Shown here piece after piece: positions 1 to 64,000 of a stretch of DNA of 64,000 nucleotides. The stretch spans positions 8,503-72,502 of the forward strand of contig CAZOOA010000003.1 of NCBI GenBank assembly GCA_964581355.1, in the 5' to 3' direction. The notes below the pieces were generated by a model. That model was not told the origin of the DNA and ran no database searches. It saw only the letters and a program-made list of their open reading frames with translations. The first letter of the stretch is position 1; each line of letters begins with the position of its first letter. Made by a program: the position numbers and the translations under genes. Source of the DNA: an uncultured Desulfovibrionaceae bacterium. Its GTDB lineage: Bacteria; Bacillota; Dethiobacteria; DTU022; UBA8154.

Positions 1-1
1 A

Positions 2-628
2 TTGATCTTGTGGTCTTCCCAGGAGTTTTCCTTTATTGAGTTGGCCGATGAGTTTGCTACAGGCAGCAGCATGATGCCCCAGAAAAAAAATCCCGATATC
101 CCGGAACTGGTTCGGGCCAAAACGGGCAGGGTGTATGGAAACTTGATGGCCCTTCTCACCGTTTTTAAAGGGCTGCCATTAACATATAATAAAGATATGC
201 AGGAAGACAAGGAGCCTTTTTTTGATACCATTGACACCATTAAAAGTGTGCTGGAAATATTTCCTCCCATGCTGCTTTCCATGGAGATCAAACGCGACCG
301 GATTAACAGGGCTTTGAATGACGATTTTTCCACAGCTACAGAATTGGCCGACTATTTAGCCCAGCAAGGGGTCCCCTTTAGGGAATCGCACCGGGTAGTG
401 GGAGAGATCGTCCGCTTCTGCCTGGATAAAGGTAAAAAACTACCGGATCTTACCAGCAAAGAGTTGCAAGGCTTTCATCCTATGCTTCAATCTTCTGAAG
501 CCCGTGCCGTCCTGGACCACAGGACAGCAGTAACAGCCAGGCGCTGCAGGGGGGGAACCTCTCCAGAGGCACTCCGGGAACAGCTGCAGCGGGCTAAAGA
601 GTTCCTGGGAAAAAGTGTTTTTGGTTGA
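2..628 (+). CDS. argH: Argininosuccinate lyase, C-terminal part (truncated by window edge)
   Basis: Fumarase-superfamily signature GSSMMPQKKNPD, followed by KGLPLTYNKDMQEDKE and VPFRESHRVVG typical of ArgH. Confidence 0.96.
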   Translation: MILWSSQEFSFIELADEFATGSSMMPQKKNPDIPELVRAKTGRVYGNLMALLTVFKGLPLTYNKDMQEDKEPFFDTIDTIKSVLEIFPPMLLSMEIKRDRINRALNDDFSTATELADYLAQQGVPFRESHRVVGEIVRFCLDKGKKLPDLTSKELQGFHPMLQSSEARAVLDHRTAVTARRCRGGTSPEALREQLQRAKEFLGKSVFG

Positions 629-802
629 GCAGGAATTTTGGGACAACTCAAAGAATTATAAAGTATGAAAATGGAGTTTTAAGTTTCCCGGTACGACTCC
701 GGTTATCTTCGCGGCAAAGCGTTAAGGCTCAGTTCAAGCTTCCGCGTTCATAAAATGTGCTATTCAATTAAAGGAGGTGGGCCTGTAATACAGGCCAATA
801 TT

Positions 803-1651
803 ATGTTTAAAAAAGTGCTACTTGCTATGGATTCTTCTGCAGCAGCCCTGGAGCTTTTTAACTGCATTCCCGATCTGCAAAAAAAAGGATTGGAAGAGCT
901 GCTGATTGTGCATGTGGTCAACATGGAAGCTCTGCGTGGGGAAGACGCCGAGACGTACAGACAGAGGTTTGTTTCCAGAATTGAAGATAAAATGAAAGCC
1001 ATTGAAGAGGAAGACATTAATGTCAGGCTGATTACCCCTCATGGACACCCTGCTGAAGAAATTGCTAAAACGGGAGAATCAGAAGATGTAGACCTGATAT
1101 TGATCGGCTCAATCGGGGAAAGTATTATTCGGGAGATTTTCCTGGGCAGTACGGTTAACGAACTGATCCGGCTTTCCAGCAAACCTGTCCTGATCGAAAA
1201 ATATATCACCCTGGGGGAAAAAACCCGCCGGATCCCGATCTTCTTACAGAAATGGGCTACAGTGATGCTGCCTACAGACTTTTCCGAGTCTTCAGAAGCA
1301 GTTTGCCAAAAATTTCTGGATAATGCGGACAAGCTGCACCGGGTAATCTTGCTTCATGTTGTTGATAAAGGACATACCGATGCTGACATTAAAAAACATA
1401 CGGAAAATGCACAAAAACACCTGCAAAAATGGGAGGAAGCGTTTCAAGCCAAAAATGTTGATGTAGAAGTGAAAGTTTCTTCGGGGGTTGCTTCCCAGCA
1501 GATCAACGATATTGCCGAGTTTGAAGGCGTAACCTTGATTGCCATGCCGACCCGTGGATTGGGTTATTTTGCCAACCTGTTAATTGGAAGTACGGCAGAT
1601 GCAGTAGTCCGCCGCTCCAATCGGCCCGTCTTATTATTTAGGGATAGTTAA
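803..1651 (+). CDS. Universal stress protein with two USP domains
   Basis: MFKKVLLAMDSS start, ILIGSIGESIIREIFLGSTV and MPTRGLGYFANLLIGSTADAVVRRSNRPVL motifs. ATG 803 preferred over ORF-track start 755 from domain start and SD position. Confidence 0.9.
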   Translation: MFKKVLLAMDSSAAALELFNCIPDLQKKGLEELLIVHVVNMEALRGEDAETYRQRFVSRIEDKMKAIEEEDINVRLITPHGHPAEEIAKTGESEDVDLILIGSIGESIIREIFLGSTVNELIRLSSKPVLIEKYITLGEKTRRIPIFLQKWATVMLPTDFSESSEAVCQKFLDNADKLHRVILLHVVDKGHTDADIKKHTENAQKHLQKWEEAFQAKNVDVEVKVSSGVASQQINDIAEFEGVTLIAMPTRGLGYFANLLIGSTADAVVRRSNRPVLLFRDS

Positions 1652-1960
1652 TATGGAGTTATACTATATAGATTAAACCAGAAGCTTTTTTGCTTTGGCT
1701 GTCAGCAGCGGACGTTTTTGAGTACATGACGGATTTTGTTTGTAATATACGTTCTGTTTAAAAAGTCACAATAAAGCTTAATCCTGTGTTACTTACCTGT
1801 TTCAGGCTTCATCAAAGCTAAAACAGCTTCAAAGCGGGATATTTGTGCCTTTACCCTCTGCGCTTATTACTGATCAACGCGGTTAGCCTGCGAGCCTGAG
1901 GTTCTTTTTTTCAGCACGTGCCAGTAATTTTGCGCTTTCTGCACTTTACCCTCTTTTTGA

Positions 1961-2033
1961 GTAACTGCTCAGCCCTTATTTAAATGCGCAACACGCTCCG
2001 CAGCTTCGCTTAAAAATAGCGCTAAGCAGTTAC
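1961..2033. mobile_element. MITE-like element (family 2), 73 bp
   Basis: Terminal inverted repeats GTAACTGCTCAGC (1961-1973) / GCTAAGCAGTTAC (2021-2033), 12 of 13 match; CTTTTTG on both flanks (1953-1959, 2034-2040); related end at 13632-13644. Confidence 0.6.
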
Positions 2034-2290
2034 CTTTTTGGTTCCTTTAAGCATTATTTATGGTCCACCCGTCCACACCCTGCTTCGGTTTTCTTTTCCC
2101 CGTTATATACCCATCCCTTCTCTTATTAACAAGACCTTCTCCAGCATCAAAGGTTAGTATGAAAATCAAACAATTCACTTGGTTTTTTTGTTGCTTTTTG
2201 CTCCCGGAAGAGGGTATAATCAAAAAAGCTTGTTTAGCAAAACTCCAGGACGGAAGCTTTGCTCTGATCAAACAGAAAGAGTTGCCTTGC

Positions 2291-2809
2291 ATGGAAAATA
2301 TGCCCAGGAAATACAGCCATCATTATGTGCCTTCTCCGCAGCGTATTACCCGGATCATGGAGATGCTGCAACAAAACCAGCAAGAAATGGATGCTCTAGT
2401 TGCTGAAGTATTGGCTGCCAATGGCGACCTGATAGCAGTTGGGGAGCCCAGGTTTTTGCTGCGGTTAGGCAGCTATCTTTATGATTATTACCTGCTGCTG
2501 GAAGAAATTATGCTGGCTCTAGCTTCTCTGGCGGATCAGTGGACCCCAGGCAGTCTGGATTGGCATGTGCGACTGTTAAAGCTTCTGAGTTCACCGGTAA
2601 AAGAGGTCAGGCCGCCAGCTTTTTCTCCAGACACGGCTTCGTTTCTGGAAGGGTATCTCTATTTTTATCTTTCTTTTCATCACAATTGCTCCAATCTATC
2701 TCGAGAAAAAATGAACAGGTTAGTTAATGATCTGGAACGGACCCACAAGATGGTCATGGAAGATTTGGCTCGATTTAACCGAGTCTTAAAAATGCTTTAC
2801 AGGTGCTAA
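2291..2809 (+). CDS. Hypothetical alpha-helical protein
   Basis: Long open frame ending just before the ferredoxin gene's RBS; no recognisable motif; start uncertain (ORF track opens at 2060). Confidence 0.6.
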   Translation: MENMPRKYSHHYVPSPQRITRIMEMLQQNQQEMDALVAEVLAANGDLIAVGEPRFLLRLGSYLYDYYLLLEEIMLALASLADQWTPGSLDWHVRLLKLLSSPVKEVRPPAFSPDTASFLEGYLYFYLSFHHNCSNLSREKMNRLVNDLERTHKMVMEDLARFNRVLKMLYRC

Positions 2810-2823
2810 GGAGGGAATAAAGT

Positions 2824-3060
2824 TTGGGCAAGATTATGATTAAAGCAGAAGGTTGTAAGGGTTGCAGGTATTGTGCCAGCGCCTGTCCCAGGGAACTTAT
2901 TGCCATCAATACGGACGAAATCAATATTCTCGGCTACAATCCGGCCCGGTTTGAAAACAACCCGGACAAGCCATGTGTTGGGTGCGCTTTATGTGCCGAG
3001 GTCTGTCCTGATGTGCTGATTGAAGTTTACAGGGAAAAGAAAGGGGCGAAAAACAAATGA
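2824..3060 (+). CDS. 2x[4Fe-4S] ferredoxin-like delta subunit of 2-oxoacid:ferredoxin oxidoreductase
   Basis: CKGCRYC..CP and CVGCALCAEVCP cluster motifs; first gene of the OFOR operon. Confidence 0.9.
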   Translation: MGKIMIKAEGCKGCRYCASACPRELIAINTDEINILGYNPARFENNPDKPCVGCALCAEVCPDVLIEVYREKKGAKNK

Positions 3061-4136
3061 ACCAGTGTAAGATGCTAAGAGGTAGTGTAGCTCTGGCAGA
3101 GGGAGCACTAATCGCCGGTTGCCAGTACTATTTTGGCTATCCAATTACTCCCCAAAATGATATTCCAGAGTATCTCTCTCAGCAGCTGCCTAAGCAGGGA
3201 GGCATTTTTATTCAAGCGGAGAGCGAGGTAGCTTCAATTAATATGCTCTTGGGGGCGGCAGCAGCAGGGGCCCGTGCCATGACTTCCTCATCAGGTCCTG
3301 GCATATCATTGATGCAGGAAGGTCTTTCCTACATGGCCGGTTCAGAATTGCCAGGCCTGGTTGTGAATATTACACGGATTGGACCGGGTTTAGGCGGCAT
3401 TGCGCCTTCTCAAGGGGACTACTGGCAGGCTACCCGGGGAGGAGGACACGGCGATTACCGGTTAATCGTGCTGGCTCCCAATTCAGTCCAGGAAATGTAT
3501 GATTTAACGATTAAGGCTTTTGAGCTGGCTGACAAATACAGAAACCCGGCCATGATTTTAGGGGATGCCATCCTGGGGCAGATGAAAGAACCAGTTCGGC
3601 TGAACAAACCTGATATTGAGCCACCGGAAAAACCTTGGGCGCTGCGTGGAGCCAGTGGTAGAAAGCCTCAATTAATCAAGTCTTTGTTCCTTAAAGATGG
3701 TGAAATGGAAAAGCACAACTGGCACCTGCAGGAGAAGTATAAGCGGTTAAGGGAAAATGAGGCGATGGTAGAAGCAGATCTGGAAGATAAAATGGACATC
3801 CTGGTTGTTTCTTTTGGATCCTGCTCAAGAATTGTGCAATCAGCTGTCCACATGGCCCGTTCCCGGGGAATCAGGGTGGGGCTGGTTCGTCCTATATCCC
3901 TTTATCCATTCCCGGAAAGGCAGATCAGGGAAGCTTCCAAGATTGCGCAGAAAGTTCTTACGGTAGAGATGAATACCGGGCAGATGTGGGATGATGTTCG
4001 ACTCTCCCTGGCCCCAGGGTGCCAGGCCCGTTTGATGGCCAGGCCGGGCGGGGGGATTCCTACGCCACAGCAGATCGTAGAGGAGATAGACTCTTTTTTG
4101 AAGGCAGGTGATCAGGTTGCAGAAAGTATTTGCTAA
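3057..4136 (+). CDS. vorB: 2-oxoacid:ferredoxin oxidoreductase alpha subunit (VorB / 2-ketoisovalerate type)
   Basis: GYPITPQ, QAESEVASINM, TSSSGPGISLMQEG motifs. Confidence 0.85.
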   Translation: MNQCKMLRGSVALAEGALIAGCQYYFGYPITPQNDIPEYLSQQLPKQGGIFIQAESEVASINMLLGAAAAGARAMTSSSGPGISLMQEGLSYMAGSELPGLVVNITRIGPGLGGIAPSQGDYWQATRGGGHGDYRLIVLAPNSVQEMYDLTIKAFELADKYRNPAMILGDAILGQMKEPVRLNKPDIEPPEKPWALRGASGRKPQLIKSLFLKDGEMEKHNWHLQEKYKRLRENEAMVEADLEDKMDILVVSFGSCSRIVQSAVHMARSRGIRVGLVRPISLYPFPERQIREASKIAQKVLTVEMNTGQMWDDVRLSLAPGCQARLMARPGGGIPTPQQIVEEIDSFLKAGDQVAESIC

Positions 4137-4869
4137 ACCAGAATCATTAATTGAAACGACCTTCCACTTTTGCCCTGGCTGCCACCATGGAACCGTTCAT
4201 CGCCTGGTTTGCGAAGCGATTGATCACTACCAGGCTCGTGAAAAAACCATCGGTGTTCCCGGCGTTGGTTGTGGAGTATTTCTGTATGATTATGTTGACA
4301 TCGATGTCTGTGAAGCCCCTCACGGCAGAGCTCCCGCTGTGGCCACAGGCTTGAAAAGGGTTTTGCCTCAAAGCTTAATTTTTACCTACCAGGGAGACGG
4401 TGATTTAGGAGCTATTGGGATGTCCGAAATAGTGCATACAGCCAACCGGGGGGAAAATATTACAGTAATTTTCGTTAACAACAGCGTCTACGGCATGACG
4501 GGGGGGCAAATGGCGCCGACCACTCTCTTGGGGCAGCAGACCACAACTTCTCCCTATGGAAGGGATTTTCATACGGATGGCTATCCCATCCGGATGACTG
4601 AAATGCTTGCTACCCTGGAGGGGGTTGCATTTGCCTCCCGGGTTTCGCTTCATACAGCGGCACATGTGAAAAAAGCCCGGAAAGCGATAATGAAAGCATT
4701 TGAGATGCAGACACAAAATATGGGTTTTACCTTCGTGGAGTTTATTTCTTCCTGCCCAACTAATTGGAACATGAATCCCCAAAAAAGTGTGGAACGCCTG
4801 GAGGAGGAAATGCTTCCTTATTACCCGTTGGGTACGTTTAAAGAACGGACAGCACCGGACTACTTATAA
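4108..4869 (+). CDS. 2-oxoacid:ferredoxin oxidoreductase beta (TPP-binding) subunit
   Basis: FCPGCHHG, GVGC, TPP motif QGDGDLGAIG...NN, YGMTGGQMAPTT. Confidence 0.92.
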   Translation: MIRLQKVFAKPESLIETTFHFCPGCHHGTVHRLVCEAIDHYQAREKTIGVPGVGCGVFLYDYVDIDVCEAPHGRAPAVATGLKRVLPQSLIFTYQGDGDLGAIGMSEIVHTANRGENITVIFVNNSVYGMTGGQMAPTTLLGQQTTTSPYGRDFHTDGYPIRMTEMLATLEGVAFASRVSLHTAAHVKKARKAIMKAFEMQTQNMGFTFVEFISSCPTNWNMNPQKSVERLEEEMLPYYPLGTFKERTAPDYL

Positions 4870-4884
4870 ACGAGGTGGTTAAGA

Positions 4885-5439
4885 ATGTACTATGATGTTA
4901 TCCTGACCGGTTTTGGTGGGCAGGGCATTCTCTTAATTGGAGACATTTTGGCCCAGGCGGCCATGATGGAAGATAAGCATGTAACATGGATGCCCTCTTA
5001 CGGCGTGGAAATGCGAGGTGGAACCGCCAACTGCACAGTGGTTATTTCTACTGAAACTATCGGTTCACCCCTGACCGATCAACCCCATGGCGTGATCTGT
5101 ATGAGTAAGCCTTCCCTGCTAAAATTCCAGGGTAAAATTAAAGAAAAAGGTCTGCTGGTTGTAAATACTTCCTTCGTTGAACAGGAACTGGTCACTCGAG
5201 AAGATATTGAAGCAATATGCTTACCAGCCAGTGAGATAGCATTCCAGGAAGTAGGCCAGCATAAGATGGCTAACATGATTGTTTTAGGGGCATTCCTGGC
5301 GGCCAGCAAGGTTGTCGACCCGCAGACGGTAGTAAATTCCCTGGCGGAATTGTTTCAGGGAGAAAAGGAAAAGCTCATTGCTCCCATGGTCCAGGCACTG
5401 CATTGCGGTATGAACTACCAAAATACACAGGAGGTGTAA
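4885..5439 (+). CDS. 2-oxoacid:ferredoxin oxidoreductase gamma subunit
   Basis: GFGGQGILL, SYGVEMRGGTA, ANMIVLGA motifs. Confidence 0.92.
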   Translation: MYYDVILTGFGGQGILLIGDILAQAAMMEDKHVTWMPSYGVEMRGGTANCTVVISTETIGSPLTDQPHGVICMSKPSLLKFQGKIKEKGLLVVNTSFVEQELVTREDIEAICLPASEIAFQEVGQHKMANMIVLGAFLAASKVVDPQTVVNSLAELFQGEKEKLIAPMVQALHCGMNYQNTQEV

Positions 5440-5441
5440 AA

Positions 5442-6023
5442 TTGTCTCGAGAAGAGCAGAATGAAATCAATGTAGGGGAAACGATAAAAAAATTGCGGCA
5501 GGAAAAACAATTAACCCTGCACCAGGTAGCCGAGCGCACCGGATTCTCCACGGCCTTGCTTTCCCAGATTGAAAACCACCTGATTTCCCCTCCCTTGGGG
5601 ACCCTGGGGAAAATTGCCCGGGCCCTGGAGGTGGATATGGGCTACTTCTTTGGGTCCAGCAGCAATGCCCAGTTTACCATTGTTCGGCACAATGAAAGAC
5701 GTCCCGTTTCCCGGGTTGCTTCCAGGCAGGGAGTCAAATACGGCTACTCGTATGAGTCCCTGGCTTTTGAGCAGAAAAATCGTCATATGGAGCCTTTCAT
5801 TGTCATCCTGGAACCAGCCACCCGAAAAGATCGACATGCCTACAGCCATGAAGGCGAAGAGTTCATTTTTGTCCTGGATGGCAAAATGGAAGTCATCCTG
5901 GGGGACCATGTTGATATTCTCGAACCCGGCGATTCAATTTATTTTCATTCAGAGATACCCCACAGGGTTCAGTGCGTCGACGGTGAAGAAACCAGAATCC
6001 TGGCAGTAATTTACACCCCTTAA
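5442..6023 (+). CDS. XRE-family HTH regulator with C-terminal cupin domain
   Basis: IKKLRQEKQLTLHQVAERTGFSTALLSQIEN HTH; HEGEEFIFVLDG...FHSEIPH cupin; TTG 5442 downstream of GGAGGTG. Confidence 0.9.
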   Translation: MSREEQNEINVGETIKKLRQEKQLTLHQVAERTGFSTALLSQIENHLISPPLGTLGKIARALEVDMGYFFGSSSNAQFTIVRHNERRPVSRVASRQGVKYGYSYESLAFEQKNRHMEPFIVILEPATRKDRHAYSHEGEEFIFVLDGKMEVILGDHVDILEPGDSIYFHSEIPHRVQCVDGEETRILAVIYTP

Positions 6024-6045
6024 GTATACTTAAGGGGTGTATTTT
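6012..6045. terminator. Perfect 30-bp palindrome, probable terminator between convergent genes
   Basis: TACACCCCTTAAGTATACTTAAGGGGTGTA (6012-6041) equals its own reverse complement and is followed by TTTT. Confidence 0.7.
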
Positions 6046-6123
6046 CAAATGCTGGCCTGGCCTTTATTGTTGAACTGCCCGCTGCAGAACGTCCCAGGCT
6101 GATATCTTTTGTTTTTAAAGTGG

Positions 6124-6312
6124 TTAGTAGCCTTCAAAGATATTCCATTTAAGAAATAACAGGGAGGCCAGAACCTGAACAATACCAATAAAAAATGTGG
6201 TTAACAGAAAGCCCTCGTCGTAAGTAAATGAACTGACTATACTCCAAACACCAATAATCAGGAGAATTACAAAAAGAATCCATTGACGGTATTGAAATTT
6301 TTTTCTCAACAC
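6124..6312 (-). CDS. Small two-TM membrane protein
   Basis: Two hydrophobic segments; GGAGGGAG RBS upstream on the minus strand. Confidence 0.65.
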   Translation of the reverse strand: MLRKKFQYRQWILFVILLIIGVWSIVSSFTYDEGFLLTTFFIGIVQVLASLLFLKWNIFEGY

Positions 6313-6522
6313 TCTCCCTCCAATCTTCTGGTTTAAATTTTATATGACTTTATGCCCTATGTCTATTATGACATGATTCATCATGAATTTCAAATTACCT
6401 TTTTTCTGGTTGTTTTGCCTACAAGCGGATATTTTTCGCACAAAAAAAGGAAAAAGAAGCATTTGTGACGAATTACCCCTAAATGAACCTTGGCATCTTT
6501 TTTTTGGGGAGATAATGTCACG

Positions 6523-7665
6523 TTGACTATCTATTATGGATTTATGACTGTTCTATCTATTATGATTGCAGGGCTGATTTACTTAGCAAAAAAGCCTTTC
6601 TTGGGGGTTCCTAAAAAATATCTGTATGCCATGGTATTATGGGTATTTCTGGTTTCCGCTTTTTTCCCAGGGTTGCTTAGTTTTTTTTCGTTACAATTTG
6701 CCCTGGTTAGCTCGACTTTTATCGCTCTTTTGGGAGCTGCCTTGCTTTATTCCCGGGCTGAACAGAAAGCGGGTGAAGCGGAAACATATGAAGAGATGAA
6801 AGTGAAAACGACAAAAGATTATTCTGTAGATGATGTTGTTTCCCTGGAAAATGAATTTTCCGCTGCAGCGATTGCTTCAGAAGAGCCTTTCACTTCATCG
6901 ACTTTTATAATGGATCAAGAAGGGTCAGCACATAAAGAACAAACAGGTCCGGATATCCCTTTTACACTTCAAGATCAAAAAGAAGTTCAGGAAGAGGGGG
7001 ATGAACGCAAAGAGCTGGAACAGGTTGAACCGGAACTGTTGCAACAGCAGACTGAAAAAGACGTAGAAGAAGACCTGGATGAGCCAGTGCCGCAGCAGCA
7101 ATTGGATCAGGATGAAAAGGCGCGGCAGGATGAGAAAGCGCGGATAGAAGAGGCCGCCCAGGAAGAACATAAAACAGAAACTCCAGAAGAACAACTGCTT
7201 TTAACAACAGGTGAACAAGCCAGCCTGTTTTTACCTGAATCTTTCGAGGAACCTAAAGAGGAGGAGGTACTATTTTTGCCCCAACAAAAAGATAAGATAA
7301 CTGAATTGATTAATAACGCTTTTATAGCCAAAGAACAAAGCAATTTCTCTCAGGCAGCAGGTATTTTTAAGTCGGCCCTGGCTTATGTTGATGATGTTTC
7401 CGTAAAAGGTATGATCTATACGGAATTGGTTTTTATTTACAAAGAAATGGGCAAGTACCTGGAAGCTGCTGGGCTAATGGAGGGATTTCTCACCGAGAAC
7501 GCAGCAAAACTTTCCCCATCTTTAAAAAACCATTTTACTCAACTAGTATCTTATTTGCGAACCCTTGACGAATTATTAAAAAAAGCGGAACATCCCGAAA
7601 TTCCTTTTTCACAAGTTCCTCGGTTGATTAAAGTAAGGGCAGAAAAGGTTTTCAAAGAAGACTAA
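6523..7665 (+). CDS. Membrane-anchored protein with acidic linker and C-terminal TPR-like helices
   Basis: Three N-terminal hydrophobic segments, E/Q/D-rich middle, AAGIFKSAL..YKEMGKYLEAA TPR-like end; start uncertain. Confidence 0.7.
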   Translation: MTIYYGFMTVLSIMIAGLIYLAKKPFLGVPKKYLYAMVLWVFLVSAFFPGLLSFFSLQFALVSSTFIALLGAALLYSRAEQKAGEAETYEEMKVKTTKDYSVDDVVSLENEFSAAAIASEEPFTSSTFIMDQEGSAHKEQTGPDIPFTLQDQKEVQEEGDERKELEQVEPELLQQQTEKDVEEDLDEPVPQQQLDQDEKARQDEKARIEEAAQEEHKTETPEEQLLLTTGEQASLFLPESFEEPKEEEVLFLPQQKDKITELINNAFIAKEQSNFSQAAGIFKSALAYVDDVSVKGMIYTELVFIYKEMGKYLEAAGLMEGFLTENAAKLSPSLKNHFTQLVSYLRTLDELLKKAEHPEIPFSQVPRLIKVRAEKVFKED

Positions 7666-7689
7666 CCATTTTATAAGGAGGATGAAACG

Positions 7690-8541
7690 ATGAAAAAAAG
7701 TCAGGAAATTGTCAATTCCCCCGTCATCAGTATCGCTGATGGGACACAAATCGGCTCGATTAAGGGTTTGGTAATTAACCCTCAGCAGAAAAACGTGGAA
7801 TTTCTACTCCTGGATGAACAGGGAAGTGGCCAGAAATTAAGAGGGCTTCCATTTCTTGCGGCAGAAGGCTTTGGGGAATATGCGATTACAGTGGAAAATG
7901 AAAATGTTATTATTGACACATTAAAGGTAGGGGCTTTAACCGAACTGGTGCAGCAGGGAGTTAATGTTATCGGCAAAAAAGTAATTACTAAAAAAGGAAA
8001 ATACTTGGGGGATATAACCGAGTTCTCCCTGGATATTTCCAACGGCTCCCTGGCTGAGATTTATTATAAAGCCGAGGGTGAGGAAGAGAAATCCATTTCT
8101 GCGCAAAATGTTTTGACCATCGGGAAAGAAGTAGTCATTGTTGAGGAGATGGTATCTGCAACTGCTCCTTCAGCAACCGGTGAAAGCGAAGCCCTGCGGG
8201 GCACTGAACCTTCTTCAAATTTTAAACAGGGAGATGAAAGATCGCAGCAGGGTGAAGTTGATTCGCAGCAGCTGGCAACTGAAGAAAAGCCCGCTGGCGC
8301 GGATATATCGAAGCAAGAACCGGCACCTTCTGAAAAAAGCGATCTGGATCCCGCCGACATTTTTATTCAGAGGCAGCGTCAGCATATTATTGGCAAGGCT
8401 TTACTGAAAGATTTAAAGTCTGATACGGGTGAAGTGATTGCCTGGGAGAACGAAGTTGTGACAGAAGAACTATTTAATCGTGTTTATCAACTGGGCACTC
8501 AGAAGTTGATGGAGCTGGCCATGTCTGTGCGTGAAAGCTAG
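7690..8541 (+). CDS. PRC-barrel domain protein (two barrels plus C-terminal domain)
   Basis: VISIADGTQIGSIKGLVINP and VITKKGKYLGDITEFSLD PRC-barrel repeats. Confidence 0.8.
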   Translation: MKKSQEIVNSPVISIADGTQIGSIKGLVINPQQKNVEFLLLDEQGSGQKLRGLPFLAAEGFGEYAITVENENVIIDTLKVGALTELVQQGVNVIGKKVITKKGKYLGDITEFSLDISNGSLAEIYYKAEGEEEKSISAQNVLTIGKEVVIVEEMVSATAPSATGESEALRGTEPSSNFKQGDERSQQGEVDSQQLATEEKPAGADISKQEPAPSEKSDLDPADIFIQRQRQHIIGKALLKDLKSDTGEVIAWENEVVTEELFNRVYQLGTQKLMELAMSVRES

Positions 8542-8620
8542 CTTCAGTGATGAAAGAGTTGCCCCCGTTTCCTGTTTAAGAATTTGCCTGTTTAAAATGG
8601 AAGCCTGAGGGGGTGGTCAG

Positions 8621-9976
8621 TTGGCAGGGTTTTCCCGTAGATTCTGGTTGATGCTAATGATTGCAGCACTGGTGTTGGTTAATACTGGTGGGGGAGCTTG
8701 GGCTTCTTATCAGAAAAAATATCATGGTAACTCCATAGCTCCGGGCACGGAGGTTGCGGGAATTTCCCTGGGCGGGCTGGATAAGGAGGAAGCTCGTGCT
8801 GTCTTGGAACAAGAACTTGTCCTGCCTGATTCCATTTCTGTCCAGTGGGAAAGCAAAAGATTTTCCATTCCCCTAGATAAGGATGTGGCTTCTTTTGACC
8901 TTGACAAGGCCCTTGGTCAGGCACTGCAGGTAGGCCGTTCCGGGGAAAAAAGTGCCGGCTATGATTTAAACTTTATCAGGTGGTTCCCACAGGAAAAACA
9001 TTTGTTTGCCCCCATGGAGATAGCACCTTCTTATTTGGAACAACAGCTTGATGGGATTAAACAGGCTGTGGATAAGGAACCCGTGGATGCTGAGTTGACT
9101 ATCGAAAACTATCTCCCGGATATTAAGGAAGAAAAAAAGGGGGTTTTTCTTGATCGGCAGCAAAGCCAGGAGTCGATTCTAAAACATGTTAGGCAGGGGC
9201 AGTATCAGCAGATCCCCTTGATTGTTAAGAAAACAGCTCCCCAGGTTACTGAAGAAGACCTGCCGGACTTTAGTCAACGACTTGCCTACTACGAGACACC
9301 TCTTGATTTGGAGCAGGAAGATAGAGTGTACAATATTTCGCTGGCCAAAGAAGAAGTAAGCACACTGGTCCTTGAGCCTGGAGAAGTTTTTTCTTTTAAT
9401 GAGATCCTGGGGGAAGCGACGGCCGATAAAGGCTACCGGGAAGTGCTGGTTATTGAAAACCGGCAGTTTGTGCCCGGGGTTGGTGGGGGAATATGCCAAG
9501 TGGCTACAACGATTTACCAGGCTGCATTAAGGGCTGAATTGGAGATTGTTCAACGCAGCAACCACAGTCGGCCGGTGTCCTATGTTCCTTTGGGGTTTGA
9601 TGCAACCATTGCTTACAATAGACTGGACTTGCAGTTTTACAATAACCGAGACTTTCCTGTCATGATGGTAGGCCGGATCAATGAAAGTCTCCGCTTTGAT
9701 TTTTACGGGGCCGAGGCGGATCCTGACCGGGAGATTGAGATCATTGCTGAAAAAGAGGAGGTTTTAGAACCCCGGAGCCTGGAAAAAAAGACAACGAGCC
9801 TCCCTAGAGGAGAGCGAAAAGTTGTTCAGCAGGGCGAGGATGGGTACCGGGTGAATGTTTACCGGAGAATTTATGAAAAAGAAGAGAAAGTGGCACGGGA
9901 ACTGGTTTCTACAGATACATATATGCCGATCAACGAAATTGTTCACATTGGTATAATGGATGCCAGAAGAAAATGA
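8621..9976 (+). CDS. VanW-family exported protein with C-terminal G5 domain
   Basis: Signal/anchor, FSFNEILG, GVGGGICQVATTIYQAAL, RSNHSRPVSYVPLGFDATI (VanW); VVQQGEDG..V.R...SDTY (G5). Confidence 0.88.
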   Translation: MAGFSRRFWLMLMIAALVLVNTGGGAWASYQKKYHGNSIAPGTEVAGISLGGLDKEEARAVLEQELVLPDSISVQWESKRFSIPLDKDVASFDLDKALGQALQVGRSGEKSAGYDLNFIRWFPQEKHLFAPMEIAPSYLEQQLDGIKQAVDKEPVDAELTIENYLPDIKEEKKGVFLDRQQSQESILKHVRQGQYQQIPLIVKKTAPQVTEEDLPDFSQRLAYYETPLDLEQEDRVYNISLAKEEVSTLVLEPGEVFSFNEILGEATADKGYREVLVIENRQFVPGVGGGICQVATTIYQAALRAELEIVQRSNHSRPVSYVPLGFDATIAYNRLDLQFYNNRDFPVMMVGRINESLRFDFYGAEADPDREIEIIAEKEEVLEPRSLEKKTTSLPRGERKVVQQGEDGYRVNVYRRIYEKEEKVARELVSTDTYMPINEIVHIGIMDARRK

Positions 9977-10031
9977 ATTACCTTATTCGCAAAAGAGCTC
10001 GTTTTGTTTGAGCTTTAAGGGGGGGGTTGCT

Positions 10032-11825
10032 TTGTCGTCGTCAAGGAAGAACGGTCAAATTGGTATTGTTGAGGGAAAAATAAAAGTCGTGAACCCTGAA
10101 GGGGAAGGAAAGCCGGCTGTATTATACCCACCCGATGAGGGAGTTACTATTTTGATAAATGGTGAACTGGTTGAAGGTGCCGTGGAGGTCAGGGAAGAGG
10201 ACACAATCGAGGTAAACAAAACATCCCTTTTAGAAGAAGCCAGGATAGATGTCAAAGTTTCCTCCGATGGTCTCTCGGCTACAGCGGCGGTATTTCCTAG
10301 AATAACGGGAAAATATCATTTAAAAGATAAACCAATGTCGGCAAGCTTAAAACCAGAAATTGGAAAAGAAGAATTGTCCGAGCCGGTCCTCACTGTAATG
10401 GAGGCGGAAGCAGAATTAAAGCAAAAGAACGTGGTTGATGGGATCGATTATGTTGCCTTAAAAAATGCCCTGGAAAAGGCTGAAGGAGAGCATGTGGAAG
10501 TTGCCCGGGGAAAGCCCAAGGAAGAAGGGCAAAATGGTTATGTAGAATATTTAATTAATACAGAAGTTGAAGCGATCAACTACGAAGGAGAAGAAGAACG
10601 GGTTGATTTCAGGGAGCGTTATCGCTACCCCTCCGTTAATCAGGATGATGTAATCGCTGTGATTCACCCTCCGGTCAATGGTGTCCCCGGCCAGACAGTC
10701 ACAGGAAACGTGCTACCCCCCAAGCCAGTAAAACCAGCACGGGTTCGCGTGGGGGAAGGTGTTTATTATAACGAAGACGAAACTGAGGTTATTGCTGCCA
10801 GGGATGGACGTTTGTTTGTCAAAGGCAACAGCATCAAAGTTGCCAATCTGCTTGTGCACAATGGTGATGTGGACCTGGAAAGCGGAAACATCCGTTTTAA
10901 CGGGGACTTAACGATACATGGAAACATCATGGAAGGCATGGTGGTGGAAACTCAAGGTGATTTGCAGGTGGAGGGAAATGCTTACGGGGCGAGTATTGCA
11001 GCTGGTGGCAGTGTTTCTTTAAGCAAAAATGTGATTAAGTCGCAAGTTGAAGGTGGAACGTATTATGCATTTATTGACCAGGCATTCCCCATTTTAAGAA
11101 GAGTAGGGGAAGATTTTAGCAGTTTTTTGGTCAGCTTAAAAGAAGTGATTAAAGGTGTTGCTGGCAAAGGGCAAAAAATTGATCAAAACAAATTAAATAA
11201 AATTATCCATGCAGTTTTGGAAAAAAGCGCCCCGGATATTGGTGAGCAAGTAAAAAACCTGGAAAAAATGCTGGAGAATAAAGAAGACCCCCGCCTGGAT
11301 TCGCTTAAAAGCATTATCAGGCTTCTTTCAGCCATGATTGCGACGGATTTGTCCCTGAACGAATTTAAAGACCTGGAAAAGATAGATGCGTCAATTAAAT
11401 CTGCCCTGGACACTTTTGAAAAAACCCTGCAAGAAAAGCCTCACTTTCAGGCATCCTATGTGCAGAATAGCACGATTAACCACGGCGGTCATGTAACCTT
11501 AACAGGAACGGGGGGGTATTTTTCCACTATAAAAGCCGCCGGGGAAGTCAATGTAGAAGGGGCATTCCGTGGAGGCTCCATTGAGTCCGGGGGAAATGTT
11601 AAGGTAAAAGAATTTATCTGTATTACCACTGCGGCGGAGGCGGCAGAAAAACGGACCATTATCCGCATTAAGGTTCCCAGTCATGCCACCATTGCTTTTA
11701 ATATTGTTCATGAAGACACGACAATCCAGGTTGGAAAACTGGTTTATCGTTTTGATAAGGAGTTATCTAATGTTAAAGTTTCCTATGACCCGGATAGCGG
11801 CATGCTTAAAATTACGAACTTTTAG
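10032..11825 (+). CDS. FapA / DUF342 family protein, paralogue 1
   Basis: VARGKPKEEGQNG, DFRERYRYPSV, VHNGDVDLESGNIRFNGDLTIHGNI beta-helix motifs. Confidence 0.85.
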   Translation: MSSSRKNGQIGIVEGKIKVVNPEGEGKPAVLYPPDEGVTILINGELVEGAVEVREEDTIEVNKTSLLEEARIDVKVSSDGLSATAAVFPRITGKYHLKDKPMSASLKPEIGKEELSEPVLTVMEAEAELKQKNVVDGIDYVALKNALEKAEGEHVEVARGKPKEEGQNGYVEYLINTEVEAINYEGEEERVDFRERYRYPSVNQDDVIAVIHPPVNGVPGQTVTGNVLPPKPVKPARVRVGEGVYYNEDETEVIAARDGRLFVKGNSIKVANLLVHNGDVDLESGNIRFNGDLTIHGNIMEGMVVETQGDLQVEGNAYGASIAAGGSVSLSKNVIKSQVEGGTYYAFIDQAFPILRRVGEDFSSFLVSLKEVIKGVAGKGQKIDQNKLNKIIHAVLEKSAPDIGEQVKNLEKMLENKEDPRLDSLKSIIRLLSAMIATDLSLNEFKDLEKIDASIKSALDTFEKTLQEKPHFQASYVQNSTINHGGHVTLTGTGGYFSTIKAAGEVNVEGAFRGGSIESGGNVKVKEFICITTAAEAAEKRTIIRIKVPSHATIAFNIVHEDTTIQVGKLVYRFDKELSNVKVSYDPDSGMLKITNF

Positions 11826-11833
11826 CCCGTTGG

Positions 11834-13300
11834 ATGAAAACCATGATACCTTTTGCTGATATTTTGCTTCAAACGGCCAATCGAAGGAACCTTTCTATTT
11901 ATATCGTGGGTGGCTTTCTCAGGGACCGATTGTTGCAACGTGCAAGCCACGATCTTGACCTGGTTGTCGATCTTGATCCTCGCACGATTGGAATGGAGCT
12001 GGCTGAAGCTACAGGAGGCACTTATTATGAGTTGAACCTGGAGCACTCTGCAGCAAGAGTTGATTTGTTTTGGAATGATCAGTTCTGGCAGGTTGATATT
12101 GGCAGCATTCGGGGGCGCAACATCCAGGAAGATATTCGTAACCGGGACTTTACGGTCAATGCCATGGCTTTACATTTGGAGAAAGCCCTGCCGGGTAAAG
12201 GCTGGGAGCACCATGTGCTGGATCCATTTCAAGGGAAAAAAGACCTGGAGAAGAAATTGCTCCGAGTTGTCGGGGAAGATGTTATCCTCGATGATCCTTT
12301 GCGTATAATCCGGGGCATTCGGTTTGCTTCACAGTTAGAGTTTGAACTGGAAGAGCAAACACAGTTGCTGTTCCAAAAAAATAGAAAATTGCTCTTCCGT
12401 ATTTCCGGTGATAGGCTGAAGATGGAAATGGGGAAGATTCTGGAAAATTCATCAGTAAAATACATTCGCATGATGCAGCGTCTGCGATTACTTGAGACGC
12501 TTTTTCCTTACCTGGAAAAGCTCCTTAAAGATGCAGAAGCCAAAAATGGGCTCAGAGGCTGGGAGCATTCCATGCAAACACTTTACTATTTGGAAAAACT
12601 TGTCAGCGAGCTTTTTTTTACCGAGCCCTGGAAATACGGCTTGGAGCGCTACCTGGCAGAAGAACTGTCGACAGGGTGGCAGCGAGTTAAAACATTAAAG
12701 TTGGCTGCACTGTTTTATAATATCAAAGCTGCAGAAGCCAGTCGGAGCCTGGAGAAAGCAGGCGCGGACTTTTTTCTGCCCAGCAAAACAGGGGGCTACC
12801 TGTTTCGTTACAGCCGCCGACTTCGTTTAAAACGTGTGGAAAGGAACCTCCTGGAAAATGCGGCATCTCTTTATACTGCACCCCTGAAACTGTACCTGCA
12901 TTCATCCAGGACTTCCCGGACCTTGTACCGTTTTTACAGGAACCTGGGTCGTGAAACCCCGGGAATCCTTCTTTTTTCCCTGGCGGATTATTTTTCCCTG
13001 GCTGATTCTCCCCAAGCCAGAAAACAGTTTAACCTGCCCCCAAAGGAAGATTATCGCAACTTTGTCAACAATCTGTTTTCGAGATATTTTATCGACCAAG
13101 AGCGCTATGTTCAGGCCGCTTCCCTGATTACGAAACATGAGCTGCAAACTTTTCTCGGGCTGGAACAGGGGGCAATGGTCTTGGAAATCCTGGAAGCTAT
13201 TGCAGAAGCCCGGGCGGAGGGAAAAATCAAAACCCGCAAAGAAGCCTTTGAGTTGGCAGAAAAAGAATACCGTCGAAGAATTTCTGGTAAAATCGACTAA
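11834..13300 (+). CDS. Class II tRNA nucleotidyltransferase, probable CC-adding type with degenerate HD domain
   Basis: VGGFLRD..HDLDL (DxD), RDFTVNAMA, DDPLRIIRGIRF; very short segment before the RD motif; LAALFYNIK in place of LHDIGK. Confidence 0.8.
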   Translation: MKTMIPFADILLQTANRRNLSIYIVGGFLRDRLLQRASHDLDLVVDLDPRTIGMELAEATGGTYYELNLEHSAARVDLFWNDQFWQVDIGSIRGRNIQEDIRNRDFTVNAMALHLEKALPGKGWEHHVLDPFQGKKDLEKKLLRVVGEDVILDDPLRIIRGIRFASQLEFELEEQTQLLFQKNRKLLFRISGDRLKMEMGKILENSSVKYIRMMQRLRLLETLFPYLEKLLKDAEAKNGLRGWEHSMQTLYYLEKLVSELFFTEPWKYGLERYLAEELSTGWQRVKTLKLAALFYNIKAAEASRSLEKAGADFFLPSKTGGYLFRYSRRLRLKRVERNLLENAASLYTAPLKLYLHSSRTSRTLYRFYRNLGRETPGILLFSLADYFSLADSPQARKQFNLPPKEDYRNFVNNLFSRYFIDQERYVQAASLITKHELQTFLGLEQGAMVLEILEAIAEARAEGKIKTRKEAFELAEKEYRRRISGKID

Positions 13301-13302
13301 TG

Positions 13303-13331
13303 TTGATTTTGCCCGAGGTTTATGATAAAAT
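13303..13331 (+). promoter_or_regulatory. SigA-type promoter of the riboswitch-fapA2 transcript
   Basis: TTGATT (13303-13308), 17-nt spacer, TAAAAT (13326-13331) with TGn extension. Confidence 0.7.
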
Positions 13332-13354
13332 TATTTCATAATTTAATATGTTCT

Positions 13355-13432
13355 TGAAAAAGGCAAACCTGCCGAAAGGCAGGGACGCAAAGCCATGGGT
13401 CTAAAGCGGTGCCAGGACTGCCAGGTTGCCAG
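13355..13432 (+). ncRNA. c-di-GMP-I (GEMM-I) riboswitch
   Basis: GGCAAACCTGCC-GAAA-GGCAGGGACGCAAAGCC...GGGTCTAA...GCCAGGTTGCC: GAAA tetraloop P2, GCAAA junction, GGTCTAA P3, GTTGCC closing P1. Confidence 0.92.
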
Positions 13433-13472
13433 GATGCATAATCCAACTGCTTTTTTTGCAAGCTGACTGATT

Positions 13473-13500
13473 GTAGCCTGGGATGACGGCTACTTTTTTT
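13473..13500 (+). terminator. Intrinsic terminator in the riboswitch expression platform
   Basis: GTAGCC-N9-GGCTAC followed by 7 T. Confidence 0.75.
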
Positions 13501-13644
13501 GTAGCTCAGCACTATTTGTAAGTGAAGCTTTGGGCACGTTTCTGGCGTTTCCGGAGCGCAGCGGATGACCGACAGGGAAAGTGCCAGAAACGTGCACAAA
13601 GCTTCGCGGCATGTCGCACAATTGCATCAAGGCTGAGCAGTTAC
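13501..13644. mobile_element. MITE-like element (family 2) with long internal hairpin
   Basis: Right end GCTGAGCAGTTAC (13632-13644) is the exact reverse complement of 1961-1973; eroded left end GTAGCTCAGC; near-perfect inverted repeat 13524-13552 / 13576-13605; CTTTTT on both flanks. Confidence 0.55.
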
Positions 13645-13681
13645 CTTTTTCAGGATTTCCCAGGAAAGGGGTGTTTAAGCC

Positions 13682-15496
13682 ATGCGTGAAAAGTTCTCTG
13701 CTGAAACCCGTTCAGACCAGGATGGGTATATAGAAATTAAAGATGGCCACGTAACAGTCCATGAAGCGTCCGGGCAGGGCATTCCCGTGATTCTTCACCC
13801 TGATCCCGGGGCTGCTGTTCGAGTGAATGGCAAAGAGATTGATTCTCCCAGCACCCTTAAAGCTTCGGATGTAGTGGAAATTGAACCGCTGGAAGAGACC
13901 GTCTCAGGTTCAGTTGAGGCGAGAATTGCTCAAGATGGCATGAAAGCGGAAGTCAAAGTCAGTCCCGGCCTGCAGATTACAAGAAAGGTAGATGATTTAT
14001 CGGCCCAGGGCGAAGTCTATTTGAAGCTGGAAGAAAACCGCCAAAAATATCCCGATATTTCAGTTCAAGATGTCAATAATGCCCTGGCAGAACAGGGTGT
14101 GGTCTTTGGCCTTGATGCACCTGCCATAGAACAGGCTGTGAAAGAGGCAGCAGATGAGTGGGTGGTTGTAGCTCATGGAAAAGAGGCAGTGCCGGGAAAA
14201 GATGGTTACGTGGAACTCCATGTCGATGTGGAGCTTAAGTCGATAACCCATGATCAGGAAGCCCTGTCCCGGGTAGATTACAAGGAAAAAATAGAAATCC
14301 CTTCGGTCAGTGAAGGAGATCTGCTGGCCACAATCCATCCACCTGAACCTGGTAAACCTGGAAAACGGGTTACGGGGGAAGCGCTGGAACCACCTCCCGT
14401 GGAACCAGTCCAGGTGCAGTGCAAAGAAGGCTGTACACTAAGCCCCGAAGGAGACAAAGTATTAGCTCAAAAGGCCGGGCGACCTGTGGTTGAGGGCAAA
14501 AAGAATGAAAAGTTCACCATCGCTCCCCTATTCGTCCATAATGGTGATGTGGACATGGATAGTGGAAATATTCGTTTTTCCGGTGATGTTAAAATAGCAG
14601 GTGATGTGCATGAGGGCATGCTTATTGAAGGGGCGGGCAGTGTGGAAGTTATGGGCAGTACGGCAGGGGCGCGCGTGTTAGGCGGGCAAAACGTGGTTTT
14701 TCATAAAAACCTGATTAACACAAAGGTTGAGGCAGGGGCGCTGAAAGGGTTATATAAATCCTTACTGCCTCTTTTAAGTGAAGTTGAAGAAACATTATCG
14801 ACTCTGTATTATGGTGTGGAACAGCTGAAAGAAGTGATGACCAGCAGGGGCAAGTCTGTTGAAGAAAAGGAAACCGGCCGCCTGGCCAAACTAATCGCCG
14901 ATAAAAAGTTTGAGCAACTTCCTCAAACAGTGGAGGAAGTCAGCAGCCTCGTTAACCAAACGAATTTTGTGTTACCTCGAATACTAACAGATGCTATCAG
15001 CAGGTACGAAAACCTGTTTAAAGAAATGGGTTTCCTTGATATTCAAAGCAATGAAGAGTTGATGCAGTTGGTCGAAGAAGCTAAGGAAACCAGGGATTTT
15101 GTGGAGCGAACCATGGATGAACTGGTAGGGGATGTAATGGCCAGTTATGTACAGAACTGCACAGTGGTTTCCAGCGGCAATATTACTATAAACGGGCCAG
15201 GCACTTATAATTCTTACTTCTATGCTGGAGGGGATGTTCATATTGAGCGAATTTCCAGGGGTGGAGGGATTACGGCAGAAGGAAACCTCTTTATAGGAGA
15301 AGCGGGTTCGCCAGGCATGGCCATAAAACCGAGGAAAATTCAGCTTTCTTCCAGTTCTGTAGCCAAATTTCGCAAAGTATATGAAAATGTTATTGTTGTT
15401 TTTGGTAAACGGATCCACAAGTTTGAAGAAATGCAAACAAATGTGAAAGTATATTACTCTGCCGAAGATGACCGGATCATAATTATCAATTTATAG
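13682..15496 (+). CDS. FapA / DUF342 family protein, paralogue 2
   Basis: VAHGKEAVPGKDG, VDYKEKIEIPSV, VHNGDVDMDSGNIRFSGDV; collinear with paralogue 1. Confidence 0.87.
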   Translation: MREKFSAETRSDQDGYIEIKDGHVTVHEASGQGIPVILHPDPGAAVRVNGKEIDSPSTLKASDVVEIEPLEETVSGSVEARIAQDGMKAEVKVSPGLQITRKVDDLSAQGEVYLKLEENRQKYPDISVQDVNNALAEQGVVFGLDAPAIEQAVKEAADEWVVVAHGKEAVPGKDGYVELHVDVELKSITHDQEALSRVDYKEKIEIPSVSEGDLLATIHPPEPGKPGKRVTGEALEPPPVEPVQVQCKEGCTLSPEGDKVLAQKAGRPVVEGKKNEKFTIAPLFVHNGDVDMDSGNIRFSGDVKIAGDVHEGMLIEGAGSVEVMGSTAGARVLGGQNVVFHKNLINTKVEAGALKGLYKSLLPLLSEVEETLSTLYYGVEQLKEVMTSRGKSVEEKETGRLAKLIADKKFEQLPQTVEEVSSLVNQTNFVLPRILTDAISRYENLFKEMGFLDIQSNEELMQLVEEAKETRDFVERTMDELVGDVMASYVQNCTVVSSGNITINGPGTYNSYFYAGGDVHIERISRGGGITAEGNLFIGEAGSPGMAIKPRKIQLSSSSVAKFRKVYENVIVVFGKRIHKFEEMQTNVKVYYSAEDDRIIIINL

Positions 15497-15500
15497 TAGG

Positions 15501-16265
15501 TTAATCACCTTTGCCTCCCCATTTGGTGACGATAAAGGCTCCTGCCAGTGCGGCAATAAAAACAGGAATACTTATGTTATCTGGAAACAGTGCGCGTCCT
15601 GACCCAATGATTAAACCGGCGATAAAAAAAGAAAAGAAGGGCCTGTAGCGTTTGTATATTAGGGATATTACCCGTGCCAGGACAATAAGACCCAAACCAC
15701 AACCCAGGGCAAAAACACTCAATGGCAGCCAGGTAAAAAAGCGGAGAAAGCCCAGAATTTCATGGTAAATTCCCAGGATTAGTAAAATAGCGCTGCCTGA
15801 TATTCCCGGAATTAACATGGTTGCGCTGGAGATAATTCCGGCAGCAAAAATAACTGGAAGAGACTCAGGGTTCCCCAAGTGAAACATACCCAGGGGTTCC
15901 AAGGCAATCAACAATCCCAGAAGTGCCCCTCCTGCCAGGTAAAAAATACGTTTCCAGGTAAAAGGGATAAACAACCGGTTATCCCTGTCTTTTAATAACA
16001 GGGGGGCAGAAGCCCATAGTGCGCCCAGAAGAAAAGCATAAGATGGCTCCGGCCAGCTGTCCAGCAGGTGGCTGAAAAAATAGGCCCAAATGACTAGCCC
16101 TCCACCTACCCCCAATCCAAACGTTATATAAGGCCTCAGGTTAAGTGAAGCTATATCCTCCAATACCTGATTGTAAATCCCCATGATTACAAAAGCTGTT
16201 CCTCCACTCATTCCGGGCAAGATCAGTGAAAGGCCGAGAAACATCCCCTGCAGCAATTTTTTCAA
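15501..16265 (-). CDS. DUF368-like integral membrane protein
   Basis: ILPGMSGGTAFVIMGIY and MLIPGISGSAILLILGIY repeated motif; multiple TM segments. Confidence 0.8.
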   Translation of the reverse strand: MKKLLQGMFLGLSLILPGMSGGTAFVIMGIYNQVLEDIASLNLRPYITFGLGVGGGLVIWAYFFSHLLDSWPEPSYAFLLGALWASAPLLLKDRDNRLFIPFTWKRIFYLAGGALLGLLIALEPLGMFHLGNPESLPVIFAAGIISSATMLIPGISGSAILLILGIYHEILGFLRFFTWLPLSVFALGCGLGLIVLARVISLIYKRYRPFFSFFIAGLIIGSGRALFPDNISIPVFIAALAGAFIVTKWGGKGD

Positions 16266-16436
16266 TCCAGTGCCTCCATCCAGTGTCTTCTCATAGAAGG
16301 GAGTTTTTGCATCATGTTATTTTTCTACCTGAGCTTTGAGTATACCTTCTTTAATTGACAAAGAGATTGAGTTATAATAGCATTAAACTGTTAAGCACAG
16401 GTATTAATAAAACCTGGAGCGAAGGAGGATATAATT

Positions 16437-16604
16437 ATGGAAGAAGTAAAAAAAGTGCTGCAGGATTCTGCCCCGGAAGGAAAGCTTCCCTGTATCATGG
16501 CTTTTAAAATAGCCCGGGAGCATAACGTCTCAGTTGCTGAAGTAGGGGACCTTTGTAACGAATTGAAAATAAAGATTGTCAACTGTCAGTTGGGTTGCTT
16601 TTAG
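16437..16604 (+). CDS. 55-aa Cys-rich small protein ending CQLGCF (not in ORF track)
   Basis: AAGGAGG RBS then MEEVKKVLQDSAPEGKLPCIMAFKIAREHNVSVAEVGDLCNELKIKIVNCQLGCF*; four Cys. Confidence 0.8.
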   Translation: MEEVKKVLQDSAPEGKLPCIMAFKIAREHNVSVAEVGDLCNELKIKIVNCQLGCF

Positions 16605-16923
16605 TATGATAAACCGTGTCTTGGCGCTGTCGTCCGGACGACTGGGTAACTCTGTGGAAGGCGCTAAGGTTCCCTCGGGGTCCTCGGGCGGCCTTCCCGG
16701 TTTAACTCCCGTCCAGGTCGATCCCGGCGGCCGACGTCCTGTCGGCCGGACCGCCCGAGGACCTTCGGTCACCAAACGCCTTTGGCCACAGAGACCAACG
16801 TCGCCGGACGAATGCGCCATCTCCCCGGTTAGGGGAGCGGAGTGTTGAAAACCAGATCTTCGATCATAAGCAAGGTTTTTCATCCCCTGTTGTGGCCCGC
16901 GAGGGCCGTGGCGGTTAGTATGA
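16601..16923 (-). mobile_element. Non-coding hairpin-rich element, family 1 copy A
   Basis: TTAGTATGA direct repeat at 16601 and 16915; inverted repeat ATGATAAACC (16606-16615) / GGTTTTTCAT (16874-16883); conserved end shared with 25304-25352 and 58082-58131. Confidence 0.7.
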
Positions 16924-16984
16924 AAAACCGTGTATTGGCGCTGTCGTCCGGGCGACTGGGTAACTCTGTGGAAGGCGCTAGGGT
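16915..16984. repeat. 70-bp direct repeat of 16601-16670 (partial head-to-tail second unit)
   Basis: 66 of 70 positions identical, period 314 bp. Confidence 0.95.
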
Positions 16985-17023
16985 CTGCGGAAGGTGGATG
17001 TAAGAGAAAAGAGGTGCGGCTTT

Positions 17024-18277
17024 GTGTTAACTGTTTTGCCAGTTTATCAAGCGCAGGAACAGATTCTTCATTCCATGTCAGGTGTCACTACCAGTGCAAT
17101 GCTGGCTGCTGCTGCTGAATCCCTGGGGAAAGTGGTGGCAGAGCAGGTGGTATCCCCTGAAATGGTTCCACCCTGTGCCCGTTCGACCATGGATGGTTTT
17201 GCTGTCCGTTCTGAAGATACTTTTGGAGCAACGGACAGCCTGCCCTCGCTTTTGCTATTAAAAGGTAAGATTTCCATGGGGGTAGAGCCAGAACATAAAC
17301 TGGGTTCCTGGGAAGCCATGGAGATTTCTACCGGTGGCATGCTGCCAGAAGGTAGCGATAGTGTTGTGATGCTGGAATACTGTGAAGTGATGGGAGACCA
17401 GGTGGCTGTCTACCGACCGACGGCACCACTGGAAAATATTATTTCCGCGGGTGAAGACTATAATCCGGGTGATGAAGTGCTGCCCTTGGGGCATAAAATC
17501 AGACCTCAGGATTTAGGAATTCTGGCTGCACTGGGGATTACAGGGGTTCGGGTTTACTCCCCGCCCCGGGTTGTTATTTTTTCCACAGGAGATGAAGTGG
17601 TCTCCCCTGATCAATCGCCGAATCCAGGCCAAATCCGTGATGTAAATGGACCGACCTTGTCAGCTCTGGTTCTGGAAAGCGGGGGGATTCCAGACTACCG
17701 GGGCATTATACCTGATAGCCATGAAGCCCTGGAAGAGGGACTTCTTCAGGTGCTGGACAACTGTGACCTGGTGCTTGTTTCGGGTGGAAGCTCCGTTGGG
17801 ACAAGGGATGTTACAGCCCGGGTTATGGATCAATTGCCGGGAAACGGTGTGTTGTTTCACGGTGTTTCCATGCGTCCGGGAAAACCTCTGATTTATGGAG
17901 TGGGACAGGGCAAGCCTGTTTTTGGACTGTCCGGTAATCCTGTTTCTGCCATATTTGGTTTTTTGCTGTTTGTCAGGCCCCTGCTGCGTCAACTGCAGGG
18001 TCTGCAAGCTTTTCCGGCTTACCCACCGTACGTGAAGGCCTGCCTTGACACGAACTTTGCCTCACCGGGGGGGCGGGAAGATTATGTGAGAGTTATGCTT
18101 GATGACTTTGCGTGTCAAGACAAAGAAACGGCATCCAATGATTTGCCTCGGGCAAAACCGGTTTTTGGAGGCCCGGGGCTTTTGAACCCTGTAGTCAAGG
18201 GGGACGGTTACTTTGTAATTCCCAGGGATGTAGAGGGTCTGAACAAAGGAAGCCCTGTGAAAGTATTTCTATGGTGA
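17024..18277 (+). CDS. moeA: Molybdopterin molybdotransferase MoeA
   Basis: STMDGFAV, ISTGGMLPEGSDSVVMLE, STGDEV, SGGSSVG, RPGKP, LSGNP motifs; GTG 17024 after GAGGTG. Confidence 0.93.
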   Translation: MLTVLPVYQAQEQILHSMSGVTTSAMLAAAAESLGKVVAEQVVSPEMVPPCARSTMDGFAVRSEDTFGATDSLPSLLLLKGKISMGVEPEHKLGSWEAMEISTGGMLPEGSDSVVMLEYCEVMGDQVAVYRPTAPLENIISAGEDYNPGDEVLPLGHKIRPQDLGILAALGITGVRVYSPPRVVIFSTGDEVVSPDQSPNPGQIRDVNGPTLSALVLESGGIPDYRGIIPDSHEALEEGLLQVLDNCDLVLVSGGSSVGTRDVTARVMDQLPGNGVLFHGVSMRPGKPLIYGVGQGKPVFGLSGNPVSAIFGFLLFVRPLLRQLQGLQAFPAYPPYVKACLDTNFASPGGREDYVRVMLDDFACQDKETASNDLPRAKPVFGGPGLLNPVVKGDGYFVIPRDVEGLNKGSPVKVFLW

Positions 18278-18293
18278 AGGAGCGTTTAATCAA

Positions 18294-20210
18294 TTGGCTA
18301 GGAACGTATATCTTAGCAATACATCGCTGAGCAAGGCCCGAGATCTTTTCCTGGAGCACGCCCTGAAACATCCTTTATTGTCAGAACCGATTCCTGCCGA
18401 GGAATCAGTGGGCCGGGTAACATCTGCTCCGGTTTTCGCCGAAATATCTTCCCCTCATTATCATGCAGCAGCCATGGATGGACTGGCTGTGCACTCCTCT
18501 AAAACGTTTGGAGCAACGCTTACAGCTCCCAGGCAGCTTGTCATCGGGGAAGAGGTTTTTTATGTGGATACTGGTGGCATGGTGCCCCATGGCTGTGATG
18601 CGGTGATTATGATTGAAGATGTTTTCTACCCGGATCCGGATAATGACAGGATTGTGGAAATCCGGTCCCCGGCAACTCCGTGGCAGCATATCCGGTCTAT
18701 TGGAGAAGATATTGTAGCTACAGAAATGATTTTGCCTTCATACCATAAAATCAGGCCCTTTGATTTGGGTGCGGTGCTGAACGGCGGCGTTAACCAGTTG
18801 ACTGTGCTGAAAAAGCCCCAGGTGGCTTTAATTCCTACAGGGTCAGAACTCGTGCCACCGGGAAGACTTCCCGGCCCAGGTGAAATAACCGAATCCAACT
18901 CTTATATGTTTGAAGCAGCCATCAAGGAGTGGGGAGGGGAAGCGTTCAGGCTTCCTATTATCAGGGATGAACCGGAAGCAATCAAGGAAGCTGTCCAGCA
19001 GGCAGTGAAAAATTTTGACCTGGTACTGGTCAGTGCGGGCTCTTCTGCCGGGCGGAAGGATCATACTGCGGCGATTATATCTGAGCTGGGAGAAGTCCTG
19101 GTTCATGGAGTTGCGATGAAACCTGGAAAACCAGTAATTTTGGGGATAATTGATGATGTTCCTGTGATAGGCGTGCCGGGATATCCGGTAGCTGCGTACA
19201 TGAACATGGAGCTTTTTGTCCTGCCGCTGCTATCCCGCTGGCAAAAGCAGGAGCCGGTTGAACGGCCTGCTGCAGAGGCATACAGTTCGCGTCGGGTACT
19301 TTCCTCATTAAAAGATGAAGAATTTTTACGCTTAAAGATTGGCAGGGTCGATGATCGCCTGGTGGCTACACCCCTGCCCAGGGGGTCCGGTGTATCCTTA
19401 TCCCTGGTAAAAGCGGATGGCTCTACCTCCATTCCCCAAAATAAGGAAGGAATTGAAGTGGGGGAAAAATTTAGGACAGAATTATGGCGCCCCAGACGGG
19501 AAATTGAAAACACAGTGGTCTGCCTGGGCAGTCACGATTTGAGCCTGGATATCTTGGCCGATTTCCTGCGCCGCAGGGCAAGCGAATACTTTCTTTCTTC
19601 CGCCCATGTAGGCAGCATGGGCGGAATTATGGCCTTGAAGCGAAAAGAAGTGCATCTGGCAGGGATCCATCTGCTGGATACGGAAAGCGGGGTTTATAAC
19701 GTTCCGTACCTGAAACGATTTCTCCCGGAGCTGGAGTTAGTCCTGGTGCATCTGGCAAAAAGGGAACTGGGGTTGATTGTCGCCCCCGGAAACCCCAAAA
19801 AGATTCATTGCCTGGATGATTTGACCAGGGAGGATGTGGTGTTTATTAACCGGCAGCAGGGCGCTGGAACCCGTCTATTCCTGGACTACAAACTGAAAGA
19901 GACTGGACTTGACCATAAAGCCATTACGGGATACAACCGGGAGGAGTTCAACCACCTCTCTGTAGCTGCATCTGTTAAAGCAGGAAGTGCTGACGCCGGA
20001 CTGGGGATTCGGGCGGCAGCCCGTGCCCTGGAAACAGATTTTACCCCCCTGGCCTGGGAGCCCTATGAGTTGGCCCTGCCGACAGATTTCTTTCATAGTG
20101 AGGCCTTTCAAGCACTGCTGGAGATCATCCGTTCTGCCCCCTTTGGAGGGGCGGTGGAAGCGATGGGTGGCTATGATTTAAGTGAAAGCGGCAGCCACCA
20201 GTTTATCTAA
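18294..20210 (+). CDS. MoeA fused to a C-terminal periplasmic-binding-fold (LysR-substrate-like) domain
   Basis: AAMDGLAV, KPGKP, PGYP MoeA motifs, then GSHDLSL, GSMGGIMAL, FINRQQGAGTR PBP domain. Confidence 0.9.
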   Translation: MARNVYLSNTSLSKARDLFLEHALKHPLLSEPIPAEESVGRVTSAPVFAEISSPHYHAAAMDGLAVHSSKTFGATLTAPRQLVIGEEVFYVDTGGMVPHGCDAVIMIEDVFYPDPDNDRIVEIRSPATPWQHIRSIGEDIVATEMILPSYHKIRPFDLGAVLNGGVNQLTVLKKPQVALIPTGSELVPPGRLPGPGEITESNSYMFEAAIKEWGGEAFRLPIIRDEPEAIKEAVQQAVKNFDLVLVSAGSSAGRKDHTAAIISELGEVLVHGVAMKPGKPVILGIIDDVPVIGVPGYPVAAYMNMELFVLPLLSRWQKQEPVERPAAEAYSSRRVLSSLKDEEFLRLKIGRVDDRLVATPLPRGSGVSLSLVKADGSTSIPQNKEGIEVGEKFRTELWRPRREIENTVVCLGSHDLSLDILADFLRRRASEYFLSSAHVGSMGGIMALKRKEVHLAGIHLLDTESGVYNVPYLKRFLPELELVLVHLAKRELGLIVAPGNPKKIHCLDDLTREDVVFINRQQGAGTRLFLDYKLKETGLDHKAITGYNREEFNHLSVAASVKAGSADAGLGIRAAARALETDFTPLAWEPYELALPTDFFHSEAFQALLEIIRSAPFGGAVEAMGGYDLSESGSHQFI

Positions 20211-20236
20211 ATAATATAAAGGCAGGTTTTGCGGTA

Positions 20237-20806
20237 ATGAATGAACAGCATAAACATCCGTCTGCAGGCATGATCCGCGTTGCAGTGATTACGGCTAGCG
20301 ACCGAAGCGCCCGGGGAGAAAGAGAGGACTTAAGCGGGCAGGTGATCCAGGAAATTGCCGGTTCTCAGGGCTGGGAGATGGTCCATTATAGCGTTGTTCC
20401 AGATGAGAAAGAAAAGCTAAAAAATGCAATGTTGCACCTGGCGGACCGGGAAGAAGCCTCCTTAATTTTGACGACCGGGGGGACCGGCCTGGCTCCCCGG
20501 GATTTTACTCCGGAAGCGACCCTGGAGATTATTGACAAGTTAGTTCCCGGCATTTCTGAGATGATGCGCCGGGAAAGCTTGAAAAAAACTCCCCATGCCA
20601 TGCTTTCCCGGGCTGTTGCCGGCACCCGTCACAAGTCACTGATCATCAATCTTCCCGGAAGCCCCAAAGCGGTCCGGGAGTGCCTGGATGTGGTTATTCC
20701 AGTTGTTCCTCATGCAGTTGAACTGCTGCAGGGTTCCGTCTCCGACTGTGCCCAAAACGCCCCAATGGATAAGAATAATTTGCCTTCGAGTGGGTATAAT
20801 ACATGA
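20237..20806 (+). CDS. mogA: Molybdopterin adenylyltransferase (MogA/MoaB family)
   Basis: ITASDR..REDLSG, TTGGTGLAPRDFTPEAT, NLPGSPKAVREC. Confidence 0.88.
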   Translation: MNEQHKHPSAGMIRVAVITASDRSARGEREDLSGQVIQEIAGSQGWEMVHYSVVPDEKEKLKNAMLHLADREEASLILTTGGTGLAPRDFTPEATLEIIDKLVPGISEMMRRESLKKTPHAMLSRAVAGTRHKSLIINLPGSPKAVRECLDVVIPVVPHAVELLQGSVSDCAQNAPMDKNNLPSSGYNT

Positions 20807-20952
20807 TGTTCCATCAAATGAAAATTTAAGTAAATGGCAGTTATAGTGAGAAATATGTTGTATTAGAGACATAATTAACAATAATGGCCTGAAAAGGTTA
20901 AATTTTTGATTTGCTTTCTTTACACCTGTAGCGGTAATATAACTATGGTTGA

Positions 20953-20979
20953 TTAGCACTCACCTGAAGCGAGTGCTAA
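20953..20979. promoter_or_regulatory. CIRCE element (HrcA operator)
   Basis: Exact TTAGCACTC-N9-GAGTGCTAA upstream of groES. Confidence 0.97.
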
Positions 20980-21043
20980 CAAAACTGTGCCAGCTTTATT
21001 CAAACAACTTTATAACAATAATAAATCCAAGGAGGTAGCCGTT

Positions 21044-21331
21044 ATGAACCTGAAACCTTTAGGTGACCGAGTAATTATCAAAGTCCTGGAAAAGGAGGAG
21101 AAGACCAGTTCAGGCATTGTTCTTCCCGATAAAGCCAGGGAAAAGCCCCAGGAGGGTGAAGTGAAAGCGGTTGGTGATGGCAAGGTGCTGGATGACGGGA
21201 CAAGAGTTCAGATGGATGTAAAAGTGGGCGACAAGGTGATTTTTTCCAAGTACGCTGGCTCAGAAATCAAACTGGATGGGGAAGAATACCTGATTCTGCG
21301 CCAGGACGATATACTGGCGGTTTATTCTTAA
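21044..21331 (+). CDS. groES: Co-chaperonin GroES
   Basis: [10 protein letters not shown]...[10 protein letters not shown]...KYAGSEIK; AAGGAGG RBS. Confidence 0.98.
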
Positions 21332-21427
21332 TGGAAAGGTATGCCAGTGCATGTTGAAATGGCTTACTTGTCTTTCCGGAAATTGAGGCAGTGATTTATA
21401 TTATTAGAATCTATATTACTTATTTAG

Positions 21428-23062
<1,635 letters not shown>

Positions 23063-23074
23063 AATGCCAGGAAT

Positions 23075-23105
23075 AAAAAAAACCGGGAACCATCCCGGTT
23101 TTTTT
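23075..23105. terminator. Bidirectional intrinsic terminator after groEL
   Basis: A8-CCGGGA-ACCA-TCCCGG-T7. Confidence 0.9.
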
Positions 23106-23186
23106 GTTTTTCAGCAGGAAATGGAAAAGGGTTTACCGAAATAATGAGTCGTTTAATTTCCAGTTTTGTTGAAGGAGCAAATAGTA

Positions 23187-24725
23187 ATGGCAATTGCAGA
23201 AAAAGTTGTTATTGTTGATTTTGGTGGTCAGTATACTCAATTGATTGCCCGGAGAGTTAGGGAACTTAAGGTTTACTGTGAAATTCTGCCGTATACTGCT
23301 TCAGCGGAGAAGTTAAAAGCGGCCGAACCGGGTGGGCTTATTTTTTCTGGAGGCTCAGCCAGTGTGTATGACGGAGATGCCCCGCAATGTAATCCCGGTT
23401 TCTACGATCTGGGGGTTCCGGTTCTGGGCATTTGTTATGGCATGCAGTTGATGGCCCGGGATTTGGGTGGAGAGGTTGTGCAGGCGCGCAACCAGGAGTA
23501 TGGCAAAACAACCTTACGCGTTAAAAAAAGCAATAAACTGCTTTCCGGAGTGGACAAACAGTTTACGGCCTGGATGAGCCATGGCGATTATGTGACACGG
23601 GCACCTGAAGGGTTTGAAGTTCTGGCTGAAAGTGACAATACCCCTGTTGCTGCCATGGCCGATGACAAAAGGCATTTCTACGGTCTGCAGTTTCATCCCG
23701 AGGTAATTCACACTCCCCAGGGAAAAGCAATCCTAGGGAATTTTTTATTTGGGGTTTGCAACTTTTCCGGTAATTGGACCATGGAAAATTTTATTGAAAC
23801 CACCATTGCAGAAATCCGGAGAGAAGTTGGTGATAATAATAAGGTGGTCTGTGGTTTAAGCGGTGGGATTGATTCGTCCGTAGCAGCTACCCTGGTTCAT
23901 CAAGCCCTGGGTGATCGCCTAACCTGCATTTTTGTGGACCACGGGTTGCTTCGCAAGGGGGAAAGAGAGCAGGTTTTGGAGACCTTCGAGGGACGATTTC
24001 ACATGAATATCGTAGCAGTAGACGCCAGGGATGAATTCCTGGAAAGGTTAAAAGGTGTTACGGACCCCGAGGAAAAAAGGAAAGTGATCGGCAACCATTT
24101 TATCCGGGTTTTTGAGCAGGAAGCCGAAAAAGTGGGCCAGATCGATTACCTGGTCCAGGGGACCCTTTATCCCGATGTGATTGAAAGCGGTACAGCGACT
24201 GCATCGGTGATTAAATCCCATCACAATGTGGGTGGCCTGCCGGATGACATGAAATTTTCCTTGATTGAACCGCTGAAATACCTGTTCAAAGACGAGGTTC
24301 GCAAAGTGGCTGCGGAGTTGGGGCTTCCTGAAGAAATTGTCTGGCGACACCCCTTCCCGGGACCTGGTTTGGCGGTAAGAGTTTTAGGAGAAGTAACCCC
24401 CGAAAAGCTGGACCTGCTAAAAGAGGCTGATGCTATTGTTATCGAGGAGCTCAAAAATGCCGGGCTTTACCGGGAGATTTGGCAGGCTTTTGCTGTGCTG
24501 CCAGGAATAATGAGCGTAGGAGTGAAGGGAGACCGCAGGGTTTACGGTCATACAGTGGCTTTGCGGGCTGTGACCAGCCAGGATGGGATGACCGCCGAAT
24601 GGTATCCTTTCCCTTATGAAGTGCTGGAACGAATTTCTAATCGTTTGGTCAATGATATCCCGGAAGTAAACAGGTTTGTCTACGATTTAACCACCAAACC
24701 CCCGGGGACCATTGAGTGGGAATAG
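23187..24725 (+). CDS. guaA: GMP synthase (glutamine-hydrolysing)
   Basis: [53 protein letters not shown]. Confidence 0.98.
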
Positions 24726-24763
24726 AATAACTTTGAAATTAGTAAGAGGAGGTTGATTGTTCC

Positions 24764-25294
24764 GTGGCAAGGGTTTATGTTTTTATGGGTAGTGACTCCG
24801 ACTTGCCGGTGATGGCCGGTTGCCTGGAAGCATTGGAACGGTTTGGGGTTGAATACGAGGTTCATATATCCTCGGCCCACCGGGTCCCGGAAAAAACAGC
24901 AGAGATGGCGCAAAATGCTGCATCCAGGGGAGTGGAGGTAATAGTGGCCGGCGCAGGAAGCGCAGCACACTTGGCCGGCGTGATCGCGTCGCACACACCC
25001 CTTCCAGTGATTGCTGTTCCCTTTAGCGGTTCGGCGCTGCAAGGGGTTGATGCTCTGTATGCTTCTGTTCAGATGCCCCGGGGAGTCCCCGTGGCCACTG
25101 TGGCCATTGACGGGGCTTTTAATGCTGGTATCCTGGCGGTTCAGATCCTGGGATTGAAGGATGGGCAGTTAGGGGAGAAAATGGCTGCTTACAAGGAAGA
25201 GCTATCCCGCCAGGTCCAGGAAAAAGATGCCAGACTCCAGGAAGTAGGGTATAAACAATACTTGGAGGAAAAGGGGAAAAATAGCCGCAAGTAG
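24764..25294 (+). CDS. purE: N5-CAIR mutase / AIR carboxylase PurE
   Basis: MGSDSD, SAHR, AGAGSAAHLAG, VQMPRGVPVATV. Confidence 0.96.
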   Translation: MARVYVFMGSDSDLPVMAGCLEALERFGVEYEVHISSAHRVPEKTAEMAQNAASRGVEVIVAGAGSAAHLAGVIASHTPLPVIAVPFSGSALQGVDALYASVQMPRGVPVATVAIDGAFNAGILAVQILGLKDGQLGEKMAAYKEELSRQVQEKDARLQEVGYKQYLEEKGKNSRK

Positions 25295-25303
25295 AAGCTT
25301 TCT

Positions 25304-25713
25304 ATACTAACCGCCACGGCCCTTGCGGGCCATGGGCAGGGGACGAAAATGGTTTTCAAAACCGTTTCCCGCCTGGATGAGGTCCGCTTTCCCTGTATCG
25401 GCGACTTTGTCAAGCGGCTAAATAGAAATGAAGCTACCTTTTACGGTATACTCTGGTTGCACGCTCGCCACACCAGGGCAGCGCGGCGGTTGCCGGACCC
25501 GCCCGGTGCATGTGCAGTGAAGATGCAAGTTACTGCGAAACGAGGGCCGGGAGGGGACCCGGCCGGCATGGATGCCGGCCGCCTGGCAGCCGAAGCATGG
25601 AGGCTGAGTCTGCAGGTTGGTCCCCGGAGGGCCAAGTAGAGCAGCTTAACTTGCCTGAAGCGAACCTAAACCGGCGGTTCCGGCATTCGCCAACGCTGCC
25701 ATTTTCATACTAA
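25304..25713 (+). mobile_element. Non-coding hairpin-rich element, family 1 copy B, inside the pur operon
   Basis: ATACTAA at 25304-25310 and 25707-25713; CGAAAATGG (25344-25352) / CCATTTTCAT (25699-25708) inverted pair; 28 of first 29 bp identical to the reverse complement of copy A's end. Confidence 0.7.
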
Positions 25714-25729
25714 AGAAGAGGTGTTGCTG

Positions 25730-27031
25730 TTGATTGAAAGATACACCCGGCCGGAAATGGGTCGCATCTGGACCATGGAGAACCGTTACCAGAAATTCCT
25801 GGATATAGAGATCGCTGTTTGTAATGTTTTGGCTGAAAAAGGACTGATTCCACAGGACGCCGCCCGGGCTATTGAGCAGAAAGCTTCTTTTTCCCTGGAG
25901 CGGATAGAAGAGCTGGAAAAAAGCATCCGGCACGATGTGGTGGCATTCACTCGTTGCGTGGCAGAAAGCTTGGGAGATGAATCCCGGTATTTTCATTACG
26001 GGTTGACCTCCTACGACGTGGTGGATACAGCTCTTTCCCTGTTACTCCGGGAGGCTGTCCAATTAATCGAAAAGGGTTTGGAAGAACTTTTGCAGGCGGT
26101 AAAAATTCAGGCGTTGGCTCACCGGGATACCGTTATGGTGGGAAGGACTCACGGAATTCACGCCGAACCCATTACTCTGGGCCTTAAATTTGCCCTCTGG
26201 TGGGATGAACTGAGGCGTTACCGCTTTCGCCTGGAAAGAGCCCGGGAAGCCATTTCGTACGGGAAAATTTCCGGCGCAGTAGGTACTTACTCCCAGCTGT
26301 CCCCTGAGGTAGAATTGATGGTTTGTAGCCGACTGGGCTTAAAACCGGCACCGGTTTCCACCCAGATTCTGCAGCGAGACAATCACGGGGAGTTGGTTTC
26401 ATTCCTGGCCCTGCTGGCGTCATCCCTGGATAAGTTTGCTGTTGAGATCCGCAGTTTGCAGAAGACCGAGGTCCGGGAAGTGGAGGAGCCGTTTTACCAG
26501 GGGCAGAAAGGATCTTCAGCTATGCCGCACAAGCGCAATCCTGTTTCCAGTGAGCAGGTATGCGGGTTGGCACGGCTGGTTCGCTCTCACGCCCAGGTGG
26601 CTTTGGAAAACATACCTCTCTGGCATGAACGGGATATTTCTCATTCTTCTGCAGAAAGGGTAATTTTTCCCGATGCAACCATCCTGGTGGATTACATGCT
26701 GCACCAGATTACCAGGATTGTTTCCGGCCTGATCGTTTACCCGGATAACATGAAGGAAAACCTGGATAAAACACTGGGCCTGGTCTTTTCTCAAAATGTT
26801 TTGCTTTCCCTGGTGGAAAAAGGAATATCCCGGGAAGAAGCATATGACAGGATCCAGAAGCATGCGATGCAGGCCTGGGAAACAAATACGCCTTTCAAGC
26901 AACTCCTGGAAAATGACTCCTGGGTTTCTTCCTATCTTGATAACACTGAATTAGAATCCTGTTTTGACTACAGTAAGAATTTGCACCATGTACCGGCGAT
27001 TTTCCAGCGCCTGGGGCTGGAGCAGCAATAA
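25730..27031 (+). CDS. purB: Adenylosuccinate lyase
   Basis: IERYTR, RHDVVAF, GRTHGIHAEP, GSSAMPHKRNP. Confidence 0.97.
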   Translation: MIERYTRPEMGRIWTMENRYQKFLDIEIAVCNVLAEKGLIPQDAARAIEQKASFSLERIEELEKSIRHDVVAFTRCVAESLGDESRYFHYGLTSYDVVDTALSLLLREAVQLIEKGLEELLQAVKIQALAHRDTVMVGRTHGIHAEPITLGLKFALWWDELRRYRFRLERAREAISYGKISGAVGTYSQLSPEVELMVCSRLGLKPAPVSTQILQRDNHGELVSFLALLASSLDKFAVEIRSLQKTEVREVEEPFYQGQKGSSAMPHKRNPVSSEQVCGLARLVRSHAQVALENIPLWHERDISHSSAERVIFPDATILVDYMLHQITRIVSGLIVYPDNMKENLDKTLGLVFSQNVLLSLVEKGISREEAYDRIQKHAMQAWETNTPFKQLLENDSWVSSYLDNTELESCFDYSKNLHHVPAIFQRLGLEQQ

Positions 27032-27057
27032 AAAGAATAGAAAAGGAGTAAAGTACA

Positions 27058-27768
27058 TTGAAGAAAAAAGATTTTCTTTATGAAGGAAAAGCTAAAAAGA
27101 TCTTTCGTACCGATGATCCGGACCTGATGATCGTGGAATTTAAAGATGTGGCAACTGCTTTTGATGGCCTAAAGATGGAAAGCCTGGAAAACAAAGGGGT
27201 CTTGAACAACAAAATATCTTCGATTATTTTTGAGTTGCTTGATCAAGAAAAAGTGCCAACTCATTATGTTCGAGCCCTCAGTGACCGGGAGATGCTGGTT
27301 AAGTCCCTGGATATCATCCCGGTGGAAATTATTGTCAGAAACATTGTGGCCGGTAGTCTTACCAAGCGTATGGGATTGGAAGAAGGAATAACCCTCGAAA
27401 AAACCGTCCTGGAATATAACTTGAAAAATGATGAACTCCATGATCCCATGCTGAACCGCTACCATATTTATGCCCTGGACCTGGCAACAGCTGAGGAGAT
27501 GGACCAGATTGAAACAATTGCCTTAAAAGTAAATGATATATTAAGGCCTTACCTGTTAAACCGGAATATGGTTTTAGTTGATTTCAAGTTGGAATTTGGA
27601 CGCCACAAAGGTGAAATTTTGTTGGGGGACGAAATTACACCGGATACCTGCCGCTTTTGGGATGCTGTTTCCGGGGAAAAGATGGATAAAGATCGTTTTC
27701 GCCGGGAAATGGGCCAGGTAACCGAAGCATACCAGGAAGTGCTCAAAAGACTGCAGGAGGGAAACTAA
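27058..27768 (+). CDS. purC: SAICAR synthetase
   Basis: [34 protein letters not shown]. Confidence 0.97.
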
Positions 27769-27769
27769 A

Positions 27770-28027
27770 TTGACCACCTGGAAAGCCAAAATTGAAGTAA
27801 CCTTTAAGAAAAGTGTGCTCGATCCCCAGGGTGTAGCCGTGGAGAAGGCCCTGGGTGTCCTGGGGTACAACAACGTGGAAAATGTCCGGGTGGGAAAGTA
27901 CCTGGAACTGGTCTTGCGGACTGGAAGTGAGAGCGAAGCCAGGCAGCAGGTGGATGAGATGTGCCAGAGGCTTTTAACAAACCCGGTCATTGAGGAATAT
28001 TCTTACAGGATCGAACAGCAGGATTGA
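27770..28027 (+). CDS. purS: FGAM synthase subunit PurS
   Basis: KKSVLDPQG, VRVGKYLEL, LLTNPVIEEY. Confidence 0.96.
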   Translation: MTTWKAKIEVTFKKSVLDPQGVAVEKALGVLGYNNVENVRVGKYLELVLRTGSESEARQQVDEMCQRLLTNPVIEEYSYRIEQQD

Positions 28028-28048
28028 AAAGTTAAATCAGGGGAGGGG

Positions 28049-28792
28049 ATGGGTGCTTTAAAGGAGGCAGCGAGTCTCCGGCGCCCGGATTTTATGAAAT
28101 TTGGAGTTATTGTTTTTCCAGGTTCCAACTGCGACCTGGATGCATATCACATGGTCAGAGATGTATTAAATAAGCCGGTGGACTATATCTGGCACCAGGA
28201 AAAAACCCTGCGGGGAGCCGACTGCATCATTTTGCCCGGGGGGTTTACTTATGGGGATTACCTGCGTCCCGGCGCCATCGCCAGTTTCTCCCCGGTGATG
28301 GAAGCGGTGAAATCTTTTGCTGAAAACGGGGGCCTGGTATTGGGTATTTGCAACGGTTTCCAGGTTTTAGTGGAATCCGGCCTGCTGCCGGGGGCCCTTT
28401 ACCGCAATATTCACCTTCAATTCAGGTCTGCCTGGGCTTACCTGCGGGTAGAAAACCCGGACCTTCCTTATACCCGGAAGGCTGCTGCCGGGCATGTTTT
28501 GAAAATACCTGTAGCCCACGGCGACGGCAATTATTATTGTGATCCTGAAACGCTGGAACAATTGAAAAAATACAACCGCATCGCCTTTCGCTATGTTACA
28601 GCCGGGGGTGAGGCGGAGCCCGGGGCCAACCCGAACGGCTCTGTCGATCATATTGCGGGCATTTGTAATGCCCGGGGTAATGTGCTGGGAATGATGCCTC
28701 ACCCGGAAAGGGCTGGGGAAGCTCTTTTGGGCAGCGAAGACGGCCGCCTGATATTTGAGTCTATACTGGAACACTGGGGTGAAAGTGCATGA
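28049..28792 (+). CDS. purQ: FGAM synthase glutaminase subunit PurQ
   Basis: [32 protein letters not shown]; start may be 28094. Confidence 0.97.
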
Positions 28793-30993
28793 CAGAGAAG
28801 CTACATCAAATGATGGGTTTAAGCGATGATGAATATGATCTGATTCAGGAACTGATGGGCCGAAAACCCAATGAACTGGAATTGGGCATGTTTTCTGTGA
28901 TGTGGTCTGAGCACTGCAGTTACAAGTGTTCCAGGAAAGTGCTGCAGCTTTTTCCCACTGAAGGGGCAAACATACTGCTGGGACCGGGAGAAAATGCCGG
29001 TATTGTAGATATTGGGGAAGGGCTGGCTGTAGCCTTTAAAATGGAAAGCCATAATCATCCTTCCGCCATTGAACCTTACCAGGGTGCGGCAACAGGGGTG
29101 GGCGGGATTATCCGCGACATTTTTACCATGGGAGCCCGACCCGTTGCTCTTTTGGACTCCCTGCGTTTTGGCCCCTTGGATGATTTACGGGTCAAATTTC
29201 TTTTTGAAGGGGTTGTTTCAGGGATTGGCGGTTACGGAAACTGCGTGGGTATTCCCACCATTGGCGGTGAAACCTGGTTTTATCCCAACTACCAGGGAAA
29301 TCCTTTGGTCAATGTTATGTGTGCGGGGATACTTCCTGCCGGGCGAATTGCCCGGGGTATGGCGTCAGGAACCGGGAATACAGTGATCCTGGTGGGAGCC
29401 CGCACCGGGCGGGACGGCCTGCACGGGGTTACATTTGCCTCCGAAGAACTGACTGATACGTCGGAAGAACAGCGTCCGGCTGTGCAGGTGGGGGACCCTT
29501 TTATGGAGAAACTGTTAATTGAAGCTTGCCTCGAGGCCATTGAAAGAAACCTGGTAGCAGGCATCCAGGACCTGGGAGGCGCCGGTCTTACTTGCGCAAC
29601 ATCCGAAATGTCAAGCCGGGCGGGAAGCGGTATGGTTATCCACCTGGACCGGGTCCCCTGCCGGGAAAATGATCTAACCCCTTACGAAATTATGCTTTCT
29701 GAATCACAGGAGCGGATGCTAATGGTGGTAGAACAAGAAAAAATCGAAGCGATCAAGGAGATTTTTGACCGTTGGGGTCTGGAGTCCAGTGCCATCGGTC
29801 ATGTTACCGACGATGGTCTTTTGCAGGTTTATAACCACGGGAATAAGGTGGCCGAACTGAAGGCCGAATTTTTAACGGAGAAGGCCCCTGAATATGATCT
29901 GCCGGCCCAGGAACCGCCGTATTACCAGGAATTAAAGTCGCAAGATCTCCATTCTCTGCCTCAGCCTCACGACCTGGAACAATCATTTCTGAAATTGTTA
30001 TCTTCCCCGAACATTGCTTCCAAGAATTGGATATTTCGACAATACGATTATATGGTCCGGACCTGCACCGTCCAGGGGCCTGGTGGGGATGCGGCCGTGA
30101 TCCGGGTGAGAGGCACAAATAAAGGGCTGGCCTTTTCCTCTGACGGAAACGGTCGCTATGTCTACCTGGATCCTTACAAAGGCGGTATGATGGCTGTTAT
30201 GGAAGCAGCCCGCAATGTTTCCGTTTCGGGGGCAAAGCCCCTGGCTATTACCAACTGCCTTAACTTTGGCAACCCAAAGCGCCCCCAGATATACTGGCAG
30301 TTTAAACAAGCTGTGGAAGGCATGGCCGCCGCCTGCCGTGCCCTTGGAACACCTGTTACCGGGGGCAATGTGAGCTTTTATAATGAAACCAGCGGAGAAG
30401 CCATTTTCCCTACGCCTGTTGTGGGCATGCTTGGTTTGCTGGATGATGTTTCGCGCCAGGTTAAAAAAGGCTGGTCCCGGGATGGTGATCTGGTCTATCT
30501 GGTGGGCGACCTGCAGGGCAGCATGGCTGGCAGCGAATATCTCTATGTTGTGCACGGGATGTTGGCCGGGGAAATCCCTGCTCCCGACCTGGAAAGGGCG
30601 GCCCGGTTAAACCAGTGTCTGGTAAAGCTTGCTGCTGCCCGGCTGCTCTCTTCAGCCCACGATATCTCCGACGGGGGGCTACTGGTTGCACTGGCTGAAG
30701 CATCCATTGCAGGAAACAGGGGTATAGAGATAGAATTGTCCCTACAGCAGGATACCCGAATAGACGAATTATTGTTTGGTGAAGGTCAGTCCAGGGTTCT
30801 GGTCAGTGTGCATCCTGCAGAAGAGAAGGAGCTCCTGGACAAAGTTCATCAAGCGGGATTGCCCTGTCACCGGTTAGGCACCGTAGGAGGAAGCCAATTT
30901 ATTGTCACAACCGGGGGAGAGCAGCAGCTTGCCCTCCCCCTGGATCAAATTAAAGCTACCTGGGAGGAGGTCATTCCCCGTTGTCTCAGCTAA
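28789..30993 (+). CDS. purL: FGAM synthase subunit PurL (small form)
   Basis: [44 protein letters not shown]. Confidence 0.98.
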
Positions 30994-32438
30994 AGTTCGA
31001 ACCCTTTGGAGATAATTATCCAGAGTGCAGTGTCACCAGCGGCAAAGACCGTATGGAAGAGGCTTGTGGGGTTTTCGGCGTATTTGCATCTGGAGAAGAT
31101 CTGTTTCGGTTGACTTGCTTTGCCCTTTTTGCCCTGCAGCACAGGGGCCAGGAAAGTGCCGGAGTGGCTTTGAGTGATGGGAACGGTATTTATCTGAATA
31201 AAGGGGTAGGCCTGGTTTCTGAGGTCCTGACAGACCTGGACGCCATGAAAGATATCCCCTCTGTTGGTGCAGTCGGTCATGTCCGGTATTCCACTGCTGG
31301 AGGGGGGCGCCCCGAAAATGCACAACCGCTTTTGATCGAATACCGGCATGGTTCGTTGGCGGTGGTCCACAACGGCAACCTGATTAATGCCATGGAACTG
31401 AGGGAAAACTTAGAAGATCAGGGCTCCATTTTTCAGACCACTACAGATAGTGAGCTGGTAGCCCACTTGATAGCCCGATATGGTTATGGTGATTTGGAGG
31501 CTTCTTTAAAGTCTGCTCTGACTCACCTGCAAGGGGCTTACAACTTCCTGTTTTTAACGGAGAACAGTCTGGTGGGTGTCCGGGATCCCCACGGTATTCA
31601 CCCCTTATCCCTGGGCAAATGGAACGGGCATTATGTTCTGGCTTCGGAAACCTGCGCCTTTGATACCATTGGAGCGGAAGTAATCCGGGATATCGAACCG
31701 GGGGAAATGGTAATTATTGATCAAAACGGATTAACCAGCAAGCAGGTGCTGCCTTCCCAGCGCCAGGCCTTGTGTGTGTTTGAATTCATTTACTTTGCAC
31801 GTCCTGACAGCAATATTCATGGGAAAAATGTTCACCTGGTCCGCAAAGAGCTGGGACGCAGGCTGGCCAGGGAGCAGCCTGCCGAAGCTGATCTGGTTAC
31901 GGGAGTTCCTGATTCCAGCCTTTCTGCTGCCTCGGGGTTCGCTGAGGAGTTGGGCATTCCTTACGAAATGGGGTTAATCAAAAACAAGTATATCGGCCGC
32001 ACTTTTATTCAGCCCAAGCAGGAAATACGCAGTCTGGGTGTACAGCTCAAGCTGAACCCCATCTTTAAGGTTGTGGAAGGAAAAAGAGTTGTAGTAGTGG
32101 ACGATTCCATTGTTAGGGGTACAACCAGCAAGAAGCTGGTCAACATGTTTTTTAAAGCAGGAGCCCGGGATGTCCACCTGCGGATCAGCTCACCACCAGT
32201 AATTGCTCCCTGCTACTACGGTATTGACACGCCAACCTATGAAGAATTAATCGGCTCATACAAAGACACCGAAGCAATTCGGAAAGAGGTGGGCGCTACT
32301 TCCCTGGGATATCTCAGCTACGAGAGTACAGTTCAGTCATCGGGGCTATGTGAAAGCGAACTCTGTACGGCCTGCTTTTCCGGTAAATATCCAGTTGAGA
32401 TTGAGGGTGGAACGTATGAAAGATCCGAAAAGTTTTGA
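30981..32438 (+). CDS. purF: Amidophosphoribosyltransferase
   Basis: [33 protein letters not shown]-terminal CTAC. Confidence 0.97.
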
Positions 32439-33468
32439 TTATAAAGCGGCAGGGGTTGATATTGAAGCAGGCGAAAAAATTGTTTCAGAGATCAAGGAAC
32501 TGGTAAAAATGACCCATCGACGGGAGGTTCTGACGGGAATTGGCGGTTTTGCCGGCCTGTTTAAACCCGAACTTTCCGGCTACCGGGACCCTGTTCTGGT
32601 AGCAGCAACCGATGGAGTCGGGACAAAGTTAAAAATCGCTTTTGCCCTGGGCAAACACGATACAGTCGGCATTGATGCTGTTGCTATGTGTGTTAACGAC
32701 CTGGTAGTCCAGGGTGCAGAACCGCTTTTCTTCCTGGATTACCTGGCCACCGGGCGCCTGGAAAGCCAGGTTGTCAAAGAGGTTGTTTCGGGTATAGCCC
32801 AGGGGTGCCGGCAGGCAGGGTGTGCCCTGCTGGGGGGAGAAACGGCGGAAATGCCCGGGTTTTATCCCCCGGGGGAATACGATGTAGCCGGGTTTGCCCT
32901 GGGAATTGTCGATCAGAGCAGAATTATTACCGGCAAAAACTCCAAACCGGGAGACTGTCTGCTGGGCCTGGCTTCTTCAGGGATTCACAGCAACGGCTTA
33001 TCCCTGGTCCGTAAAGTCCTTTTGGAGCATGCCGGCTTTACACTGGATCAGCAGGTTCCCCAGCTGGGTTGTACCCTGGGCGAAGAACTTCTGAAACCAA
33101 CCTCAATTTATGTTCCCTATATCCTATCATTGCTGGAGGATTATGAAATTAAAGGGATTGCCCATATAACCGGTGGAGGAATCACGCAAAATCTGCCACG
33201 AGTCCTGCCCGAGGGGACAAGAGCCGTTATCCGTAAGGATTCCTGGGAGATTCCCCCCATTTTTACACTGGTTCAGGATGAAGGAAATATTGCCGAAGAG
33301 GAAATGTATAGGACATTTAATCTGGGTATAGGCATGGTTTTGTCCCTCTCCTCGGGTAGCAGGAAGAAGGTTCAGGACCGGTTGAAGGAGCTGGGGGTGC
33401 GTTCCTGGGAAATAGGTGCGATAGAAAAGGGTGAAGCAAGCCTTGCTCCTTATGTAGAATTTAAATAG
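32416..33468 (+). CDS. purM: AIR synthetase
   Basis: YKAAGVD, TDGVGTK, GGETAEMP, SSGIHSNG, AHITGGG. Confidence 0.97.
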   Translation: MKDPKSFDYKAAGVDIEAGEKIVSEIKELVKMTHRREVLTGIGGFAGLFKPELSGYRDPVLVAATDGVGTKLKIAFALGKHDTVGIDAVAMCVNDLVVQGAEPLFFLDYLATGRLESQVVKEVVSGIAQGCRQAGCALLGGETAEMPGFYPPGEYDVAGFALGIVDQSRIITGKNSKPGDCLLGLASSGIHSNGLSLVRKVLLEHAGFTLDQQVPQLGCTLGEELLKPTSIYVPYILSLLEDYEIKGIAHITGGGITQNLPRVLPEGTRAVIRKDSWEIPPIFTLVQDEGNIAEEEMYRTFNLGIGMVLSLSSGSRKKVQDRLKELGVRSWEIGAIEKGEASLAPYVEFK

Positions 33469-33483
33469 AGGAGGGATGACCGG

Positions 33484-34089
33484 TTGAACCTGGCTGTCTT
33501 GGCTTCCGGAAGTGGGAGCAATTTGCAGGCCATCATTCACGCTGTGGAACAGGGTTCGGTTGATGGGTTGGTTAAAGTAGTAATCAGCGACCGTGCTGAT
33601 GCTTTTGCGCTGCAAAGGGCCAAAAAACATGGAATAGAAACACGTTACATAAATCCGCTGGATTATTCCAACCGGGAGCAATTTGATAATCACGTCTGTT
33701 CCTTATTGGAAGAACGCCAGGTAGGCCTTGTTGTTTTAGCAGGATTCATGCGGCTTTTATCTCCGCTTTTCGTTCAGCGTTTCCAGGGACGAATCATGAA
33801 TATTCATCCCTCTTTATTGCCGTCTTTCCCCGGCCTGGACGGGGTTAGGCAGGCACTGGAATACGGGGTGAAAGTAAGTGGCTGTACAGTCCATTTTGTA
33901 GATGAAGGGCTTGATACAGGGCCGATAATACTACAGGAAGCAGTTCCGGTGCTGGAAACCGATGATGAAAACGCTTTACAGCAGCGAATTCACGAGGTTG
34001 AACACCGACTCTATCCTCAGGCAATACAGTTATATTTCCAGGGAAAACTATCTGTAAAAGGGAGAAGGTGTATTGTTCATGAAAGGTAA
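33484..34089 (+). CDS. purN: GAR transformylase
   Basis: SGSGSNLQA, LAGFMR, NIHPSLLP, TVHFVDEGLDTGP. Confidence 0.97.
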   Translation: MNLAVLASGSGSNLQAIIHAVEQGSVDGLVKVVISDRADAFALQRAKKHGIETRYINPLDYSNREQFDNHVCSLLEERQVGLVVLAGFMRLLSPLFVQRFQGRIMNIHPSLLPSFPGLDGVRQALEYGVKVSGCTVHFVDEGLDTGPIILQEAVPVLETDDENALQQRIHEVEHRLYPQAIQLYFQGKLSVKGRRCIVHER

Positions 34090-35629
34090 AAAAGCGTTAA
34101 TTAGTGTATCGGACAAAACTGGTGTTGTCCTGTTTGCCCAAGAGTTGGATTCCATGGGCTGGGAAATTATTTCCACCGGGGGTACTGCAAGGGCGTTGAG
34201 GGAAGCAGGGATTACTGTCAAGGATATCAGTGAAGTTACCGGCTTTCCCGAGATTCTGGACGGCCGGCTAAAAACCCTGCATCCGCTGGTCCATGGAGGC
34301 ATTTTAGGACGAAGAGAACTGGAAGACCATGTCAAGCAAATGCAGGAACACGCCATAGAGAACATCGACCTGGTGGCTGTTAATCTTTATCCTTTCCCGG
34401 AAGTGATTTCCAAAGAGGGTATAGCTTTGGATGAAGCCGTAGAAAATATTGATATTGGCGGGCCTACCATGGTTCGCGCTGCGGCAAAAAATTACCGGGA
34501 TGTGGTCGTTGTTGTGGAACCGGCAAACTACAGCATCGTGGTTGAGGAGTTGCGAAAAGGCGGCGATCTGTCCGACTCAATCCGCTACCAGCTGGCAGTG
34601 GATGCCTTTTCTCATACAGCCTATTATGATAGCATTATTGCCAACTACTTAAGGAAAAAAGTCGATAACGAAAGATACCAGCTGTTCCCGTCTCAGTTAA
34701 CTTTGCCCTTTCAGAAGGCCCAGGAGTTGCGCTACGGGGAAAACCCTCACCAGAAAGCGGCATTTTACCGGGAGCCTTTGCCAGCGCCGGGGACTGTTGC
34801 CGGGGCCCAGCAGCTCCAGGGTAAAGAAATGTCTTTCAACAACATCAATGACCTGCATGCTGCCTGGGAGCTGGTAAAAGAGTTTGAAGAGCCTACGGCA
34901 GTGGCCGTTAAACATGCGAACCCCTGCGGAGTCGGCTCGGCTGAGACACTTATTGAGGCATATCAAAAAGCCCATGACTCCGATCCGGTTTCCATCTTCG
35001 GCGGTATTGTTGCCCTGAACCGCGAGGTGGATGAAGAAACGGCAAGAAAAATGGCGGAAATATTCCTGGAAGTGATTGCTGCGCCTTCATTTTCGCCACC
35101 TGCCCTGGATATCCTGTCGAAAAAACAAAATATCCGCTTGTTGACTATTCCCTTGGAAAAGGACCCGGAAGGGGGCATGGACTGGAAAAAAGTAAGCGGT
35201 GGCCTTTTAATGCAGGATGATCCAGCTGAACTGTTTGACTCCCAGCAATGGCGAGTCGTAACGGGTCGCACTCCTACGGAGCAGGAGGTAAAGGACCTGG
35301 TTTTTGGGCTTAAGACAGTCCGGCATGTTAACTCCAATGCCATCGTCCTGGCCAAACGGGAGCAGACCTGGGGGATCGGGGCCGGCCAGATGAGCCGGGT
35401 CGGGGCCGTCAGGATTGCCCTGGGGCAGGCAGGACAAGAGGCGCGGGGCAGTATCATAGCATCAGATGCATTTTTCCCCTTTAAAGACGGGGTAGAGATG
35501 GCTGCAGAATACGGTGTTACCGCTGTTATTCAGCCAGGCGGCTCGAACCGTGACGAAGAGGTAGTCGAAGCATGTGAACAGTACAATATTGCCATGGTTT
35601 TTACGGGCAGACGCTATTTTAAACATTAG
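34079..35629 (+). CDS. purH: Bifunctional AICAR transformylase / IMP cyclohydrolase
   Basis: ALISVSDKTG, GRLKTLHP, IDIGGP, RYGENPHQ, KHANPCG, SDAFFPF. Confidence 0.98.
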   Translation: MKGKKALISVSDKTGVVLFAQELDSMGWEIISTGGTARALREAGITVKDISEVTGFPEILDGRLKTLHPLVHGGILGRRELEDHVKQMQEHAIENIDLVAVNLYPFPEVISKEGIALDEAVENIDIGGPTMVRAAAKNYRDVVVVVEPANYSIVVEELRKGGDLSDSIRYQLAVDAFSHTAYYDSIIANYLRKKVDNERYQLFPSQLTLPFQKAQELRYGENPHQKAAFYREPLPAPGTVAGAQQLQGKEMSFNNINDLHAAWELVKEFEEPTAVAVKHANPCGVGSAETLIEAYQKAHDSDPVSIFGGIVALNREVDEETARKMAEIFLEVIAAPSFSPPALDILSKKQNIRLLTIPLEKDPEGGMDWKKVSGGLLMQDDPAELFDSQQWRVVTGRTPTEQEVKDLVFGLKTVRHVNSNAIVLAKREQTWGIGAGQMSRVGAVRIALGQAGQEARGSIIASDAFFPFKDGVEMAAEYGVTAVIQPGGSNRDEEVVEACEQYNIAMVFTGRRYFKH

Positions 35630-35644
35630 AGGGGGCAAGCAGTA

Positions 35645-36913
35645 ATGGATGTACTGGTTGTAGGAGGCGGTGGACGGGAGCATGCGCTGATTTGGAAACT
35701 TTCGCAAAGCCCGGAAGTGGACAAAATATACTGTGCCCCCGGCAATGCAGGCATTGCTTCCCTGGCAGAATGTGTTCCTGTGGGCGCCGAGGACGGGCAA
35801 GGATTGCAGCAGTTTGCCCGGGAAAAGGGTATTCATTTAACTGTAGTGGGTCCCGAAGCACCTTTAATGGAAGGAATCGTGGATCTGTTCCAGGAAAACG
35901 GTCAGCTTATTTTTGGACCTGACCGCAGCGGGGCCATGCTGGAGGGAAGCAAGGCCTGGGCTAAACAGTTTATGTCCAGGCATGATATACCTACGGCCTC
36001 TTTCGAAGTTTTTGAAGAACCTGATAAGGCCTACGAACATATCAAATCCATTCAATATCCCGCTGTAATCAAAGCTGACGGCCTGGCGGCAGGGAAAGGG
36101 GTAATCATTGCCACTGACCAGCAGGATGCTGCTAAGGCAGTTCACGACTTGATGGTGGAAAAGATTTTTGGTGAAGCGGGGAATCGAATTGTCGTGGAGG
36201 ATTTCCTGGAAGGAGAAGAGGTTTCTGTTTTTGCCATTACAGACGGCACTTCATATGTAACTTTACCTTCCGCACAGGACCATAAGGCAATCTTTGACGG
36301 AGATAAAGGGCCGAACACCGGCGGAATGGGTGCGTACTCACCGGCGCCAGTCTTGACATCCAGGTATCAGCAGGAGGTCGAAAGCTTGATCCTGGAGCCT
36401 GTATTTAACGGGTTGGCAGCTGAAGGGATTATCTATAGAGGGGTGCTTTTTGTTGGGTTAATTGTTACCCGGCAGGGAATGCGTGTGCTGGAGTTTAATG
36501 TCCGTTTTGGGGATCCTGAAGCACAGGTAATCCTGCCCCGGATGAAATCCGATCTGCTGCCCTTGCTGTATGAAGGGGCCAGGGGTAACTACCGGGTGAT
36601 TGAGCCGCCCCAGTGGTATGACAATTACAGCGTATGCGTGGTTATGGCTTCACAAGGTTACCCGGGAAGTTATGAAAAAGGAAAAATTATTTCCGGTTTA
36701 TCTGAAACAGCCGGGATGGAACATGTCAAGGTTTTTCATGCCGGGACAAAGCTCCAGGATGAAGGGATTGTCACCGCTGGCGGACGGGTGCTTGGTCTGA
36801 CAGCCTGGGATAATTCGCTGCAAAAGGCAGTCGAGCGGGTGTACCATTTGGCAGAAAAGATTCAATTTGACGGAGCATATTATCGCAAGGATATTGCCCA
36901 CCGGGCCCTGTAA
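35645..36913 (+). CDS. purD: GAR synthetase
   Basis: GGGGREHAL, KADGLAAGKGV, GPNTGGMG, EFNVRFGDPE, GGRVL. Confidence 0.98.
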   Translation: MDVLVVGGGGREHALIWKLSQSPEVDKIYCAPGNAGIASLAECVPVGAEDGQGLQQFAREKGIHLTVVGPEAPLMEGIVDLFQENGQLIFGPDRSGAMLEGSKAWAKQFMSRHDIPTASFEVFEEPDKAYEHIKSIQYPAVIKADGLAAGKGVIIATDQQDAAKAVHDLMVEKIFGEAGNRIVVEDFLEGEEVSVFAITDGTSYVTLPSAQDHKAIFDGDKGPNTGGMGAYSPAPVLTSRYQQEVESLILEPVFNGLAAEGIIYRGVLFVGLIVTRQGMRVLEFNVRFGDPEAQVILPRMKSDLLPLLYEGARGNYRVIEPPQWYDNYSVCVVMASQGYPGSYEKGKIISGLSETAGMEHVKVFHAGTKLQDEGIVTAGGRVLGLTAWDNSLQKAVERVYHLAEKIQFDGAYYRKDIAHRAL

Positions 36914-36960
36914 TAAAGATAGGGTGGATAAAGATACGATAGAGGAAGTGAAACGAAAAT

Positions 36961-36997
36961 TTCCCCAATAAGCTTTGGCTTAAAGGGGATTTTTTTT
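36961..36997 (+). terminator. Probable pur operon terminator
   Basis: TCCCC..TAAGC-TTTG-GCTTA..GGGGA stem followed by 8 T. Confidence 0.7.
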
Positions 36998-37022
36998 GCT
37001 AATTGCTCAGAGCAATTAGCAA
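36996..37022. repeat. Perfect 27-bp palindrome (13-1-13)
   Basis: TTGCTAATTGCTC-A-GAGCAATTAGCAA. Confidence 0.9.
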
Positions 37023-37276
37023 GCGCAGCCTTGCTTGGGGGCGGGTTTAGAGTATGGGGACACATCTTTTGTAGAGAAATGTCCCCTTGCAAAGTTTCCA
37101 GAGCGTGGTGCAGGACAGACAGGAAAAGCGACAGAACAGTCTTCCTGCTTCGCGGTGTGTGGTGTAACAAATGGGCTGAGAAGTTACAATTATTTATTTA
37201 TTTCTGGCAGGGAAACCTTCTTGGTGTGTTTAATAATTATAAGTGATGCAGTTATGCATAACCTGCCTGGAGGTGT

Positions 37277-39031
37277 TTGTCTTTGCCCAAACAAAGCATA
37301 AAGTTGGAACAGGTTTTAAATGCCGTTTATAACGGAATCGTGGCCATTAATACCCGGGGTGAAATTATTTTGTTCAACAAATCAGCAGCCCGGTTTATGG
37401 GCATCTCCAAGGAGGAAGCCCTGGGCCAAAAGGTTGAGACATTAATTCCTAATACCGGCTTACTGGAAATCCTGGAAACAGAAGAAAGCCGGCCGACCCA
37501 AAAACTGCGGATTCGGGGGCGGACGGTGATCAGTAACAGATCCCCTATCTACGACCAAAACCGTGTCCTGGTTGGCGCCATTGGGGTGTTCCAGGATGTT
37601 TCAGAATTGGAAATCATGGCCAAAGAATTAAAAGAAGAACGCGAGATCAAGGAGGAGCTGGATGCAATTATCGAGTCTTCTTATGACGGCATCTGGATTA
37701 CCGACGGTCAAGGTTATACTTTGCACTTAAACAGCGCTTATGAGCGGATATCCGGCCTTAAGAAAGATGAAGTGGTCGGTCGCCACATGCAGGAGTTGGT
37801 GGATGAGGGCTATTTTTCTGAATCTGTTACCCTTCATGTCCTGGAGAAAAAGGAACGGGTGACTATTATGCATAATATTTTCAAAAAAAATGACAAAAAT
37901 GTTTTGATCACCGGGAACCCTATTTTTGATGAGAACAATGAGGTGGTTCGGGTTGTCACCAATGTCCGCGATATTACAGAATTAATAAACCTCAAAGAAG
38001 AAAGGGAAAATAAAAACCGCTTGGCGGCTCAATACAAGGAAGAGCTGGATCGGCTCAGGTCAGGCCAACTGAAACTGGACAACTTTGTTGTTCACAGCTC
38101 ACAGATGCAGCATGTTTTTGACCTGGCTGTCAGGGTGGGCCAGGTAGACTCGATGGTACTGATCAACGGGGAATCCGGTGTGGGGAAGGAAGGCATTGCT
38201 AATGTTATTGTCCAGGCCAGTGAAAGAAGAGACGGTCCTTTTATCAAAATCAACTGCGGAGCGATACCAGAAAACCTTCTTGAGTCAGAGCTTTTTGGTT
38301 ATGAAAAAGGGGCCTTTACCGGTGCAGACCGCAAAGGGAAACTGGGCATGTTTGAGCTGGCCAACAAGGGAACGATTTTTTTGGACGAAGTAGCTGAAAT
38401 TCCACTCAACTTGCAGGTGAAACTGCTCCGGGTTTTCCAGGACCAGCAGATTATGCGCATTGGTGGAGTTAAAACCATTAACCTGGATGTCCGGGTTATC
38501 GCGGCAACCAATAAAAACCTGGAAGAAATGGCCAGGAAGGGAACGTTCAGGGAGGACCTCTACTATCGCCTGAATGTAGTTCCAATTACCGTTCCTCCCC
38601 TGCGGGAAAGAAAAGATGATATCCCGGCATTGATTCACTTTTTTATCAATATGTACAACAAGAAATACAATATGTATAAACGTATTTCCGGCGATGCGAT
38701 TGACTGTTTGATGGAATACCCCTGGCCAGGCAATGTCAGGGAGCTTCAAAACTTGATTGAAAGACTTGTTGTCCTTTCCAGGGAGCCGGTGATTGCCCTG
38801 GATCAGATCCCCCAGCAGTTTAAGAACAGTTACGGGCCAGCAGAAAGCCTGAAGCTGGATGTGAACAACAATATGACGTTAAAAGAGGCCGTATCCATGC
38901 TGGAGCAAGAATTGATCAAAGAGGCTATGAACAGACATAAAACTACACGGAAGGCTGCCCGAGCCCTGGGGGTGGACCAATCCACCATTGTCCGTAAGCT
39001 GAAAAGACTGGAAAGCAAAGAAAGCAGTTAA
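37277..39031 (+). CDS. Sigma54-dependent enhancer-binding protein with two PAS domains
   Basis: Two PAS repeats, Walker A GESGVGKE, ELFGYEKGAFTGA, FREDLYYRLN, WPGNVREL, C-terminal HTH. Confidence 0.96.
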   Translation: MSLPKQSIKLEQVLNAVYNGIVAINTRGEIILFNKSAARFMGISKEEALGQKVETLIPNTGLLEILETEESRPTQKLRIRGRTVISNRSPIYDQNRVLVGAIGVFQDVSELEIMAKELKEEREIKEELDAIIESSYDGIWITDGQGYTLHLNSAYERISGLKKDEVVGRHMQELVDEGYFSESVTLHVLEKKERVTIMHNIFKKNDKNVLITGNPIFDENNEVVRVVTNVRDITELINLKEERENKNRLAAQYKEELDRLRSGQLKLDNFVVHSSQMQHVFDLAVRVGQVDSMVLINGESGVGKEGIANVIVQASERRDGPFIKINCGAIPENLLESELFGYEKGAFTGADRKGKLGMFELANKGTIFLDEVAEIPLNLQVKLLRVFQDQQIMRIGGVKTINLDVRVIAATNKNLEEMARKGTFREDLYYRLNVVPITVPPLRERKDDIPALIHFFINMYNKKYNMYKRISGDAIDCLMEYPWPGNVRELQNLIERLVVLSREPVIALDQIPQQFKNSYGPAESLKLDVNNNMTLKEAVSMLEQELIKEAMNRHKTTRKAARALGVDQSTIVRKLKRLESKESS

Positions 39032-39063
39032 GTGCCTGCCTGCTCTGGTTTTTGAAAGCAAAG

Positions 39064-39102
39064 TGATGAAAAATGGCATCATTATGATGTGTGCATGCAT
39101 CG
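39064..39102. promoter_or_regulatory. Tandem candidate enhancer (UAS) sites TGATG-N8-CATCA
   Basis: TGATG-aaaaatgg-CATCA (39064-39081) and TGATG-tgtgcatg-CATCG (39085-39102), 21-bp period, ~140-180 bp upstream of the -24/-12 promoter. Confidence 0.7.
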
Positions 39103-39241
39103 GCGCCCGCTTTTTGAGGTGAATTGAAAATATAAGAAACAGTCTGACTATAAAGGTTATTCTTTAAAAACCCTTTACAAGTCGGGGGCTGAAACGGTTC
39201 TTGATTCATAAGAAATAAAGAACCGTTTTTCTTTTCTGTTT

Positions 39242-39257
39242 TGGCATTGTTTTTGCA
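39242..39257 (+). promoter_or_regulatory. Sigma54 (-24/-12) promoter
   Basis: TGGCATTGTTTTTGCA: GG-N10-GC in TGGCA/TTGCA context, directly after an EBP gene. Confidence 0.88.
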
Positions 39258-39340
39258 ACTGAAATAGGACAGATAAAATTGTGTTTAGAGCATAATTGAT
39301 ATTTTAGAAAACCAAACAGAAAGGATGGACAAAAGAAATT

Positions 39341-41293
39341 ATGAAACAGCCGCTCTGGATCCCCAGTGAAGCCCGTATCAAGGAAGCCAATATGACTGAC
39401 TTTACCAGGAGGGTAAATGATCGGTTTGGCAAGGAGTTTTCCACTTACGAAGAACTGTACCAGTGGTCTATTGACAGTGCCCCGGATTTTTGGGAATTTA
39501 TGTGGGAATATGGCCAGGTCAAGCATTCCTCTCCCTACCAGCGGGTGGTCAGTAACATGGACAAAATGCTGGAATGTAAGTGGTTTGAGGGAGCAAAGCT
39601 AAACTTTGCAGAAAATTTGCTTCGTTATCGCGATAACCATACAGCGTTAATTTTTAAAGGAGAAGGGCAGGAACTGGTTTCGATTACCTATGAAGAGCTG
39701 TATGACCAGGTAGCACGTTTAAGTAAGTCGCTCCGGGAAATGGGGGTTAAAGTTGGAGACAGGGTCGCCGGCTTTATGCCCAACATGATTGAAACAGTGG
39801 TGGCTATGCTGGCCACAACCAGTATTGGGGCCATCTGGTCTTCCTGCTCTCCCGATTTTGGTGTGCAGGGGGCTTTGGATCGTTTTGGTCAAATAGAGCC
39901 AAAAGTTTTGTTTACCGCCAACGGATACTTTTACAATGGGAAAAGCCACACTTCCCTGGTGAAAGTGAAAGATATCGTAGCCCAGATTCCTTCAGTGGAA
40001 AAAATCATTGTGGTGCCCTATACCGAGGAAAAGGCTGATATCAGCGGCCTTTCCGATGCGGTTTATTATTCTGATTTTATCTCCTCGCAAAGTGGGCTGG
40101 AAGTCGAATTTGAGCAGCTGCCCTTTGATCACCCTGTTTATATTATGTATTCTTCCGGCACCACCGGAGCACCGAAATGTATCGTGCACGGTGCAGGAGG
40201 CACATTGATTCAGCATCTCAAGGAACTTATTCTGCATACAGATGTGAAACGGGATGATGTTGTCTTTTATTTTACTACCTGCGGCTGGATGATGTGGAAC
40301 TGGTTGGTCAGCACGCTGGCCGTGGGAGCTGCTGTCCTGTTGTATGATGGCAACCCCTTTTACCCGGATGCCGGTATATTATTTAAGGTGGCTGAAGAAA
40401 CAGGAATGACGGTATTTGGTACCAGCGCCCGCTACATTGCTTCCCTGGAGCAGGCTGGCGCCAAGCCAGGCCGGGACTATAATCTTGGTTCGGTAAAAAC
40501 CATGACCTCTACCGGTTCTCCGCTTTCCATCGAAGGCTTTTATTATGTTTACAGGGAAGTCAAAGAAGACATATGTCTTTCCTCCATCTCAGGTGGAACG
40601 GACATTATCTCCTGTTTTGCCCTGGGCAACCCCACGCTTCCGGTTTACCCGGGAGAACTCCAGTGCAGGGGCCTGGGCATGAAAGTGGAGGCATTTGATG
40701 ATAACGGCAACCCGGTGATAAACCAGCAAGGTGAGCTTGTTTGCACTCTGCCTTTCCCCTCCATGCCTGTCTATTTCTGGAACGATGAAGACAATGCCAA
40801 GTATCGCTCCGCATATTTCGAAGTTTATTCCAACGTCTGGCACCACGGGGATTATATTGAGATCACTGATACCGGTGGAGTGATTATCTACGGACGTTCT
40901 GATGCCACATTGAATCCTGGCGGAGTGCGTATTGGAACGGCGGAAATCTACCGGCAGGTGGAAACATTCCCCGAAATAGTTGACAGCCTGGTCATTGGCC
41001 AGAAGTGGGGAGACGATGAACGGGTGGTCCTCTTTGTCAAGCTCGCTGAAGAAGTAACGTTAAATGATGAACTGGTTACGAAAGTGAAGCAATCGATTAA
41101 GCAGGGTGCCAGTCCGCGGCACGTCCCGGCCAAGGTTTTGCCCATCGAAGATATTCCCTATACCATCAACGGTAAAAAAGTGGAGATTGCCGTCAGGAAA
41201 ATGGTTCACGGCGAAGAAGTGAAAAACCGTGAGGCCCTGGCCAACCCGGAGTCACTGGATTTATATCAAGACATTAAGGAATTGCAAGCATAA
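39341..41293 (+). CDS. Acetoacetate--CoA ligase (acetoacetyl-CoA synthetase)
   Basis: WFEGAKLNFAEN, WSSCSPDFG, YSSGTTGAPKCIVHG, WMMWNWL, GRSDATLNPGGVRIGTAEIY, NGKKVE. Confidence 0.92.
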   Translation: MKQPLWIPSEARIKEANMTDFTRRVNDRFGKEFSTYEELYQWSIDSAPDFWEFMWEYGQVKHSSPYQRVVSNMDKMLECKWFEGAKLNFAENLLRYRDNHTALIFKGEGQELVSITYEELYDQVARLSKSLREMGVKVGDRVAGFMPNMIETVVAMLATTSIGAIWSSCSPDFGVQGALDRFGQIEPKVLFTANGYFYNGKSHTSLVKVKDIVAQIPSVEKIIVVPYTEEKADISGLSDAVYYSDFISSQSGLEVEFEQLPFDHPVYIMYSSGTTGAPKCIVHGAGGTLIQHLKELILHTDVKRDDVVFYFTTCGWMMWNWLVSTLAVGAAVLLYDGNPFYPDAGILFKVAEETGMTVFGTSARYIASLEQAGAKPGRDYNLGSVKTMTSTGSPLSIEGFYYVYREVKEDICLSSISGGTDIISCFALGNPTLPVYPGELQCRGLGMKVEAFDDNGNPVINQQGELVCTLPFPSMPVYFWNDEDNAKYRSAYFEVYSNVWHHGDYIEITDTGGVIIYGRSDATLNPGGVRIGTAEIYRQVETFPEIVDSLVIGQKWGDDERVVLFVKLAEEVTLNDELVTKVKQSIKQGASPRHVPAKVLPIEDIPYTINGKKVEIAVRKMVHGEEVKNREALANPESLDLYQDIKELQA

Positions 41294-41379
41294 CTCCTCC
41301 GGTGCGGTGTTGACAGGGTTGCTCTGGTGTTTTTTCCGTAGATGCTATGTACATTACCTGAGAAGGAGGAGGGAATATA

Positions 41380-42993
41380 TTGGCTACCTTAGAAGAAAGA
41401 AAGCAGCAGAATTACGAGTTTTGGCTGCAGAAAGACCAGGAATTGCTTGAACGCCGGGAAGAGGCTTACAATGTGGGAGGCGAAAAACAGAAAGAGCGGC
41501 TGGCCAAGCAGGGCAAAAGTCCGGTTAGGGAGCTTATCAGCCAGTTGATTGACCCCGACAGTGATTTTTTCGAGGTGGGGTTGGATGCTGGTTATGATAT
41601 CGGTTATGAACAGCAGCAGCATATCCCCGGTGGAGGAATGGTTACCGGTGTGGGCAAAGTTCATGGCAAAGATTGCATGATTTTTGCCAATGAAAGCCGC
41701 ATGACTGCGGGAACCTACTACCCTATTACCTTGAAAAAGCACATGAGAGCTCAGCGTATCGCCGAAGAATGCGGCTTAACCTGCATTTATATTGCCGACT
41801 CCGGAGGACTGTTTTTGCCCCTGCAGCTGTATGCATTTGCCGATGAAGGAATGTTTGGTTCCATGTTCTATAACATGACCCGCATGTCAGCCAAGGGTAT
41901 TAAACAGTATACCCTGAGCACTGGGGGCAACACCGCCGGCGGTGCTTATATAGTTTACCTGGCCTGTGAATCTATTATGATCGATCAGATGGCCTATGCT
42001 TTCCTGGCTGGGCCTCCCATGGTGCGTTCGGCTATCGGAGAAGAAGTCAGCGCGGAAGACCTGGGGGGCGCCTATGTGCATACCCAGCATTCCGGGGGGT
42101 GTGACCATTTTGTCAGGAGTCAGCAGGAAGGGATCGCCAAGCTAAGAGAAATCATCGCTTTTGACCCGCCCCAGGAAACCCAGATTCACCGCTTTCCCTC
42201 CTGGAATGAACCCCACTTTAGTTCGGGTGATTTGATGGGGGCAGTCCCTTCCGACCCGTACCGTCCCATCAATGTGCGGGAAATTATCCAGTGTGTTGCG
42301 GATGACAGTTACTTTCAGGAATACAAGGCCAATTATGCTCCGGGACGGGGTGATTCCATTATCTGCGGCAAGATGTGGCTTAAAGGGATGCCCGTCGGGG
42401 TTGTGGCCTCCAACGGGACCGGAGTTATTTACATTGAGGCTGCCCGCAAGGCCACAGAGTGGGTTCTGCGCTGCGGCAACGATAAAACGCCTCTGCTGTA
42501 TATTCAAAACTCACCGGGATACATGGTGGGAAGCAATGAGGAGTGGGGCGGTATCGGGAAATACGGTGCAGACATGGTCCGGGCCTGCGCCTGTGTGGAT
42601 GTCCCCAAAATACAGTGGGTTATCGGTCCCGACCATGGAGCGGCAAACTACGGCATGTGTGGCCGGGCTTATCGTCCCCGGTTTGTTTTCCACACCATGC
42701 GGGCACGGACCACGGTTATGGCCGGCAAAACTGCGGCCTTTATTCTCGAAACCATTGAGAGGAAAAACAAGAAAGTCAAAGGCGAGGAAATTGATGAAGA
42801 GAAAATGACTGCGTTTCGTGAGAAAATGGTCGAAGGCTATGACCGGGAAGGGCATCCTTACGTGACCGGTTCCCTGCTTTATCACGACGGGATTCTTACC
42901 TGGGCTGAATCGCGCGACAAGCTGGCTCGCGCTTTTGAGGTCTCCCTATACCAGCCTATTCCCGATTCTCACTTTGGAAACCTGAAGTTTTAG
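41380..42993 (+). CDS. Acyl-CoA carboxylase carboxyltransferase subunit (3-methylcrotonyl-CoA carboxylase beta-like)
   Basis: AGTYYPITLKKHMRAQRIA, DSGG, TAGGAY, LAGPPMVRSAIGEEVSAEDLGG, GAANYGMCGRAY. Confidence 0.85.
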   Translation: MATLEERKQQNYEFWLQKDQELLERREEAYNVGGEKQKERLAKQGKSPVRELISQLIDPDSDFFEVGLDAGYDIGYEQQQHIPGGGMVTGVGKVHGKDCMIFANESRMTAGTYYPITLKKHMRAQRIAEECGLTCIYIADSGGLFLPLQLYAFADEGMFGSMFYNMTRMSAKGIKQYTLSTGGNTAGGAYIVYLACESIMIDQMAYAFLAGPPMVRSAIGEEVSAEDLGGAYVHTQHSGGCDHFVRSQQEGIAKLREIIAFDPPQETQIHRFPSWNEPHFSSGDLMGAVPSDPYRPINVREIIQCVADDSYFQEYKANYAPGRGDSIICGKMWLKGMPVGVVASNGTGVIYIEAARKATEWVLRCGNDKTPLLYIQNSPGYMVGSNEEWGGIGKYGADMVRACACVDVPKIQWVIGPDHGAANYGMCGRAYRPRFVFHTMRARTTVMAGKTAAFILETIERKNKKVKGEEIDEEKMTAFREKMVEGYDREGHPYVTGSLLYHDGILTWAESRDKLARAFEVSLYQPIPDSHFGNLKF

Positions 42994-43070
42994 TGGTTAA
43001 TTGATCAGGCTTTTGCCTGGGCCTAACGGTCCGGAAAAAATATTAAATCATTTAAAAGGAGTGAATTGTT

Positions 43071-44174
43071 TTGGCAGACAAGTTTCAAATGAATTTCCCC
43101 AAGAAAGTGCGCTTAGGAGACATCACAGTCCGCGATGGTTTTCAGCATGAAGAAAAATTTCTTTCCACCGATGCCAAAGTCTATTACGCAGAAGAAATGA
43201 TTCTTGCTGGCTTTAAAAGGGTGGAGTTGACCAATTTTGGCAACCCCCAGGGGATGCCCCAGTTTAAGGATGCAGACGAACTGTTCAAGCGGGTGCGGGG
43301 CAGCAAAAAGCTGCAGCGGGCCGGCATAAATTGGGACGATATTGAACTAACAGCTATTACCATCCGGGAAAGAGCAGTGGACCGGGCGATTCAGGCGAAA
43401 AAGGACGGATATGGCCCCGACCGGATCCTGATGATGGTTTCCACGGACGAGGAGCACCACTATGCCAATTCCGGCACAACACTGCCTGATTATTGGAAAG
43501 AAGCGGAGCGCTGCATTAAGAAAGCGGCCGACGCCGGAATCAAGATGTGCGGTTGTGTCAGCACTATCTGGGGCAGTCCCATCAGTGGTCCGACCCAGCT
43601 GGAAGAGGCTGTTAAATTCACCAAGTACTTCCTCGATATCGGTGCGGCGGATATTGAGCACGCTGACCACGATGGTTCAGCTCCCCCTGATCAGGTTTAC
43701 CGCTACTTTTCCATGATTTTGGATGCGCTGCCCGACACAGACCTGCATGTGGCCCACTTCCATGCCACCCGCGGTTGGGGTTTGGCCAACATCCTTGCTG
43801 CGCTCAATGCAGGCATCGATATCTTTGAAGGGACCCTGGGAGGTCTGGGTGGCCAGCCAGCCAACTTTGTGGACGACTGCCCCGTCCCCGGAACTGGTTC
43901 TTATTACTACAAGGACCCCAACGTTGTGGGCTTAACCCAGATGGAGGATATGGTGGTTATGATGGACGAAATGGGTATCGATATGGGTGTTGATGTAGAC
44001 AGGGTCCTGGAGTTGGGCACATTGATGGAAAAAACCATCGGCCGGCGTTTGCGTTCAGAAGCCATCTTGAACGGCCGCATTCCCAAGGAGGCCCGCCCGC
44101 AATACAAGCGTGCCGGTCTCCAGGAGAAAAAGCAGGAATTCGGTGAAAAGACAGGACAGAAGTTCCCCGAGTAA
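43071..44174 (+). CDS. Divergent HMG-CoA lyase-like (DRE-TIM) enzyme
   Basis: RDGFQ, HFH metal ligands, GGLGGQPANF in place of the GLGGCP loop. Confidence 0.75.
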   Translation: MADKFQMNFPKKVRLGDITVRDGFQHEEKFLSTDAKVYYAEEMILAGFKRVELTNFGNPQGMPQFKDADELFKRVRGSKKLQRAGINWDDIELTAITIRERAVDRAIQAKKDGYGPDRILMMVSTDEEHHYANSGTTLPDYWKEAERCIKKAADAGIKMCGCVSTIWGSPISGPTQLEEAVKFTKYFLDIGAADIEHADHDGSAPPDQVYRYFSMILDALPDTDLHVAHFHATRGWGLANILAALNAGIDIFEGTLGGLGGQPANFVDDCPVPGTGSYYYKDPNVVGLTQMEDMVVMMDEMGIDMGVDVDRVLELGTLMEKTIGRRLRSEAILNGRIPKEARPQYKRAGLQEKKQEFGEKTGQKFPE

Positions 44175-44256
44175 AAGGCAAAATGTCAATCGCTATAGTA
44201 GCTTAATAGGGTTGACATAACTGCCCTGTGCTTGATTGAATAAAGGGGGGAAAGCA

Positions 44257-45039
44257 ATGACCTGGGAGACAATCCGGGTGGAAGTGAAGGAGAATGTTGC
44301 TGTTATCACCTTTAACCGCCCCGATGCCCTCAACGCTATCAGCACGCAGTTGGCCAGTGACGTAATCTCTGTGATGAGAGAGTTGGCCGATGAACGAGAA
44401 GTTTGGGCTGCCATCTTGACTGCAGAAGGGGAAAAAGCCTTTTGTGTGGGGGCCGACTTGAAGGAAAGAAAAAACATGAGCAAGGAAGACATGATCAAGC
44501 AGCGGGAGTTGTTTGTCCGGGCTTTCAGAGCGGTATCTGAATTTCCCAAGCCGCTTATCGCTGCAGTGAATGGTTTTGCCATGGGCGGAGGCTTTGAGTT
44601 TGCCCTGGGCTGTGACCTGATCTATGCTTCGGATAATGCTGTGTTGGCTCTTCCAGAGGTTGGTCTGGGTATTATTCCCGGTGGAGGCGGGACCGTCAAC
44701 CTGCCCCGCTTGATCGGTAAAAGCAAGGCCAAGGAACTGATTTTTACCGGTCGGCGCCTCACTGCAGCGGAAGCAGAAGAGTGGGGAATTGTCAGCAGAG
44801 TGGCTCCCCGGGATGAACTGTTAAATGCCGCCCGGGAACTGTGCAGCGAAATCACGAAAAATGCCCCTGTGGCAGTTTGGCAAGCCAAAAAATCTGTTAA
44901 CCTGGGCATGGAAGTGGACATTGCCAGTGCTTTTGCCCTGGAGGCGGAATGCTATAATGTCTGCTTGAAGACGGAAGACCGTGATGAAGGACTTAAGGCG
45001 TTTAATGAGAAAAGAAAGCCTGTCTATAAGGGCTATTAA
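44257..45039 (+). CDS. Enoyl-CoA hydratase family (probable methylglutaconyl-CoA hydratase)
   Basis: AFCVGADLKER, GFAMGGGFE, LPEVGLGIIPGGGGT; context of a liu-type cluster. Confidence 0.88.
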   Translation: MTWETIRVEVKENVAVITFNRPDALNAISTQLASDVISVMRELADEREVWAAILTAEGEKAFCVGADLKERKNMSKEDMIKQRELFVRAFRAVSEFPKPLIAAVNGFAMGGGFEFALGCDLIYASDNAVLALPEVGLGIIPGGGGTVNLPRLIGKSKAKELIFTGRRLTAAEAEEWGIVSRVAPRDELLNAARELCSEITKNAPVAVWQAKKSVNLGMEVDIASAFALEAECYNVCLKTEDRDEGLKAFNEKRKPVYKGY

Positions 45040-45218
45040 GTGTCATTGTGTTGAACCTGCAACCGAGGGGCCGGCTTTGGCTGCTTTTGGACGGAACAGC
45101 CGGCCCCATTCAGGTTCACTTGGCCTTGTACGCTTGTGCAATGCAATGGAATGGGGTGATTGTTTAAACTTGTTTTCCGGTTCTGAGTCAGATTGAATAA
45201 TTACAGGAGGTGTTTGGG

Positions 45219-46379
45219 TTGGATTTTACATTTACCCAGGAACAACAGATGCTTGGAGACGAGGTTTACAGATGGGCGTGTGACTGGCTGGAGCCAAAAA
45301 TGGAAGAGATTGATGAAAAGGATGAATTTCCAGAAGATTTCTTTAAAGAAACAGCAAAGATGGATCTTAATGGTATTACCATTGATGAAGAGTATGGAGG
45401 TGCGGGGCTTGGCTATACCGAGGCCTGTATCGTTGCCGAAAATTTAGGTCGAATCTCTTCCTCTTTCGCCATGAACTGGGGGGCGCATCTCATCTTGTGC
45501 GTTGATAACATTCAACGCAATGCGTCCAAGGAGCAAAAGGAAAAATACCTGCCACCACTGGTTAATGGTGAAAAAGTAGGTTGTCTTGGTATTACAGAAC
45601 CCGATTCCGGTTCTGATGCCATGTCGATGCGGACTACCGCAGTCCGTGAAGGGGATCACTATATTGTAAATGGCAGTAAGACATTTATTACCAACGCCCC
45701 GGTAGCAGATTTAATGCTGTTTTATGCCAAAACAGCGCCGGACAAAGGGGCTCATGGTATCAGTGCTTTAGTTATGGATCTGGATACACCCGGTTATAGC
45801 TGTAATAAAATTAAAAAGTTTGGTATGCGGGGATCTCCTACAGGTGAGCTGGCCTTTAACGATGTCAAAGTGCCAGCGGATAATTTAGTCGGCGAGGAAA
45901 ATGGCGGAGTGAAAATATTGACGGGCGGCCTTTGCACAGAAAGGATCGTCCTTTCTGCTTGTGCCTTGGGTACCATGAGGGCTGCCATGGATTTAAGCGT
46001 AAAGTACGCCAAAGAGCGGCAGCAGTTTGGTCGTTCTCTCGGCAGCTTTCAGCTGATTCAGCAAAAACTGGCCGACATGTATTGTGCTTACCAAACCGCC
46101 AAGTGGTTGATATACTATGCAGCCTGGTATGTGGATCAACTGGAAGATAAGCGGGGCGGAAAGGGGACAGAGCTGGATAAGATTGCGGCTTCAGCTATCC
46201 TCTATGCTTCTGAAGCCTGCACCAAGGTCTGCCTGGATGGTGTGCAGATCCACGGTGGTTACGGATACTGCCTGGAATACCCCATACAAAGGCACCTCAG
46301 GGATGCCAAACTTTGGGAAATTGGTGCTGGAACTTCAGAAATAAGAAGGATGATTATTGCCCGCGAGATGTTGCGATAA
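45219..46379 (+). CDS. Isovaleryl-CoA dehydrogenase-like acyl-CoA dehydrogenase
   Basis: GLCTERIVL (IVD-type catalytic Glu position) and [12 protein letters not shown] (GAG in place of YEG). Confidence 0.85.
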
Positions 46380-46416
46380 TACGCAAGCTTTAAAAGTAAA
46401 GTTGTAAAAAAAGCGG

Positions 46417-46445
46417 CCCCCCGGCCATTTGTTGGGGCCGGGGGG
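46417..46445. terminator. GC-rich hairpin closing the liu-type operon
   Basis: CCCCCCGGCC / GGCCGGGGGG 10-bp stem preceded by an A-run. Confidence 0.55.
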
Positions 46446-46712
46446 AAATTCGCCGCAAGTAGACTGACAATTTTCTATATCCAAACAAGGCATTAAAGAT
46501 GCTCTATTCATAAGCTTTTAAATTTACTGAAAAAAGTTTTGATCAAAAAAAGGAGTTTGCGAAAAAAGGTAGAATATTTAATAGTGAAATGAACTAAACA
46601 TATACCAAAATGAACAAAATCATGGTTCCTTGAACGGGAATGAACTGGACTATATTCAAATCTTGTTTATATCAAGTTGATTACATAATTACTTTTTCAG
46701 GAGGTTGTTTTC

Positions 46713-47180
46713 GTGGGTAAAAAACGGAAAAATAAGGAGATACAAACCAAAGAAGCTAAAAAAGAAACTTTTAGCTCAAAAATGAAAAAAGCAAAAGAAC
46801 AAAATGAGTTGAACTTTGAGAACAACCCGCAACCCAAACCAGCAGAAGAAAAAGTGGACATTGCAGAGCTTCCCGAAGAGGAACAAAAAGTTACCCTGGA
46901 TGTTTTGGAAAAAGAACGTGTCCGGCGACTCACCTTTAATACTGAAGAAGAAAAAAGAATTTGGAATAAGATGAACAAAAAACGCAAGCTCAATACACCT
47001 TATTTTTTGCTGGGTGTAGGCATTAACTTCTTGCTTTACTGGGGCGGGGTGGATCTGTCTCAAAATATCAGCGTGGGGGCTATTGTGGGGCTCGGCGTTC
47101 CCCTGGCAACTATGTTTATCGGTGCAGAACTTCATTACCGTTTTTTTATGCAGCCCAAGGAACAGCACATGCAGCGTTAA
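46713..47180 (+). CDS. Hypothetical protein, charged N-terminus and two C-terminal TM segments
   Basis: GGAGG RBS; K/E-rich N-half; two hydrophobic helices. Confidence 0.7.
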   Translation: MGKKRKNKEIQTKEAKKETFSSKMKKAKEQNELNFENNPQPKPAEEKVDIAELPEEEQKVTLDVLEKERVRRLTFNTEEEKRIWNKMNKKRKLNTPYFLLGVGINFLLYWGGVDLSQNISVGAIVGLGVPLATMFIGAELHYRFFMQPKEQHMQR

Positions 47181-47535
47181 AAAACAAAGAAGGAAGGAGT
47201 AAGTATCAGAATATCCTTGGAATGTTTTTAAAGGAGAGCTTGTAAACAGGTAATCACGACAGGTGTAAGGCGCAAAATAGTCGGATAATTGCAAGAGTTC
47301 AAAACTTTATATTTTGAGAACGTTTGGTTAAAGGGGGTGATGTTTTCTGTCTAATTGCACTGTGTAAGCATAAAGGGCGAGGAGGTGAAATATAATCAAG
47401 CATTTTTAGTATCAGAAAGCAATTAAGTGTTAAGTAGTAGATTGTAACTTGCTTCACTTAAAAGGAGGTATTCATACTTATTCTACGTTGTTATTTGTAA
47501 GTTGATTTATAATTCATAAAAGGGGGTAAGTTCCC

Positions 47536-47799
47536 TTGTTTAAAGACATTCATCCCAGTTTCTGGTGGGGAATTGCCATTTTCTACGGGTATTGTATGGT
47601 CTTCATGATCATTGAAATGAGTGTCCCGGGTTTTATTTACCACACGAAAATCGGAGCGGCCCCAGCGGCCTATATCTATTCGTTGACTGTAGGCTTGTAT
47701 ATCATCCCGTTGATTGTATCGTTTATGTGGTTTTACCTGCCTGAACAGGACCAAAAACGCAGGGCTGCACAGAAGTCCGGGAAGGGGGTCGACCAGTAA
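47536..47799 (+). CDS. Small two-TM accessory protein of the solute symporter (DUF485-like position)
   Basis: Two TM helices; stop overlaps the symporter start. Confidence 0.75.
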   Translation: MFKDIHPSFWWGIAIFYGYCMVFMIIEMSVPGFIYHTKIGAAPAAYIYSLTVGLYIIPLIVSFMWFYLPEQDQKRRAAQKSGKGVDQ

Positions 47800-49448
47800 T
47801 GGCTGAAGTAAACCCTATTGTTATTATCACTGCGATTATCTATTTTATTGCCATGATTGTGATCGGCTACATGACCCGGAAAGCATCTGCGGACCCCATG
47901 GATTACTATGTAGCCGGCAGGAAGATCGGCGCATTTATCAATGGGTCGGCTCTCTCGGCAACGTATTTTAGCCCTGCAAGCTTTATGGGACTTCCAGCTT
48001 TCGTCTTTCTGCTGGGCTATCCTTTCTGGTGGGCCATGGTAGGGATTATCGGCGGATTGCCTCTGGCTTCCATGTTGACAGCGGCGCCGCTGCGTAAGTA
48101 TGCGCCTGTGTCTTTTACTGATTATTTCGCAGACCGCTATGAAAGCGAAAAGGCCATGCGAGTCGTGGCCGGCTTGCCGACAATCCTGGCTGGCTGGGCT
48201 TATATCGTCCTTTCTCTGGTGGGGATGGGACTGTTTATGATGGCTATTTTGCGGGTAAATTACGGCGTGGCGGTTGTAATCGGAACCATTATTATCTTCG
48301 TTTATGTGTTCCTGGGCGGGATGGTGGCTACATCCTTTTCCACCGGTTTCCAGGGGATTATTATCACTATTGCGGCCCTGGTTGCCGCCTTTGCCGTCAA
48401 TGCACATTATGGTGGCTTTGGCGCTACAGCAGATGCGGTTTTTGCCAACAACCCCGAGTTTTGGGCAGCGCCCGGAAGCGGGCATCTCCCAGGTGCATCG
48501 CCAGGTGATACTGCCCACCCGCTTATGTCGTACTGGACCGGCATGGTGAGTTTCTTCTTTGTCTGGCACTTCGGCTTTTCCACCATGCCTTATACCATCG
48601 TCCGCTTCTTTACAGCGATGGATGTAAATTCCGCACGGCGGGCTGTTTTTTGGGCTGTGGTGGTTGGTGGGGCAATGTATTGGGGGTTGGTCCAAATCGG
48701 AACAGCAGCTCGTGCGCTGATTGAGTCCATGCACCCCTTGCTGGATCCTGCGGCCGGGATCGAAAGCGCGGAGCAGGTGCTCGCCACCATTCAGGGTATT
48801 TACCAGATCGGGGGTGTGGCTGTCACCGACTATTCCATGGTGGCCGGCCTGGAAGCTCTGGGCAACCCGGTCTTGATGGCAATCCTGGTGGCTGGAGGCA
48901 TGGCTATCGCCATGGCTACAGGTGCAGGTTTCGTTATGGTGCTCAACGTTCTCTTCAGCCGGGATATTATGGGTAAAGTAATTGGCAACAAGTGGGCGAT
49001 CGAAAACCCCGTAGCCGGCATGCGACTGTGGACAACAATTATCCTGATCATTTGTGCCATTTTCGCTTTGAACCCCTTTGCTTTAGTTCTTGACCTGTCA
49101 GGCTGGGCCTTTATCGTGATTATCTGTACCACCGGGGTCCCCCTTATCTTTGGAATCTGGTGGCCGCGGGCAACCAAAACGGCTGCTTTTGCTACGATAA
49201 TTCTTTTCCTGATTGCCACCTGCTTTACCTGGTTGTATTCGCATATGGTTATAGGAAGTGCTCACTTCTTTTTCTGGTACCATGCCTTTGTGCCGCCGGC
49301 AGAAGCAGAACAGATCATTGCGACAGGCCACCAGAACTACTGGATTCCCTTGTCAATTATCTTTTTCATCGTGGTATCACTTTTGACAAAGCCTTGTTCC
49401 GATGAGACAATTAAAAAATATTGCACGGGACTAACCAGGGATGAATAG
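47799..49448 (+). CDS. Sodium:solute symporter (ActP-like monocarboxylate transporter)
   Basis: DYYVAGRKIG, SATYFSPASFMG, P..IVRFFT; about 13 TM segments. Confidence 0.9.
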   Translation: MAEVNPIVIITAIIYFIAMIVIGYMTRKASADPMDYYVAGRKIGAFINGSALSATYFSPASFMGLPAFVFLLGYPFWWAMVGIIGGLPLASMLTAAPLRKYAPVSFTDYFADRYESEKAMRVVAGLPTILAGWAYIVLSLVGMGLFMMAILRVNYGVAVVIGTIIIFVYVFLGGMVATSFSTGFQGIIITIAALVAAFAVNAHYGGFGATADAVFANNPEFWAAPGSGHLPGASPGDTAHPLMSYWTGMVSFFFVWHFGFSTMPYTIVRFFTAMDVNSARRAVFWAVVVGGAMYWGLVQIGTAARALIESMHPLLDPAAGIESAEQVLATIQGIYQIGGVAVTDYSMVAGLEALGNPVLMAILVAGGMAIAMATGAGFVMVLNVLFSRDIMGKVIGNKWAIENPVAGMRLWTTIILIICAIFALNPFALVLDLSGWAFIVIICTTGVPLIFGIWWPRATKTAAFATIILFLIATCFTWLYSHMVIGSAHFFFWYHAFVPPAEAEQIIATGHQNYWIPLSIIFFIVVSLLTKPCSDETIKKYCTGLTRDE

Positions 49449-49678
49449 TAGGGATGAATAGATGGATGCGTTTTGCGTTTTGAATTTGTCCTGGCTTGAA
49501 GCTGAAGCAGGGACAATTAAGAGATAAGCTGTGTTAGATTTGAAGGGGCCGGGAGGGCCACCCCCCCCGGCCTTTTCACGGGAAAAGTGTGACCATATTT
49601 TCAATTTTGTGAAAAAAATAATAAGTTAGCAGCACTGTTATATTTATACCTATAATTATATCTTAAGGAGGAGATAAG

Positions 49679-51364
49679 ATGACAGGAAACAACTTTTTAG
49701 TGGGGAAACAGCAGCGGCCGCCTAATGATTTTTTTGAAATCACCTATGGAGATTTGCTGGATCAGCGGGCCGAGGAGTACGGGGACAAGGAAGCCATCGG
49801 ATATTACAGTCAAATTAACAAAACGTGGTCCTACAAGGAATACCGGGATATTTGTAACAAGGTTGCCAAAAGCCTGATTAAGCTGGGCGTAAAAAAAGGC
49901 GATAAAGTATCTGCGTGGGCGACCAATATCCCGGAGTGGATCTTTACCTATGGCGGAACAGTAAAAATGGGTGGCATCCTTGTTACGGTCAATACCAACT
50001 ACCGGGCTCACGAGCTGGAATACCTGCTTAAGCAGTCTGACACCAATACACTGCTGCTTATTGACGAATTCAAGGGCAACAACTATCTTGAGTGCCTCTA
50101 CGAGGTTGTGCCGGAGCTTAAGGATGCTGAGCCCGGCAAGCTGAACTCCAGCAAACTACCCTTCTTGAAAAATGTTGTTTTCGCCGGCGAGGAAAAACAC
50201 CCGGGCATGTTTACCTGGAAGGAGTTTGAGGAATACGGAAACGACGTTACTGATGAGGAGCTGGCGCGCTATCAAAATGCCTGCGACCCGCATGATGTTT
50301 TTAATATGCAGTATACCTCAGGCACCACCGGTTTTCCCAAAGGTGTTATGCTGACCCATCACAATGTCATTAACAACGCCTGGTACGTGGGAGAGGCCCA
50401 GAACTACACCGATGCGGAACGACTAGCTATCCCGGTGCCTTTTTTCCACTGCTTTGGACTGACCATGAGCATTACGACCTGTTTGACTCATGGAGCCACC
50501 GCTCTTCCCGTTAAGTATTATGATCCGGAATGGGTCCTGGAAACCATTCACAATGGAGGCGCCACTGCCTGCCAGGGGGTGCCGACCATGTTTATCGGTG
50601 TTCTAAACCATCCCGATTTTGAAAAATACGATAAGAAACATATGCGTACAGGCATAATGGCCGGAGCAACATGCCCTATCGAGGTTATGAAACAGGTTAC
50701 GGAGAAGTTGGCGCCTGAAGTTACTATTTCTTACGGGATGACAGAAACTTCCCCCGTTGTTACCAAGACCCGGCCCACGGACACACTGGAGCGCAGAGTT
50801 TCGACCGTGGGGCGTCCGCTGCCGCACGTGGAACTGGAGATCCGCGACCCGGAAACCGGAAAAGAAGTTCCCCGCAATACGGTTGGAGAAATATGCTGCA
50901 GGGGTTATGTGGTCATGAAAGGCTACTATAAGATGGAAGAAGCCACAAAAGAAGCCTTTTCCGAAGACGGGTTCTATCGTTCCGGGGACCTGGGGACCAT
51001 GGATGAAGAGGATTACGTCACGGTCACTGGCCGCCTCAAGGATATGATTATCCGGGGCGGGGAAAACATCTATCCGCGTGAACTCGAAGAGTTTTTCTAC
51101 AAGCATCCCAAGATAAGCGACGTGCAGGTTATCGGGGTGCCCAGTGAAAAATATGGGGAAGAAGTTGCCGCTTACATTGTATTAAAGCAAGGCGAAAGCG
51201 CTACGGCAGAGGAAATAAAAGAGTTTGCCCAGGGCCAGATCGCCCGCCACAAAATTCCCAAGTATATCCAGTTTGTTGATGCATATCCCATGACAGCCAG
51301 CGGCAAAATTCAAAAGTACCTTTTGCGTGACCAGGCGATTGAAGACTTTAACCTGAAAGCCTAA
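49679..51364 (+). CDS. AMP-forming acyl-CoA synthetase
   Basis: QYTSGTTGFPKG, YGMTETSP, SGDLG, GRLKDMIIRGGENIYPRE, TASGKIQK. Confidence 0.93.
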   Translation: MTGNNFLVGKQQRPPNDFFEITYGDLLDQRAEEYGDKEAIGYYSQINKTWSYKEYRDICNKVAKSLIKLGVKKGDKVSAWATNIPEWIFTYGGTVKMGGILVTVNTNYRAHELEYLLKQSDTNTLLLIDEFKGNNYLECLYEVVPELKDAEPGKLNSSKLPFLKNVVFAGEEKHPGMFTWKEFEEYGNDVTDEELARYQNACDPHDVFNMQYTSGTTGFPKGVMLTHHNVINNAWYVGEAQNYTDAERLAIPVPFFHCFGLTMSITTCLTHGATALPVKYYDPEWVLETIHNGGATACQGVPTMFIGVLNHPDFEKYDKKHMRTGIMAGATCPIEVMKQVTEKLAPEVTISYGMTETSPVVTKTRPTDTLERRVSTVGRPLPHVELEIRDPETGKEVPRNTVGEICCRGYVVMKGYYKMEEATKEAFSEDGFYRSGDLGTMDEEDYVTVTGRLKDMIIRGGENIYPRELEEFFYKHPKISDVQVIGVPSEKYGEEVAAYIVLKQGESATAEEIKEFAQGQIARHKIPKYIQFVDAYPMTASGKIQKYLLRDQAIEDFNLKA

Positions 51365-51402
51365 CTGTAAAAGTTTGATGCACGTGAGGTTTTTACATTT
51401 TC

Positions 51403-51437
51403 AAGGTGCCCGCACCGTGCAGCGGGCACCTTTTTTT
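51403..51437 (+). terminator. Intrinsic terminator
   Basis: AAGGTGCCCGC-N8-GCGGGCACCTT followed by a T-run. Confidence 0.88.
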
Positions 51438-51552
51438 GAATAAAAACGGAGTTTTCCTTTTCACGGTATCGGGTCCGGTTATTTTTTTCTCTGTTATTGT
51501 TGTCATTACCAGGTGCCTGGTATAAAGTAAAAGAAAAACAAAGGTGGTCGTC

Positions 51553-52446
51553 ATGAACTTGAAAAAAGTAACTGTGCGAGAGGTAGGTCCCAGGGATGGC
51601 TTTCAGATGGAAAACAAACTGATCACCGCAGAGGAAAAGGTGAAAATAATTAACCAACTTGCTGCCGCAGGGTTGAAGAATGTGGAGTTCTCCTCTTTTG
51701 TTCATCCGAAAGCGGTTCCCCAGCTTAAAGATGCAGAAGAGGTTGCTGCTATGCTTCTACCTGCTGAGGATGTTCTGTTCAGTGCCCTGGTTGTTAATGA
51801 GAAAGGTCTGGCACGGGCAGTAAATGCCGGGGTTCGGGAAGTGCAGATGATTGTTTCGGCCTCTGAGGCCCACAGTCAACGCAATGTTCAAATGAGTGTT
51901 TCAGAATCGCTCAGCCAAGCCGTCTCCGTTGCTGAGCAGGCTTTAGGGCATGGTGTTGCAGTGCGTTCTGCCGTCGCCATGGCTTTTGGTTGTCCTTTTG
52001 ATGGAAAGATTGACCAGGAACAGGTGGAGCGTATTGCAGCAGAGATGGCGGAAGCGGGAATTGAACAGATAACCCTTGCTGACACGGCAGGCCTGGCGCA
52101 TCCCCTGCAGGTTAAAGAATTACTGCATGTTTTGCTGAAAAAAATGCCCGGGATTCGCTGGGGGTTACACTTTCATGATACCCGTGGGCTGGCCCTGGCC
52201 AATATTAATGCTTCCATGGAAGTTGGGGTCAGCCTGTTTGAATCATCAATTGGCGGCCTGGGTGGTTGTCCTTTTGTTCCAGGGGCTACAGGGAATGTTG
52301 CTACCGAGGATCTGGTAAATATGCTGGAAATGATGGGTTTGGAAACAGGAATATCCCTGGAGAAATTACTTGCTGCCAGCAGGGAAGTGCAAAAAATCTT
52401 TCAACGGGACCTGCCCAGCAAGCTGCTGGCCCTTTCATTACATTAA
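51553..52446 (+). CDS. Hydroxymethylglutaryl-CoA lyase (canonical)
   Basis: EVGPRDGFQ, HFHDTRG, GGLGGCPFVPGATGNVATED. Confidence 0.9.
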   Translation: MNLKKVTVREVGPRDGFQMENKLITAEEKVKIINQLAAAGLKNVEFSSFVHPKAVPQLKDAEEVAAMLLPAEDVLFSALVVNEKGLARAVNAGVREVQMIVSASEAHSQRNVQMSVSESLSQAVSVAEQALGHGVAVRSAVAMAFGCPFDGKIDQEQVERIAAEMAEAGIEQITLADTAGLAHPLQVKELLHVLLKKMPGIRWGLHFHDTRGLALANINASMEVGVSLFESSIGGLGGCPFVPGATGNVATEDLVNMLEMMGLETGISLEKLLAASREVQKIFQRDLPSKLLALSLH

Positions 52447-52920
52447 TGCTGATAATATTTTTTGGTAATGCTTACAACTATTTACAAGCGAAGCAGAAGG
52501 CGGTTCGTGCTCTGGGATAGACCGCCAAAAAGGCGGGGGTGAAAGAGGTTATAACAGTTTCGTTGAAGGAAGTGGCTGCACTATCATGATCCTGCCGATT
52601 CATGCGCTGGCAGCCGTAAAAATGAGCTTGAAGCTTTGACAGGGGAATACAGGGAAAAGCAGAAGCGTTCCTCTGCTTCGGTCCAACTGCTTCCTGGTTT
52701 TTTTCTCTTTACTGATTAAATTTCCTGTGTAGAAGGATTTTGAGGGTTTTGTATCGAAAGTTTAAAATAGATTTACTGTAAATTTTAAAGATTTCATTAA
52801 TGCAGGACGGATGAGCGTGTTATGGATTCCAATGCCGGAAGAAAAAGGTGTTCAAGCAAGCCGGGGCATAGTATGTTGTTTTAGAAAACACTTTTTATTA
52901 GCCATTAAGGAGGCGGTGTT

Positions 52921-54102
52921 ATGAAAGAGACGGTCATCGTAAGTTACGCCAGGACCCCCTTTGGACGAATGTTGGGAGCACTAAGCGAAATTCCTGCCGT
53001 TGATTTGGGAGCAATGGTGATAAAAGAGGTGATCAGTCGGGCCGATCTTGACCCTGCCTTGGTTGATAATGTTTTTATGGGAATGGTCGTCCCGGCGGGG
53101 ACTGGGCAGATTCCGTCCCGCCAGGCAACGATTAAAGCAGGTCTCCCCTACGAGGTGCCTTCGGATACGATTAACAAAGTTTGTGCTTCCAGTTTGAGGG
53201 CTGTAAATCTGGCTGATTCCTTAATCCGTAACGGCGATGCGGAAATTATTATCGCCGGTGGCATGGAAAACATGAGCCTTTGCCCGTACCTGATGCCCAA
53301 GGGAAGAAAGGGGTACCGCATGGGCCACGGCAAGCTGGTGGATTCAATGGTCCACGATGGCTTATGGTGCCCGTTCTATAATGTACATATGGGGCTGCAT
53401 GGCGAAATTGCGCGCACAGAATTCGGGGTAACCAGGGACGAGATGGATCGCTTTGCGCATCGCAGCCATAGCCTGGCTGTGTCTGCTTTCGAAGAAGGCC
53501 ATCTGAAAGAAGAACTTATGCCGGTCTCCATACCCCAAAAAAAAGGGGACCCGATCATTTTTGACCGGGATGAAGCACCTCGAAAAGATACAACCCTGGA
53601 AAAACTTTCTGCTTTATCCCCCGCCTTTAGTAAAGAGGGTACTATCACAGCAGGAAATGCTCCGCCGGTAAACGATGGCGCTTCAGCTTTAGTTTTGATG
53701 TCCCGTGATAAAGCTGAATCTTTGGGGCTTCGTCCCTTGGCTGCAATTGTCTCCCAGGGCATGGCCTCCAGGGAATCGGCATATATTTCTACCGTTCCCT
53801 ATTACGCCGGTGAAAAAGCGCTGACTAAGGCCGGCCTTACTTCGGATGATTTAGATTTAATTGAAGTGAACGAGGCTTTTGCAGCTGTTGCCCTGACCTG
53901 CATGAAGCTGGGGAACTGGCTGGAGGAGAAGGTAAATGTAAACGGAGGGGCTGTGGCCATCGGGCATCCCATCGGTGCAAGCGGAGGGCGTATCCTGATG
54001 ACGTTGATTTCTGAGTTAAGGCGCCGTCAGGGAACATATGGAATGGCTACCATCTGTAGCGGTGCTGCCCAGGGCGAGGCAACAATTATCAAAGCACTGT
54101 AA
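52921..54102 (+). CDS. Acetyl-CoA C-acetyltransferase (thiolase)
   Basis: NKVCASS, NEAFA, GHPIGASG, ICSG. Confidence 0.95.
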   Translation: MKETVIVSYARTPFGRMLGALSEIPAVDLGAMVIKEVISRADLDPALVDNVFMGMVVPAGTGQIPSRQATIKAGLPYEVPSDTINKVCASSLRAVNLADSLIRNGDAEIIIAGGMENMSLCPYLMPKGRKGYRMGHGKLVDSMVHDGLWCPFYNVHMGLHGEIARTEFGVTRDEMDRFAHRSHSLAVSAFEEGHLKEELMPVSIPQKKGDPIIFDRDEAPRKDTTLEKLSALSPAFSKEGTITAGNAPPVNDGASALVLMSRDKAESLGLRPLAAIVSQGMASRESAYISTVPYYAGEKALTKAGLTSDDLDLIEVNEAFAAVALTCMKLGNWLEEKVNVNGGAVAIGHPIGASGGRILMTLISELRRRQGTYGMATICSGAAQGEATIIKAL

Positions 54103-54183
54103 GAGTGTGGAAAACAGATAGGGCTATATCCAGAAGATAAAAAAGCAACGTTTTTTTTAATACTATAGAAGGAGGGCGTTTCC

Positions 54184-55038
54184 ATGCAGATAAAAAAGGT
54201 CATGGTGGTTGGTGCAGGCCAAATGGGGGGAGGCATTGCGCAGGTCTGTGCGCAAGCGGGTTATCCTGTCGTAATGAGAGATATCGAGGAAAGCTTTGTG
54301 GAGAAGGGTCTCGGCGCTATAGCAAAAAACTTGCAGCGAAGTGTTGACAAAGGCAGGATTAGCGAAGATGACAAGAAATCAGTCTTAGACCGAATACAGG
54401 GGACAGTGGAACTGAAAGATGGTGCCGATGCAGATATTGTTATTGAGGCCATTGTGGAACGAATGGATATCAAGGAAGAGCTCTTCAGTTCTTTGGACGA
54501 AATGTGTCCATCCCACACCATCTTGGCCAGCAATACTTCTTCTTTGCCGATCACCAATATTGCAGCTGTAACCTCGCGTCCAGAAAAAGTTATTGGTATG
54601 CATTTCATGAATCCGGTTCCGGTGATGAAGTTGGTGGAGATCATTCGCGGCCTGGCCACTTCCGATGAAACCTACCAGGTGGTTGAAGATCTAACCATGA
54701 AGCTGGACAAAGAGCCCGTAGAGGTAAATGATTTCCCAGGATTTGTATCCAACCGCATTTTGCTGCCAATGATTAACGAAGCCGTTTACTGCCTGATGGA
54801 AGGTGTTGCCCGTCCTGAAGCCATCGATAATGTCATGAGATTGGGCATGAATCATCCCATGGGCCCACTGGCACTGGCTGACCTCATCGGTTTGGATACG
54901 TGCCTGTCAATTATGGAAGTTCTGCATGAAGGGCTGGGGGACCCTAAGTATCGCCCCTGCCCGCTATTGCGAAAATATGTCGCTGCCGGTTGGCTGGGAC
55001 GCAAAGCAGGCCGGGGCTTCTACGATTATAGTGGATAA
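54184..55038 (+). CDS. hbd: 3-hydroxybutyryl-CoA dehydrogenase
   Basis: [27 protein letters not shown]. Confidence 0.94.
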
Positions 55039-55181
55039 AAAGCATAAGGTCCGATCACTTTAAAGGAGAACTCGCTTTTCTGGCTGGAGACTATTTTGCT
55101 GTGTAACCCTTTTATAACAGAGGCCAGGGCCGGGAAGCGGAAACTCTATTTCTATTCTATGAGGTTGGGAGTGTTCCATAG

Positions 55182-56321
55182 ATGGATTTTACTTTTTCCG
55201 AAGAGCAAAAGATGATGAAAAAGCTATTCCGTGAGTTTGCTGAGAAAGAAATTGCACCCCGCGCCGACCATATCGATAAAACAGGCGAGTTTCCCCGGGA
55301 AAACCTCCAAAGCCTGGGCCGGGAAGGACATATGGGCATCCCTATTCCCGAAGAATGGGGGGGGGCTGGAGCCGATTTTCTGACTTATATGTTCTGCCTG
55401 GAGGAAGTGTCCAGGGCTTGTGCATCTACGGGGGTTATCCTTGCTGTTCATACCTCCTTGGGTATTTACTCCATTTTATATCACGGAACCGAGGAGCAAA
55501 AAAAGAAATTCGTAACCCCCCTGGCCCAGGGAGACATGCTTGGCGCCTTTGCTTTAAGCGAACCCGAGGCTGGCTCCGATGCTGCTGCCTTAAAAACCAG
55601 GGCCCGCAAAGATGGGAATCATTATGTTCTGAATGGTAATAAAGTTTGGATTACCAGCGCTGGTGAAGCAGATGTTTACGTTGTCTTTGCCACCATGGAC
55701 CCCGAAAAGAAAACCCGGGGAATTACAGCCTTCCTGGTAGAAAAAGACACCCCGGGATTACTCATTGGACCCAAAGAGAAGAAAATGGGCTTGAATGGTT
55801 CGGCCACCTGCGAACTGATTTTTGATGACTGCCGTGTCCCTGCAGAAAACCTACTTGGAGAAGAAGGCGGTGGCTTCAAAATTGCCATGTCCCTGTTGGA
55901 TGGTGGACGCATCGGTATTGCCGCCCAGGGCCTGGGCATCGCCCAGGCTGCTTTTGATCAAGCTCTGCAGTATTCCAAAACCAGGGAACAGTTTGGCCGG
56001 CCCATTGGTGACTTCCAGGCTATCCAGTTTAAGCTGGCCGACATGGCCACAGAGCTGGATGCAGCCCGTCTTATGGTGTACCGGGCAGCGTTTCACAAAG
56101 ACAACGACCTGCCCTGTACCCGTGAAGCTTCCATGGCCAAGGTTTTTGCTACTGATTTGGCCATGAAAGCAGGAATTGAGGCCGTCCAGATTTTCGGCGG
56201 ATACGGATACAGCAGGGAATATCCGGTAGAGCGCTATATGAGAGATGCAAAAGTTACCCAAATCTACGAAGGCACAAACCAAATTCAAAGAATTGTTATT
56301 TCCAGGGAGTATTTAAAATAA
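55182..56321 (+). CDS. Short/branched-chain acyl-CoA dehydrogenase
   Basis: [30 protein letters not shown]. Confidence 0.93.
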
Positions 56322-56386
56322 ATAATTCGGCAGCAGTCATTTTAGTTTAACATAACTAATTTAAAAAAACGAAGGGGGAAGTATTA

Positions 56387-57526
56387 ATGAATTTTACGAT
56401 GTCGCCTGAACACGAAATGATGCGCAAGTCTATTCGAGATTTTGCCGAGAACGAAATTGCACCCGGAGCCGCAGAAAGAGACGAAAAAGAAGAATTCTCG
56501 CGGGAAATCTTCGAAAAAATGGCTGAAATGGAATTGACCGGTATACCGTGGCCAGAAGAGTACGGAGGAGCTGGCGACGATTATTTAAGCTACGCTATTG
56601 CAGTCGAGGAGATATCCCGGGTGGATGCATCGGCTGGAGTTACCCTTTCAGCCCATACTTCTTTGTGCTGCTGGCCCATTTACACATACGCTAACGAAGA
56701 ACAATTAAAGAAGTATTTGACACCCCTGGCCAAGGGGGAAAAGCTGGGCGGATACGGCTTGACAGAGCCACAAGCAGGTTCTGATGCAGGCAGTTTGCAG
56801 ACTACAGCTGTTCTTGACGGGGACCATTATATCTTAAATGGTAACAAGATTTGGATTACAAACGCTGATGATGCCGAGATTTACGTGGTGTTTGCTTCAA
56901 CAGACAAGAGCAAGAAGGCTAAAGGGATTAGTGCTTTTATCGTTGAGAAAGGCACCCCTGGCTTTTCCTTTGGTACTAAGGAAAAGAAACTGGGGATCCG
57001 CTCTTCGTCGACCAATGAGCTAATTTTCGACGACTGTAAGGTGCCCAAGGAAAACCTGTTAGGCAAAGAAGGCGAAGGGTTTAAAATTGCTATGACAACA
57101 TTGGATGGCGGACGTAATGGCATTGCCGCCCAGGCACTGGGCATTGCCCAGGGTGCATTGGATGCAGCAGCAGATTATGCTAAAACCCGGGAGCAATTTG
57201 GCCGACCCATAGCCGATTTTCAAGCCGTTTCTTTTATGATTGCCGATATGGCTACCAAGATTGAAGCAGCCCGCCTCTTAACCTACCAGGCCGCTTTCCT
57301 GGAAAGCCAGGGCCTGCCTTATGCCAAGGAATCTGCCATGTCCAAGCTTTATGCCTCTGATGTGGCTATGGAAACAACAGTAAATGCTGTCCAAATATTT
57401 GGTGGATATGGTTACAGCCGGGAATACCCGGTAGAACGCTTTATGAGAGATGCGAAGATCACCCAAATTTATGAAGGAACCAACGAAATTCAAAGGTTGG
57501 TTGTAAGCCGTTACTTGCTGAAGTAA
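56387..57526 (+). CDS. Butyryl-CoA dehydrogenase-like acyl-CoA dehydrogenase
   Basis: [30 protein letters not shown]. Confidence 0.93.
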
Positions 57527-57551
57527 AACTACTAAAAACCCGGCCGAGGAG

Positions 57552-58088
57552 TTGAAGAGGTTGTCGGAAACAAACAAAGGATTGGTGCTGGTCTACACTG
57601 GAGATGGAAAAGGAAAAACTACGGCGGCCCTGGGGCTAGCTTTCAGGGCCGCCGGGCACGGCTTTAAAATACTTGCGATTCACTTTTTAAAAGGAAGAGA
57701 CTATGGAGAGGCCAAAGCTGCTGAACACCTGCCTAATTTTGAAACCGTTAAGGCGGGTAGAGACAAATTTGTAAACCGGGATAACCCTGATCCTGAAGAT
57801 GTCAAGCTGGCAGCAGAAGGCATGGCCAGAGCCAGGGAATCGGCAGCAAAGGGAACACACAACCTCATTCTGCTCGATGAGATTAATGTCGCTTTGAACT
57901 ACAACCTGGTCTCCCTGCAAGAAGTTTTGGAGTTAATCGATACTCGTGCTCCCGGCGTTGATCTGGTTTTAACCGGGAGAAATGCTCCTCCGGAGATACT
58001 GGAAAAGGCTGATATGGTTAGTGAGGTCAAGGACATCAAGCACCACTTTGCTTCGGGGACCAAAGCGCGCGAGGGCATTGAATACTAA
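57552..58088 (+). CDS. cobO: Cob(I)alamin adenosyltransferase (CobO/BtuR type)
   Basis: YTGDGKGKTTAA, LDE, LTGR, GIEY C-terminus. Confidence 0.92.
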   Translation: MKRLSETNKGLVLVYTGDGKGKTTAALGLAFRAAGHGFKILAIHFLKGRDYGEAKAAEHLPNFETVKAGRDKFVNRDNPDPEDVKLAAEGMARARESAAKGTHNLILLDEINVALNYNLVSLQEVLELIDTRAPGVDLVLTGRNAPPEILEKADMVSEVKDIKHHFASGTKAREGIEY

Positions 58089-58165
58089 CCGACACAGCCC
58101 ATTCAGCAACAACAGGGGATGAAAAACCTTGTTTGCGTCCGAGGTGCTGGTTTTTCTTGAACTAA
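58082..58165 (+). mobile_element. Short or decayed family 1 element, copy C
   Basis: ATACTAACCG start; 23 bp (58109-58131) identical to the reverse complement of 16871-16893; GAAAAACC/GGTTTTTC inverted pair; ACTAA at 58161-58165. Confidence 0.6.
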
Positions 58166-58192
58166 GGCATACAATTAGGTGGTGTTAAAACA

Positions 58193-59140
58193 TTGGATAT
58201 TGTTGAGGGCTTACTAAAAGGTGACCGCAGGGCCCTGGCCAGGGCAATTTCCCTGGTAGAAAACGAAGATTCCCGAAAAAGAGAAACCCTGCAGCAGATT
58301 TATCCCCATACGGGCAATGCTTATATAATCGGTTTTACCGGTTCTCCCGGCTCGGGAAAAAGCTCCCTGGTGGACCGGATTGTCGGTATCATGCGCGGTG
58401 AAGGGAAAAAGGTTGGCATTATTGCTGTTGACCCGACCAGTCCCTTTACCGGGGGAGCTATCTTGGGAGATCGAATTCGCATGCAGGAGCATACAGAAGA
58501 CAAAGATGTATTTATACGCAGTATGGGAACACGGGGCAGCCTGGGTGGACTGTCCAGGGCTACCCGTGATGTGGTGCAGCTTATGGATGCTTTTGGCAAA
58601 GACATTATTATCATTGAAACAGTGGGTGTAGGACAATCGGAAGTAGATATCGTTAAAAATGCCGATACAACCATAGTTGTTTTAACTCCGGCTGGAGGAG
58701 ACAGTGTCCAAACAATAAAGGCGGGGATTATGGAGATTGCAGATATTTTCGTGATTAACAAAGCAGATCTGCCCAATGCAGATCGGACCCGCACGGAAGT
58801 AAGCGTGATGTTGGATTTAAATGAGAAAAGCAGCTGGAGACCTCCCATTGTCCAAACAGTTACCTTGAAAAATGAAGGAACCGATATATTATGGCAAGAG
58901 GTTCAGGGTCACAAAGGATACCTGGAAACAGAAGGGCTTCTGTCCAGTCTGAGACTGGCAAGGGCAAAACGTGATATTGAAGATCATATCGAGCATCTCA
59001 TCAAAAGCAGGGTTTGGGACCAGGTTATAGGGACTAACATGTTTGAAAAAGCCATCAAACAGATTCACAACAAGGAAACGGATCCCTTTTCTGCTGCACA
59101 GAGCATCCTGGAGCGAATCAGTCTGGACAACAAAGATTAA
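58193..59140 (+). CDS. meaB: MeaB/ArgK GTPase chaperone of the B12 mutase
   Basis: GSPGSGKS, VDPTSPFTGGAILGDRIRM, ETVGVGQSE, NKAD. Confidence 0.94.
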   Translation: MDIVEGLLKGDRRALARAISLVENEDSRKRETLQQIYPHTGNAYIIGFTGSPGSGKSSLVDRIVGIMRGEGKKVGIIAVDPTSPFTGGAILGDRIRMQEHTEDKDVFIRSMGTRGSLGGLSRATRDVVQLMDAFGKDIIIIETVGVGQSEVDIVKNADTTIVVLTPAGGDSVQTIKAGIMEIADIFVINKADLPNADRTRTEVSVMLDLNEKSSWRPPIVQTVTLKNEGTDILWQEVQGHKGYLETEGLLSSLRLARAKRDIEDHIEHLIKSRVWDQVIGTNMFEKAIKQIHNKETDPFSAAQSILERISLDNKD

Positions 59141-59204
59141 AAGCTTGTAGGTTGAGAAAGGAGGTGCGTGCCCGGTTTTTTCAGGAAAGAACCGGGCAAG
59201 AACA

Positions 59205-60872
59205 ATGTTTAATGAAGAAAAATTGAAAAAAATCAAAGAGGGCAAAGAAAAGTGGGAAAAAGAAACGTTACCCAAGTTTCAAAACAGGCCAGCCAAGTTT
59301 GTCACTGTTTCCAGCAAACCGTTGAAGGAACTGTACTCACCCCTGGACATTAAGGATTTGGATTATGAGAAAGATCTTGGATTTCCCGGTGAATATCCTT
59401 ATACCCGTGGAGTCCAGGGCAACATGTACCGCGGCCGAATTTGGACCATGCGCCAGTTTTCCGGGTTTGGAACAGCCAAAGAAACCAACGAACGCTACAA
59501 GTATCTTTTAAAACACGGCCAGACCGGGCTCAGTGTGGCTTTCGACATGCCAACCATTATGGGCTACGACTCTGACCATCCCCGTTCGGTCGGTGAAGTT
59601 GGGCGCTGCGGTGTGGCCATTGATTCCCTGGCGGACATGGAGATCCTGTTTGACGGCATTCCCCTGGACCAGGTTACCACATCGATGACCATCAACGGAC
59701 CGGCTTCAGTGCTCTGGTGTATGTACATTGCAACTGCTGAGAAGCAGGGTATTTCTTCGGATAAAATTGGGGGGACCATTCAGAACGATATCTTAAAAGA
59801 ATATATTGCCCAAAAGTCCTGGATTTTCCCTCCTGAACCGTCTATGCGCCTGATTACGGATATCTTTTCTTTTGCCTGTGATCATGTGCCCCGCTGGAAC
59901 ACTGTCAGTATCAGCGGCTACCATATCCGGGAGGCGGGCTCCACGGCAGTGCAGGAGTTGGCCTTTACCCTGGCTGACGGTTTCGCTTACGTGGAAGCCG
60001 GTATTGAAGCAGGCCTGGACGTGGATGATTTTGCTCCCAGGTTGTCTTTCTTCTTCAATTCCCATATTGACTTCTTCGAAGAAATTGCCAAGTACCGGGC
60101 TGCCCGCCGCATCTGGGCCAAGCGCATGAAAGAAAAATATGGAGCCAAGGACCCGCGCTCCCTGCTCCTTCGCTTCCATACGCAAACCGCGGGATGCAGC
60201 CTGACTGCGCAGCAGCCGGAGAACAATATTATCCGTACAGCTTACGAAGCCCTATCTGCTGTTCTGGGGGGGACCCAGTCCCTGCACACCAATTCCATGG
60301 ATGAAGTGCTGGCACTTCCCACAGAAAAAGCTGTCCGCATTGCCCTGCGCACCCAGCAGATTATGGCTTATGAAACAGGTGTAACCAATACCATTGACCC
60401 GCTGGCCGGCTCTTACTTCATTGAAGCGCTCACCGACGAAATGGAAGCAGAGGCCGAGGAATATTTCCGCAAAATCGAGGAGTTAGGCGGCGTGTTGCCA
60501 GCAATTGACCAGGGCTTCTTCCAACGGGAGATTGCCGATGCAGCGTTCCAGTATCAAAGAGAAATTGAAGAAAATGAACGGATAATTGTAGGAGTCAATG
60601 AATTCACCATTGATGAACCCATTGATACAGAAATCCTTAAAATTGACCCCGATCTGGAACGTGCCCAGTGCGAAAGAGTCCAAAAAGTTCGGGAAACCAG
60701 GGACAACGACCTGGCTCAACGCAGGTTGGAGGAATTAAAGAAAGCGGCCCAGGGGACAGACAACCTGATTCCCTACATGTTGGATGCCGTCAGGGCTTAT
60801 GCGACAGAAGGAGAAATTATCGGCATGCTGAAGGAAGTGTTTGGAGAGTATAAGGAACAACCCATTTTTTAA
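59205..60872 (+). CDS. icmA: B12-dependent acyl-CoA mutase large subunit, isobutyryl-CoA mutase signature
   Basis: MRQFSGF (Phe at the MCM Tyr89 site) and KEYIAQKSW (Gln at the MCM Arg207 site); [11 protein letters not shown]. Confidence 0.82.
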
Positions 60873-60897
60873 TACCGGGTAGGGAGGCTGAGAAAGA

Positions 60898-61320
60898 ATG
60901 AATAAAGAGCATAAAATCAGGGTTTTGGTAGCTAAGCCCGGCTTGGATGGACATGACCGGGGGGCCAAGGTCGTAGCCAGGGCATTAAGGGATTCCGGTA
61001 TGGAAGTGGTTTATACGGGACTGCACCAAACGGCAGAACAGGTTGTAGAAGCAGCGATCCAGGAAGATGTTGATGTAGTAGGCTTAAGCATCCTTTCCGG
61101 CGCTCACATGACTCTTTTCCCACGCATTCGGCAGCTTTTGAAAGAAAACAATGCCGACGACATTGTTTTAATCGGTGGAGGTATTTTCCCCGAGGATGAT
61201 ATGGATGAACTGCTGCAAAAAGGCGATGCGGAAGCCCTTTTCACCCCCGGAACACCTACCGAGGAAATAGTCAAGTGGATCAAGGATAACGTAAAAAAAG
61301 AAGGTGCAGGAACGACGTAG
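60898..61320 (+). CDS. icmB: Cobalamin-binding small subunit of the mutase
   Basis: GLDGHDRG (DxHxxG), GLSILSGAH. Confidence 0.88.
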
Positions 61321-61369
61321 AAAAAGAAAGATTTACTGTCCAGCTAGAACAATTGATATGTTATAATTT

Positions 61370-63462
<2,093 letters not shown>

Positions 63463-63552
63463 ATATAGAACAATTTGGTTTCCGGCTAGTAATTACTATG
63501 TTTTTATTTTTTTTAAGGGATTGCAAAGGATTTGATTTATACAGTTCATAAA

Positions 63553-63816
63553 CTAGTGCCTGGGATGCTCCTTGACCAGCTTAACTGCCTGGGTAATAGC
63601 GCCAACGATATCTATGTATCTTTGCAGTTCCAGCAGGTCAGCTTTACCGTATGAAGCCCCTTTACTGGTGACCACGTAGCGGGGGGGGAGTTTGTTTAAG
63701 GCAATGGCGGCAATATCCATACGACATTGTTCACATGAGCAGGTGCTCTTTTTATCCATGGTTTCATCAATTAGCTGTAAAACAGCGTCTTCCATCAAAT
63801 TTTTTAAAACAGGCAT
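63553..63816 (-). CDS. ComFB family protein
   Basis: NLMEDAV, CSCEQCRMDIAAIALNKLPPRYV, VKEHPRH; GGAGAGG RBS. Confidence 0.88.
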   Translation of the reverse strand: MPVLKNLMEDAVLQLIDETMDKKSTCSCEQCRMDIAAIALNKLPPRYVVTSKGASYGKADLLELQRYIDIVGAITQAVKLVKEHPRH

Positions 63817-63939
63817 TGTAACATCCTCTCCTTAGCTATAAATAATCGAAACAAATTGCTGAACTCGCCAGCAGTTATTCTTTAAATCTGTATTCGACAT
63901 AAAACAATTCATTCCTGCTTGCCCAGGGAGGTGAAAAAA

Positions 63940-64000
63940 ATGAATATTAACATTAAAGAAGTTGAGCATGTAGCTGAACTGGCCCGTTTAAATCTTTCCG
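63940..64000 (+). CDS. gatC: Asp/Glu-tRNA amidotransferase subunit C, N-terminus (truncated)
   Basis: GGAGGTG RBS then MNINIKEVEHVAELARLNLS; ligA-gatC adjacency is common in Bacillota. Confidence 0.85.
   Translation, partial: MNINIKEVEHVAELARLNLS

Follow-up and report, generated by a model that had tools for sequence, protein, structure and literature searches.

A dispersed family of small folded intergenic elements in a soda-lake Bacillota lineage, close in anatomy to single-strand transposons

Transposons of the IS91/IS801 group have two unlike ends and do not duplicate their target; a G+C-rich palindrome lies beside the ter cleavage site, and one tetranucleotide marks both the ter end and the target that adjoins the ori end (PMC13181058, PMC3189936). 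The functional circle is single-stranded and formed from one strand only, one-ended events are frequent, leaving fragments in which the ori end is always retained, and complete copies occur with DNA from beyond the ter end, owing to read-through (PMC13181058, PMC3189936). Minimal elements of the IS91 family, comprising the ends only, are mobilised in trans (PMC13181058, PMC3189936). A PATE in a haloalkaliphilic Bacillota species combines a left end with a 28-nt hairpin and a right end of 160 nt, the two hairpins being different (PMC7290912).

Here a family of elements of about 80 to 410 bp is described, which are non-coding, rich in hairpins and located beside the motif ATACTAA in the genome of an uncultured bacterium. 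Small, structured and modular intergenic repeats that lie in operons are also represented by the pneumococcal BOX, the bcr1 of Bacillus cereus and the mycobacterial MIRU, some of which overlap stop or start codons; bcr1 has inverted repeats with duplications, and MIRU are simple tandem units. To our knowledge none of these three is related in sequence to the present elements, and none has an end composed of a hairpin plus ATACTAA. The closest anatomy appears to be that of the IS91-type rolling-circle elements, with derivatives of IS200/IS605 in second place. As in IS91, IS801 and IS1294 (HUH Y2) and, by analogy, in non-autonomous Helitrons, the ends are unlike, inverted repeats and target duplications are absent, a G+C-rich imperfect palindrome is present at one end only, and the same short motif occurs at that end and at the target. 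The strand-specific fold, the fragments that keep the same end and the carry-over of DNA beyond the hairpin end would also find their counterparts in the IS91 family.

Copies in the window and their gene setting

The window, i.e., the whole stretch of 64,000 nt that was analysed, contains four copies, A to D, with two in each orientation and no strict strand bias. All four are intergenic, located between housekeeping genes on the plus strand, as assigned with Pfam. Three of the four loci had been recognised in the initial annotation and are retained; the fourth, copy D, had been missed and was found with covariance model R1 (674-771 on the minus strand, 26.6 bits, E about 9e-5). A sequence identical to the window is contained in the metagenome-assembled genome (MAG) GCA_003555305.1, and the nearest named relatives of its PurB are from Dethiobacter, Candidatus Contubernalis and Syntrophomonadaceae. 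The features are as follows, in window coordinates:

661..745, minus strand: copy D, B2-type, right end only; between argH and usp
2151..2165, minus strand: TTTTCATACTAACC, no element attached
16601..16914, minus strand: copy A, full-length A-type; between a conserved 55-aa ORF and moeA
16601-16607, plus (folding) strand: TTAGTAT of copy A
16606-16615, plus strand: 5' half of the end-to-end stem of copy A, ATGATAAACC
about 16617-16818, plus strand: long hairpin of copy A
16822-16838 and 16848-16883, plus strand: small hairpins of copy A
16874-16883, plus strand: 3' half of the stem of copy A, GGTTTTTCAT
16887-16914, plus strand: 12-bp terminal hairpin of copy A, loop GCGA
16915..16984, minus strand: right-end fragment RE', a copy of 16601-16670
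25304..25713, plus strand: copy B, full-length B1-type; between purE and purB
25304-25310 and 25707-25713, plus strand: ATACTAA of copy B
25311-25339, plus strand: hairpin module of copy B
25343-25352 and 25699-25708, plus strand: stem halves of copy B, ACGAAAATGG and CCATTTTCAT
25379-25414, plus strand: 36-nt block of copy B, invariant in the aligned B1 and B2 copies
25525-25697, plus strand: long hairpin of copy B
58082..58165, plus strand: copy C, degenerate minimal or deleted A-type; between btuR and meaB
58082-58088: ATACTAA of copy C, its TAA serving as native stop codon for the BtuR gene
58089-58116, plus strand: decayed hairpin of copy C
58119-58128 and 58149-58156: small hairpin of copy C, ATGAAAAACC paired with GGTTTTTC
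58161-58165, plus strand: ACTAA of copy C

Copy A had been taken to end at 16923, a boundary that is revised here, as its last 77 nt recur as a direct repeat (16594-16670 versus 16908-16984, 91% identity); a right-end fragment, RE', thus lies directly before the conserved end of A. On the plus strand RE' starts with TTAGTATGAAAAACC, which pairs at 10 of 10 positions with 16874-16883. The possibility that 16915-16984 is an ancestral moeA leader was rejected, since the syntenic relative has an unrelated region of 203 nt at this place. Copy B carries a B1-specific insertion of about 105 nt. Copy C is supported by a sequence match of 30.8 bits, and the BtuR encoded next to it matches the full Pfam profile; its shared end is upheld, while the ACTAA with which it was proposed to close argues only weakly for a true right end. 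Copy D reads GCGGAAGCTTGAACTGAG...CTCCATTTTCATACTT on the minus strand, and TTTTCATACTTT is present. The solitary TTTTCATACTAACC at 2151-2165, which is the exact junction sequence of the family, is intergenic and located upstream of a HepT-like gene (2060-2809), and may represent an unoccupied target-like site.

A Pfam scan of 27 ORFs of the window yielded neither a transposase nor a recombinase, in agreement with the initial annotation, which had noted that the window lacks a transposase. No HUH or other transposase gene, including one of the Y2 HUH type, was seen among the ORFs of the window or in the flanks of the copies; tnpA, tnpB, RAYT, DEDD and integrase genes were likewise not seen in the window or at the loci of the copies. 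No intI/attI platform accompanies the elements, the window has no integrase, and no long autonomous copy was found among the window and metagenome copies.

A number of other features of the window were observed. The 55-aa ORF upstream of moeA (16437-16604, plus strand) has no Pfam family, but its length and position are kept in a relative with a PurB identity of about 80% (contig L128, 1116-1283). A c-di-GMP-I-GGC riboswitch (RF03167, 76.5 bits) at 13353-13434 on the plus strand precedes a FapA-like gene (13682-15496), which has a repeat of 53 nt in common with a FapA-like paralogue at 9960-11825. A direct repeat of 300 nt with 69% identity (55799-56098 and 57004-57303) is found within two adjacent ORFs of 379 aa, which, judging by their N-terminal sequences, we take to be paralogous acyl-CoA dehydrogenase genes; it is unrelated to the hairpin elements.

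Ends, hairpin and folded body

Each complete copy has two unlike ends. The hairpin end consists of a conserved G+C-rich hairpin region of about 45 nt adjoining the junction motif ATACT(AA), while the other, right end comprises just about 12 conserved bases, ..TTTTCATACT. No inverted repeat is formed by the termini, CCGCCACGG... and ...CCATTTTC, and a classical MITE mobilised by a DDE enzyme was rejected on this ground. The only motif common to both junctions is ATACT(WW): on the hairpin side ATACT is almost always followed by AA, and on the right side by AA, AT or TT and then an A/T-rich flank. ATACTAA occurs eight times in the window, five times at element borders. The composite pattern CCGCCACGGCCC-N4-GGGCCA is present exactly twice in the window (16893-16914 on the minus strand and 25311-25332 on the plus strand), whereas 0.06 occurrences are expected by chance. 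The shared end module holds on reading, including the previously reported matches of 28 of 29 positions between A and B and of 23 bp between A and C; the common stretches extend over 34 nt (91%) for A and B and over 49 nt (82%) for A and C.

A 12-bp hairpin is located 3 nt from ATACTAA. Among nine distinct variants, 89.8% of the cells pair on one strand and 57.4% on the other, a difference that arises from five conserved G-U/G-T positions. The subterminal hairpin of the initial annotation is upheld, with good folding confined to the reverse of the strand in which that annotation was written. On the folding strand the loops are often GCGA or GCAA. There is one conserved hairpin per element, and no conserved hairpin is common to both ends. 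The five G-T pairs in the 12-bp stem suggest that the stem is better suited to RNA than to DNA.

The orientation of this hairpin bears directly on a possible origin from IS200/IS605-type elements. Such PATE-like derivatives would be moved by a Y1 TnpA, which cuts and pastes single strands and would insert them 3' of ATACTAA, and the body would be an omega RNA scaffold left from a lost tnpB or iscB. However, on the strand that is expected to be active the hairpin by the target pairs in 57% of the cells, compared to 90% on the other strand, and the two ends have no common conserved hairpin. The absence of inverted repeats and target duplications fits this scheme, as does the presence of the motif 5' of the hairpin end and again at the other end; tandem insertion is even expected, given that the target motif forms the tip of the right end. 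A PATE with unlike left and right hairpins occurs in haloalkaliphilic Bacillota (PMC7290912), and the G-U pairs, the GCGA/GCAA loops and the compensatory pairs would suit a guide-RNA scaffold. Nevertheless, right-end-only fragments and partial-then-full units are not expected from a peel-and-paste mechanism, the transposon-associated RNA families of Rfam are unmatched even at E values of 0.5 to 10, and tnpA and tnpB were not seen at the examined loci. Taken together, a derivation from IS200/IS605 is unlikely.

The elements share with PATEs and REP/REPIN-RAYT systems their non-coding, intergenic and hairpin-bearing nature, the absence of inverted repeats and target duplications, a short specific target motif and a presumed HUH Y1 enzyme acting in trans. 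Unlike PATEs they have a single conserved hairpin, and its folding strand is the reverse of the expected one. Unlike REPs they are far longer, form head-to-tail units, lack a 5' GTAG-type signature and have no visible TnpA/RAYT gene; an assignment to REP/REPIN-RAYT was rejected because the units, at 150-410 nt, greatly exceed palindromes of 20-40 nt and are arrayed directly instead of in inverted pairs.

The two ends of each full copy are joined by a 10-bp stem, formed on the folding strand by ATGAAAATGG and CCATTTTCAT. The closing inverted repeats that had been noticed in the initial annotation are thus real, and they covary: 98.3% of the cells are paired, and five of the ten pairs show a compensatory change, including ACC/GGT in A against TGG/CCA in B and two double changes in the copy on contig L132. 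None of 500 shuffles matches the observed score, and four wobble cells are valid on the reverse, folding strand only. The strand-specific pairing and the covarying stem together indicate that, as far as can be judged from the sequences, the elements are selected to fold as a single strand, either DNA or RNA, in which the ends meet beside the hairpin. In the long body both strands fold about equally well. Selection is not the only source of compensatory changes in long quasi-palindromes, since template switching can generate them too.

The interiors had been considered unrelated and interchangeable, a view that is contradicted by the covariance analysis. A model built from B interiors only detects the interior of A (16617-16784, 37.2 bits, E about 2e-7) as well as an A-type copy on contig L123 (24 bits). 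B1 and B2 align over their whole length, with about 105 extra nt in B1, and their invariant 36-nt block reads GAGGTCCGC...GTCAAG. In the long hairpin 38 consensus pairs are found over eight B copies, 13 of which show compensatory changes, and in a plain alignment A and B2 are 59% identical over 294 columns. The detection of A by the B-only model and the alignment of B1 with B2 argue against interchangeable cargo; by sequence and predicted fold, one folded body of about 300 nt has diverged into A, B1 and B2, with deletions and one insertion of 105 nt. The loop of the small hairpin of A (CCCC-TAACC-GGGG, about 16826-16834) repeats the junction bases (C)TAACCG, as does the segment GATAACCGG at the right end of B2 on contigs L120 and L123; by count this is at chance level, yet it recurs across subtypes.

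A structured RNA family that acts as RNA, e.g., as a 3'-UTR stabiliser, a processing element or a small RNA, and that has been spread by RNA copying in a SINE-like manner or by another, unknown route, would account for the strand-specific G-U pairs, the GNRA-type loops, the position in 3' UTRs and the body, in which 12-14 pairs show compensatory change. The interiors of A and B, which are the G+C maxima of the window (69-71% compared to 48% overall), would also be explained, and a group II intron on contig L118 would supply a reverse transcriptase. The folding strand runs with a neighbouring gene at 10 of 13 loci, but this is a weak trend that is not significant (two-sided p about 0.09, our estimate), and three of the 13 copies run antisense to the genes on either side. 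At four loci (A, L118, L123 and L129) the TAG stop codon of the co-oriented upstream gene is the TAG of the element sequence TAGTATG, a point that suits an RNA function and that is expected if only insertions at gene ends survive. Scans of the elements for promoters and terminators gave no conserved signal, many copies are broken, and in the fragments it is the 5' end of the folding strand that stays fixed, where target-primed reverse transcription would give the opposite. Such an RNA family is improbable as an explanation of the elements.

Dispersal, arrays and absence from relatives

A metagenome scan with a 22-base pattern identified eight loci, seven of which come from one sample and the eighth from a contig named as if derived from soda-lake sediment; pseudo-ORF searches added four more loci. 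In total about 14 additional copies or fragments were found at about nine further sites, in soda-lake and related metagenome contigs and MAGs; L130 belongs to GCA_007120815.1, and most of the others to the Ga0207421 population. The check for further copies suggested in the initial annotation thus has a positive outcome, at unrelated loci, between which the hairpin end is identical. An ORF running through B matched just five of 1.84 billion representative proteins, which indicates a narrow family. A concatenated six-frame pseudo-protein query of 1814 residues gave no matches, while single pseudo-ORF queries did. In a genome collection an 18-base pattern of the G+C-rich hairpin gave chance matches in high-G+C genomes, and TAACCGCCACGGCCC was in none of the at least 114 loci listed. 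No match was obtained in collections of plasmids, phages and viral contigs.

Long ORFs running through the elements were rejected as coding, because the variable sites of B2 are distributed as 21/22/22 over the codon positions, without three-base periodicity. The B2 copies measure 308, 318, 318 and 353 nt, and their indels are not multiples of three; this agrees with the earlier observation that no convincing ORF is present. A comparison with the Rfam covariance models, which the initial annotation had proposed, gave no match for any element, either at the gathering threshold or at permissive E values of 0.5 to 10. A retron-like reading, suggested by the closing stem, the stem-loops and the long hairpin, was rejected since there is no adjacent reverse transcriptase gene and the elements are multi-copy and arrayed.

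Three subtypes are distinguished, A, B1 and B2. A short A on contig L121 lacks the long hairpin through an internal deletion between two CGTCCGGxCGAC repeats. The elements form head-to-tail arrays in which subtypes are mixed, with the order B2, short-A, B2 on L121 and A followed by B2 on L123, and units within arrays are always in direct orientation. Five right-end-only fragments are known (copy D, window 16915-16984, and one each on L118, L125 and L129), three of which directly precede a full unit; on L118 the rare variant TTTCCAT is common to the fragment and the adjoining full copy. The converse case, in which only the hairpin end is left, is less frequent (C, L119 and L130). A mini-element on L132 combines about 10 nt from the hairpin end with 55 nt from the right end. 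At their inner borders the fragments lack an end-like motif, except on L129, where the border follows an internal CCTAA, so that plain deletion could explain the fragments. Several contigs from independent assemblies end inside elements (L115 at 1, L116 at 1, L121 at 10891 and L123 at 1), as is expected for repeats; the family thus appears to be a cause of contig breaks in MAGs of the lineage. Domains V-VI of a group II intron (RF00029, 42.7 bits, above the gathering score) are located at the contig end of L118 (3517-3590, minus strand), which also carries a B1 element; from this match the population probably holds a source of reverse transcriptase.

The mixed tandem arrays resemble accretion at att sites or cassette arrays, and the identical core of 5-7 bp at both junctions resembles attL/attR. 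This raises the possibility of small circles that are integrated by a site-specific recombinase (an IS110/IS1111 enzyme using a bridge RNA, or else a tyrosine-type or integron-like one), which would recombine the joined ends of the element with an ATACTAA core in the chromosome. The junction of two units, which folds into a stem, an internal loop and a stem with the core at the loop border, also fits such a scheme. The core, however, lacks inverted binding arms, and the target has just about 7-9 informative positions. Interior loops match the junction by one 7-mer per element where about 0.7 are expected; these matches to the junction, 6-7-mers at chance level, give no support to a bridge RNA. 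Furthermore, integrase and DEDD genes were not seen in the window or at the loci of the copies, and the excess of right-end-only over left-end-only fragments would be left unexplained. We regard integration by a recombinase as having a slender chance, and by anatomical analogy an HUH single-strand nuclease appears to be a better fit than an enzyme of the IS110/IS1111 type; the initial annotation had named both.

As in integron attC cassettes, an imperfect hairpin stands between the units and folds on one strand, and the crossover core, GTTAGTA (cf. GTTRRRY), lies at the hairpin border. In contrast to attC sites, the site sequence itself is conserved and the core is not paired with an inverse core; in contrast to integron cassettes, the units are without ORFs, copies are scattered over the chromosome, and there is no intI/attI. 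An assignment as integron cassette or attC site was rejected, because it is TTTTCAT and ATGAAAA, and not the core, that pair across the hairpin, and there is no integrase in the window.

The orthologous loci, the comparison of which had been proposed earlier, lack the elements at sites A and B. The purE-purB gap measures 426 nt in the window compared to 115 and 60 nt in two syntenic relatives (78-80% PurB identity), and upstream of moeA one relative has 203 unrelated nt compared to 420 nt in the window; no copies were found in about 25 kb of the two syntenic relatives. It is thus well supported by sequence comparison that the elements at sites A and B are insertions, although the flanks have diverged too far for an exact empty site and the insertions are not proven to the base. 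The region of 203 nt between the 55-aa ORF and moeA of the relative (L128, 1284-1486) is G+C-rich and different; its Rfam match is unconvincing (int-alpA, 19 bits, E 0.11), and the region may represent a leader RNA of unrelated origin.

On L124 copy A is present at its site, and at site C the sole other contig found, L133, has the same gap of 104 nt as the window. These shared sites, the many copies that are decayed fragments, and the fact that near-identical strains showed no site in both the filled and the empty state would be accounted for by old, now immobile REP-like repeats that were spread by duplication and recombination, the targeting being only apparent and due to selection for intergenic AT-rich sites. 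Yet the hairpin end is identical across unrelated loci and the junction motif is precise, subtypes are mixed in arrays, assemblies break inside elements and the relatives are without elements, which makes immobile repeats very improbable.

A proposed single-strand route of movement and its implications

The initial proposal of a non-autonomous family that targets (A)TACTAA stands in so far as the elements are dispersed, non-coding, non-autonomous and absent from relatives; the proposed variety of cargo does not. The elements are probably non-autonomous mobile elements that move via a single-stranded intermediate. In a more specific, IS91-like version, held tentatively and at somewhat less than even confidence, they would constitute one family that is transferred as single-stranded DNA by an HUH nuclease acting in trans. 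The transferred strand would be the folding strand, opposite to the one of the initial annotation, and cutting and joining would be carried out by an HUH-type nuclease encoded elsewhere in the genome. Transfer would begin at the short ..TTTTCATACT end, comparable to oriIS, and would end at the hairpin end, comparable to terIS, after which the element would be joined beside an ATACT motif without duplication of the target. A circle of one strand only, reading TAGTATGAAAA...hairpin, is predicted by this model. Since each inserted copy has the motif at its own border, new copies would land beside old ones and generate head-to-tail arrays. Transfer that ends early would leave right-end-only fragments, and reading on beyond the hairpin into the next unit of an array would place a partial unit ahead of a full one.

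The points that speak for the IS91-like model are the unlike ends without inverted repeats, the folding strand, the arrays, the types of fragments and the absence from relatives. Against it, no enzyme or autonomous copy was found in the window and the flanks of the copies, and the shared motif comprises 5-7 nt, compared to the 4-nt targets of the IS91 family. In addition, fragments can be explained by deletion, the mini-element on L132 keeping both tips and short-A being an internal deletion, fragments with only the hairpin end do exist, and the hairpin, being rich in wobble pairs, would be better suited to RNA. The elements further differ from the IS91 family in being small (150-410 bp) and lacking a transposase gene, in their covarying 10-bp end-joining stem and the conserved fold of the whole body, and in their host, an uncultured soda-lake Bacillota bacterium in which no Y2 gene is linked to the elements. 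The family matches nothing described, and is best filed among the HUH-type non-autonomous elements. Resemblances of the element sequence to what we take to be the att core of phage lambda, GCTTTTTTATACTAA, the Rep nick site of circular single-stranded DNA viruses, TAGTATTAC, and the nick site of pMV158, TACTACGAC, are presumably of use as leads only.

It is possible, though rather unlikely, that the elements form a Helitron-like bacterial family of non-autonomous rolling-circle elements, in which the body is folded such that the ends meet at the terminator hairpin and insertion is self-adjacent, or, if the strand is RNA, a SINE-like retroelement. In the host, G+C-rich hairpins of 200 nt inside operons (purE-purB, upstream of moeA, and btuR-meaB) may alter transcription or mRNA stability. 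If the proposed mobility is true, the elements would represent an undescribed lineage of passenger mobile DNA in poorly known soda-lake anaerobes, with an unusual design of one hairpin, one short motif and a covarying stem tying the ends together. They would explain assembly breaks in intergenic regions of these genomes and would offer a natural test of target choice and array building by single-strand transposons, while the 45-nt end together with the ATACT motif would provide a handle for finding the driver enzyme.

Follow-up and report, generated by a model that had tools for sequence, protein, structure and literature searches.

Organisation of the locus

In the window, a stretch of 64,000 nucleotides of contig CAZOOA010000003.1 (assembly GCA_964581355.1), two repeats sit between a small conserved ORF and moeA, which belong to one operon in relatives. 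The ORF encodes a 55-aa protein with 26 homologues, none of which (0/26) contains a Pfam domain, and 11 public contigs were found to encode this protein. In relatives (contigs L096 and L097 and a contig of a related strain in run X5), the ORF is 82-87% identical, ends TGC TTT TAA and continues directly, by way of an RBS, into moeA. The following features were assigned to the locus.

16437-16604, plus strand: conserved 55-aa ORF (ORF listing); its TAG stop (16602-16604) lies inside the left TAGTA of the element.
16602-16606, plus strand: left boundary pentanucleotide TAGTA, which is either the target motif or a TA target followed by an element-borne GTA.
16607-16920, plus strand: element 1, a full-length copy of family A of 314 nt, TGATAAACC...GGCGGTTAGTA (blastn and fold).
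16606-16615, plus strand: 5' strand of helix P1, ATGATAAACC, predicted to pair with 16874-16883 (MFE folds).
16623-16665, plus strand: 5' arm, the core of the 70-nt unit of the initial annotation, with predicted long-range pairing to 16775-16818 (MFE folds).
16729-16747, plus strand: apical hairpin GGCCGAC-GTCCT-GTCGGCC, with a covarying stem and a loop, (N)TCC(A)TG, kept in both genera.
16775-16818, plus strand: 3' arm, which complements the 5' arm and includes an A(A/C)GTCGCC block conserved among the families of this genome, to which CAAGTCGC of the other genus is related.
16874-16883, plus strand: 3' strand of P1, GGTTTTTCAT, located on the 5' side of the terminal hairpin in every copy, whatever the family.
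16887-16914, plus strand: 3'-terminal hairpin CTGTTGTGGCCC-GCGA-GGGCCGTGGCGG with 12 pairs, followed by TTAGTA; five of the pairs are G.T/G.U, and this only on the plus strand.
16916-16920, plus strand: shared TAGTA, which closes element 1 on its 3' side and at the same time bounds element 2 on the left (junction GGTTAGTATGAAAA).
16921-17002, plus strand: element 2, a mini-element composed of the 5' module of family A (16921-16984) and a short degenerate 3' tip (16985-17002, ...GAAGGTGGATGTA).
17001-17033, plus strand: right flank, in which the ancestral TAA that ended the 55-aa ORF is followed by an RBS (AAGAGG) and by GTG at 17024, the probable start of moeA (collinearity and the gene call in L089).

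A repeat search of the window returned a direct repeat of 77 nt (16594-16670 and 16908-16984) with an identity of 91% and a spacing of 314 nt, which is also the length of element 1. The initial annotation had reported that 16601-16670 and 16915-16984 match at 66 of 70 positions; this was confirmed by blastn (94.3% over 70 nt), and three assemblies show the same layout. The segments GGTTTTTCAT (16874-16883) and ATGAAAAACC (16920-16929) are also both present, 36 nt apart, as had been described for 16874-16929. The 43-nt core of the repeat occurs at two sites in the window and at no others, and 0/100 shuffles matched it. The right boundary of element 2 is presumptive because the 3' tip of this element is degenerate. 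Since the 18 nt at 16985-17002 are read as such a tip, the second unit is taken to be a mini-element like others in the genome. The right flank is collinear with TTTTAAGAAAAAGGG...GTGGTAAC of the related strain (a loose contig end in run X5) and with L096 and L097.

The full element followed by the 70-nt head was found between the 55-aa ORF and moeA in ENA ERZ27265986, JGI 3300000557 and NCBI GCA_003555305.1, which are independent assemblies. Because these three agree on the arrangement, an assembly artefact was ruled out. Two further contigs, L088 and L090, leave the locus through the repeat into unrelated genes and are probably chimeric.

The repeat family in the genome

The segment 16601-16926 gave 43 blastn matches in the genome (3.24 Mb, 175 contigs), and many contigs end inside the repeat. 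At least eight matches to element 1 are near full length, at 89-95% identity. The 11-mer TAGTATGAAAA occurs 74 times in the genome and heads at least three families, designated A, B and C. The first ~60 nt and the interiors of these families are wholly different, and the head and the last ~45 nt are common to them. With family-specific anchors, at least 117 element 5' ends were counted. Deletion derivatives and chimeras are common: family A heads occur with B bodies, B heads with A bodies, and heads joined directly to tails; C113 and C2:64943 are other deletion derivatives. A small hairpin repeat of the GGGGACA type is nested in some copies and is a separate element.

No ORF or transposase was found between paired element ends, and the reading frames that start at the 5' ATG are not conserved. 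A protein-coding insert of the RPE-like kind was rejected, as these frames differ by family and contain breaks, at codon 6 in the case of many B copies and at codon 21 in C. Autonomous copies were sought as 5' and 3' ends lying 0.5-3 kb apart with an ORF between them, and the ORFs recovered were ordinary ones (M23 peptidase, bactofilin, acyl-CoA dehydrogenase). With Rfam 15, no match at E <= 5 was obtained in 16200-17200; at the gathering score, the sole match in the window was a c-di-GMP-I riboswitch elsewhere. The loci of the other families had no Rfam match at E <= 1, HEARO and IS605-orfB RNAs included. A Moco or other riboswitch upstream of moeA had been a candidate idea and was dropped for want of an Rfam match. 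Literature searches with element sequence strings returned nothing relevant. The superfamily is non-coding and non-autonomous.

In other genomes, the 3' module was searched for with model R1, which found 62 copies in this genome (G000), 109 in G001 and 16 in G012. G001 is the DeMMO6_36 MAG, which belongs to a different genus of the same uncultured Bacillota family and thus has more than 100 copies. A class-wide scan of 149 genomes from 60 genera detected the 3' module in these three genomes only; a laxer scan of the family gave one or two weak matches each in G042, G007 and G008. G044, a congener of G001, contains many related bodies (blastn), arranged as composites, whereas sister species such as G043 are free of the element. 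The distribution is patchy. A phage origin was considered and rejected: pattern matches in IMG/VR were chance ones (R1 E about 0.09), and the 3' module is absent from IMG/VR. Because the bursts are patchy and lineage-specific, the boundaries precise and empty sites present in relatives, the family is mobile.

Element boundaries and the insertion site

Alignment of the copies together with their flanks revealed that members are bounded by TAGTA directly before TGAAAA on the left and by the hairpin and GGTTAGTA on the right; the aligned copies start at (T)TAGTA followed by TGAAAA and finish with ...CCCCTGTTGTGGCCCGnnnGGGCCGTGGCGGTTAGTA. No terminal inverted repeats exist under any boundary choice. 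A logo of 101 non-tandem 5' ends gave T in 91%, A in 93%, G in 87%, T in 87% and A in 88% of cases before TGAAAA, and the base preceding this pentanucleotide was T in 62%. Farther upstream the flank is merely G-poor, and conservation beyond (T)TAGTA is weak. The flank after GGTTAGTA is variable and often begins with T. Variants of the left and right flanking motifs showed no co-variation. The pentanucleotide is rare in the genome, with 1928 TAGTA sites when both strands are counted, of which 677 lie outside ORFs. In 33/97 cases, an upstream ORF of at least 80 codons stops in the TAG or TGA of TAGTATGA, and the stop of the 55-aa ORF in the window likewise falls in TAGTATGA.

The relatives of the window locus provided an empty site. 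They read TGCTTTTA directly followed by AGAG, whereas the window reads TGCTTTTA[GTATGAT...GGATGTA]AGAG. Written out in full, the window locus is TGCTTTTA[GTATGAT......GGTGGATGTA]AGAGAAAAGAGG, with the ancestral TAA and RBS still visible at 17001. In two comparisons of G001 with G012, the common flank extended just up to ...TTA. Judging from these alignments, TA/TTA demonstrably pre-exists at the three compared sites, and the GTA may belong to the target at some sites or may come with the element. A comparison at the purE-purB empty site involved relatives too diverged for a choice between TA and TAGTA. Logan contigs were also used in a search for strain-level empty alleles; these contigs break at the repeats, their joints are cross-repeat artefacts, and one informative loose end was obtained.

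These data fit an insertion directly 3' of a (TAG)TA motif that leaves no duplication. The alternative of an element GTA...TTAG with a duplicated TA was excluded because the junction GGTTAGTAGTATGAAAA that it predicts for tandems was never observed. Mimicry of Xer/dif sites was also considered and dropped, no dif-like site being found at up to 7 mismatches to the dif of B. subtilis.

Tandem copies

Sixteen of the 117 5' ends abut the 3' end of another element head-to-tail. The tandem junctions that were read have the sequence GGTTAGTATGAAAA, with one TAGTA common to both units, and besides A->A pairings there are A->B, B->A and B->C ones. At the window locus, the TAGTA that closes the first unit is exactly where the second begins. 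The idea that an element re-inserts into its own end, put forward in the initial annotation, fits this junction and its counterparts elsewhere in the genome.

The same annotation had also proposed duplication or rolling-circle amplification of element A, with GGTTTTTCAT as an abutted end of a circular intermediate. This part was not borne out. Unit 2 is 97-100% identical to copies on other contigs (98.6% to those on C147 and C29, 100% to those on C16 and C121) vs 94.3% to unit 1. The partners in tandems often belong to different families, and GGTTTTTCAT is an internal segment in every copy, where it pairs in the predicted fold with the 5' ATGAAAAnnn of its own copy. Because unit 2 is nearer to distant copies, heterologous tandems exist and GGTTTTTCAT is internal, local duplication or rolling-circle amplification does not account for the locus. 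The four differences between the units are ordinary family polymorphisms; the consensus has A at 16609 and G at 16638, and it is unit 1 that deviates at these two positions by private changes. The tandem therefore consists of two independent family members that meet at a TAGTA common to both.

Fold of the whole element

The initial annotation had folded the 70-nt unit into a local hairpin and had suggested possible selection on single-stranded structure. Folded on their own as RNA, the two 70-nt units gave z = +0.19 and +1.11, and 108/200 and 177/200 shuffles, respectively, folded at least as well. Because the unit folds no better than shuffles, neither the local hairpin nor the two substitutions from U-A to U-G, which had been read on it as pair-preserving, carries weight. 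The idea of selection on single-stranded structure itself was retained for the entire ~314-nt element and for its 3' hairpin, both of which show covariation, and abandoned for the 70-nt unit.

As ssDNA, the whole of element 1 has a predicted fold of -85.5 kcal/mol vs -57.8 +/- 4.0 for shuffles (z = -6.88). In the modelled rod-like fold, which is conserved, the 70-nt unit is one arm. The 5' arm sequences of families A, B and C are unrelated, and their complementarity to the 3' arm is kept. Consensus helix 1 (P1) is 95.4% paired and contains compensatory ACC/GGT <-> TGG/CCA changes between families, and consensus helix 7, the apical hairpin, is 96.6% paired, with double changes at 3 pairs.

The terminal hairpin was analysed in 68 sequences of two genera. 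In this set, 92.5% of cells pair vs 35-58% in slid controls, and compensatory changes were observed from GC to AU in 18 sequences and from CG to UA in 9 and in 3. The five conserved G.U/G.T pairs of this hairpin are A.C mismatches on the opposite strand. At the left ends, families A, B and C have no conserved hairpin, and nothing there resembles the one at the right end.

For the whole element, 11 full copies (families A and B of this genome and seven copies from the other genus) were aligned and folded with RNAalifold. The consensus comprises 55 pairs, 27 of which have double compensatory changes across families and genera, and 91.9% of cells are paired vs 80.5% in shuffles. The covariation score was 0.379, a value reached by 0/500 shuffles, vs 0.174 in shuffles and 0.05-0.08 in slid controls. 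The blocks conserved across genera, namely the apical loop TCCATG, CTTCGC, CAAGTCGC and ATTTTCATCC, lie in loops or linkers. Because both the terminal hairpin and the whole element exceed their controls in covariation, selection for a single-stranded fold that would juxtapose the two element ends is well supported by these models. Watson-Crick covariation of this kind cannot separate RNA from ssDNA. The plus strand is indicated as the folded one because G.U exceeds A.C among the consensus pairs (30 vs 21), to which the five conserved G.U pairs of the terminal hairpin are added.

Search for a partner enzyme

Candidate mobilising enzymes were sought in this genome and its relatives. Searches for Y1 TnpA (PF01797) gave no match in G000 and a single weak one in G001, counts that are subject to the MAG possibly being without IS contigs. 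At the six Y1 loci of relatives, model R1 detected no 3' module, and the module was absent beside all 18 transposase loci from relatives, IS110 loci included. The IS110 transposase domain (PF01548) had no match in G000. Two tnpB genes are present in G000; a link to them was rejected, as their flanks carry unrelated hairpins of the CCCACGG type, which are IS605-type ends. A link to IscB/HEARO was rejected likewise: the one iscB gene lies at the end of a contig, the RNA and hairpin upstream of it bear no relation to the element, and its end type is that of the TnpB loci. IS91 is represented in G000 only by a Y2 remnant of 115 aa, the flanks of which are unrelated to the element. One reverse transcriptase gene is present in G000 and none in G001, so that this gene is not correlated with the element load. 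Clustering of multi-copy ORFs in the genome, and of ORFs beside elements in relatives, revealed no recurrent enzyme. The sole multi-copy family of transposase-like ORFs that was found has two copies (on C18 and C43) and is putatively IS1634-like.

No excision product, circle or transcript was observed. The RNA runs contain no element sequence, and no promoter or terminator associated with the element was found. The elements are oriented at random relative to adjacent genes (51 in the same direction, 40 in the opposite one) and also relative to replication, 56/115 lying on the strand with positive GC skew (p = 0.85). GC skew is a valid proxy here because it matches the local gene majority in 112/115 contexts. 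The lack of a replication-strand bias argues against classical lagging-strand insertion of the IS200/IS605 type.

Comparison with known systems

IS608/ISDra2 is the mechanistic reference for a comparison with IS200/IS605, in which insertion takes place 3' of a motif of 4-5 nt similar to the one at the right end. PATEs are gene-less derivatives of IS200/IS605 that are moved in trans by the Y1 HUH transposase TnpA (PMC10055086). Like PATEs, the elements described here are non-autonomous and multi-copy and have neither inverted terminal repeats nor a long target duplication. A motif lies directly 5' of the left end (TAGTA, TAM-like), the same motif closes the element (TEM-like), and a strand-specific sub-terminal hairpin is located a few nt from the right end. 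TAGTA precedes 87-93% of the 101 left ends, GGTTAGTA is found at the right, the tandems contain a single TAGTA, and the empty sites show just ...TTA. The genome also contains IS605-type passengers (TnpB, IscB) without tnpA. However, similar sub-terminal imperfect hairpins, bound by the same TnpA, are expected at both ends of a PATE, whereas here only the right-end one is conserved. The entire ~300 nt keeps a covarying fold, no replication-strand bias was seen (56/115), and no Y1 transposase gene lies in this genome or next to the 3' module in relatives. Because the left-end hairpin, the Y1 gene and the strand bias are all missing, the family was not filed under IS200/IS605.

The bcr1/BCR repeats of the Bacillus cereus group are another point of comparison. 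According to PMC6542083, citing Okstad 2004 and Kristoffersen 2011, their mobility is tied to TTTAT and a 'site-specific recombination-like mechanism'. Like the present family, they are non-coding interspersed Bacillota repeats of 100-400 bp in tens to about 130 copies, use a specific pentanucleotide (TTTAT there, TAGTA here) and have no known mobilising enzyme (PMC6542083). They differ in that sequence and host lineage are unrelated, the elements studied here are larger and modular and form several families with common ends, and a long-range rod fold is supported by covariation here.

The BOX elements of Streptococcus pneumoniae are modular (boxA-boxB-boxC), strongly folding and present in more than 100 copies. 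The common head and tail, the interchangeable or deleted interiors, the copy number above 100 and the strong folding are similar in the present family. No transposase is known for BOX elements. To our knowledge, they also lack a defined pentanucleotide at their flanks, and no head-to-tail pairs with a common boundary motif have been reported for them; the present elements have both.

The recombinases of IS110/IS1111 and IS607 join a circle junction to a target with a common short core, and these systems are known to insert into the ends of other repeats. The lack of inverted repeats and of a true duplication, and a core (here TA or TAGTA) that flanks the insert on either side and is single in the empty site, are shared with IS110 and IS607. 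In contrast to IS110, no DEDD transposase (PF01548) is encoded in G000, the 3' module is absent beside the IS110 genes of relatives, and specificity beyond TA/TAGTA is weak, compared with a target of ~11-14 nt around a 2-nt core. A recombinase acting on dsDNA, be it of the IS110 or the IS607 type, would not explain selection for an intramolecular fold. REP/REPIN sequences (RAYT/TIRYT) are palindromes of 20-40 nt with a GTAG/CGTC tag that frequently form inverted pairs and flank a Y1 gene, whereas the present elements have ~300 nt, a single oriented 3' hairpin and no end tag, and the Y1 gene is absent from G000. The elements also differ from DDE-type MITEs in having no TIR and no fixed-length target-site duplication. 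They differ from IS91/Helitron in that just the 115-aa Y2 fragment is present, tandems mix families and unit 2 is not a copy of unit 1.

Interpretation

The initial annotation was thus supported in part. We consider it probable that 16602-17002 consists of two independent head-to-tail members of a non-autonomous, non-coding mobile superfamily, a complete family A element and an internally deleted one, which were inserted site-specifically at TA/TAGTA. Insertion would occur beside this motif without long duplication. The 3' end of a resident element carries the same motif and would offer a preferred and selectively neutral landing site; tandems, those of mixed families included, would arise because the 3' end of each element is itself the landing motif. 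The first ~10 nt (ATGAAAAnnn) are predicted to pair with the nnnTTTTCAT just before the 3' hairpin, which would bring the two boundaries together in a plus-strand rod. This folded single strand, either ssDNA or RNA, may be recognised by a trans-acting enzyme encoded outside the assembly, which would join it next to TA/TAGTA. By analogy, the chemistry would be closest to insertion of the IS200/IS605 type 3' of a motif that also closes the right end, or to recombination of a circle junction with a shared core.

Several other explanations were weighed against the insertion of independent elements. Local head-to-tail duplication or rolling-circle amplification of element A, including IS91/Helitron-like read-through or a multimeric circle, would agree with the head-to-tail order of the units, with a 3' hairpin that, like that of rolling-circle transposons, stops 6 nt short of the end, with a junction foldable as GGTTTTTCAT...ATGAAAAACC and with the IS91-family remnant in the genome. 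However, it is very unlikely in view of the greater similarity of unit 2 to the copies on C147, C29, C16 and C121 than to unit 1 and of the many tandems that combine different families. Moreover, unit 2 is internally deleted rather than a truncated read-through product, the Y2 gene is a fragment with unrelated flanks, and one identical arrangement is present in three assemblies. A classical DDE-type MITE that duplicates TA, as IS630/Tc1-like, Correia or RUP elements do, would be consistent with TA on both sides of the composite insert and one TA in relatives, as well as with the MITE-like size and copy number and the intergenic location. This explanation is a shade less probable still, since terminal inverted repeats are missing at any boundary choice, junctions always read GGTTAGTATGAAAA and never the GGTTAGTAGTATGAAAA that GTA...TTAG with TA duplication would give, and no multi-copy transposase ORF other than the two-copy C18/C43 family was found. 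An artefact of collapsed or chimeric repeats is scarcely credible: short-read contigs do break in the repeat, and L088 and L090 join the locus to unrelated genes, but the three assemblies come from different projects and contain the same element-plus-head and flanks.

More weight, though still at a level that we regard as unlikely, was given to the elements being structured RNA genes of ~300 nt (guide-, bridge- or omega-like, or a new ribozyme) with an unlinked protein, the DNA copies being a by-product and the tandem two RNA genes. The loops are conserved and the stems covary across families and genera, G.U is enriched on the plus strand, a replication-strand bias is absent, and PATEs of IS605 are reported in many cases to encode omega RNAs acting in trans (PMC10055086). 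These points are offset by the lack of an associated promoter or terminator, the random orientation to neighbours, the absence of the element from the RNA runs and the absence of an Rfam family, HEARO and IS605-orfB RNAs included. In addition, the RNAs and ends at the TnpB and IscB loci of this genome are unrelated, and ssDNA explains the compensatory changes equally well. With a similarly low probability, the ~300-nt elements may represent a new mobile class, in which a folded single strand (ssDNA or RNA, possibly a circular rod) with its ends joined by P1 beside a strand-specific hairpin would be processed by a type of enzyme not yet tied to transposition; alternatively, they would be stand-alone guide- or bridge-like RNA genes that direct their own insertion by TAGTA.

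The locus itself, explained by the end-to-end insertion of two repeats, is fairly ordinary. Among small non-autonomous bacterial repeats, the family is new, with an unusually well-supported higher-order fold and no recognised partner. It is less ordinary than the locus, as more than 100 copies occur in each of two genera (the soda-lake genome and the DeMMO6_36 MAG) and as it combines common ends, interchangeable interiors and a covarying fold of 300 nt. The rare pentanucleotide, which is present at both boundaries, often supplies the stop codon of the upstream gene. These repeats also break short-read assemblies, yield chimeric public contigs and mislead the calling of gene starts and stops. 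If the elements do constitute a new class, the tandem at 16916-16920 would be a naturally preserved trace of targeting to an element's own end. If a partner is found, the family could define an unusual HUH/recombinase branch of transposition or a new RNA-dependent one.

Element insertion upstream of purB

Besides the two elements lying head to tail upstream of moeA, the window contained a copy of this non-coding mobile repeat in a purine gene cluster.

25304-25713, (-) strand: family C element copy, 410 nt, between purE and purB

The 5' end of this copy was located upstream of purB, 8 nt from its GTG start; therefore, the purB RBS directly adjoined the element. In the relative L100, the purB RBS immediately followed the purE stop codon.

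Composite arrays and other repeats

G044 is a congener of G001, a MAG from another genus of the same bacterial family. In G044, the elements were arranged as composite arrays (L070-L073): after an internal ...CATTAGTA, one element family was broken by a second family's body, in which the TGAAAAT head was missing. The composite was repeated as a whole, and its 3' module differed from R1, the model of the element terminal hairpin region.

Some element copies contained a nested small hairpin repeat, which is a separate family independent of the element.

C64:4081-4467 of the window's genome, and L045 and L047 of G001: hairpin repeat GGGGACAC...GTCCCC

The window's genome also harbored IscB and TnpB elements.

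C1:144577-145467 and C25:28800-29900: IscB and TnpB elements, one each

An end hairpin of the CCCACGG...CCGTGGG type was common to one IscB and one TnpB element, and a second TnpB was located on C24. Because no Y1 tnpA was found in this MAG, these IS605-type passengers were likewise orphaned in the assembly.

Locus of the 55-aa ORF and moeA

Two further features were found 5' of the head-to-tail elements.

13353-13434, (+) strand: c-di-GMP-I-GGC riboswitch (76.5 bits, E 2e-16)
16437-16604: conserved 55-aa ORF, also present in relatives L096-L098

The gene 3' of the riboswitch encoded a 604-aa FapA-domain protein (13682-15496).

In the 16994-17033 region, the moeA-like frame was open from GTG 16994. 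According to gene calls and relatives, the moeA start was GTG 17024, with the RBS AAGAGG. The open frame 5' of this codon was element or flank sequence.

In two public ENA/JGI contigs (L088 and L090), the 55-aa ORF locus was joined via the repeat to unrelated genes, encoding an ACR_tran transporter and DnaJ. These contigs are probably chimeric, the joins probably being caused by the mobile repeat family.

In the window and in L096-L098, moeA was directly downstream of the 55-aa ORF in every case, and in L097 the two overlapped. No Pfam domain was found in the ORF of the window or its relatives; its product had a C-terminal NCQLGCF, which is CxxC-like. This product is possibly an accessory protein for the molybdenum cofactor that has escaped annotation.

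Follow-up and report, generated by a model that had tools for sequence, protein, structure and literature searches.

What is the 410-nt hairpin-rich sequence that separates purE from purB in this genome, and how did it come to lie within a core operon? We analysed it in the window, i.e. the whole stretch of DNA of 64,000 nt, and against the rest of the genome and its relatives. The purE-purB spacer turned out to belong to a dispersed, folded repeat family without open reading frames (ORFs), of which it is a full-length copy of type B.

The purE-purB locus

The purE-purB spacer covers positions 25295-25720 and holds the 410-nt element at 25304-25713. Upstream of purE lies guaA, and the identities of both purE and purB are backed by Pfam. 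The probable start codon of purB is a TTG at 25730, which fits its homologues, and its ribosome-binding site (RBS) is GAGGTG at 25718-25723. The gap between the 3' end of the element and the purine-rich RBS tract measures 4 nt, in agreement with the "few bp" of the initial annotation. The ATACTAA repeats and all hairpins named there can likewise be read from the sequence at the positions given. The features of the locus are:

24764-25294, + strand: purE, encoding AIR carboxylase (Pfam AIRC, E 8e-61); upstream flank of the element
25304-25310, + strand: left ATACTAA, the motif beside which the family inserts
25311-25420, + strand: 5' module (LE), common to all subtypes; query positions 5-126 give approximately 40 matches of 72-92% identity in the genome
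25421-25526, + strand: type B-specific interior, missing from the ~300-nt type A and C copies
25527-25654, + strand: Y-shaped core, matched by covariance model R1 (G000:C3:34029-34156, 101.8 bits, E 1e-26) and with covariation
25655-25713, + strand: 3' module (RE) with the terminus CCATTTTCATACTAA at 25699-25713; ATTTTCATACTA has a conservation of at least 93% across 65 copies, the last base being free
25707-25713, + strand: right ATACTAA, read from the sequence
25714-27031, + strand: purB including its RBS (Pfam Lyase_1 and ADSL_C)

In brief, the LE contains CCGCCAC and two hairpins, one GC-rich (GGCCC-TTGC-GGGCC, 25318-25331) and one with GACGAAAATGG (25339-25371), the latter region including GGTTTT-C-AAAACC at 25351-25363. 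The core consists of the helices R6, R5 and R4, the tip hairpins T1 (25560-25581, loop ATGGAT) and T2, and purine-rich internal loops. No intrinsic terminator was predicted within the element, and a search for an outward sigma-70 promoter in the RE found none. The type B interior carries a weak sigma-70-like site in sense direction, TAGAAA-18-TATACT (25423-25452, 9/12); the scanned region has two sigma-70-like sites, with 0.8 expected.

In nine relatives purE is directly followed by purB, with spacers of approximately 10-140 nt, and the element is found in none of them (0/9). Since these spacers are short and free of the element, the long spacer here is an insertion. Without the element and one heptamer, purE and purB would be 33 nt apart, which is an ordinary spacing. 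An insertion tolerated in a core operon had been proposed from the sequence, and the comparison with the nine relatives bears this out, the locus being one of about 158 that belong to the family. The opposite case, an ancestral spacer conserved between distant relatives, does not hold, as the spacer is not kept at purE-purB in any of the nine. A remnant of purK had also been considered. None of the four spacer ORFs gave a Pfam match at E 0.1 or better, ATP-grasp/PurK included, and the sequence is a multi-copy repeat; a purK remnant or other coding spacer is thereby rejected.

The initial annotation also saw a possible role in mRNA stability or stoichiometry. On this view, the element could be a regulatory RNA with which the host adjusts, within the pur operon, the expression of purB or the decay of mRNA. 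It is co-oriented with the operon, highly structured and ends just ahead of the purB RBS, as such an RNA might be expected to do. We nevertheless regard this as very unlikely: the element is missing from the purE-purB spacer in 9/9 relatives, the same element lies beside unrelated housekeeping genes in both orientations, and it matches no riboswitch or leader family. Rfam covariance models, run at gathering and at permissive thresholds, gave no match to the element in the window, in the isolated spacer or in 20 other copies, the spacer giving only chance-level scores (E of at least 2). The covariance-model check proposed in the initial annotation thus came back empty at the gathering threshold, and membership in riboswitch, ribozyme, intron or HEARO families was rejected on this ground. 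At another place in the window (13353-13434, + strand) there is a c-di-GMP-I-GGC riboswitch aptamer with a score of 76.5 bits, the gathering score being 59.

A dispersed repeat family with three subtypes

Used alone as query, the spacer gave approximately 50-66 matches in its own genome. A census with four reference copies found about 158 loci on 77 contigs, together 24.9 kb or approximately 0.8% of the genome. As many as 43 of the 158 loci are located within 300 nt of a contig end, indicating that the repeat breaks the assembly. Contigs C41 and C42 carry identical family matches shifted by 11 nt (4543/4532, 13192/13181 and 18184/18173); they probably represent duplicates or strain variants within the metagenome-assembled genome (MAG).

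Three subtypes share the LE, a 5' module of approximately 120 nt, and the RE, the 3' terminus ending in CCATTTTCATACTAA. Types A and C are approximately 300-320 nt long and type B approximately 410 nt; the type B copies are the window copy, C11:255 and C40:2595. Copies of the family adjoin unrelated housekeeping genes in either orientation.

A second strain, found in run X7 and with a purE that is approximately 5% divergent, has the same LE at the purE-purB site (window 25304-25332). Beyond 25332 its contig continues into another interior, CAACAGGAGATGAAAAACC..., which suggests that turnover or conversion between subtypes may take place at one site.

A conserved Y-shaped fold

The 410 nt fold with -183.7 kcal/mol on the + strand (z -3.9) and -182.6 kcal/mol on the - strand (z -4.6), and 0/100 shuffles reached as good a folding energy. 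The fold of a single copy begins with two small hairpins on the 5' side, followed by a long irregular rod with a Y-shaped tip. Among 25 copies, both strands fold almost equally well.

Compensatory variation was scored in two alignments. Alignment A2 holds 14 subtypes from three genomes, the own genome and the relatives G001 and G012. Here 87% of the cells are paired, against 26-47% with slid partners, and 74 cells change on both sides, compared with 25.7 in shuffles (0/500). Changes on both sides are seen for 17 of the 33 pairs, a number that 17/500 shuffles reach and that is not decisive alone. Alignment A3 was made with the covariance model R1 (126 positions and 33 pairs, covering the Y-shaped core) and holds 18 copies from ten other genomes, none of which was used for defining the structure. 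In A3, 91.8% of the cells are paired, 31/33 pairs change on both sides (0/500 shuffles), and the covariation score of 0.50 compares with a maximum of 0.10 for slid partners. Over both alignments, 24-47% of the cells are paired with slid partners. The overall score beats 500/500 shuffles in both A2 and A3. These data show that the Y-shaped core fold is maintained by compensatory changes.

The hairpins GGCCGGG/CCCGGCC (25545-25551 and 25558-25564) and GGCCGGCAT/ATGCCGGCC (25561-25569 and 25572-25580) do overlap, at 25561-25564, and had been described as partly exclusive. The overlap is real, but it does not amount to a conserved switch, as only the second hairpin is a conserved, co-varying helix. 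This is T1, CGGCCGGC-ATGGAT-GCCGGCCG at 25560-25581, whose loop reads ATGGAY in the family. The GGCCGGG/CCCGGCC pairing is not retained in other subtypes, and its bases serve two other conserved helices.

In A2, G.T and A.C pairs are about equally frequent (12 to 11). In the independent, order-wide A3, G.U outnumbers A.C by 24 to 8, and unpaired core positions are 67-74% purine on the + strand. Because of this G.U excess and the purine-rich unpaired positions, the + strand, acting as DNA or RNA, is the likelier functional single strand. The purine-rich loops, the 3 to 1 ratio of G.U to A.C and the 31 of 33 co-varying pairs also led us to consider that the 126-nt core may be a functional + strand RNA, guide- or bridge-like or some other cofactor, that serves an unrecognised recombinase, nuclease or reverse transcriptase (RT). 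We think this improbable; if true, the core would define a new class of RNA-dependent mobile element across a whole class of Bacillota.

Distribution across the class

Plain BLAST detected the family in only three relatives. A strict LE pattern scan of genome contigs gave one other species-level genome, G001, a MAG filed as 'Desulfovibrio sp. DeMMO6_36'. With R1, matches were found in 51/115 genomes of the order and in 52/149 species-level genomes of the class, representing 26/60 genera; three genomes with matches lie outside the order. Full-length R1 matches range from E 1e-11 to 1e-36, and copies per genome from 1 to at least 30. In other genomes, too, the element has housekeeping genes as neighbours (prfA, prmC, nikR and a sigma factor). 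In other genera the RE termini are ATAYTAN-like, and several are located directly 5' of an RBS.

The genus g4 is low-copy. Two of its species (G003 and G020) carry the element in the same spacer between yggT (ylmG) and ylmH, antisense to the genes:

L258 5030-5300, antisense: yggT-ylmH copy, in the tail of the division cluster
L259 4780-5050, antisense: yggT-ylmH copy, in the tail of the division cluster

From this shared site it follows that copies can persist for long. On locus L045 (G001:C14) a T-box leader is found at 691-939 on the - strand (86 bits, just below the gathering score of 93), and directly after it a family copy is located between the terminator of this leader and the start codon of the regulated gene.

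Ends and landing motif

Copies differ in their flanks, and this divergence sets in precisely at the two ATACTAA motifs. The termini, ATACTAACCGCCACGG... and ...CCATTTTCATACTAA, are direct and not inverted. No terminal inverted repeats (TIRs) were found; the sole inverted pair, ATGAAAATGG / CCATTTTCAT, is subterminal and on the left side. Nor did we find a target-site duplication (TSD): left and right heptamers share no variants within a copy, and their conservation differs between the sides. Because the variants do not co-vary, the heptamers are not a duplication made on insertion.

For ATTTTCATACTA, conservation is 93% or more among 65 non-tandem RE ends, and the base that follows is A in 47, T in 12, C in 4 and G in 2. 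Among 35 solitary LE ends, CTAA is 89-97% and the preceding ATA 69-77% conserved, with a mild enrichment of T further upstream. Nine RE ends run directly into an LE, and for 19/54 LE ends the preceding sequence is an RE tail, in many cases from another subtype; such head-to-tail arrays have one shared ATACTA(A) motif. Copies land beside an ATACTA-like motif and repeat it at their own 3' end, so each insertion creates a new landing site.

The ATACTA motif contains stop codons on both strands. Approximately 20 convergent genes have a TAG stop codon that coincides with the terminal CTA of an RE, compared with 3 genes for the alternative stopping frame. Such an excess would be expected if insertion took place at native ATACTA sites where genes end. 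The genome contains 189 occurrences of ATACTAA, compared with approximately 431 expected from composition; 74 of the 189 lie within or adjoin family loci. The RE of type B (C11:674, C40:2191 and C7:26336) has the boxes GCATA-18 nt-CATACTA, with GCATT in the window copy (25680-25713). We take these boxes to resemble a forespore sigma-F/G promoter facing the downstream gene, with CATACTA as a presumed sporulation-sigma -10; types A and C are without the -35 part.

A shared core at both ends could also mean that a site-specific recombinase, of the tyrosine, serine or DEDD/IS110-like kind, integrates a small circle, with crossover in the shared 6-7-bp ATACTA(A). The lack of co-variation between the ends, the single core of the tandem arrays, the IS110-type genes in G001 and G012 and the lack of orientation bias, expected for a double-strand reaction, all agree with this. 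We find it unlikely, since there are no dyad-symmetric arms around the core, the right flanks are unlike the LE arm, and neither the young, arbitrarily truncated copies described below nor the conserved single-strand fold would be explained. In addition, no IS110-type gene was found in the own genome, and none beside the family ends of relatives.

Truncated copies and orientation

Approximately 30-35 copies consist of the RE only. They are 16 to approximately 250 nt long, 88-100% identical to the reference copies, and have arbitrary 5' junctions with no common motif. A search around truncated copies for flanking repeats, target duplications or tails found none. There are also approximately 15 LE-only pieces, with 72-85% identity compared with 83-92% for the LE of full copies. 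Judged by these identities, the LE-only pieces appear to be older than the RE-only copies. Young 5'-truncated copies with an intact 3' end thus point to a process of copying or transfer that would begin at the RE.

Within unidirectional gene pairs, 28 copies are co-oriented with the genes and 33 antisense. With replication orientation assigned by local GC skew, 64 copies are leading and 60 lagging, compared with 876 to 205 for genes. The occurrence of copies in either orientation to genes argues against a host-selected function of the sense strand.

Truncation from the 5' end is also what 3'-primed reverse transcription would leave behind, if the family were an RNA-based element with a functional + transcript (guide, bridge, ribozyme-like or retro-mobile). 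The strong covariation of several helices, the conserved loops with 67-74% purine on the + strand and the threefold excess of G.U over A.C in the independent A3 suit this explanation, and one metatranscriptome contig contains the family RE. This contig, a single one of 167 nt from another locus, comes from the sole RNA run with a signal. We still consider an RNA-based element quite unlikely, as the truncated copies are without flanking duplications or tails, there is no co-orientation with host transcription, and G.T equals A.C (12 to 11) within the own genome, G001 and G012. Furthermore, no Rfam family matches, ribozymes included, no RT was found in G001 with its at least 30 copies, and the own genome has only the RT of an ordinary group II intron.

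Search for the mobilising enzyme

Candidate enzymes were examined one class at a time. No Y1 transposase was found, as the MAG, 100% complete, gave no match to PF01797 (Y1_Tnp). Two TnpB ORFs are present, not located beside family ends; TnpB does not co-occur with the family and is missing from the high-copy genome G012. No homology was seen between the tnpB 3' flank and the 3' domain of the element. For IS110-type enzymes there was no PF01548 match in the own genome, and the IS110 loci of G001 and G012 are without family termini.

The sole RT of the genome belongs to an ordinary group II intron on contig C89, and G001, with at least 30 copies of the family, has none. This intron looks intact, extends from approximately 1965 down to approximately 90 (- strand), follows an asparagine-synthase-like gene, and has a 5' end GTGCG, an ORF for a 476-aa RT/maturase and a domain V GAGCCGTGTGCG....

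Y2 transposases were rejected as well. The own genome has only an IS91-family remnant of 115 aa, and Y2_Tnp occurs in 8/115 genomes of the order with no association to the repeat. The remnant is located at G000:C111:3912-4259, has the HUH motif HVHIL, and no family termini are nearby.

An ORF-bearing parent was also searched for. The own genome has no LE...RE pair that encloses an ORF, the scan of genome contigs found only G001, and the viral scan gave chance matches only. In the metagenome scan the matches listed were mostly chance, the real ones being soda-lake contigs of the same organism. As MAGs often lose transposase genes, these negative results are not final.

For empty alleles, Logan contigs from seven soda-lake runs were compared with the window, the organism being present at approximately 10-20x in several samples. 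No clean empty-site allele or excised circle was seen in these contigs, in which the unitigs break at the repeat; movement is for this reason something we infer.

Insertion beside a short motif and the presence of TnpB bring to mind a non-autonomous IS200/IS605-type element (PATE), whose + strand would be excised by a Y1 HUH transposase and inserted 3' of ATACTA, the 3' domain possibly being omega-RNA-like. Here too a fixed short motif is combined with a lack of TIRs and TSDs, subterminal hairpins lie at the element ends, the + strand is favoured (G.U 24 against A.C 8), and the genome has its two TnpB ORFs. Insertions of IS200/IS605 are biased to the lagging-strand template. No replication-strand bias is seen here (64 leading against 60 lagging, with genes at 876 to 205), and the 100%-complete MAG has no Y1_Tnp. 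The TnpB genes are not beside family ends and are missing from G012, the LE and RE hairpins are dissimilar, and RE-anchored truncations would be left unexplained. A PATE is therefore doubtful in our opinion.

Proposed mode of movement

The explanation we favour is that the spacer holds a full-length copy of a class-wide family, inserted after the lineage split, and that the family moves as a single strand in a manner like that of IS91/IS801. As a whole we give it about an even chance. The mechanism of movement by itself is put forward tentatively, with a probability of roughly a third.

We suggest that the 410-nt type B copy entered between purE and purB after the lineage had split from its relatives. 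The family would move as a folded single strand, and an enzyme supplied in trans would cut and join at the ATACTA motif. Transfer may begin at the 3' (RE) end, with the GC-rich hairpin of the 5' (LE) end as its normal stop. Premature stops would give RE-anchored copies, as in the miniature one-ended products of the rolling-circle elements IS91/IS801. The copy in the pur operon is most likely a passive passenger, co-transcribed, without a terminator and leaving the purB RBS free.

Several points speak against this favoured model. No driver was found, the truncated copies are without a target-like start, and the motif is 6-7 nt long. Moreover, the G.U excess in A3 and the purine-rich + strand loops fit RNA as well as single-stranded DNA.

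Significance

Small dispersed repeats are common; this family spans a class of Bacillota whose members are anaerobic and for the most part uncultured. Its large fold, with strong compensatory variation, is not in Rfam, and the family fits no standard transposon class with a testable driver. The landing motif, the polarity and the covariance model are handles with which the missing enzyme could be sought. Structured inserts of 300-400 nt are tolerated by essential operons such as pur, at a distance of 4 nt from an RBS. In annotation, the R1 model would permit masking of such spacers, in place of calling ORFs or novel sRNAs in them. The repeat also fragments MAG assemblies, as seen from the 43 loci at contig ends.

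Comparison with known systems

Like miniature inverted-repeat elements (MITEs), the family is small, non-coding and intergenic, with stable long foldbacks and many copies. Classical MITEs (Correia/NEMIS, ERIC and Nezha) are defined by TIRs and target-site duplications (PMC3184786). Unlike these, the family shows neither.

PATEs are non-autonomous IS200/IS605 derivatives. Like them, the family lacks TIRs and TSDs, inserts beside a fixed short motif and carries hairpins close to its termini. It differs from PATEs in having no Y1 transposase and no strand bias, and in that the GGCCC/GGGCC hairpin of the LE is unlike the RE-proximal hairpins.

Within the Bacillota, the nearest analogue would be bcr1. 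The flanking repeats of bcr1 are TTTAT and are read as target duplications. Both families are from Bacillota, ORF-less and dispersed between housekeeping genes, with a fixed short AT-rich flanking repeat and a compensatory fold. In brief, bcr1 of the Bacillus cereus group is approximately 155 bp, ORF-less, flanked by 5-bp direct repeats and has a fold with compensatory changes; it has no known mobilising enzyme and is possibly a special class of mobile sequence (PMC3184786). The family described here has no sequence likeness to bcr1, its flanking motifs are not duplications, and it is 300-410 nt long with a Y-shaped core.

IS91 and IS801 have no proper TIRs, an essential right end and a left end with a GC-rich stem-loop, and miniature right-end fragments of them arise by one-ended transposition (PMC3189936). 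The family resembles them in that it has no proper TIR or TSD, that a short motif is both target and terminus, and that variable-length derivatives keep one constant end, with a GC-rich stem-loop at the opposite one. Its motif is of 6-7 nt (ATACTA/A) and not a tetranucleotide, and its truncated copies start without a target-like motif, unlike the one-ended products of IS801 (PMC3189936). In further contrast to IS91, Y2 genes are rare in the clade and unassociated with the repeat, no ORF-bearing parent was found, and there is a long conserved internal fold, which is not a known IS91 feature. The family thus falls outside IS91/IS801 on three counts, the transposase, the motif length and the start points of the truncated copies. 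By analogy, the closest resemblance would be to the one-ended products of IS91/IS801, and the best reading of the purE-purB element is that of a passenger mobile element with a putative mechanism of this kind.

Follow-up and report, generated by a model that had tools for sequence, protein, structure and literature searches.

Results and Discussion

Organization of the locus

Here we analyzed a window of 64,000 nucleotides (the whole stretch of DNA under study), in which positions 39341-61320 of the + strand hold 17 co-oriented genes of named families in ~22 kb, together with two small conserved ORFs. Families were called from Pfam and NCBIfam profiles with curated cut-offs, and PDB matches were ranked by bits. 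The features of the window considered here are:

3057-5439, +, three-subunit 2-oxoacid:ferredoxin oxidoreductase, Vor-like operon (Pfam POR_N/PFOR_II, TPP_enzyme_C, POR)
37277-39031, +, sigma-54-dependent activator, PrdR-like (Pfam: two PAS, AAA+, HTH)
39241-39257, +, sigma-54 (-24/-12) promoter-like site TTGGCATTGTTTTTGCA, 84 nt upstream of the first gene
39341-41293, +, acetoacetate-CoA ligase, AMP-forming, 650 aa (TIGR01217, 962.6 bits, cut-off 520.9; NF002937, 979.6 bits, cut-off 639)
41380-42993, +, MCC-beta-type carboxyltransferase, no alpha subunit (Pfam Carboxyl_trans; PDB ranking)
43071-44174, +, divergent HMG-CoA-lyase-like protein, HMGLx family (HMGL-like; PDB matches)
44236-45039, +, crotonase-family enoyl-CoA hydratase (Pfam ECH_1)
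45210-46379, +, putative isovaleryl-CoA dehydrogenase (IVD), 389 aa (PDB ranking, residue marks)
46713-47180, +, 155-aa Lys-rich protein with C-terminal membrane helices (no Pfam/NCBIfam family)
47536-47799, +, 87-aa membrane protein, 3' end overlapping the symporter start codon (no Pfam match)
47799-49448, +, sodium:solute symporter (Pfam SSF), candidate for carboxylate uptake
49679-51364, +, AMP-forming acyl-CoA ligase (Pfam AMP-binding and C-terminal domain)
51403-51432, +, strong intrinsic terminator (11-bp stem, T run)
51544-52446, +, canonical HMG-CoA lyase (NF004283, 359.9 bits, cut-off 246; GLGGCP loop present)
52921-54102, +, acetyl-CoA C-acetyltransferase, thiolase (NF006086, 562 bits, cut-off 526)
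54184-55038, +, 3-hydroxybutyryl-CoA dehydrogenase, Hbd (NF004474, 485.7 bits, cut-off 408)
55182-56321, +, short-chain (butyryl-CoA type, Bcd/SCAD) acyl-CoA dehydrogenase (Pfam; YEG catalytic motif)
56387-57526, +, second short-chain (Bcd/SCAD-type) acyl-CoA dehydrogenase (Pfam; YEG motif)
57552-58088, +, ATP:cob(I)alamin adenosyltransferase, CobO/CobA type (Pfam; NF004637, 187 bits, cut-off 185)
58193-59140, +, MeaB-type G-protein chaperone (TIGR00750, 365 bits, cut-off 240.75)
59205-60872, +, isobutyryl-CoA mutase large subunit, IcmA-type (Pfam MM_CoA_mutase, 763 bits)
60898-61320, +, B12-binding small subunit, IcmB-type (Pfam B12-binding; DGHDRG as the DxHxxG motif)
61370-61397, +, strong intrinsic terminator closing the cluster ahead of ligA

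An earlier sequence-only reading had described the named genes as co-oriented within ~22 kb, and all of them do lie on the + strand; the ORFs at 46713-47180 and 47536-47799 are additions to its gene list. The block appears to comprise at least three transcription units, for which we propose the limits 39341-46379 (unit 1), 47536-51364 (unit 2) and 51544-61320 (unit 3), and an AT-rich gap of 1.4 kb lies at 46380-47798. The sigma-54-like site is the only one among the cluster spacers and belongs to unit 1; because the loose -24/-12 pattern is expected ~5 times per window by chance, it is the position of this site that counts. The activator scores under the cut-off of the NCBIfam PrdR profile (519 bits) and has a homologue, 77% identical, near the cluster in the closest relative (G011, same family but another genus).

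Gene families and signature residues

In unit 1, the earlier calls of IVD, MCC-beta, hydratase and acetoacetate ligase were borne out by profiles, PDB matches and residue signatures. Among solved structures the carboxyltransferase scores best with MCC-beta chains (418 and 400 bits), followed at a distance by PCC-beta (~170 bits), and its orthologues are 59-91% identical; an assignment to the GcdA or MmdA lineage was rejected (GcdA 88 bits; MmdA about 25-27% identity). The first acyl-CoA dehydrogenase, encoded next to the hydratase, is of the IVD type, as its top five PDB matches are all IVDs (356-334 bits, the next being 295) and it has EIGAGTSE instead of YEG, with the Glu within ...TERIVLSA... 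The hydratase, whose PDB matches are Crt (222 bits), M. xanthus LiuC (210 bits) and AUH (178 bits), is a candidate methylglutaconyl-CoA hydratase and/or crotonase; that it seems no nearer to LiuC than to crotonase, yet is the only hydratase of the block, counts against the pathway proposed below. A crotonase-family hydratase adjoins HMGLx in most related loci.

Both of the HMG-CoA lyases claimed earlier are present but they are not equivalent: HMGLx, at 161 bits, stays under the NCBIfam lyase cut-off of 246 bits that the second lyase clearly exceeds, and Gln replaces the catalytic Cys of GLGGCP in 81/81 sequences of this family, which has invariant motifs of its own. The top PDB matches of HMGLx are HMG-CoA lyases (~1e-29) and homologues at 67-81% identity occur in more than 567 species, and we take it to represent a divergent family of anaerobes.

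In unit 2, the transporter described as 'ActP-like' is indeed of the SSF family but not ActP specifically (115 bits against a cut-off of 750), all its NCBIfam matches being under cut-off (VC_2705-type 186.6, ActP 114.9 and MctC 109.8 bits). The 87-aa membrane protein, 71% identical in G011, is likely the small subunit of the symporter, and the Lys-rich protein has a 55% identical counterpart at the equivalent position there. The acyl-CoA ligase is a candidate for the activation of isovalerate/isobutyrate; it is 95% identical in G011 and gives 729.6 bits with PRK12583, under cut-off. That ligase and symporter both stay under every curated cut-off counts against the pathway proposed below.

Profiles and motifs of unit 3 confirmed the thiolase, Hbd, the two acyl-CoA dehydrogenases, CobO, MeaB and the split mutase. 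In the IcmA-type subunit RQFSGF and YIAQK put Phe and Gln at the MCM Tyr89 and Arg207 sites, and VAFD stands at the position of TDFD in 2-hydroxyisobutyryl-CoA mutase. By its Phe/Gln pair the enzyme appears to be of the isobutyryl-CoA mutase (ICM) type, which supports the earlier logic of a conversion of isobutyryl-CoA to butyryl-CoA; the signature gives no indication of pivalate as a substrate. The MCM pair Tyr/Arg occurs in a further mutase of this genome, encoded outside the window (C12) beside epimerase, MmdA and SucCD.

The missing ATP-using half of the carboxylase

The 'liu-type pathway' of the sequence-only reading proved incomplete as written, for neither MCC-alpha nor any biotin carboxylase was found in the whole assembly (a 175-contig draft with 100% marker completeness): the Biotin_carb_C profile had no match even at E<=1, and tblastn with the carboxylases of relatives against the assembly matched only CarB. 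The carboxylation therefore cannot be the textbook version, and one step is left without a demonstrated energy source, which counts against the pathway. The genome's only biotin carrier is the gamma subunit within a delta-gamma-beta Na+-decarboxylase operon (N-terminal M(R/K)KF.V.VNG motif, Pro/Ala linker, EAMKME), and we tentatively propose this gamma subunit of a Na+-translocating decarboxylase as the most likely partner that the carboxyltransferase might use. In another family of the class the same carboxyltransferase is found on its own beside leuS, with the cluster's other genes absent, so that the enzyme has an additional role outside the pathway, or a shared one, and this too counts against our reading.

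Conservation and metabolic context

Synteny in relatives had been suggested as a check, and G011 indeed shares both gene content and gene order with the cluster, small ORFs included, the proteins being 55-95% identical. The carboxyltransferase occurs in only 2 of 33 family genomes, the arrangement being absent from the other 31. The organism inhabits soda lakes: contigs of four further runs from soda or salt lakes covered all 30 bins and bridged the gene junctions, often without differences from the window. No RNA run was among those listed as containing the sequence.

An anaerobic lifestyle fits the 2-oxoacid:ferredoxin oxidoreductases, the Na+ decarboxylase, the selenocysteine machinery and the placing of EtfAB beside FeS/HdrA-like genes. 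With regard to etfAB and electron-sink genes, which the earlier reading had wished to see located, the genome has a single etfBA pair, whose neighbours encode a CCG/4Fe-4S protein and one resembling HdrA, so that electron acceptors for the acyl-CoA dehydrogenases exist. A search of the genome for FeFe or NiFe hydrogenase, DsrA/Dsr and multihaem cytochromes found none of these, yielding only two Sec-type molybdopterin (FDH-like) genes. Two AMP-forming ligations are costly for a syntroph, which counts against the reading. The Vor-like operon suggested as a possible supplier of the acyl-CoAs does consist of 2-oxoacid:ferredoxin oxidoreductase genes, for which branched-chain keto acids would be putative substrates, but it lies 34 kb off behind unrelated genes.

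Comparison with known systems

The liuRABCDE cluster serves leucine/isovalerate utilisation in Pseudomonas aeruginosa and P. putida. Common to both clusters are the grouping of IVD, MCC-beta, a crotonase-family (putative) methylglutaconyl-CoA hydratase and HMG-CoA lyase and, by prediction, the reaction sequence that turns isovaleryl-CoA into acetoacetate and acetyl-CoA. The window cluster, like its genome, lacks MCC-alpha (LiuD), has a sigma-54 activator where liu has the MerR-type LiuR, and further includes a divergent lyase, a transporter and two ligases (acetoacetate-CoA and acyl-CoA); it is also joined to a B12 mutase and belongs to what would be a strict anaerobe.

Among Na+-translocating biotin decarboxylases (glutaconyl-CoA decarboxylase GcdABCD, methylmalonyl-CoA decarboxylase MmdABCD(E)), GcdA shares with MCC-beta the vinylogous position at which it acts. 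Delta-gamma-beta genes of such a decarboxylase are present in the genome, with the alpha gene(s) unlinked as in Acidaminococcus, whereas the window carboxyltransferase is of the MCC-beta lineage, would need the carboxylating direction and has the pump as a putative partner. The methylmalonyl-CoA:pyruvate transcarboxylase (12S/5S/1.3S) of propionibacteria and syntrophic propionate oxidisers is a precedent for ATP-free acyl-CoA carboxylation in anaerobes, and some related loci (L055, L091) group a carboxyltransferase with a TIM-barrel protein of the HMGL family and a biotinyl protein of ~70 aa; however, HMGLx matches HMG-CoA lyases and not 5S/OadA, a PYC_OADA domain is absent from the genome, and no carboxyl donor is evident here.

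By size and order, the ligase-carboxyltransferase-HMGLx-hydratase module of unit 1 closely matches Dmul_28430-28480 of Desulfococcus multivorans, which has the same set of components. That cluster encodes AcsA6 (650 aa), Mcc (530 aa), HmgL (390 aa) and EchA2 (260 aa), which are formed only on 3-methylbutyrate (isovalerate), and has a regulator and a single-subunit 'Mcc' with no alpha subunit listed (PMC5109826). D. multivorans is a sulfate reducer of a different phylum, with an HTH regulator instead of the sigma-54 activator, and its cluster lacks IVD, transporter, beta-oxidation genes and mutase. Split subunits, Phe/Gln, DxHxxG and adjacent MeaB and adenosyltransferase are shared with IcmA/IcmB of Streptomyces cinnamonensis and with Slip_0757-0760, the icmAB-cobO-meaB cluster of the isobutyrate-isomerising syntroph Syntrophothermus lipocalidus, for which a conversion of isobutyrate to butyrate ahead of beta-oxidation was proposed (PMC5017805); the window's cobO-meaB-icmAB has the same composition. 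Unlike these sets, that of the window is predicted from its genes to be co-transcribed with thl-hbd-bcd, and is joined to a leucine-branch module.

A probable catabolic island and its alternatives

On our best reading the block is probably a catabolic island converting isovaleryl-CoA and isobutyryl-CoA to acetyl-CoA. The substrates, direction and regulation that we infer would be as follows. Isovalerate and isobutyrate would be the starting compounds, or their CoA esters, arising from leucine and valine via ferredoxin-dependent keto-acid oxidoreductases; in the case of the free acids, the Na+ symporter with its small subunit would take up the acid and the unit 2 ligase would form the CoA ester. 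In unit 1, whose probable switch is the PAS/sigma-54 activator encoded next to it, IVD would oxidise isovaleryl-CoA, the MCC-beta-type carboxyltransferase would carboxylate 3-methylcrotonyl-CoA, the crotonase-type enzyme would hydrate the product, the divergent lyase would cleave HMG-CoA and the acetoacetate-CoA ligase would reactivate the freed acetoacetate. Unit 3 would contribute the second, canonical lyase, the thiolase cleaving acetoacetyl-CoA from both branches, Hbd and the two butyryl-CoA-type dehydrogenases, with its B12 set (CobO, MeaB, IcmA/IcmB) turning isobutyryl-CoA into butyryl-CoA for beta-oxidation. The AMP-forming acetoacetate-CoA ligase beside a lyase, here and in Desulfomonile-type loci (order ECH-HMGLx-AACS), suggests on established enzymology that acetoacetate is a product which is then activated, and hence catabolism. 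The isovalerate/isobutyrate degrader of the earlier reading keeps the support of the IVD and ICM signatures, synteny and the D. multivorans match, with the genes for both branched acids (from leucine and valine) in one block, but not that of a complete liu route, as the ATP-using half of the CO2-fixing enzyme is absent.

An ordinary ATP-dependent liu pathway, its MCC-alpha or AccC-type biotin carboxylase being missing from the draft or too divergent, seems unlikely to us. The fragmentation of the assembly favors it, as do the 12 of 16 class genomes with the carboxyltransferase that own some biotin carboxylase, G011 among them (486-aa ORF), and the 70-94-aa biotinyl protein inside the module of D. 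alkanivorans and two MAGs, which a housekeeping carboxylase could serve; it is opposed by the marker completeness and the empty profile and tblastn searches, and by two 99% complete carriers (G124, G139) that likewise lack any biotin carboxylase. Moreover, the carboxylase ORF is at most 510 aa in all 16 carriers except for one of 1100 aa (G135), so that, this one aside, no ~650-aa fused BC-BCCP MCC-type alpha subunit was seen. A paralogous carboxylase pair in G042 is PycA-like and stands beside a PycB-like gene.

That the block runs wholly or partly in reverse, Thl, Hbd, hydratase and Bcd making butyryl-CoA, the mutase yielding isobutyryl-CoA and the carboxyltransferase acting as a Na+-pumping 3-methylglutaconyl-CoA decarboxylase, we consider improbable. 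Such a block would be fermentative or biosynthetic and would yield isobutyrate, as chain-elongating clostridia do. The genes thl-hbd-bcd are the classical set for butyrate synthesis, although the usual operons of that kind have etfAB next to bcd, which is not the case here. The genome's only biotin machinery is of the decarboxylase type, and ICM is described as reversible and as present in isobutyrate-producing clostridia (PMC7764203, PMC10832561). Nevertheless, the two AMP-forming ligases and the uptake symporter point inward, toward catabolism, the block has no HMG-CoA synthase, and an IVD-type dehydrogenase is present, the matching D. multivorans module being induced by isovalerate as substrate. 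It would be equally surprising if the 22 kb were three independent neighbours (liu-like, transporter/ligase and butyrate/ICM) with no single function, despite the strong terminators after 51364 and 61320, the AT-rich gap, the liu-like modules of Desulfobacterota that mostly lack a mutase, and units 2 and 3 having no recognisable sigma-54 promoter, which counts against a single island. The island is favored by the thiolase of unit 3 being needed for the acetoacetyl-CoA of unit 1 and by the entire arrangement, with its small ORFs, being kept in G011 though nearly all other genomes of the family lack it; a liu-type module again lies beside an ICM-type mutase in another phylum (L087), and a further locus (L044) also links a liu-like module to a B12 mutase.

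Gene content and organization of the block

Between positions 39341 and 61320 of the window, gene calling gave 17 genes that could be assigned to families, together with two small ORFs that are conserved, all on the + strand, and every gene family that the sequence-only reading had named there was borne out by Pfam and NCBIfam searches.

Features of the block and its flanks, in order
37277-39031, PAS/sigma-54 activator, ahead of the block
39241-39257, -24/-12 site TTGGCATTGTTTTTGCA, 84 nt upstream of the first gene
Gene 1, +, acetoacetate-CoA ligase (scores exceed both curated cut-offs)
Gene 2, 41380-42993, +, carboxyltransferase (Pfam/NCBIfam)
Gene 3, 43071-44174, +, HMGL-like protein, 367 aa (score under the lyase cut-off)
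Gene 4, +, crotonase-family hydratase (Pfam/NCBIfam)
Gene 5, +, acyl-CoA dehydrogenase, 389 aa (Pfam/NCBIfam)
Directly before the symporter, +, 87-aa membrane ORF, its end overlapping the symporter start codon
After the 87-aa ORF, +, SSF symporter (Pfam/NCBIfam)
After the symporter, +, AMP-forming acyl-CoA ligase (Pfam/NCBIfam)
51403-51432, strong terminator
51544-52446, +, canonical HMG-CoA lyase, 300 aa (over the NCBIfam cut-off)
After the canonical lyase, +, thiolase, then Hbd (Pfam/NCBIfam)
After Hbd, +, two more acyl-CoA dehydrogenases (Pfam/NCBIfam)
Last genes of the block, +, CobO, MeaB and split mutase (Pfam/NCBIfam)
61370-61397, strong terminator closing the block
After this terminator, LigA

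Because of the two terminators and an AT-rich gap of 1.4 kb after 46379, the block comprises at least three units, namely 39341-46379 (liu-like), 47536-51364 (symporter and ligase) and 51544-61320 (lyase, thiolase, beta-oxidation and B12 mutase). The site TTGGCATTGTTTTTGCA is the sole good -24/-12 site among the spacers of the block, the GC content of which is 0.47-0.53 against 0.49 for the genome, and no riboswitch or other RNA family reached its gathering score within the cluster. The cobO-meaB spacer (58082-58165) carries an ATACTAA motif and a hairpin, and GC-rich hairpins of the type GGCCCCCCGGCC...GGGGCCGGGGGG lie 3' of the IVD gene (46414-46446) and of the symporter gene (49545-49580).

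Conservation of the block and support for its assembly

Synteny in relatives, which had been proposed as a check on the block, was found in one other genome (G011) of the same family and a different genus, which keeps the gene order at 55-95% amino-acid identity, both small ORFs included, as far as meaB, where its contig stops. Genomes encoding an MCC-beta-type carboxyltransferase (hereafter carriers) number 2 of 33 in the family and 16 of 149 in the class, so the block is an accessory island. Its DNA is present in soda-lake and salt-lake metagenomes from at least three studies and one 2012 run; contigs of four such runs span the whole stretch, frequently with zero differences, and bridge the junctions IVD-orf155, ligase-lyase, lyase-thiolase and ACAD-cobO-meaB-icmA. 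Among the sequencing runs listed as containing this DNA, none was an RNA run. The block is more than a chance assemblage and is not an assembly artefact.

The linkage of a liu-like module to a B12 mutase was found again in two Desulfobacterota MAGs, with an ICM-type mutase in one (L087) and an unusual Leu-type mutase in the other (L044). In the latter, a Syntrophaceae MAG, the split mutase (L044:9048-11166) immediately follows carboxyltransferase, hydratase and HMGL-like genes; Leu occupies its Tyr89/Phe site, the second site holds neither Gln nor Arg, and a conserved His is replaced by Asn (GYNYREAG), residues with which it may belong to a different substrate class, for example pivalyl- or isovaleryl-CoA.

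A lyase-like family without the textbook cysteine

The two lyases of the block differ in kind. The canonical enzyme (51544-52446) has the GLGGCP catalytic loop, and the 367-aa protein, which we assign to a divergent family termed HMGLx, shares about 25-30% identity with the HMG-CoA lyases of solved structure. HMGLx homologues at 67-81% identity occur in more than 567 species, mostly Desulfobacterota (Desulfomonile, Syntrophaceae, Desulfobacteraceae, Desulfatiglandales) with some Bacillota. An alignment of 81 sequences showed that RDG.Q and HFH, with the residues for metal binding and catalysis, are retained, that the Cys of GLGGCP is replaced by Gln in all 81 (GLGGQP in the window copy), and that the family has invariant motifs of its own (HADHDGS, STIWGSP, MVSTDEEHH and a YYY(K/R)DP insert). 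A Cys in the string '...DDCP...' was ruled out as a shifted catalytic residue, being Val, Thr or Ile in relatives.

A hydratase gene immediately adjoins HMGLx in most related loci, an acetoacetate-CoA ligase follows it in Desulfomonile-type loci, and an MCC-beta-type carboxyltransferase (59-76% identical) lies upstream of it in about 10 loci. From these neighbours we infer that HMGLx would be the anaerobes' version of the acetoacetate-releasing lyase, with an altered proton-transfer device. The alternative that HMGLx is a 5S-like transcarboxylase subunit acting alongside the carboxyltransferase was rejected as the main reading, since HMGLx matches are limited to HMG-CoA lyases and IPMS-type enzymes, the PYC_OADA domain was not found in the genome holding the window (G000), which hence has no OadA or 5S, and acetoacetate-CoA ligase genes stand beside HMGLx in many loci.

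A physiological role for HMGLx and the liu-like unit is supported by analogy with the proteogenomics of D. multivorans, in which one cluster encodes a 650-aa AcsA6, a single-subunit Mcc of 530 aa, an HmgL of 390 aa and a 260-aa EchA2, all of them formed solely in cells grown on 3-methylbutyrate (PMC5109826). This cluster matches the unit in protein sizes and gene order, the likeness being one of size and order alone. A D. multivorans-type isovalerate module would extend across hundreds of anaerobic species, with MCC-beta but no alpha subunit and a lyase devoid of the textbook Cys. In the library of papers searched, none dealt with isovalerate together with syntrophy and HMG-CoA lyase.

A carboxyltransferase without an alpha subunit

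Judged by its scores (418 and 400 bits with human and P. aeruginosa MCC-beta, about 170 with PCC-beta/12S and 88 with GcdA), the carboxyltransferase belongs to the MCC-beta lineage. MCC-alpha, which combines biotin carboxylase and BCCP, is not encoded within the window, and the whole G000 assembly (3.24 Mb in 175 contigs, 100% marker completeness, 4.6% contamination) gave zero Biotin_carb_C matches even at E<=1. Its CPSase_L_D2 matches were two CarB genes and weak ATP-grasp proteins, and tblastn with the carboxylases of relatives returned CarB only. Of the liu-type pathway claimed from the sequence, IVD, MCC-beta and the GLGGCP lyase are present, but MCC-alpha was not found genome-wide.

Four of the 16 carriers are devoid of any biotin carboxylase, these being G000, G124, G139 and G142 (completeness 100, 99, 99 and 91%, respectively). 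The carboxylase ORFs of the other carriers are all of 510 aa or less, except one of 1100 aa in G135, and leaving this one aside, their lengths give no sign of a fused MCC-alpha of about 650 aa. The single carboxylase of G011 is a 486-aa ORF, and the paralogous pair in G042 is PycA-like and lies beside a PycB-like gene. Profiling of 149 class genomes gave a carboxylase and/or OAD_beta in 15 of the 16 carriers, a profile that does not discriminate.

Exactly one biotinyl domain with MKM is encoded in G000, in a 164-aa protein with N-terminal MRKFRVYVNG, a Pro/Ala linker and EAMKME; the other Biotin_lipoyl matches were rejected as biotin carriers, being a lipoyl E2 (contig C54) and GcvH (C6). The gene belongs to an operon that is also present in G011:
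C4:62929-65104, -, delta-gamma-beta operon of a Na+ decarboxylase, encoding a 176-aa protein (one N-terminal helix, weak OAD_gamma match), the 164-aa biotinyl protein and an OAD_beta membrane subunit (530 bits)

If the assembly is complete here, the single carrier must be shared by the MmdA-type and the MCC-beta-type carboxyltransferases, and with no biotin carboxylase it could be charged only without ATP. In the mechanism we propose, the beta subunit, running in reverse and driven by a very large inward Na+ gradient, would charge the gamma carrier of the methylmalonyl-CoA-decarboxylase pump with carboxybiotin; the MCC-beta-type enzyme would draw on this carboxybiotin, and 3-methylcrotonyl-CoA would thereby be carboxylated without ATP. 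Charging of the carrier by MmdA from methylmalonyl-CoA is a less likely variant. Reversal of such Na+ pumps in vesicles is established, reportedly by Dimroth and Hilpert (1984), and the molar Na+ and alkaline exterior of a soda lake would favour the reversed direction.

Several observations count against this mechanism. The carboxyltransferase and pump genes lie on different contigs, and none of the 80 related loci contains an OAD_beta gene, so that there is no genetic linkage to the pump. Neither is OAD_beta enriched in carriers (12/16 versus 120/149 in the class), and in another family (f6) the carboxyltransferase is solitary and stands without HMGLx. A complex prediction of the carboxyltransferase with the C-terminal part of the delta subunit scored 0.00, the fold of the partner being uncertain, and speaks neither for nor against the mechanism. 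We put forward ATP-free carboxylation via the Na+-pump carrier, for G000 and the carboxylase-less G124 and G139, as a tentative proposal whose chances are somewhat under even. That an ATP-dependent biotin-carboxylase partner exists and was missed by the domain and tblastn searches seems to us unlikely. The library of papers searched had none on methylglutaconyl-CoA decarboxylase, nor one joining methylcrotonyl-CoA with glutaconyl-CoA decarboxylase.

The block clearly exemplifies the problem of an alpha-less MCC, examined here genome-wide, and with at least three near-complete genomes lacking any biotin carboxylase, the energy source of the CO2-fixing step becomes an experimental question. Were the Na+ pump to drive it, an acyl-CoA carboxylase powered by the sodium motive force would be physiologically active in catabolism, and would represent a new means of saving energy for organisms living close to the thermodynamic limit.

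Further observations were made on these genes. In G124, G139, G137, G130 and G135, five f6 genomes (L117-L122), a solitary carboxyltransferase 78-82% identical to that of the window lies directly upstream of leuS and comEA, an order kept in all five, and an HMGLx orthologue is absent from them; G139 encodes a further copy, preceded by genes for a TRAP transporter, a ligase and MaoC. Free-standing biotinyl proteins of 70-94 aa with MKM (L055:11286-11501, L091:5365-5571 and L054:5970-6254) are encoded inside, or next to, the carboxyltransferase-hydratase-HMGLx modules of Desulfosarcina alkanivorans and of two MAGs, with no biotin carboxylase gene near these modules. The delta (anchor) subunit (C4:64577-65104, -) has two PE.VAAI..A copies and a long acidic linker in G000, G011, G018 and G004, and one copy in 19 other aligned family members; G000 and G011, both with two-copy delta, are the two family genomes with an MCC-beta-type carboxyltransferase. 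A three-subunit 2-oxoacid:ferredoxin oxidoreductase (C4:65131-67659, -) immediately precedes the delta-gamma-beta genes in the same orientation, an arrangement shared by G000 and G011 (L107) that suggests a 2-oxoglutarate-to-propionate route.

Dehydrogenases, hydratase and mutase

The 389-aa dehydrogenase is IVD-type as judged from its matches and residues: its five best PDB matches are all IVDs, EIGAGTSE stands at the place of the YEG of butyryl- and medium-chain enzymes (Gly at the MCAD-Glu376 site), and the catalytic Glu of IVD is found on helix G within ...TERIVLSA.... Both downstream dehydrogenases carry YEG. The hydratase scores similarly with clostridial crotonase (Crt, 222 bits) and M. 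xanthus LiuC (210), with AUH at 178. The block encodes no other hydratase, and this one may act in the leucine and valine branches alike.

Alignments to 1REQ, 2XIJ and 4R3U gave Phe/Gln (RQFSGF, YIAQK) in the mutase large subunit at the Tyr89/Arg207 sites of methylmalonyl-CoA mutase, and Phe/Gln versus Tyr/Arg is a substrate signature according to the literature. Compared with HcmA of 2-hydroxyisobutyryl-CoA mutase (4R3U), the subunit has Phe for Ile and VAFD for TDFD; the separate 140-aa B12-binding subunit has DGHDRG at residues 17-22, that is, DxHxxG. A second split mutase of G000 (C12:48061-50158) has Tyr/Arg (RQYAGF, YVARG) and lies among SucCD, epimerase and MmdA-type carboxyltransferase genes, a succinate-to-propionate set. 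On this signature, with the C12 paralogue as internal control, the window mutase is predicted to be of ICM type rather than MCM or HCM, nor is it evidently a pivalyl-CoA mutase; specificities for methylmalonyl, pivalate and 2-hydroxyisobutyrate were rejected on the signature residues. No paper on pivalyl-CoA mutase was found in the library searched.

Direction of the pathway, electron flow and significance

Two AMP-forming ligases, an uptake symporter, IVD and an acetoacetate-CoA ligase beside the lyase argue for a block running toward catabolism. As to its electrons, a single etfBA pair was located, flanked by a CCG/4Fe-4S protein and an HdrA-like protein, but of the electron sinks to be located with it, FeFe hydrogenase, NiFe hydrogenase, DsrA and multihaem cytochrome were not found in G000. 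Two molybdopterin oxidoreductase frames (C12:39206-41896 and C102:1076-2671) have one in-frame TGA each, likely selenocysteine in FDH-like enzymes, and SelA and SelB are present. Formate is hence the only obvious low-potential outlet, and a syntrophic lifestyle is a possibility. The C12 frame lies just upstream of a sigma-54 regulator and the sucCD, MCM, epimerase and mmdA set.

The working of the block is similar to that of the liu pathway, from which it differs in having no MCC-alpha and a non-canonical lyase in its liu-like unit. With S. lipocalidus it has the ICM/beta-oxidation route in common (PMC5017805), here joined to a liu-like module; both kinds are already known. Protein decay in anoxic sediments and digesters yields branched-chain fatty acids, which are bottleneck intermediates there, and comparative genomics left the genes for their syntrophic degradation largely unassigned (PMC5017805). 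The block provides a testable gene set for the leucine and valine branches in an uncultured soda-lake member of the Bacillota.

The Vor-like genes at 3057-5439, proposed from the sequence as a source of the acyl-CoAs, are assignable as a 2-oxoacid:ferredoxin oxidoreductase by family only. Just before this operon, a 249-aa ORF (2060-2809, +) has a HepT-like (toxin-type nucleotidyltransferase-partner) domain. A c-di-GMP-I-GGC riboswitch aptamer (13353-13434, +; 76.5 bits against a gathering score of 59) lies upstream of a 604-aa ORF (13682-15496).
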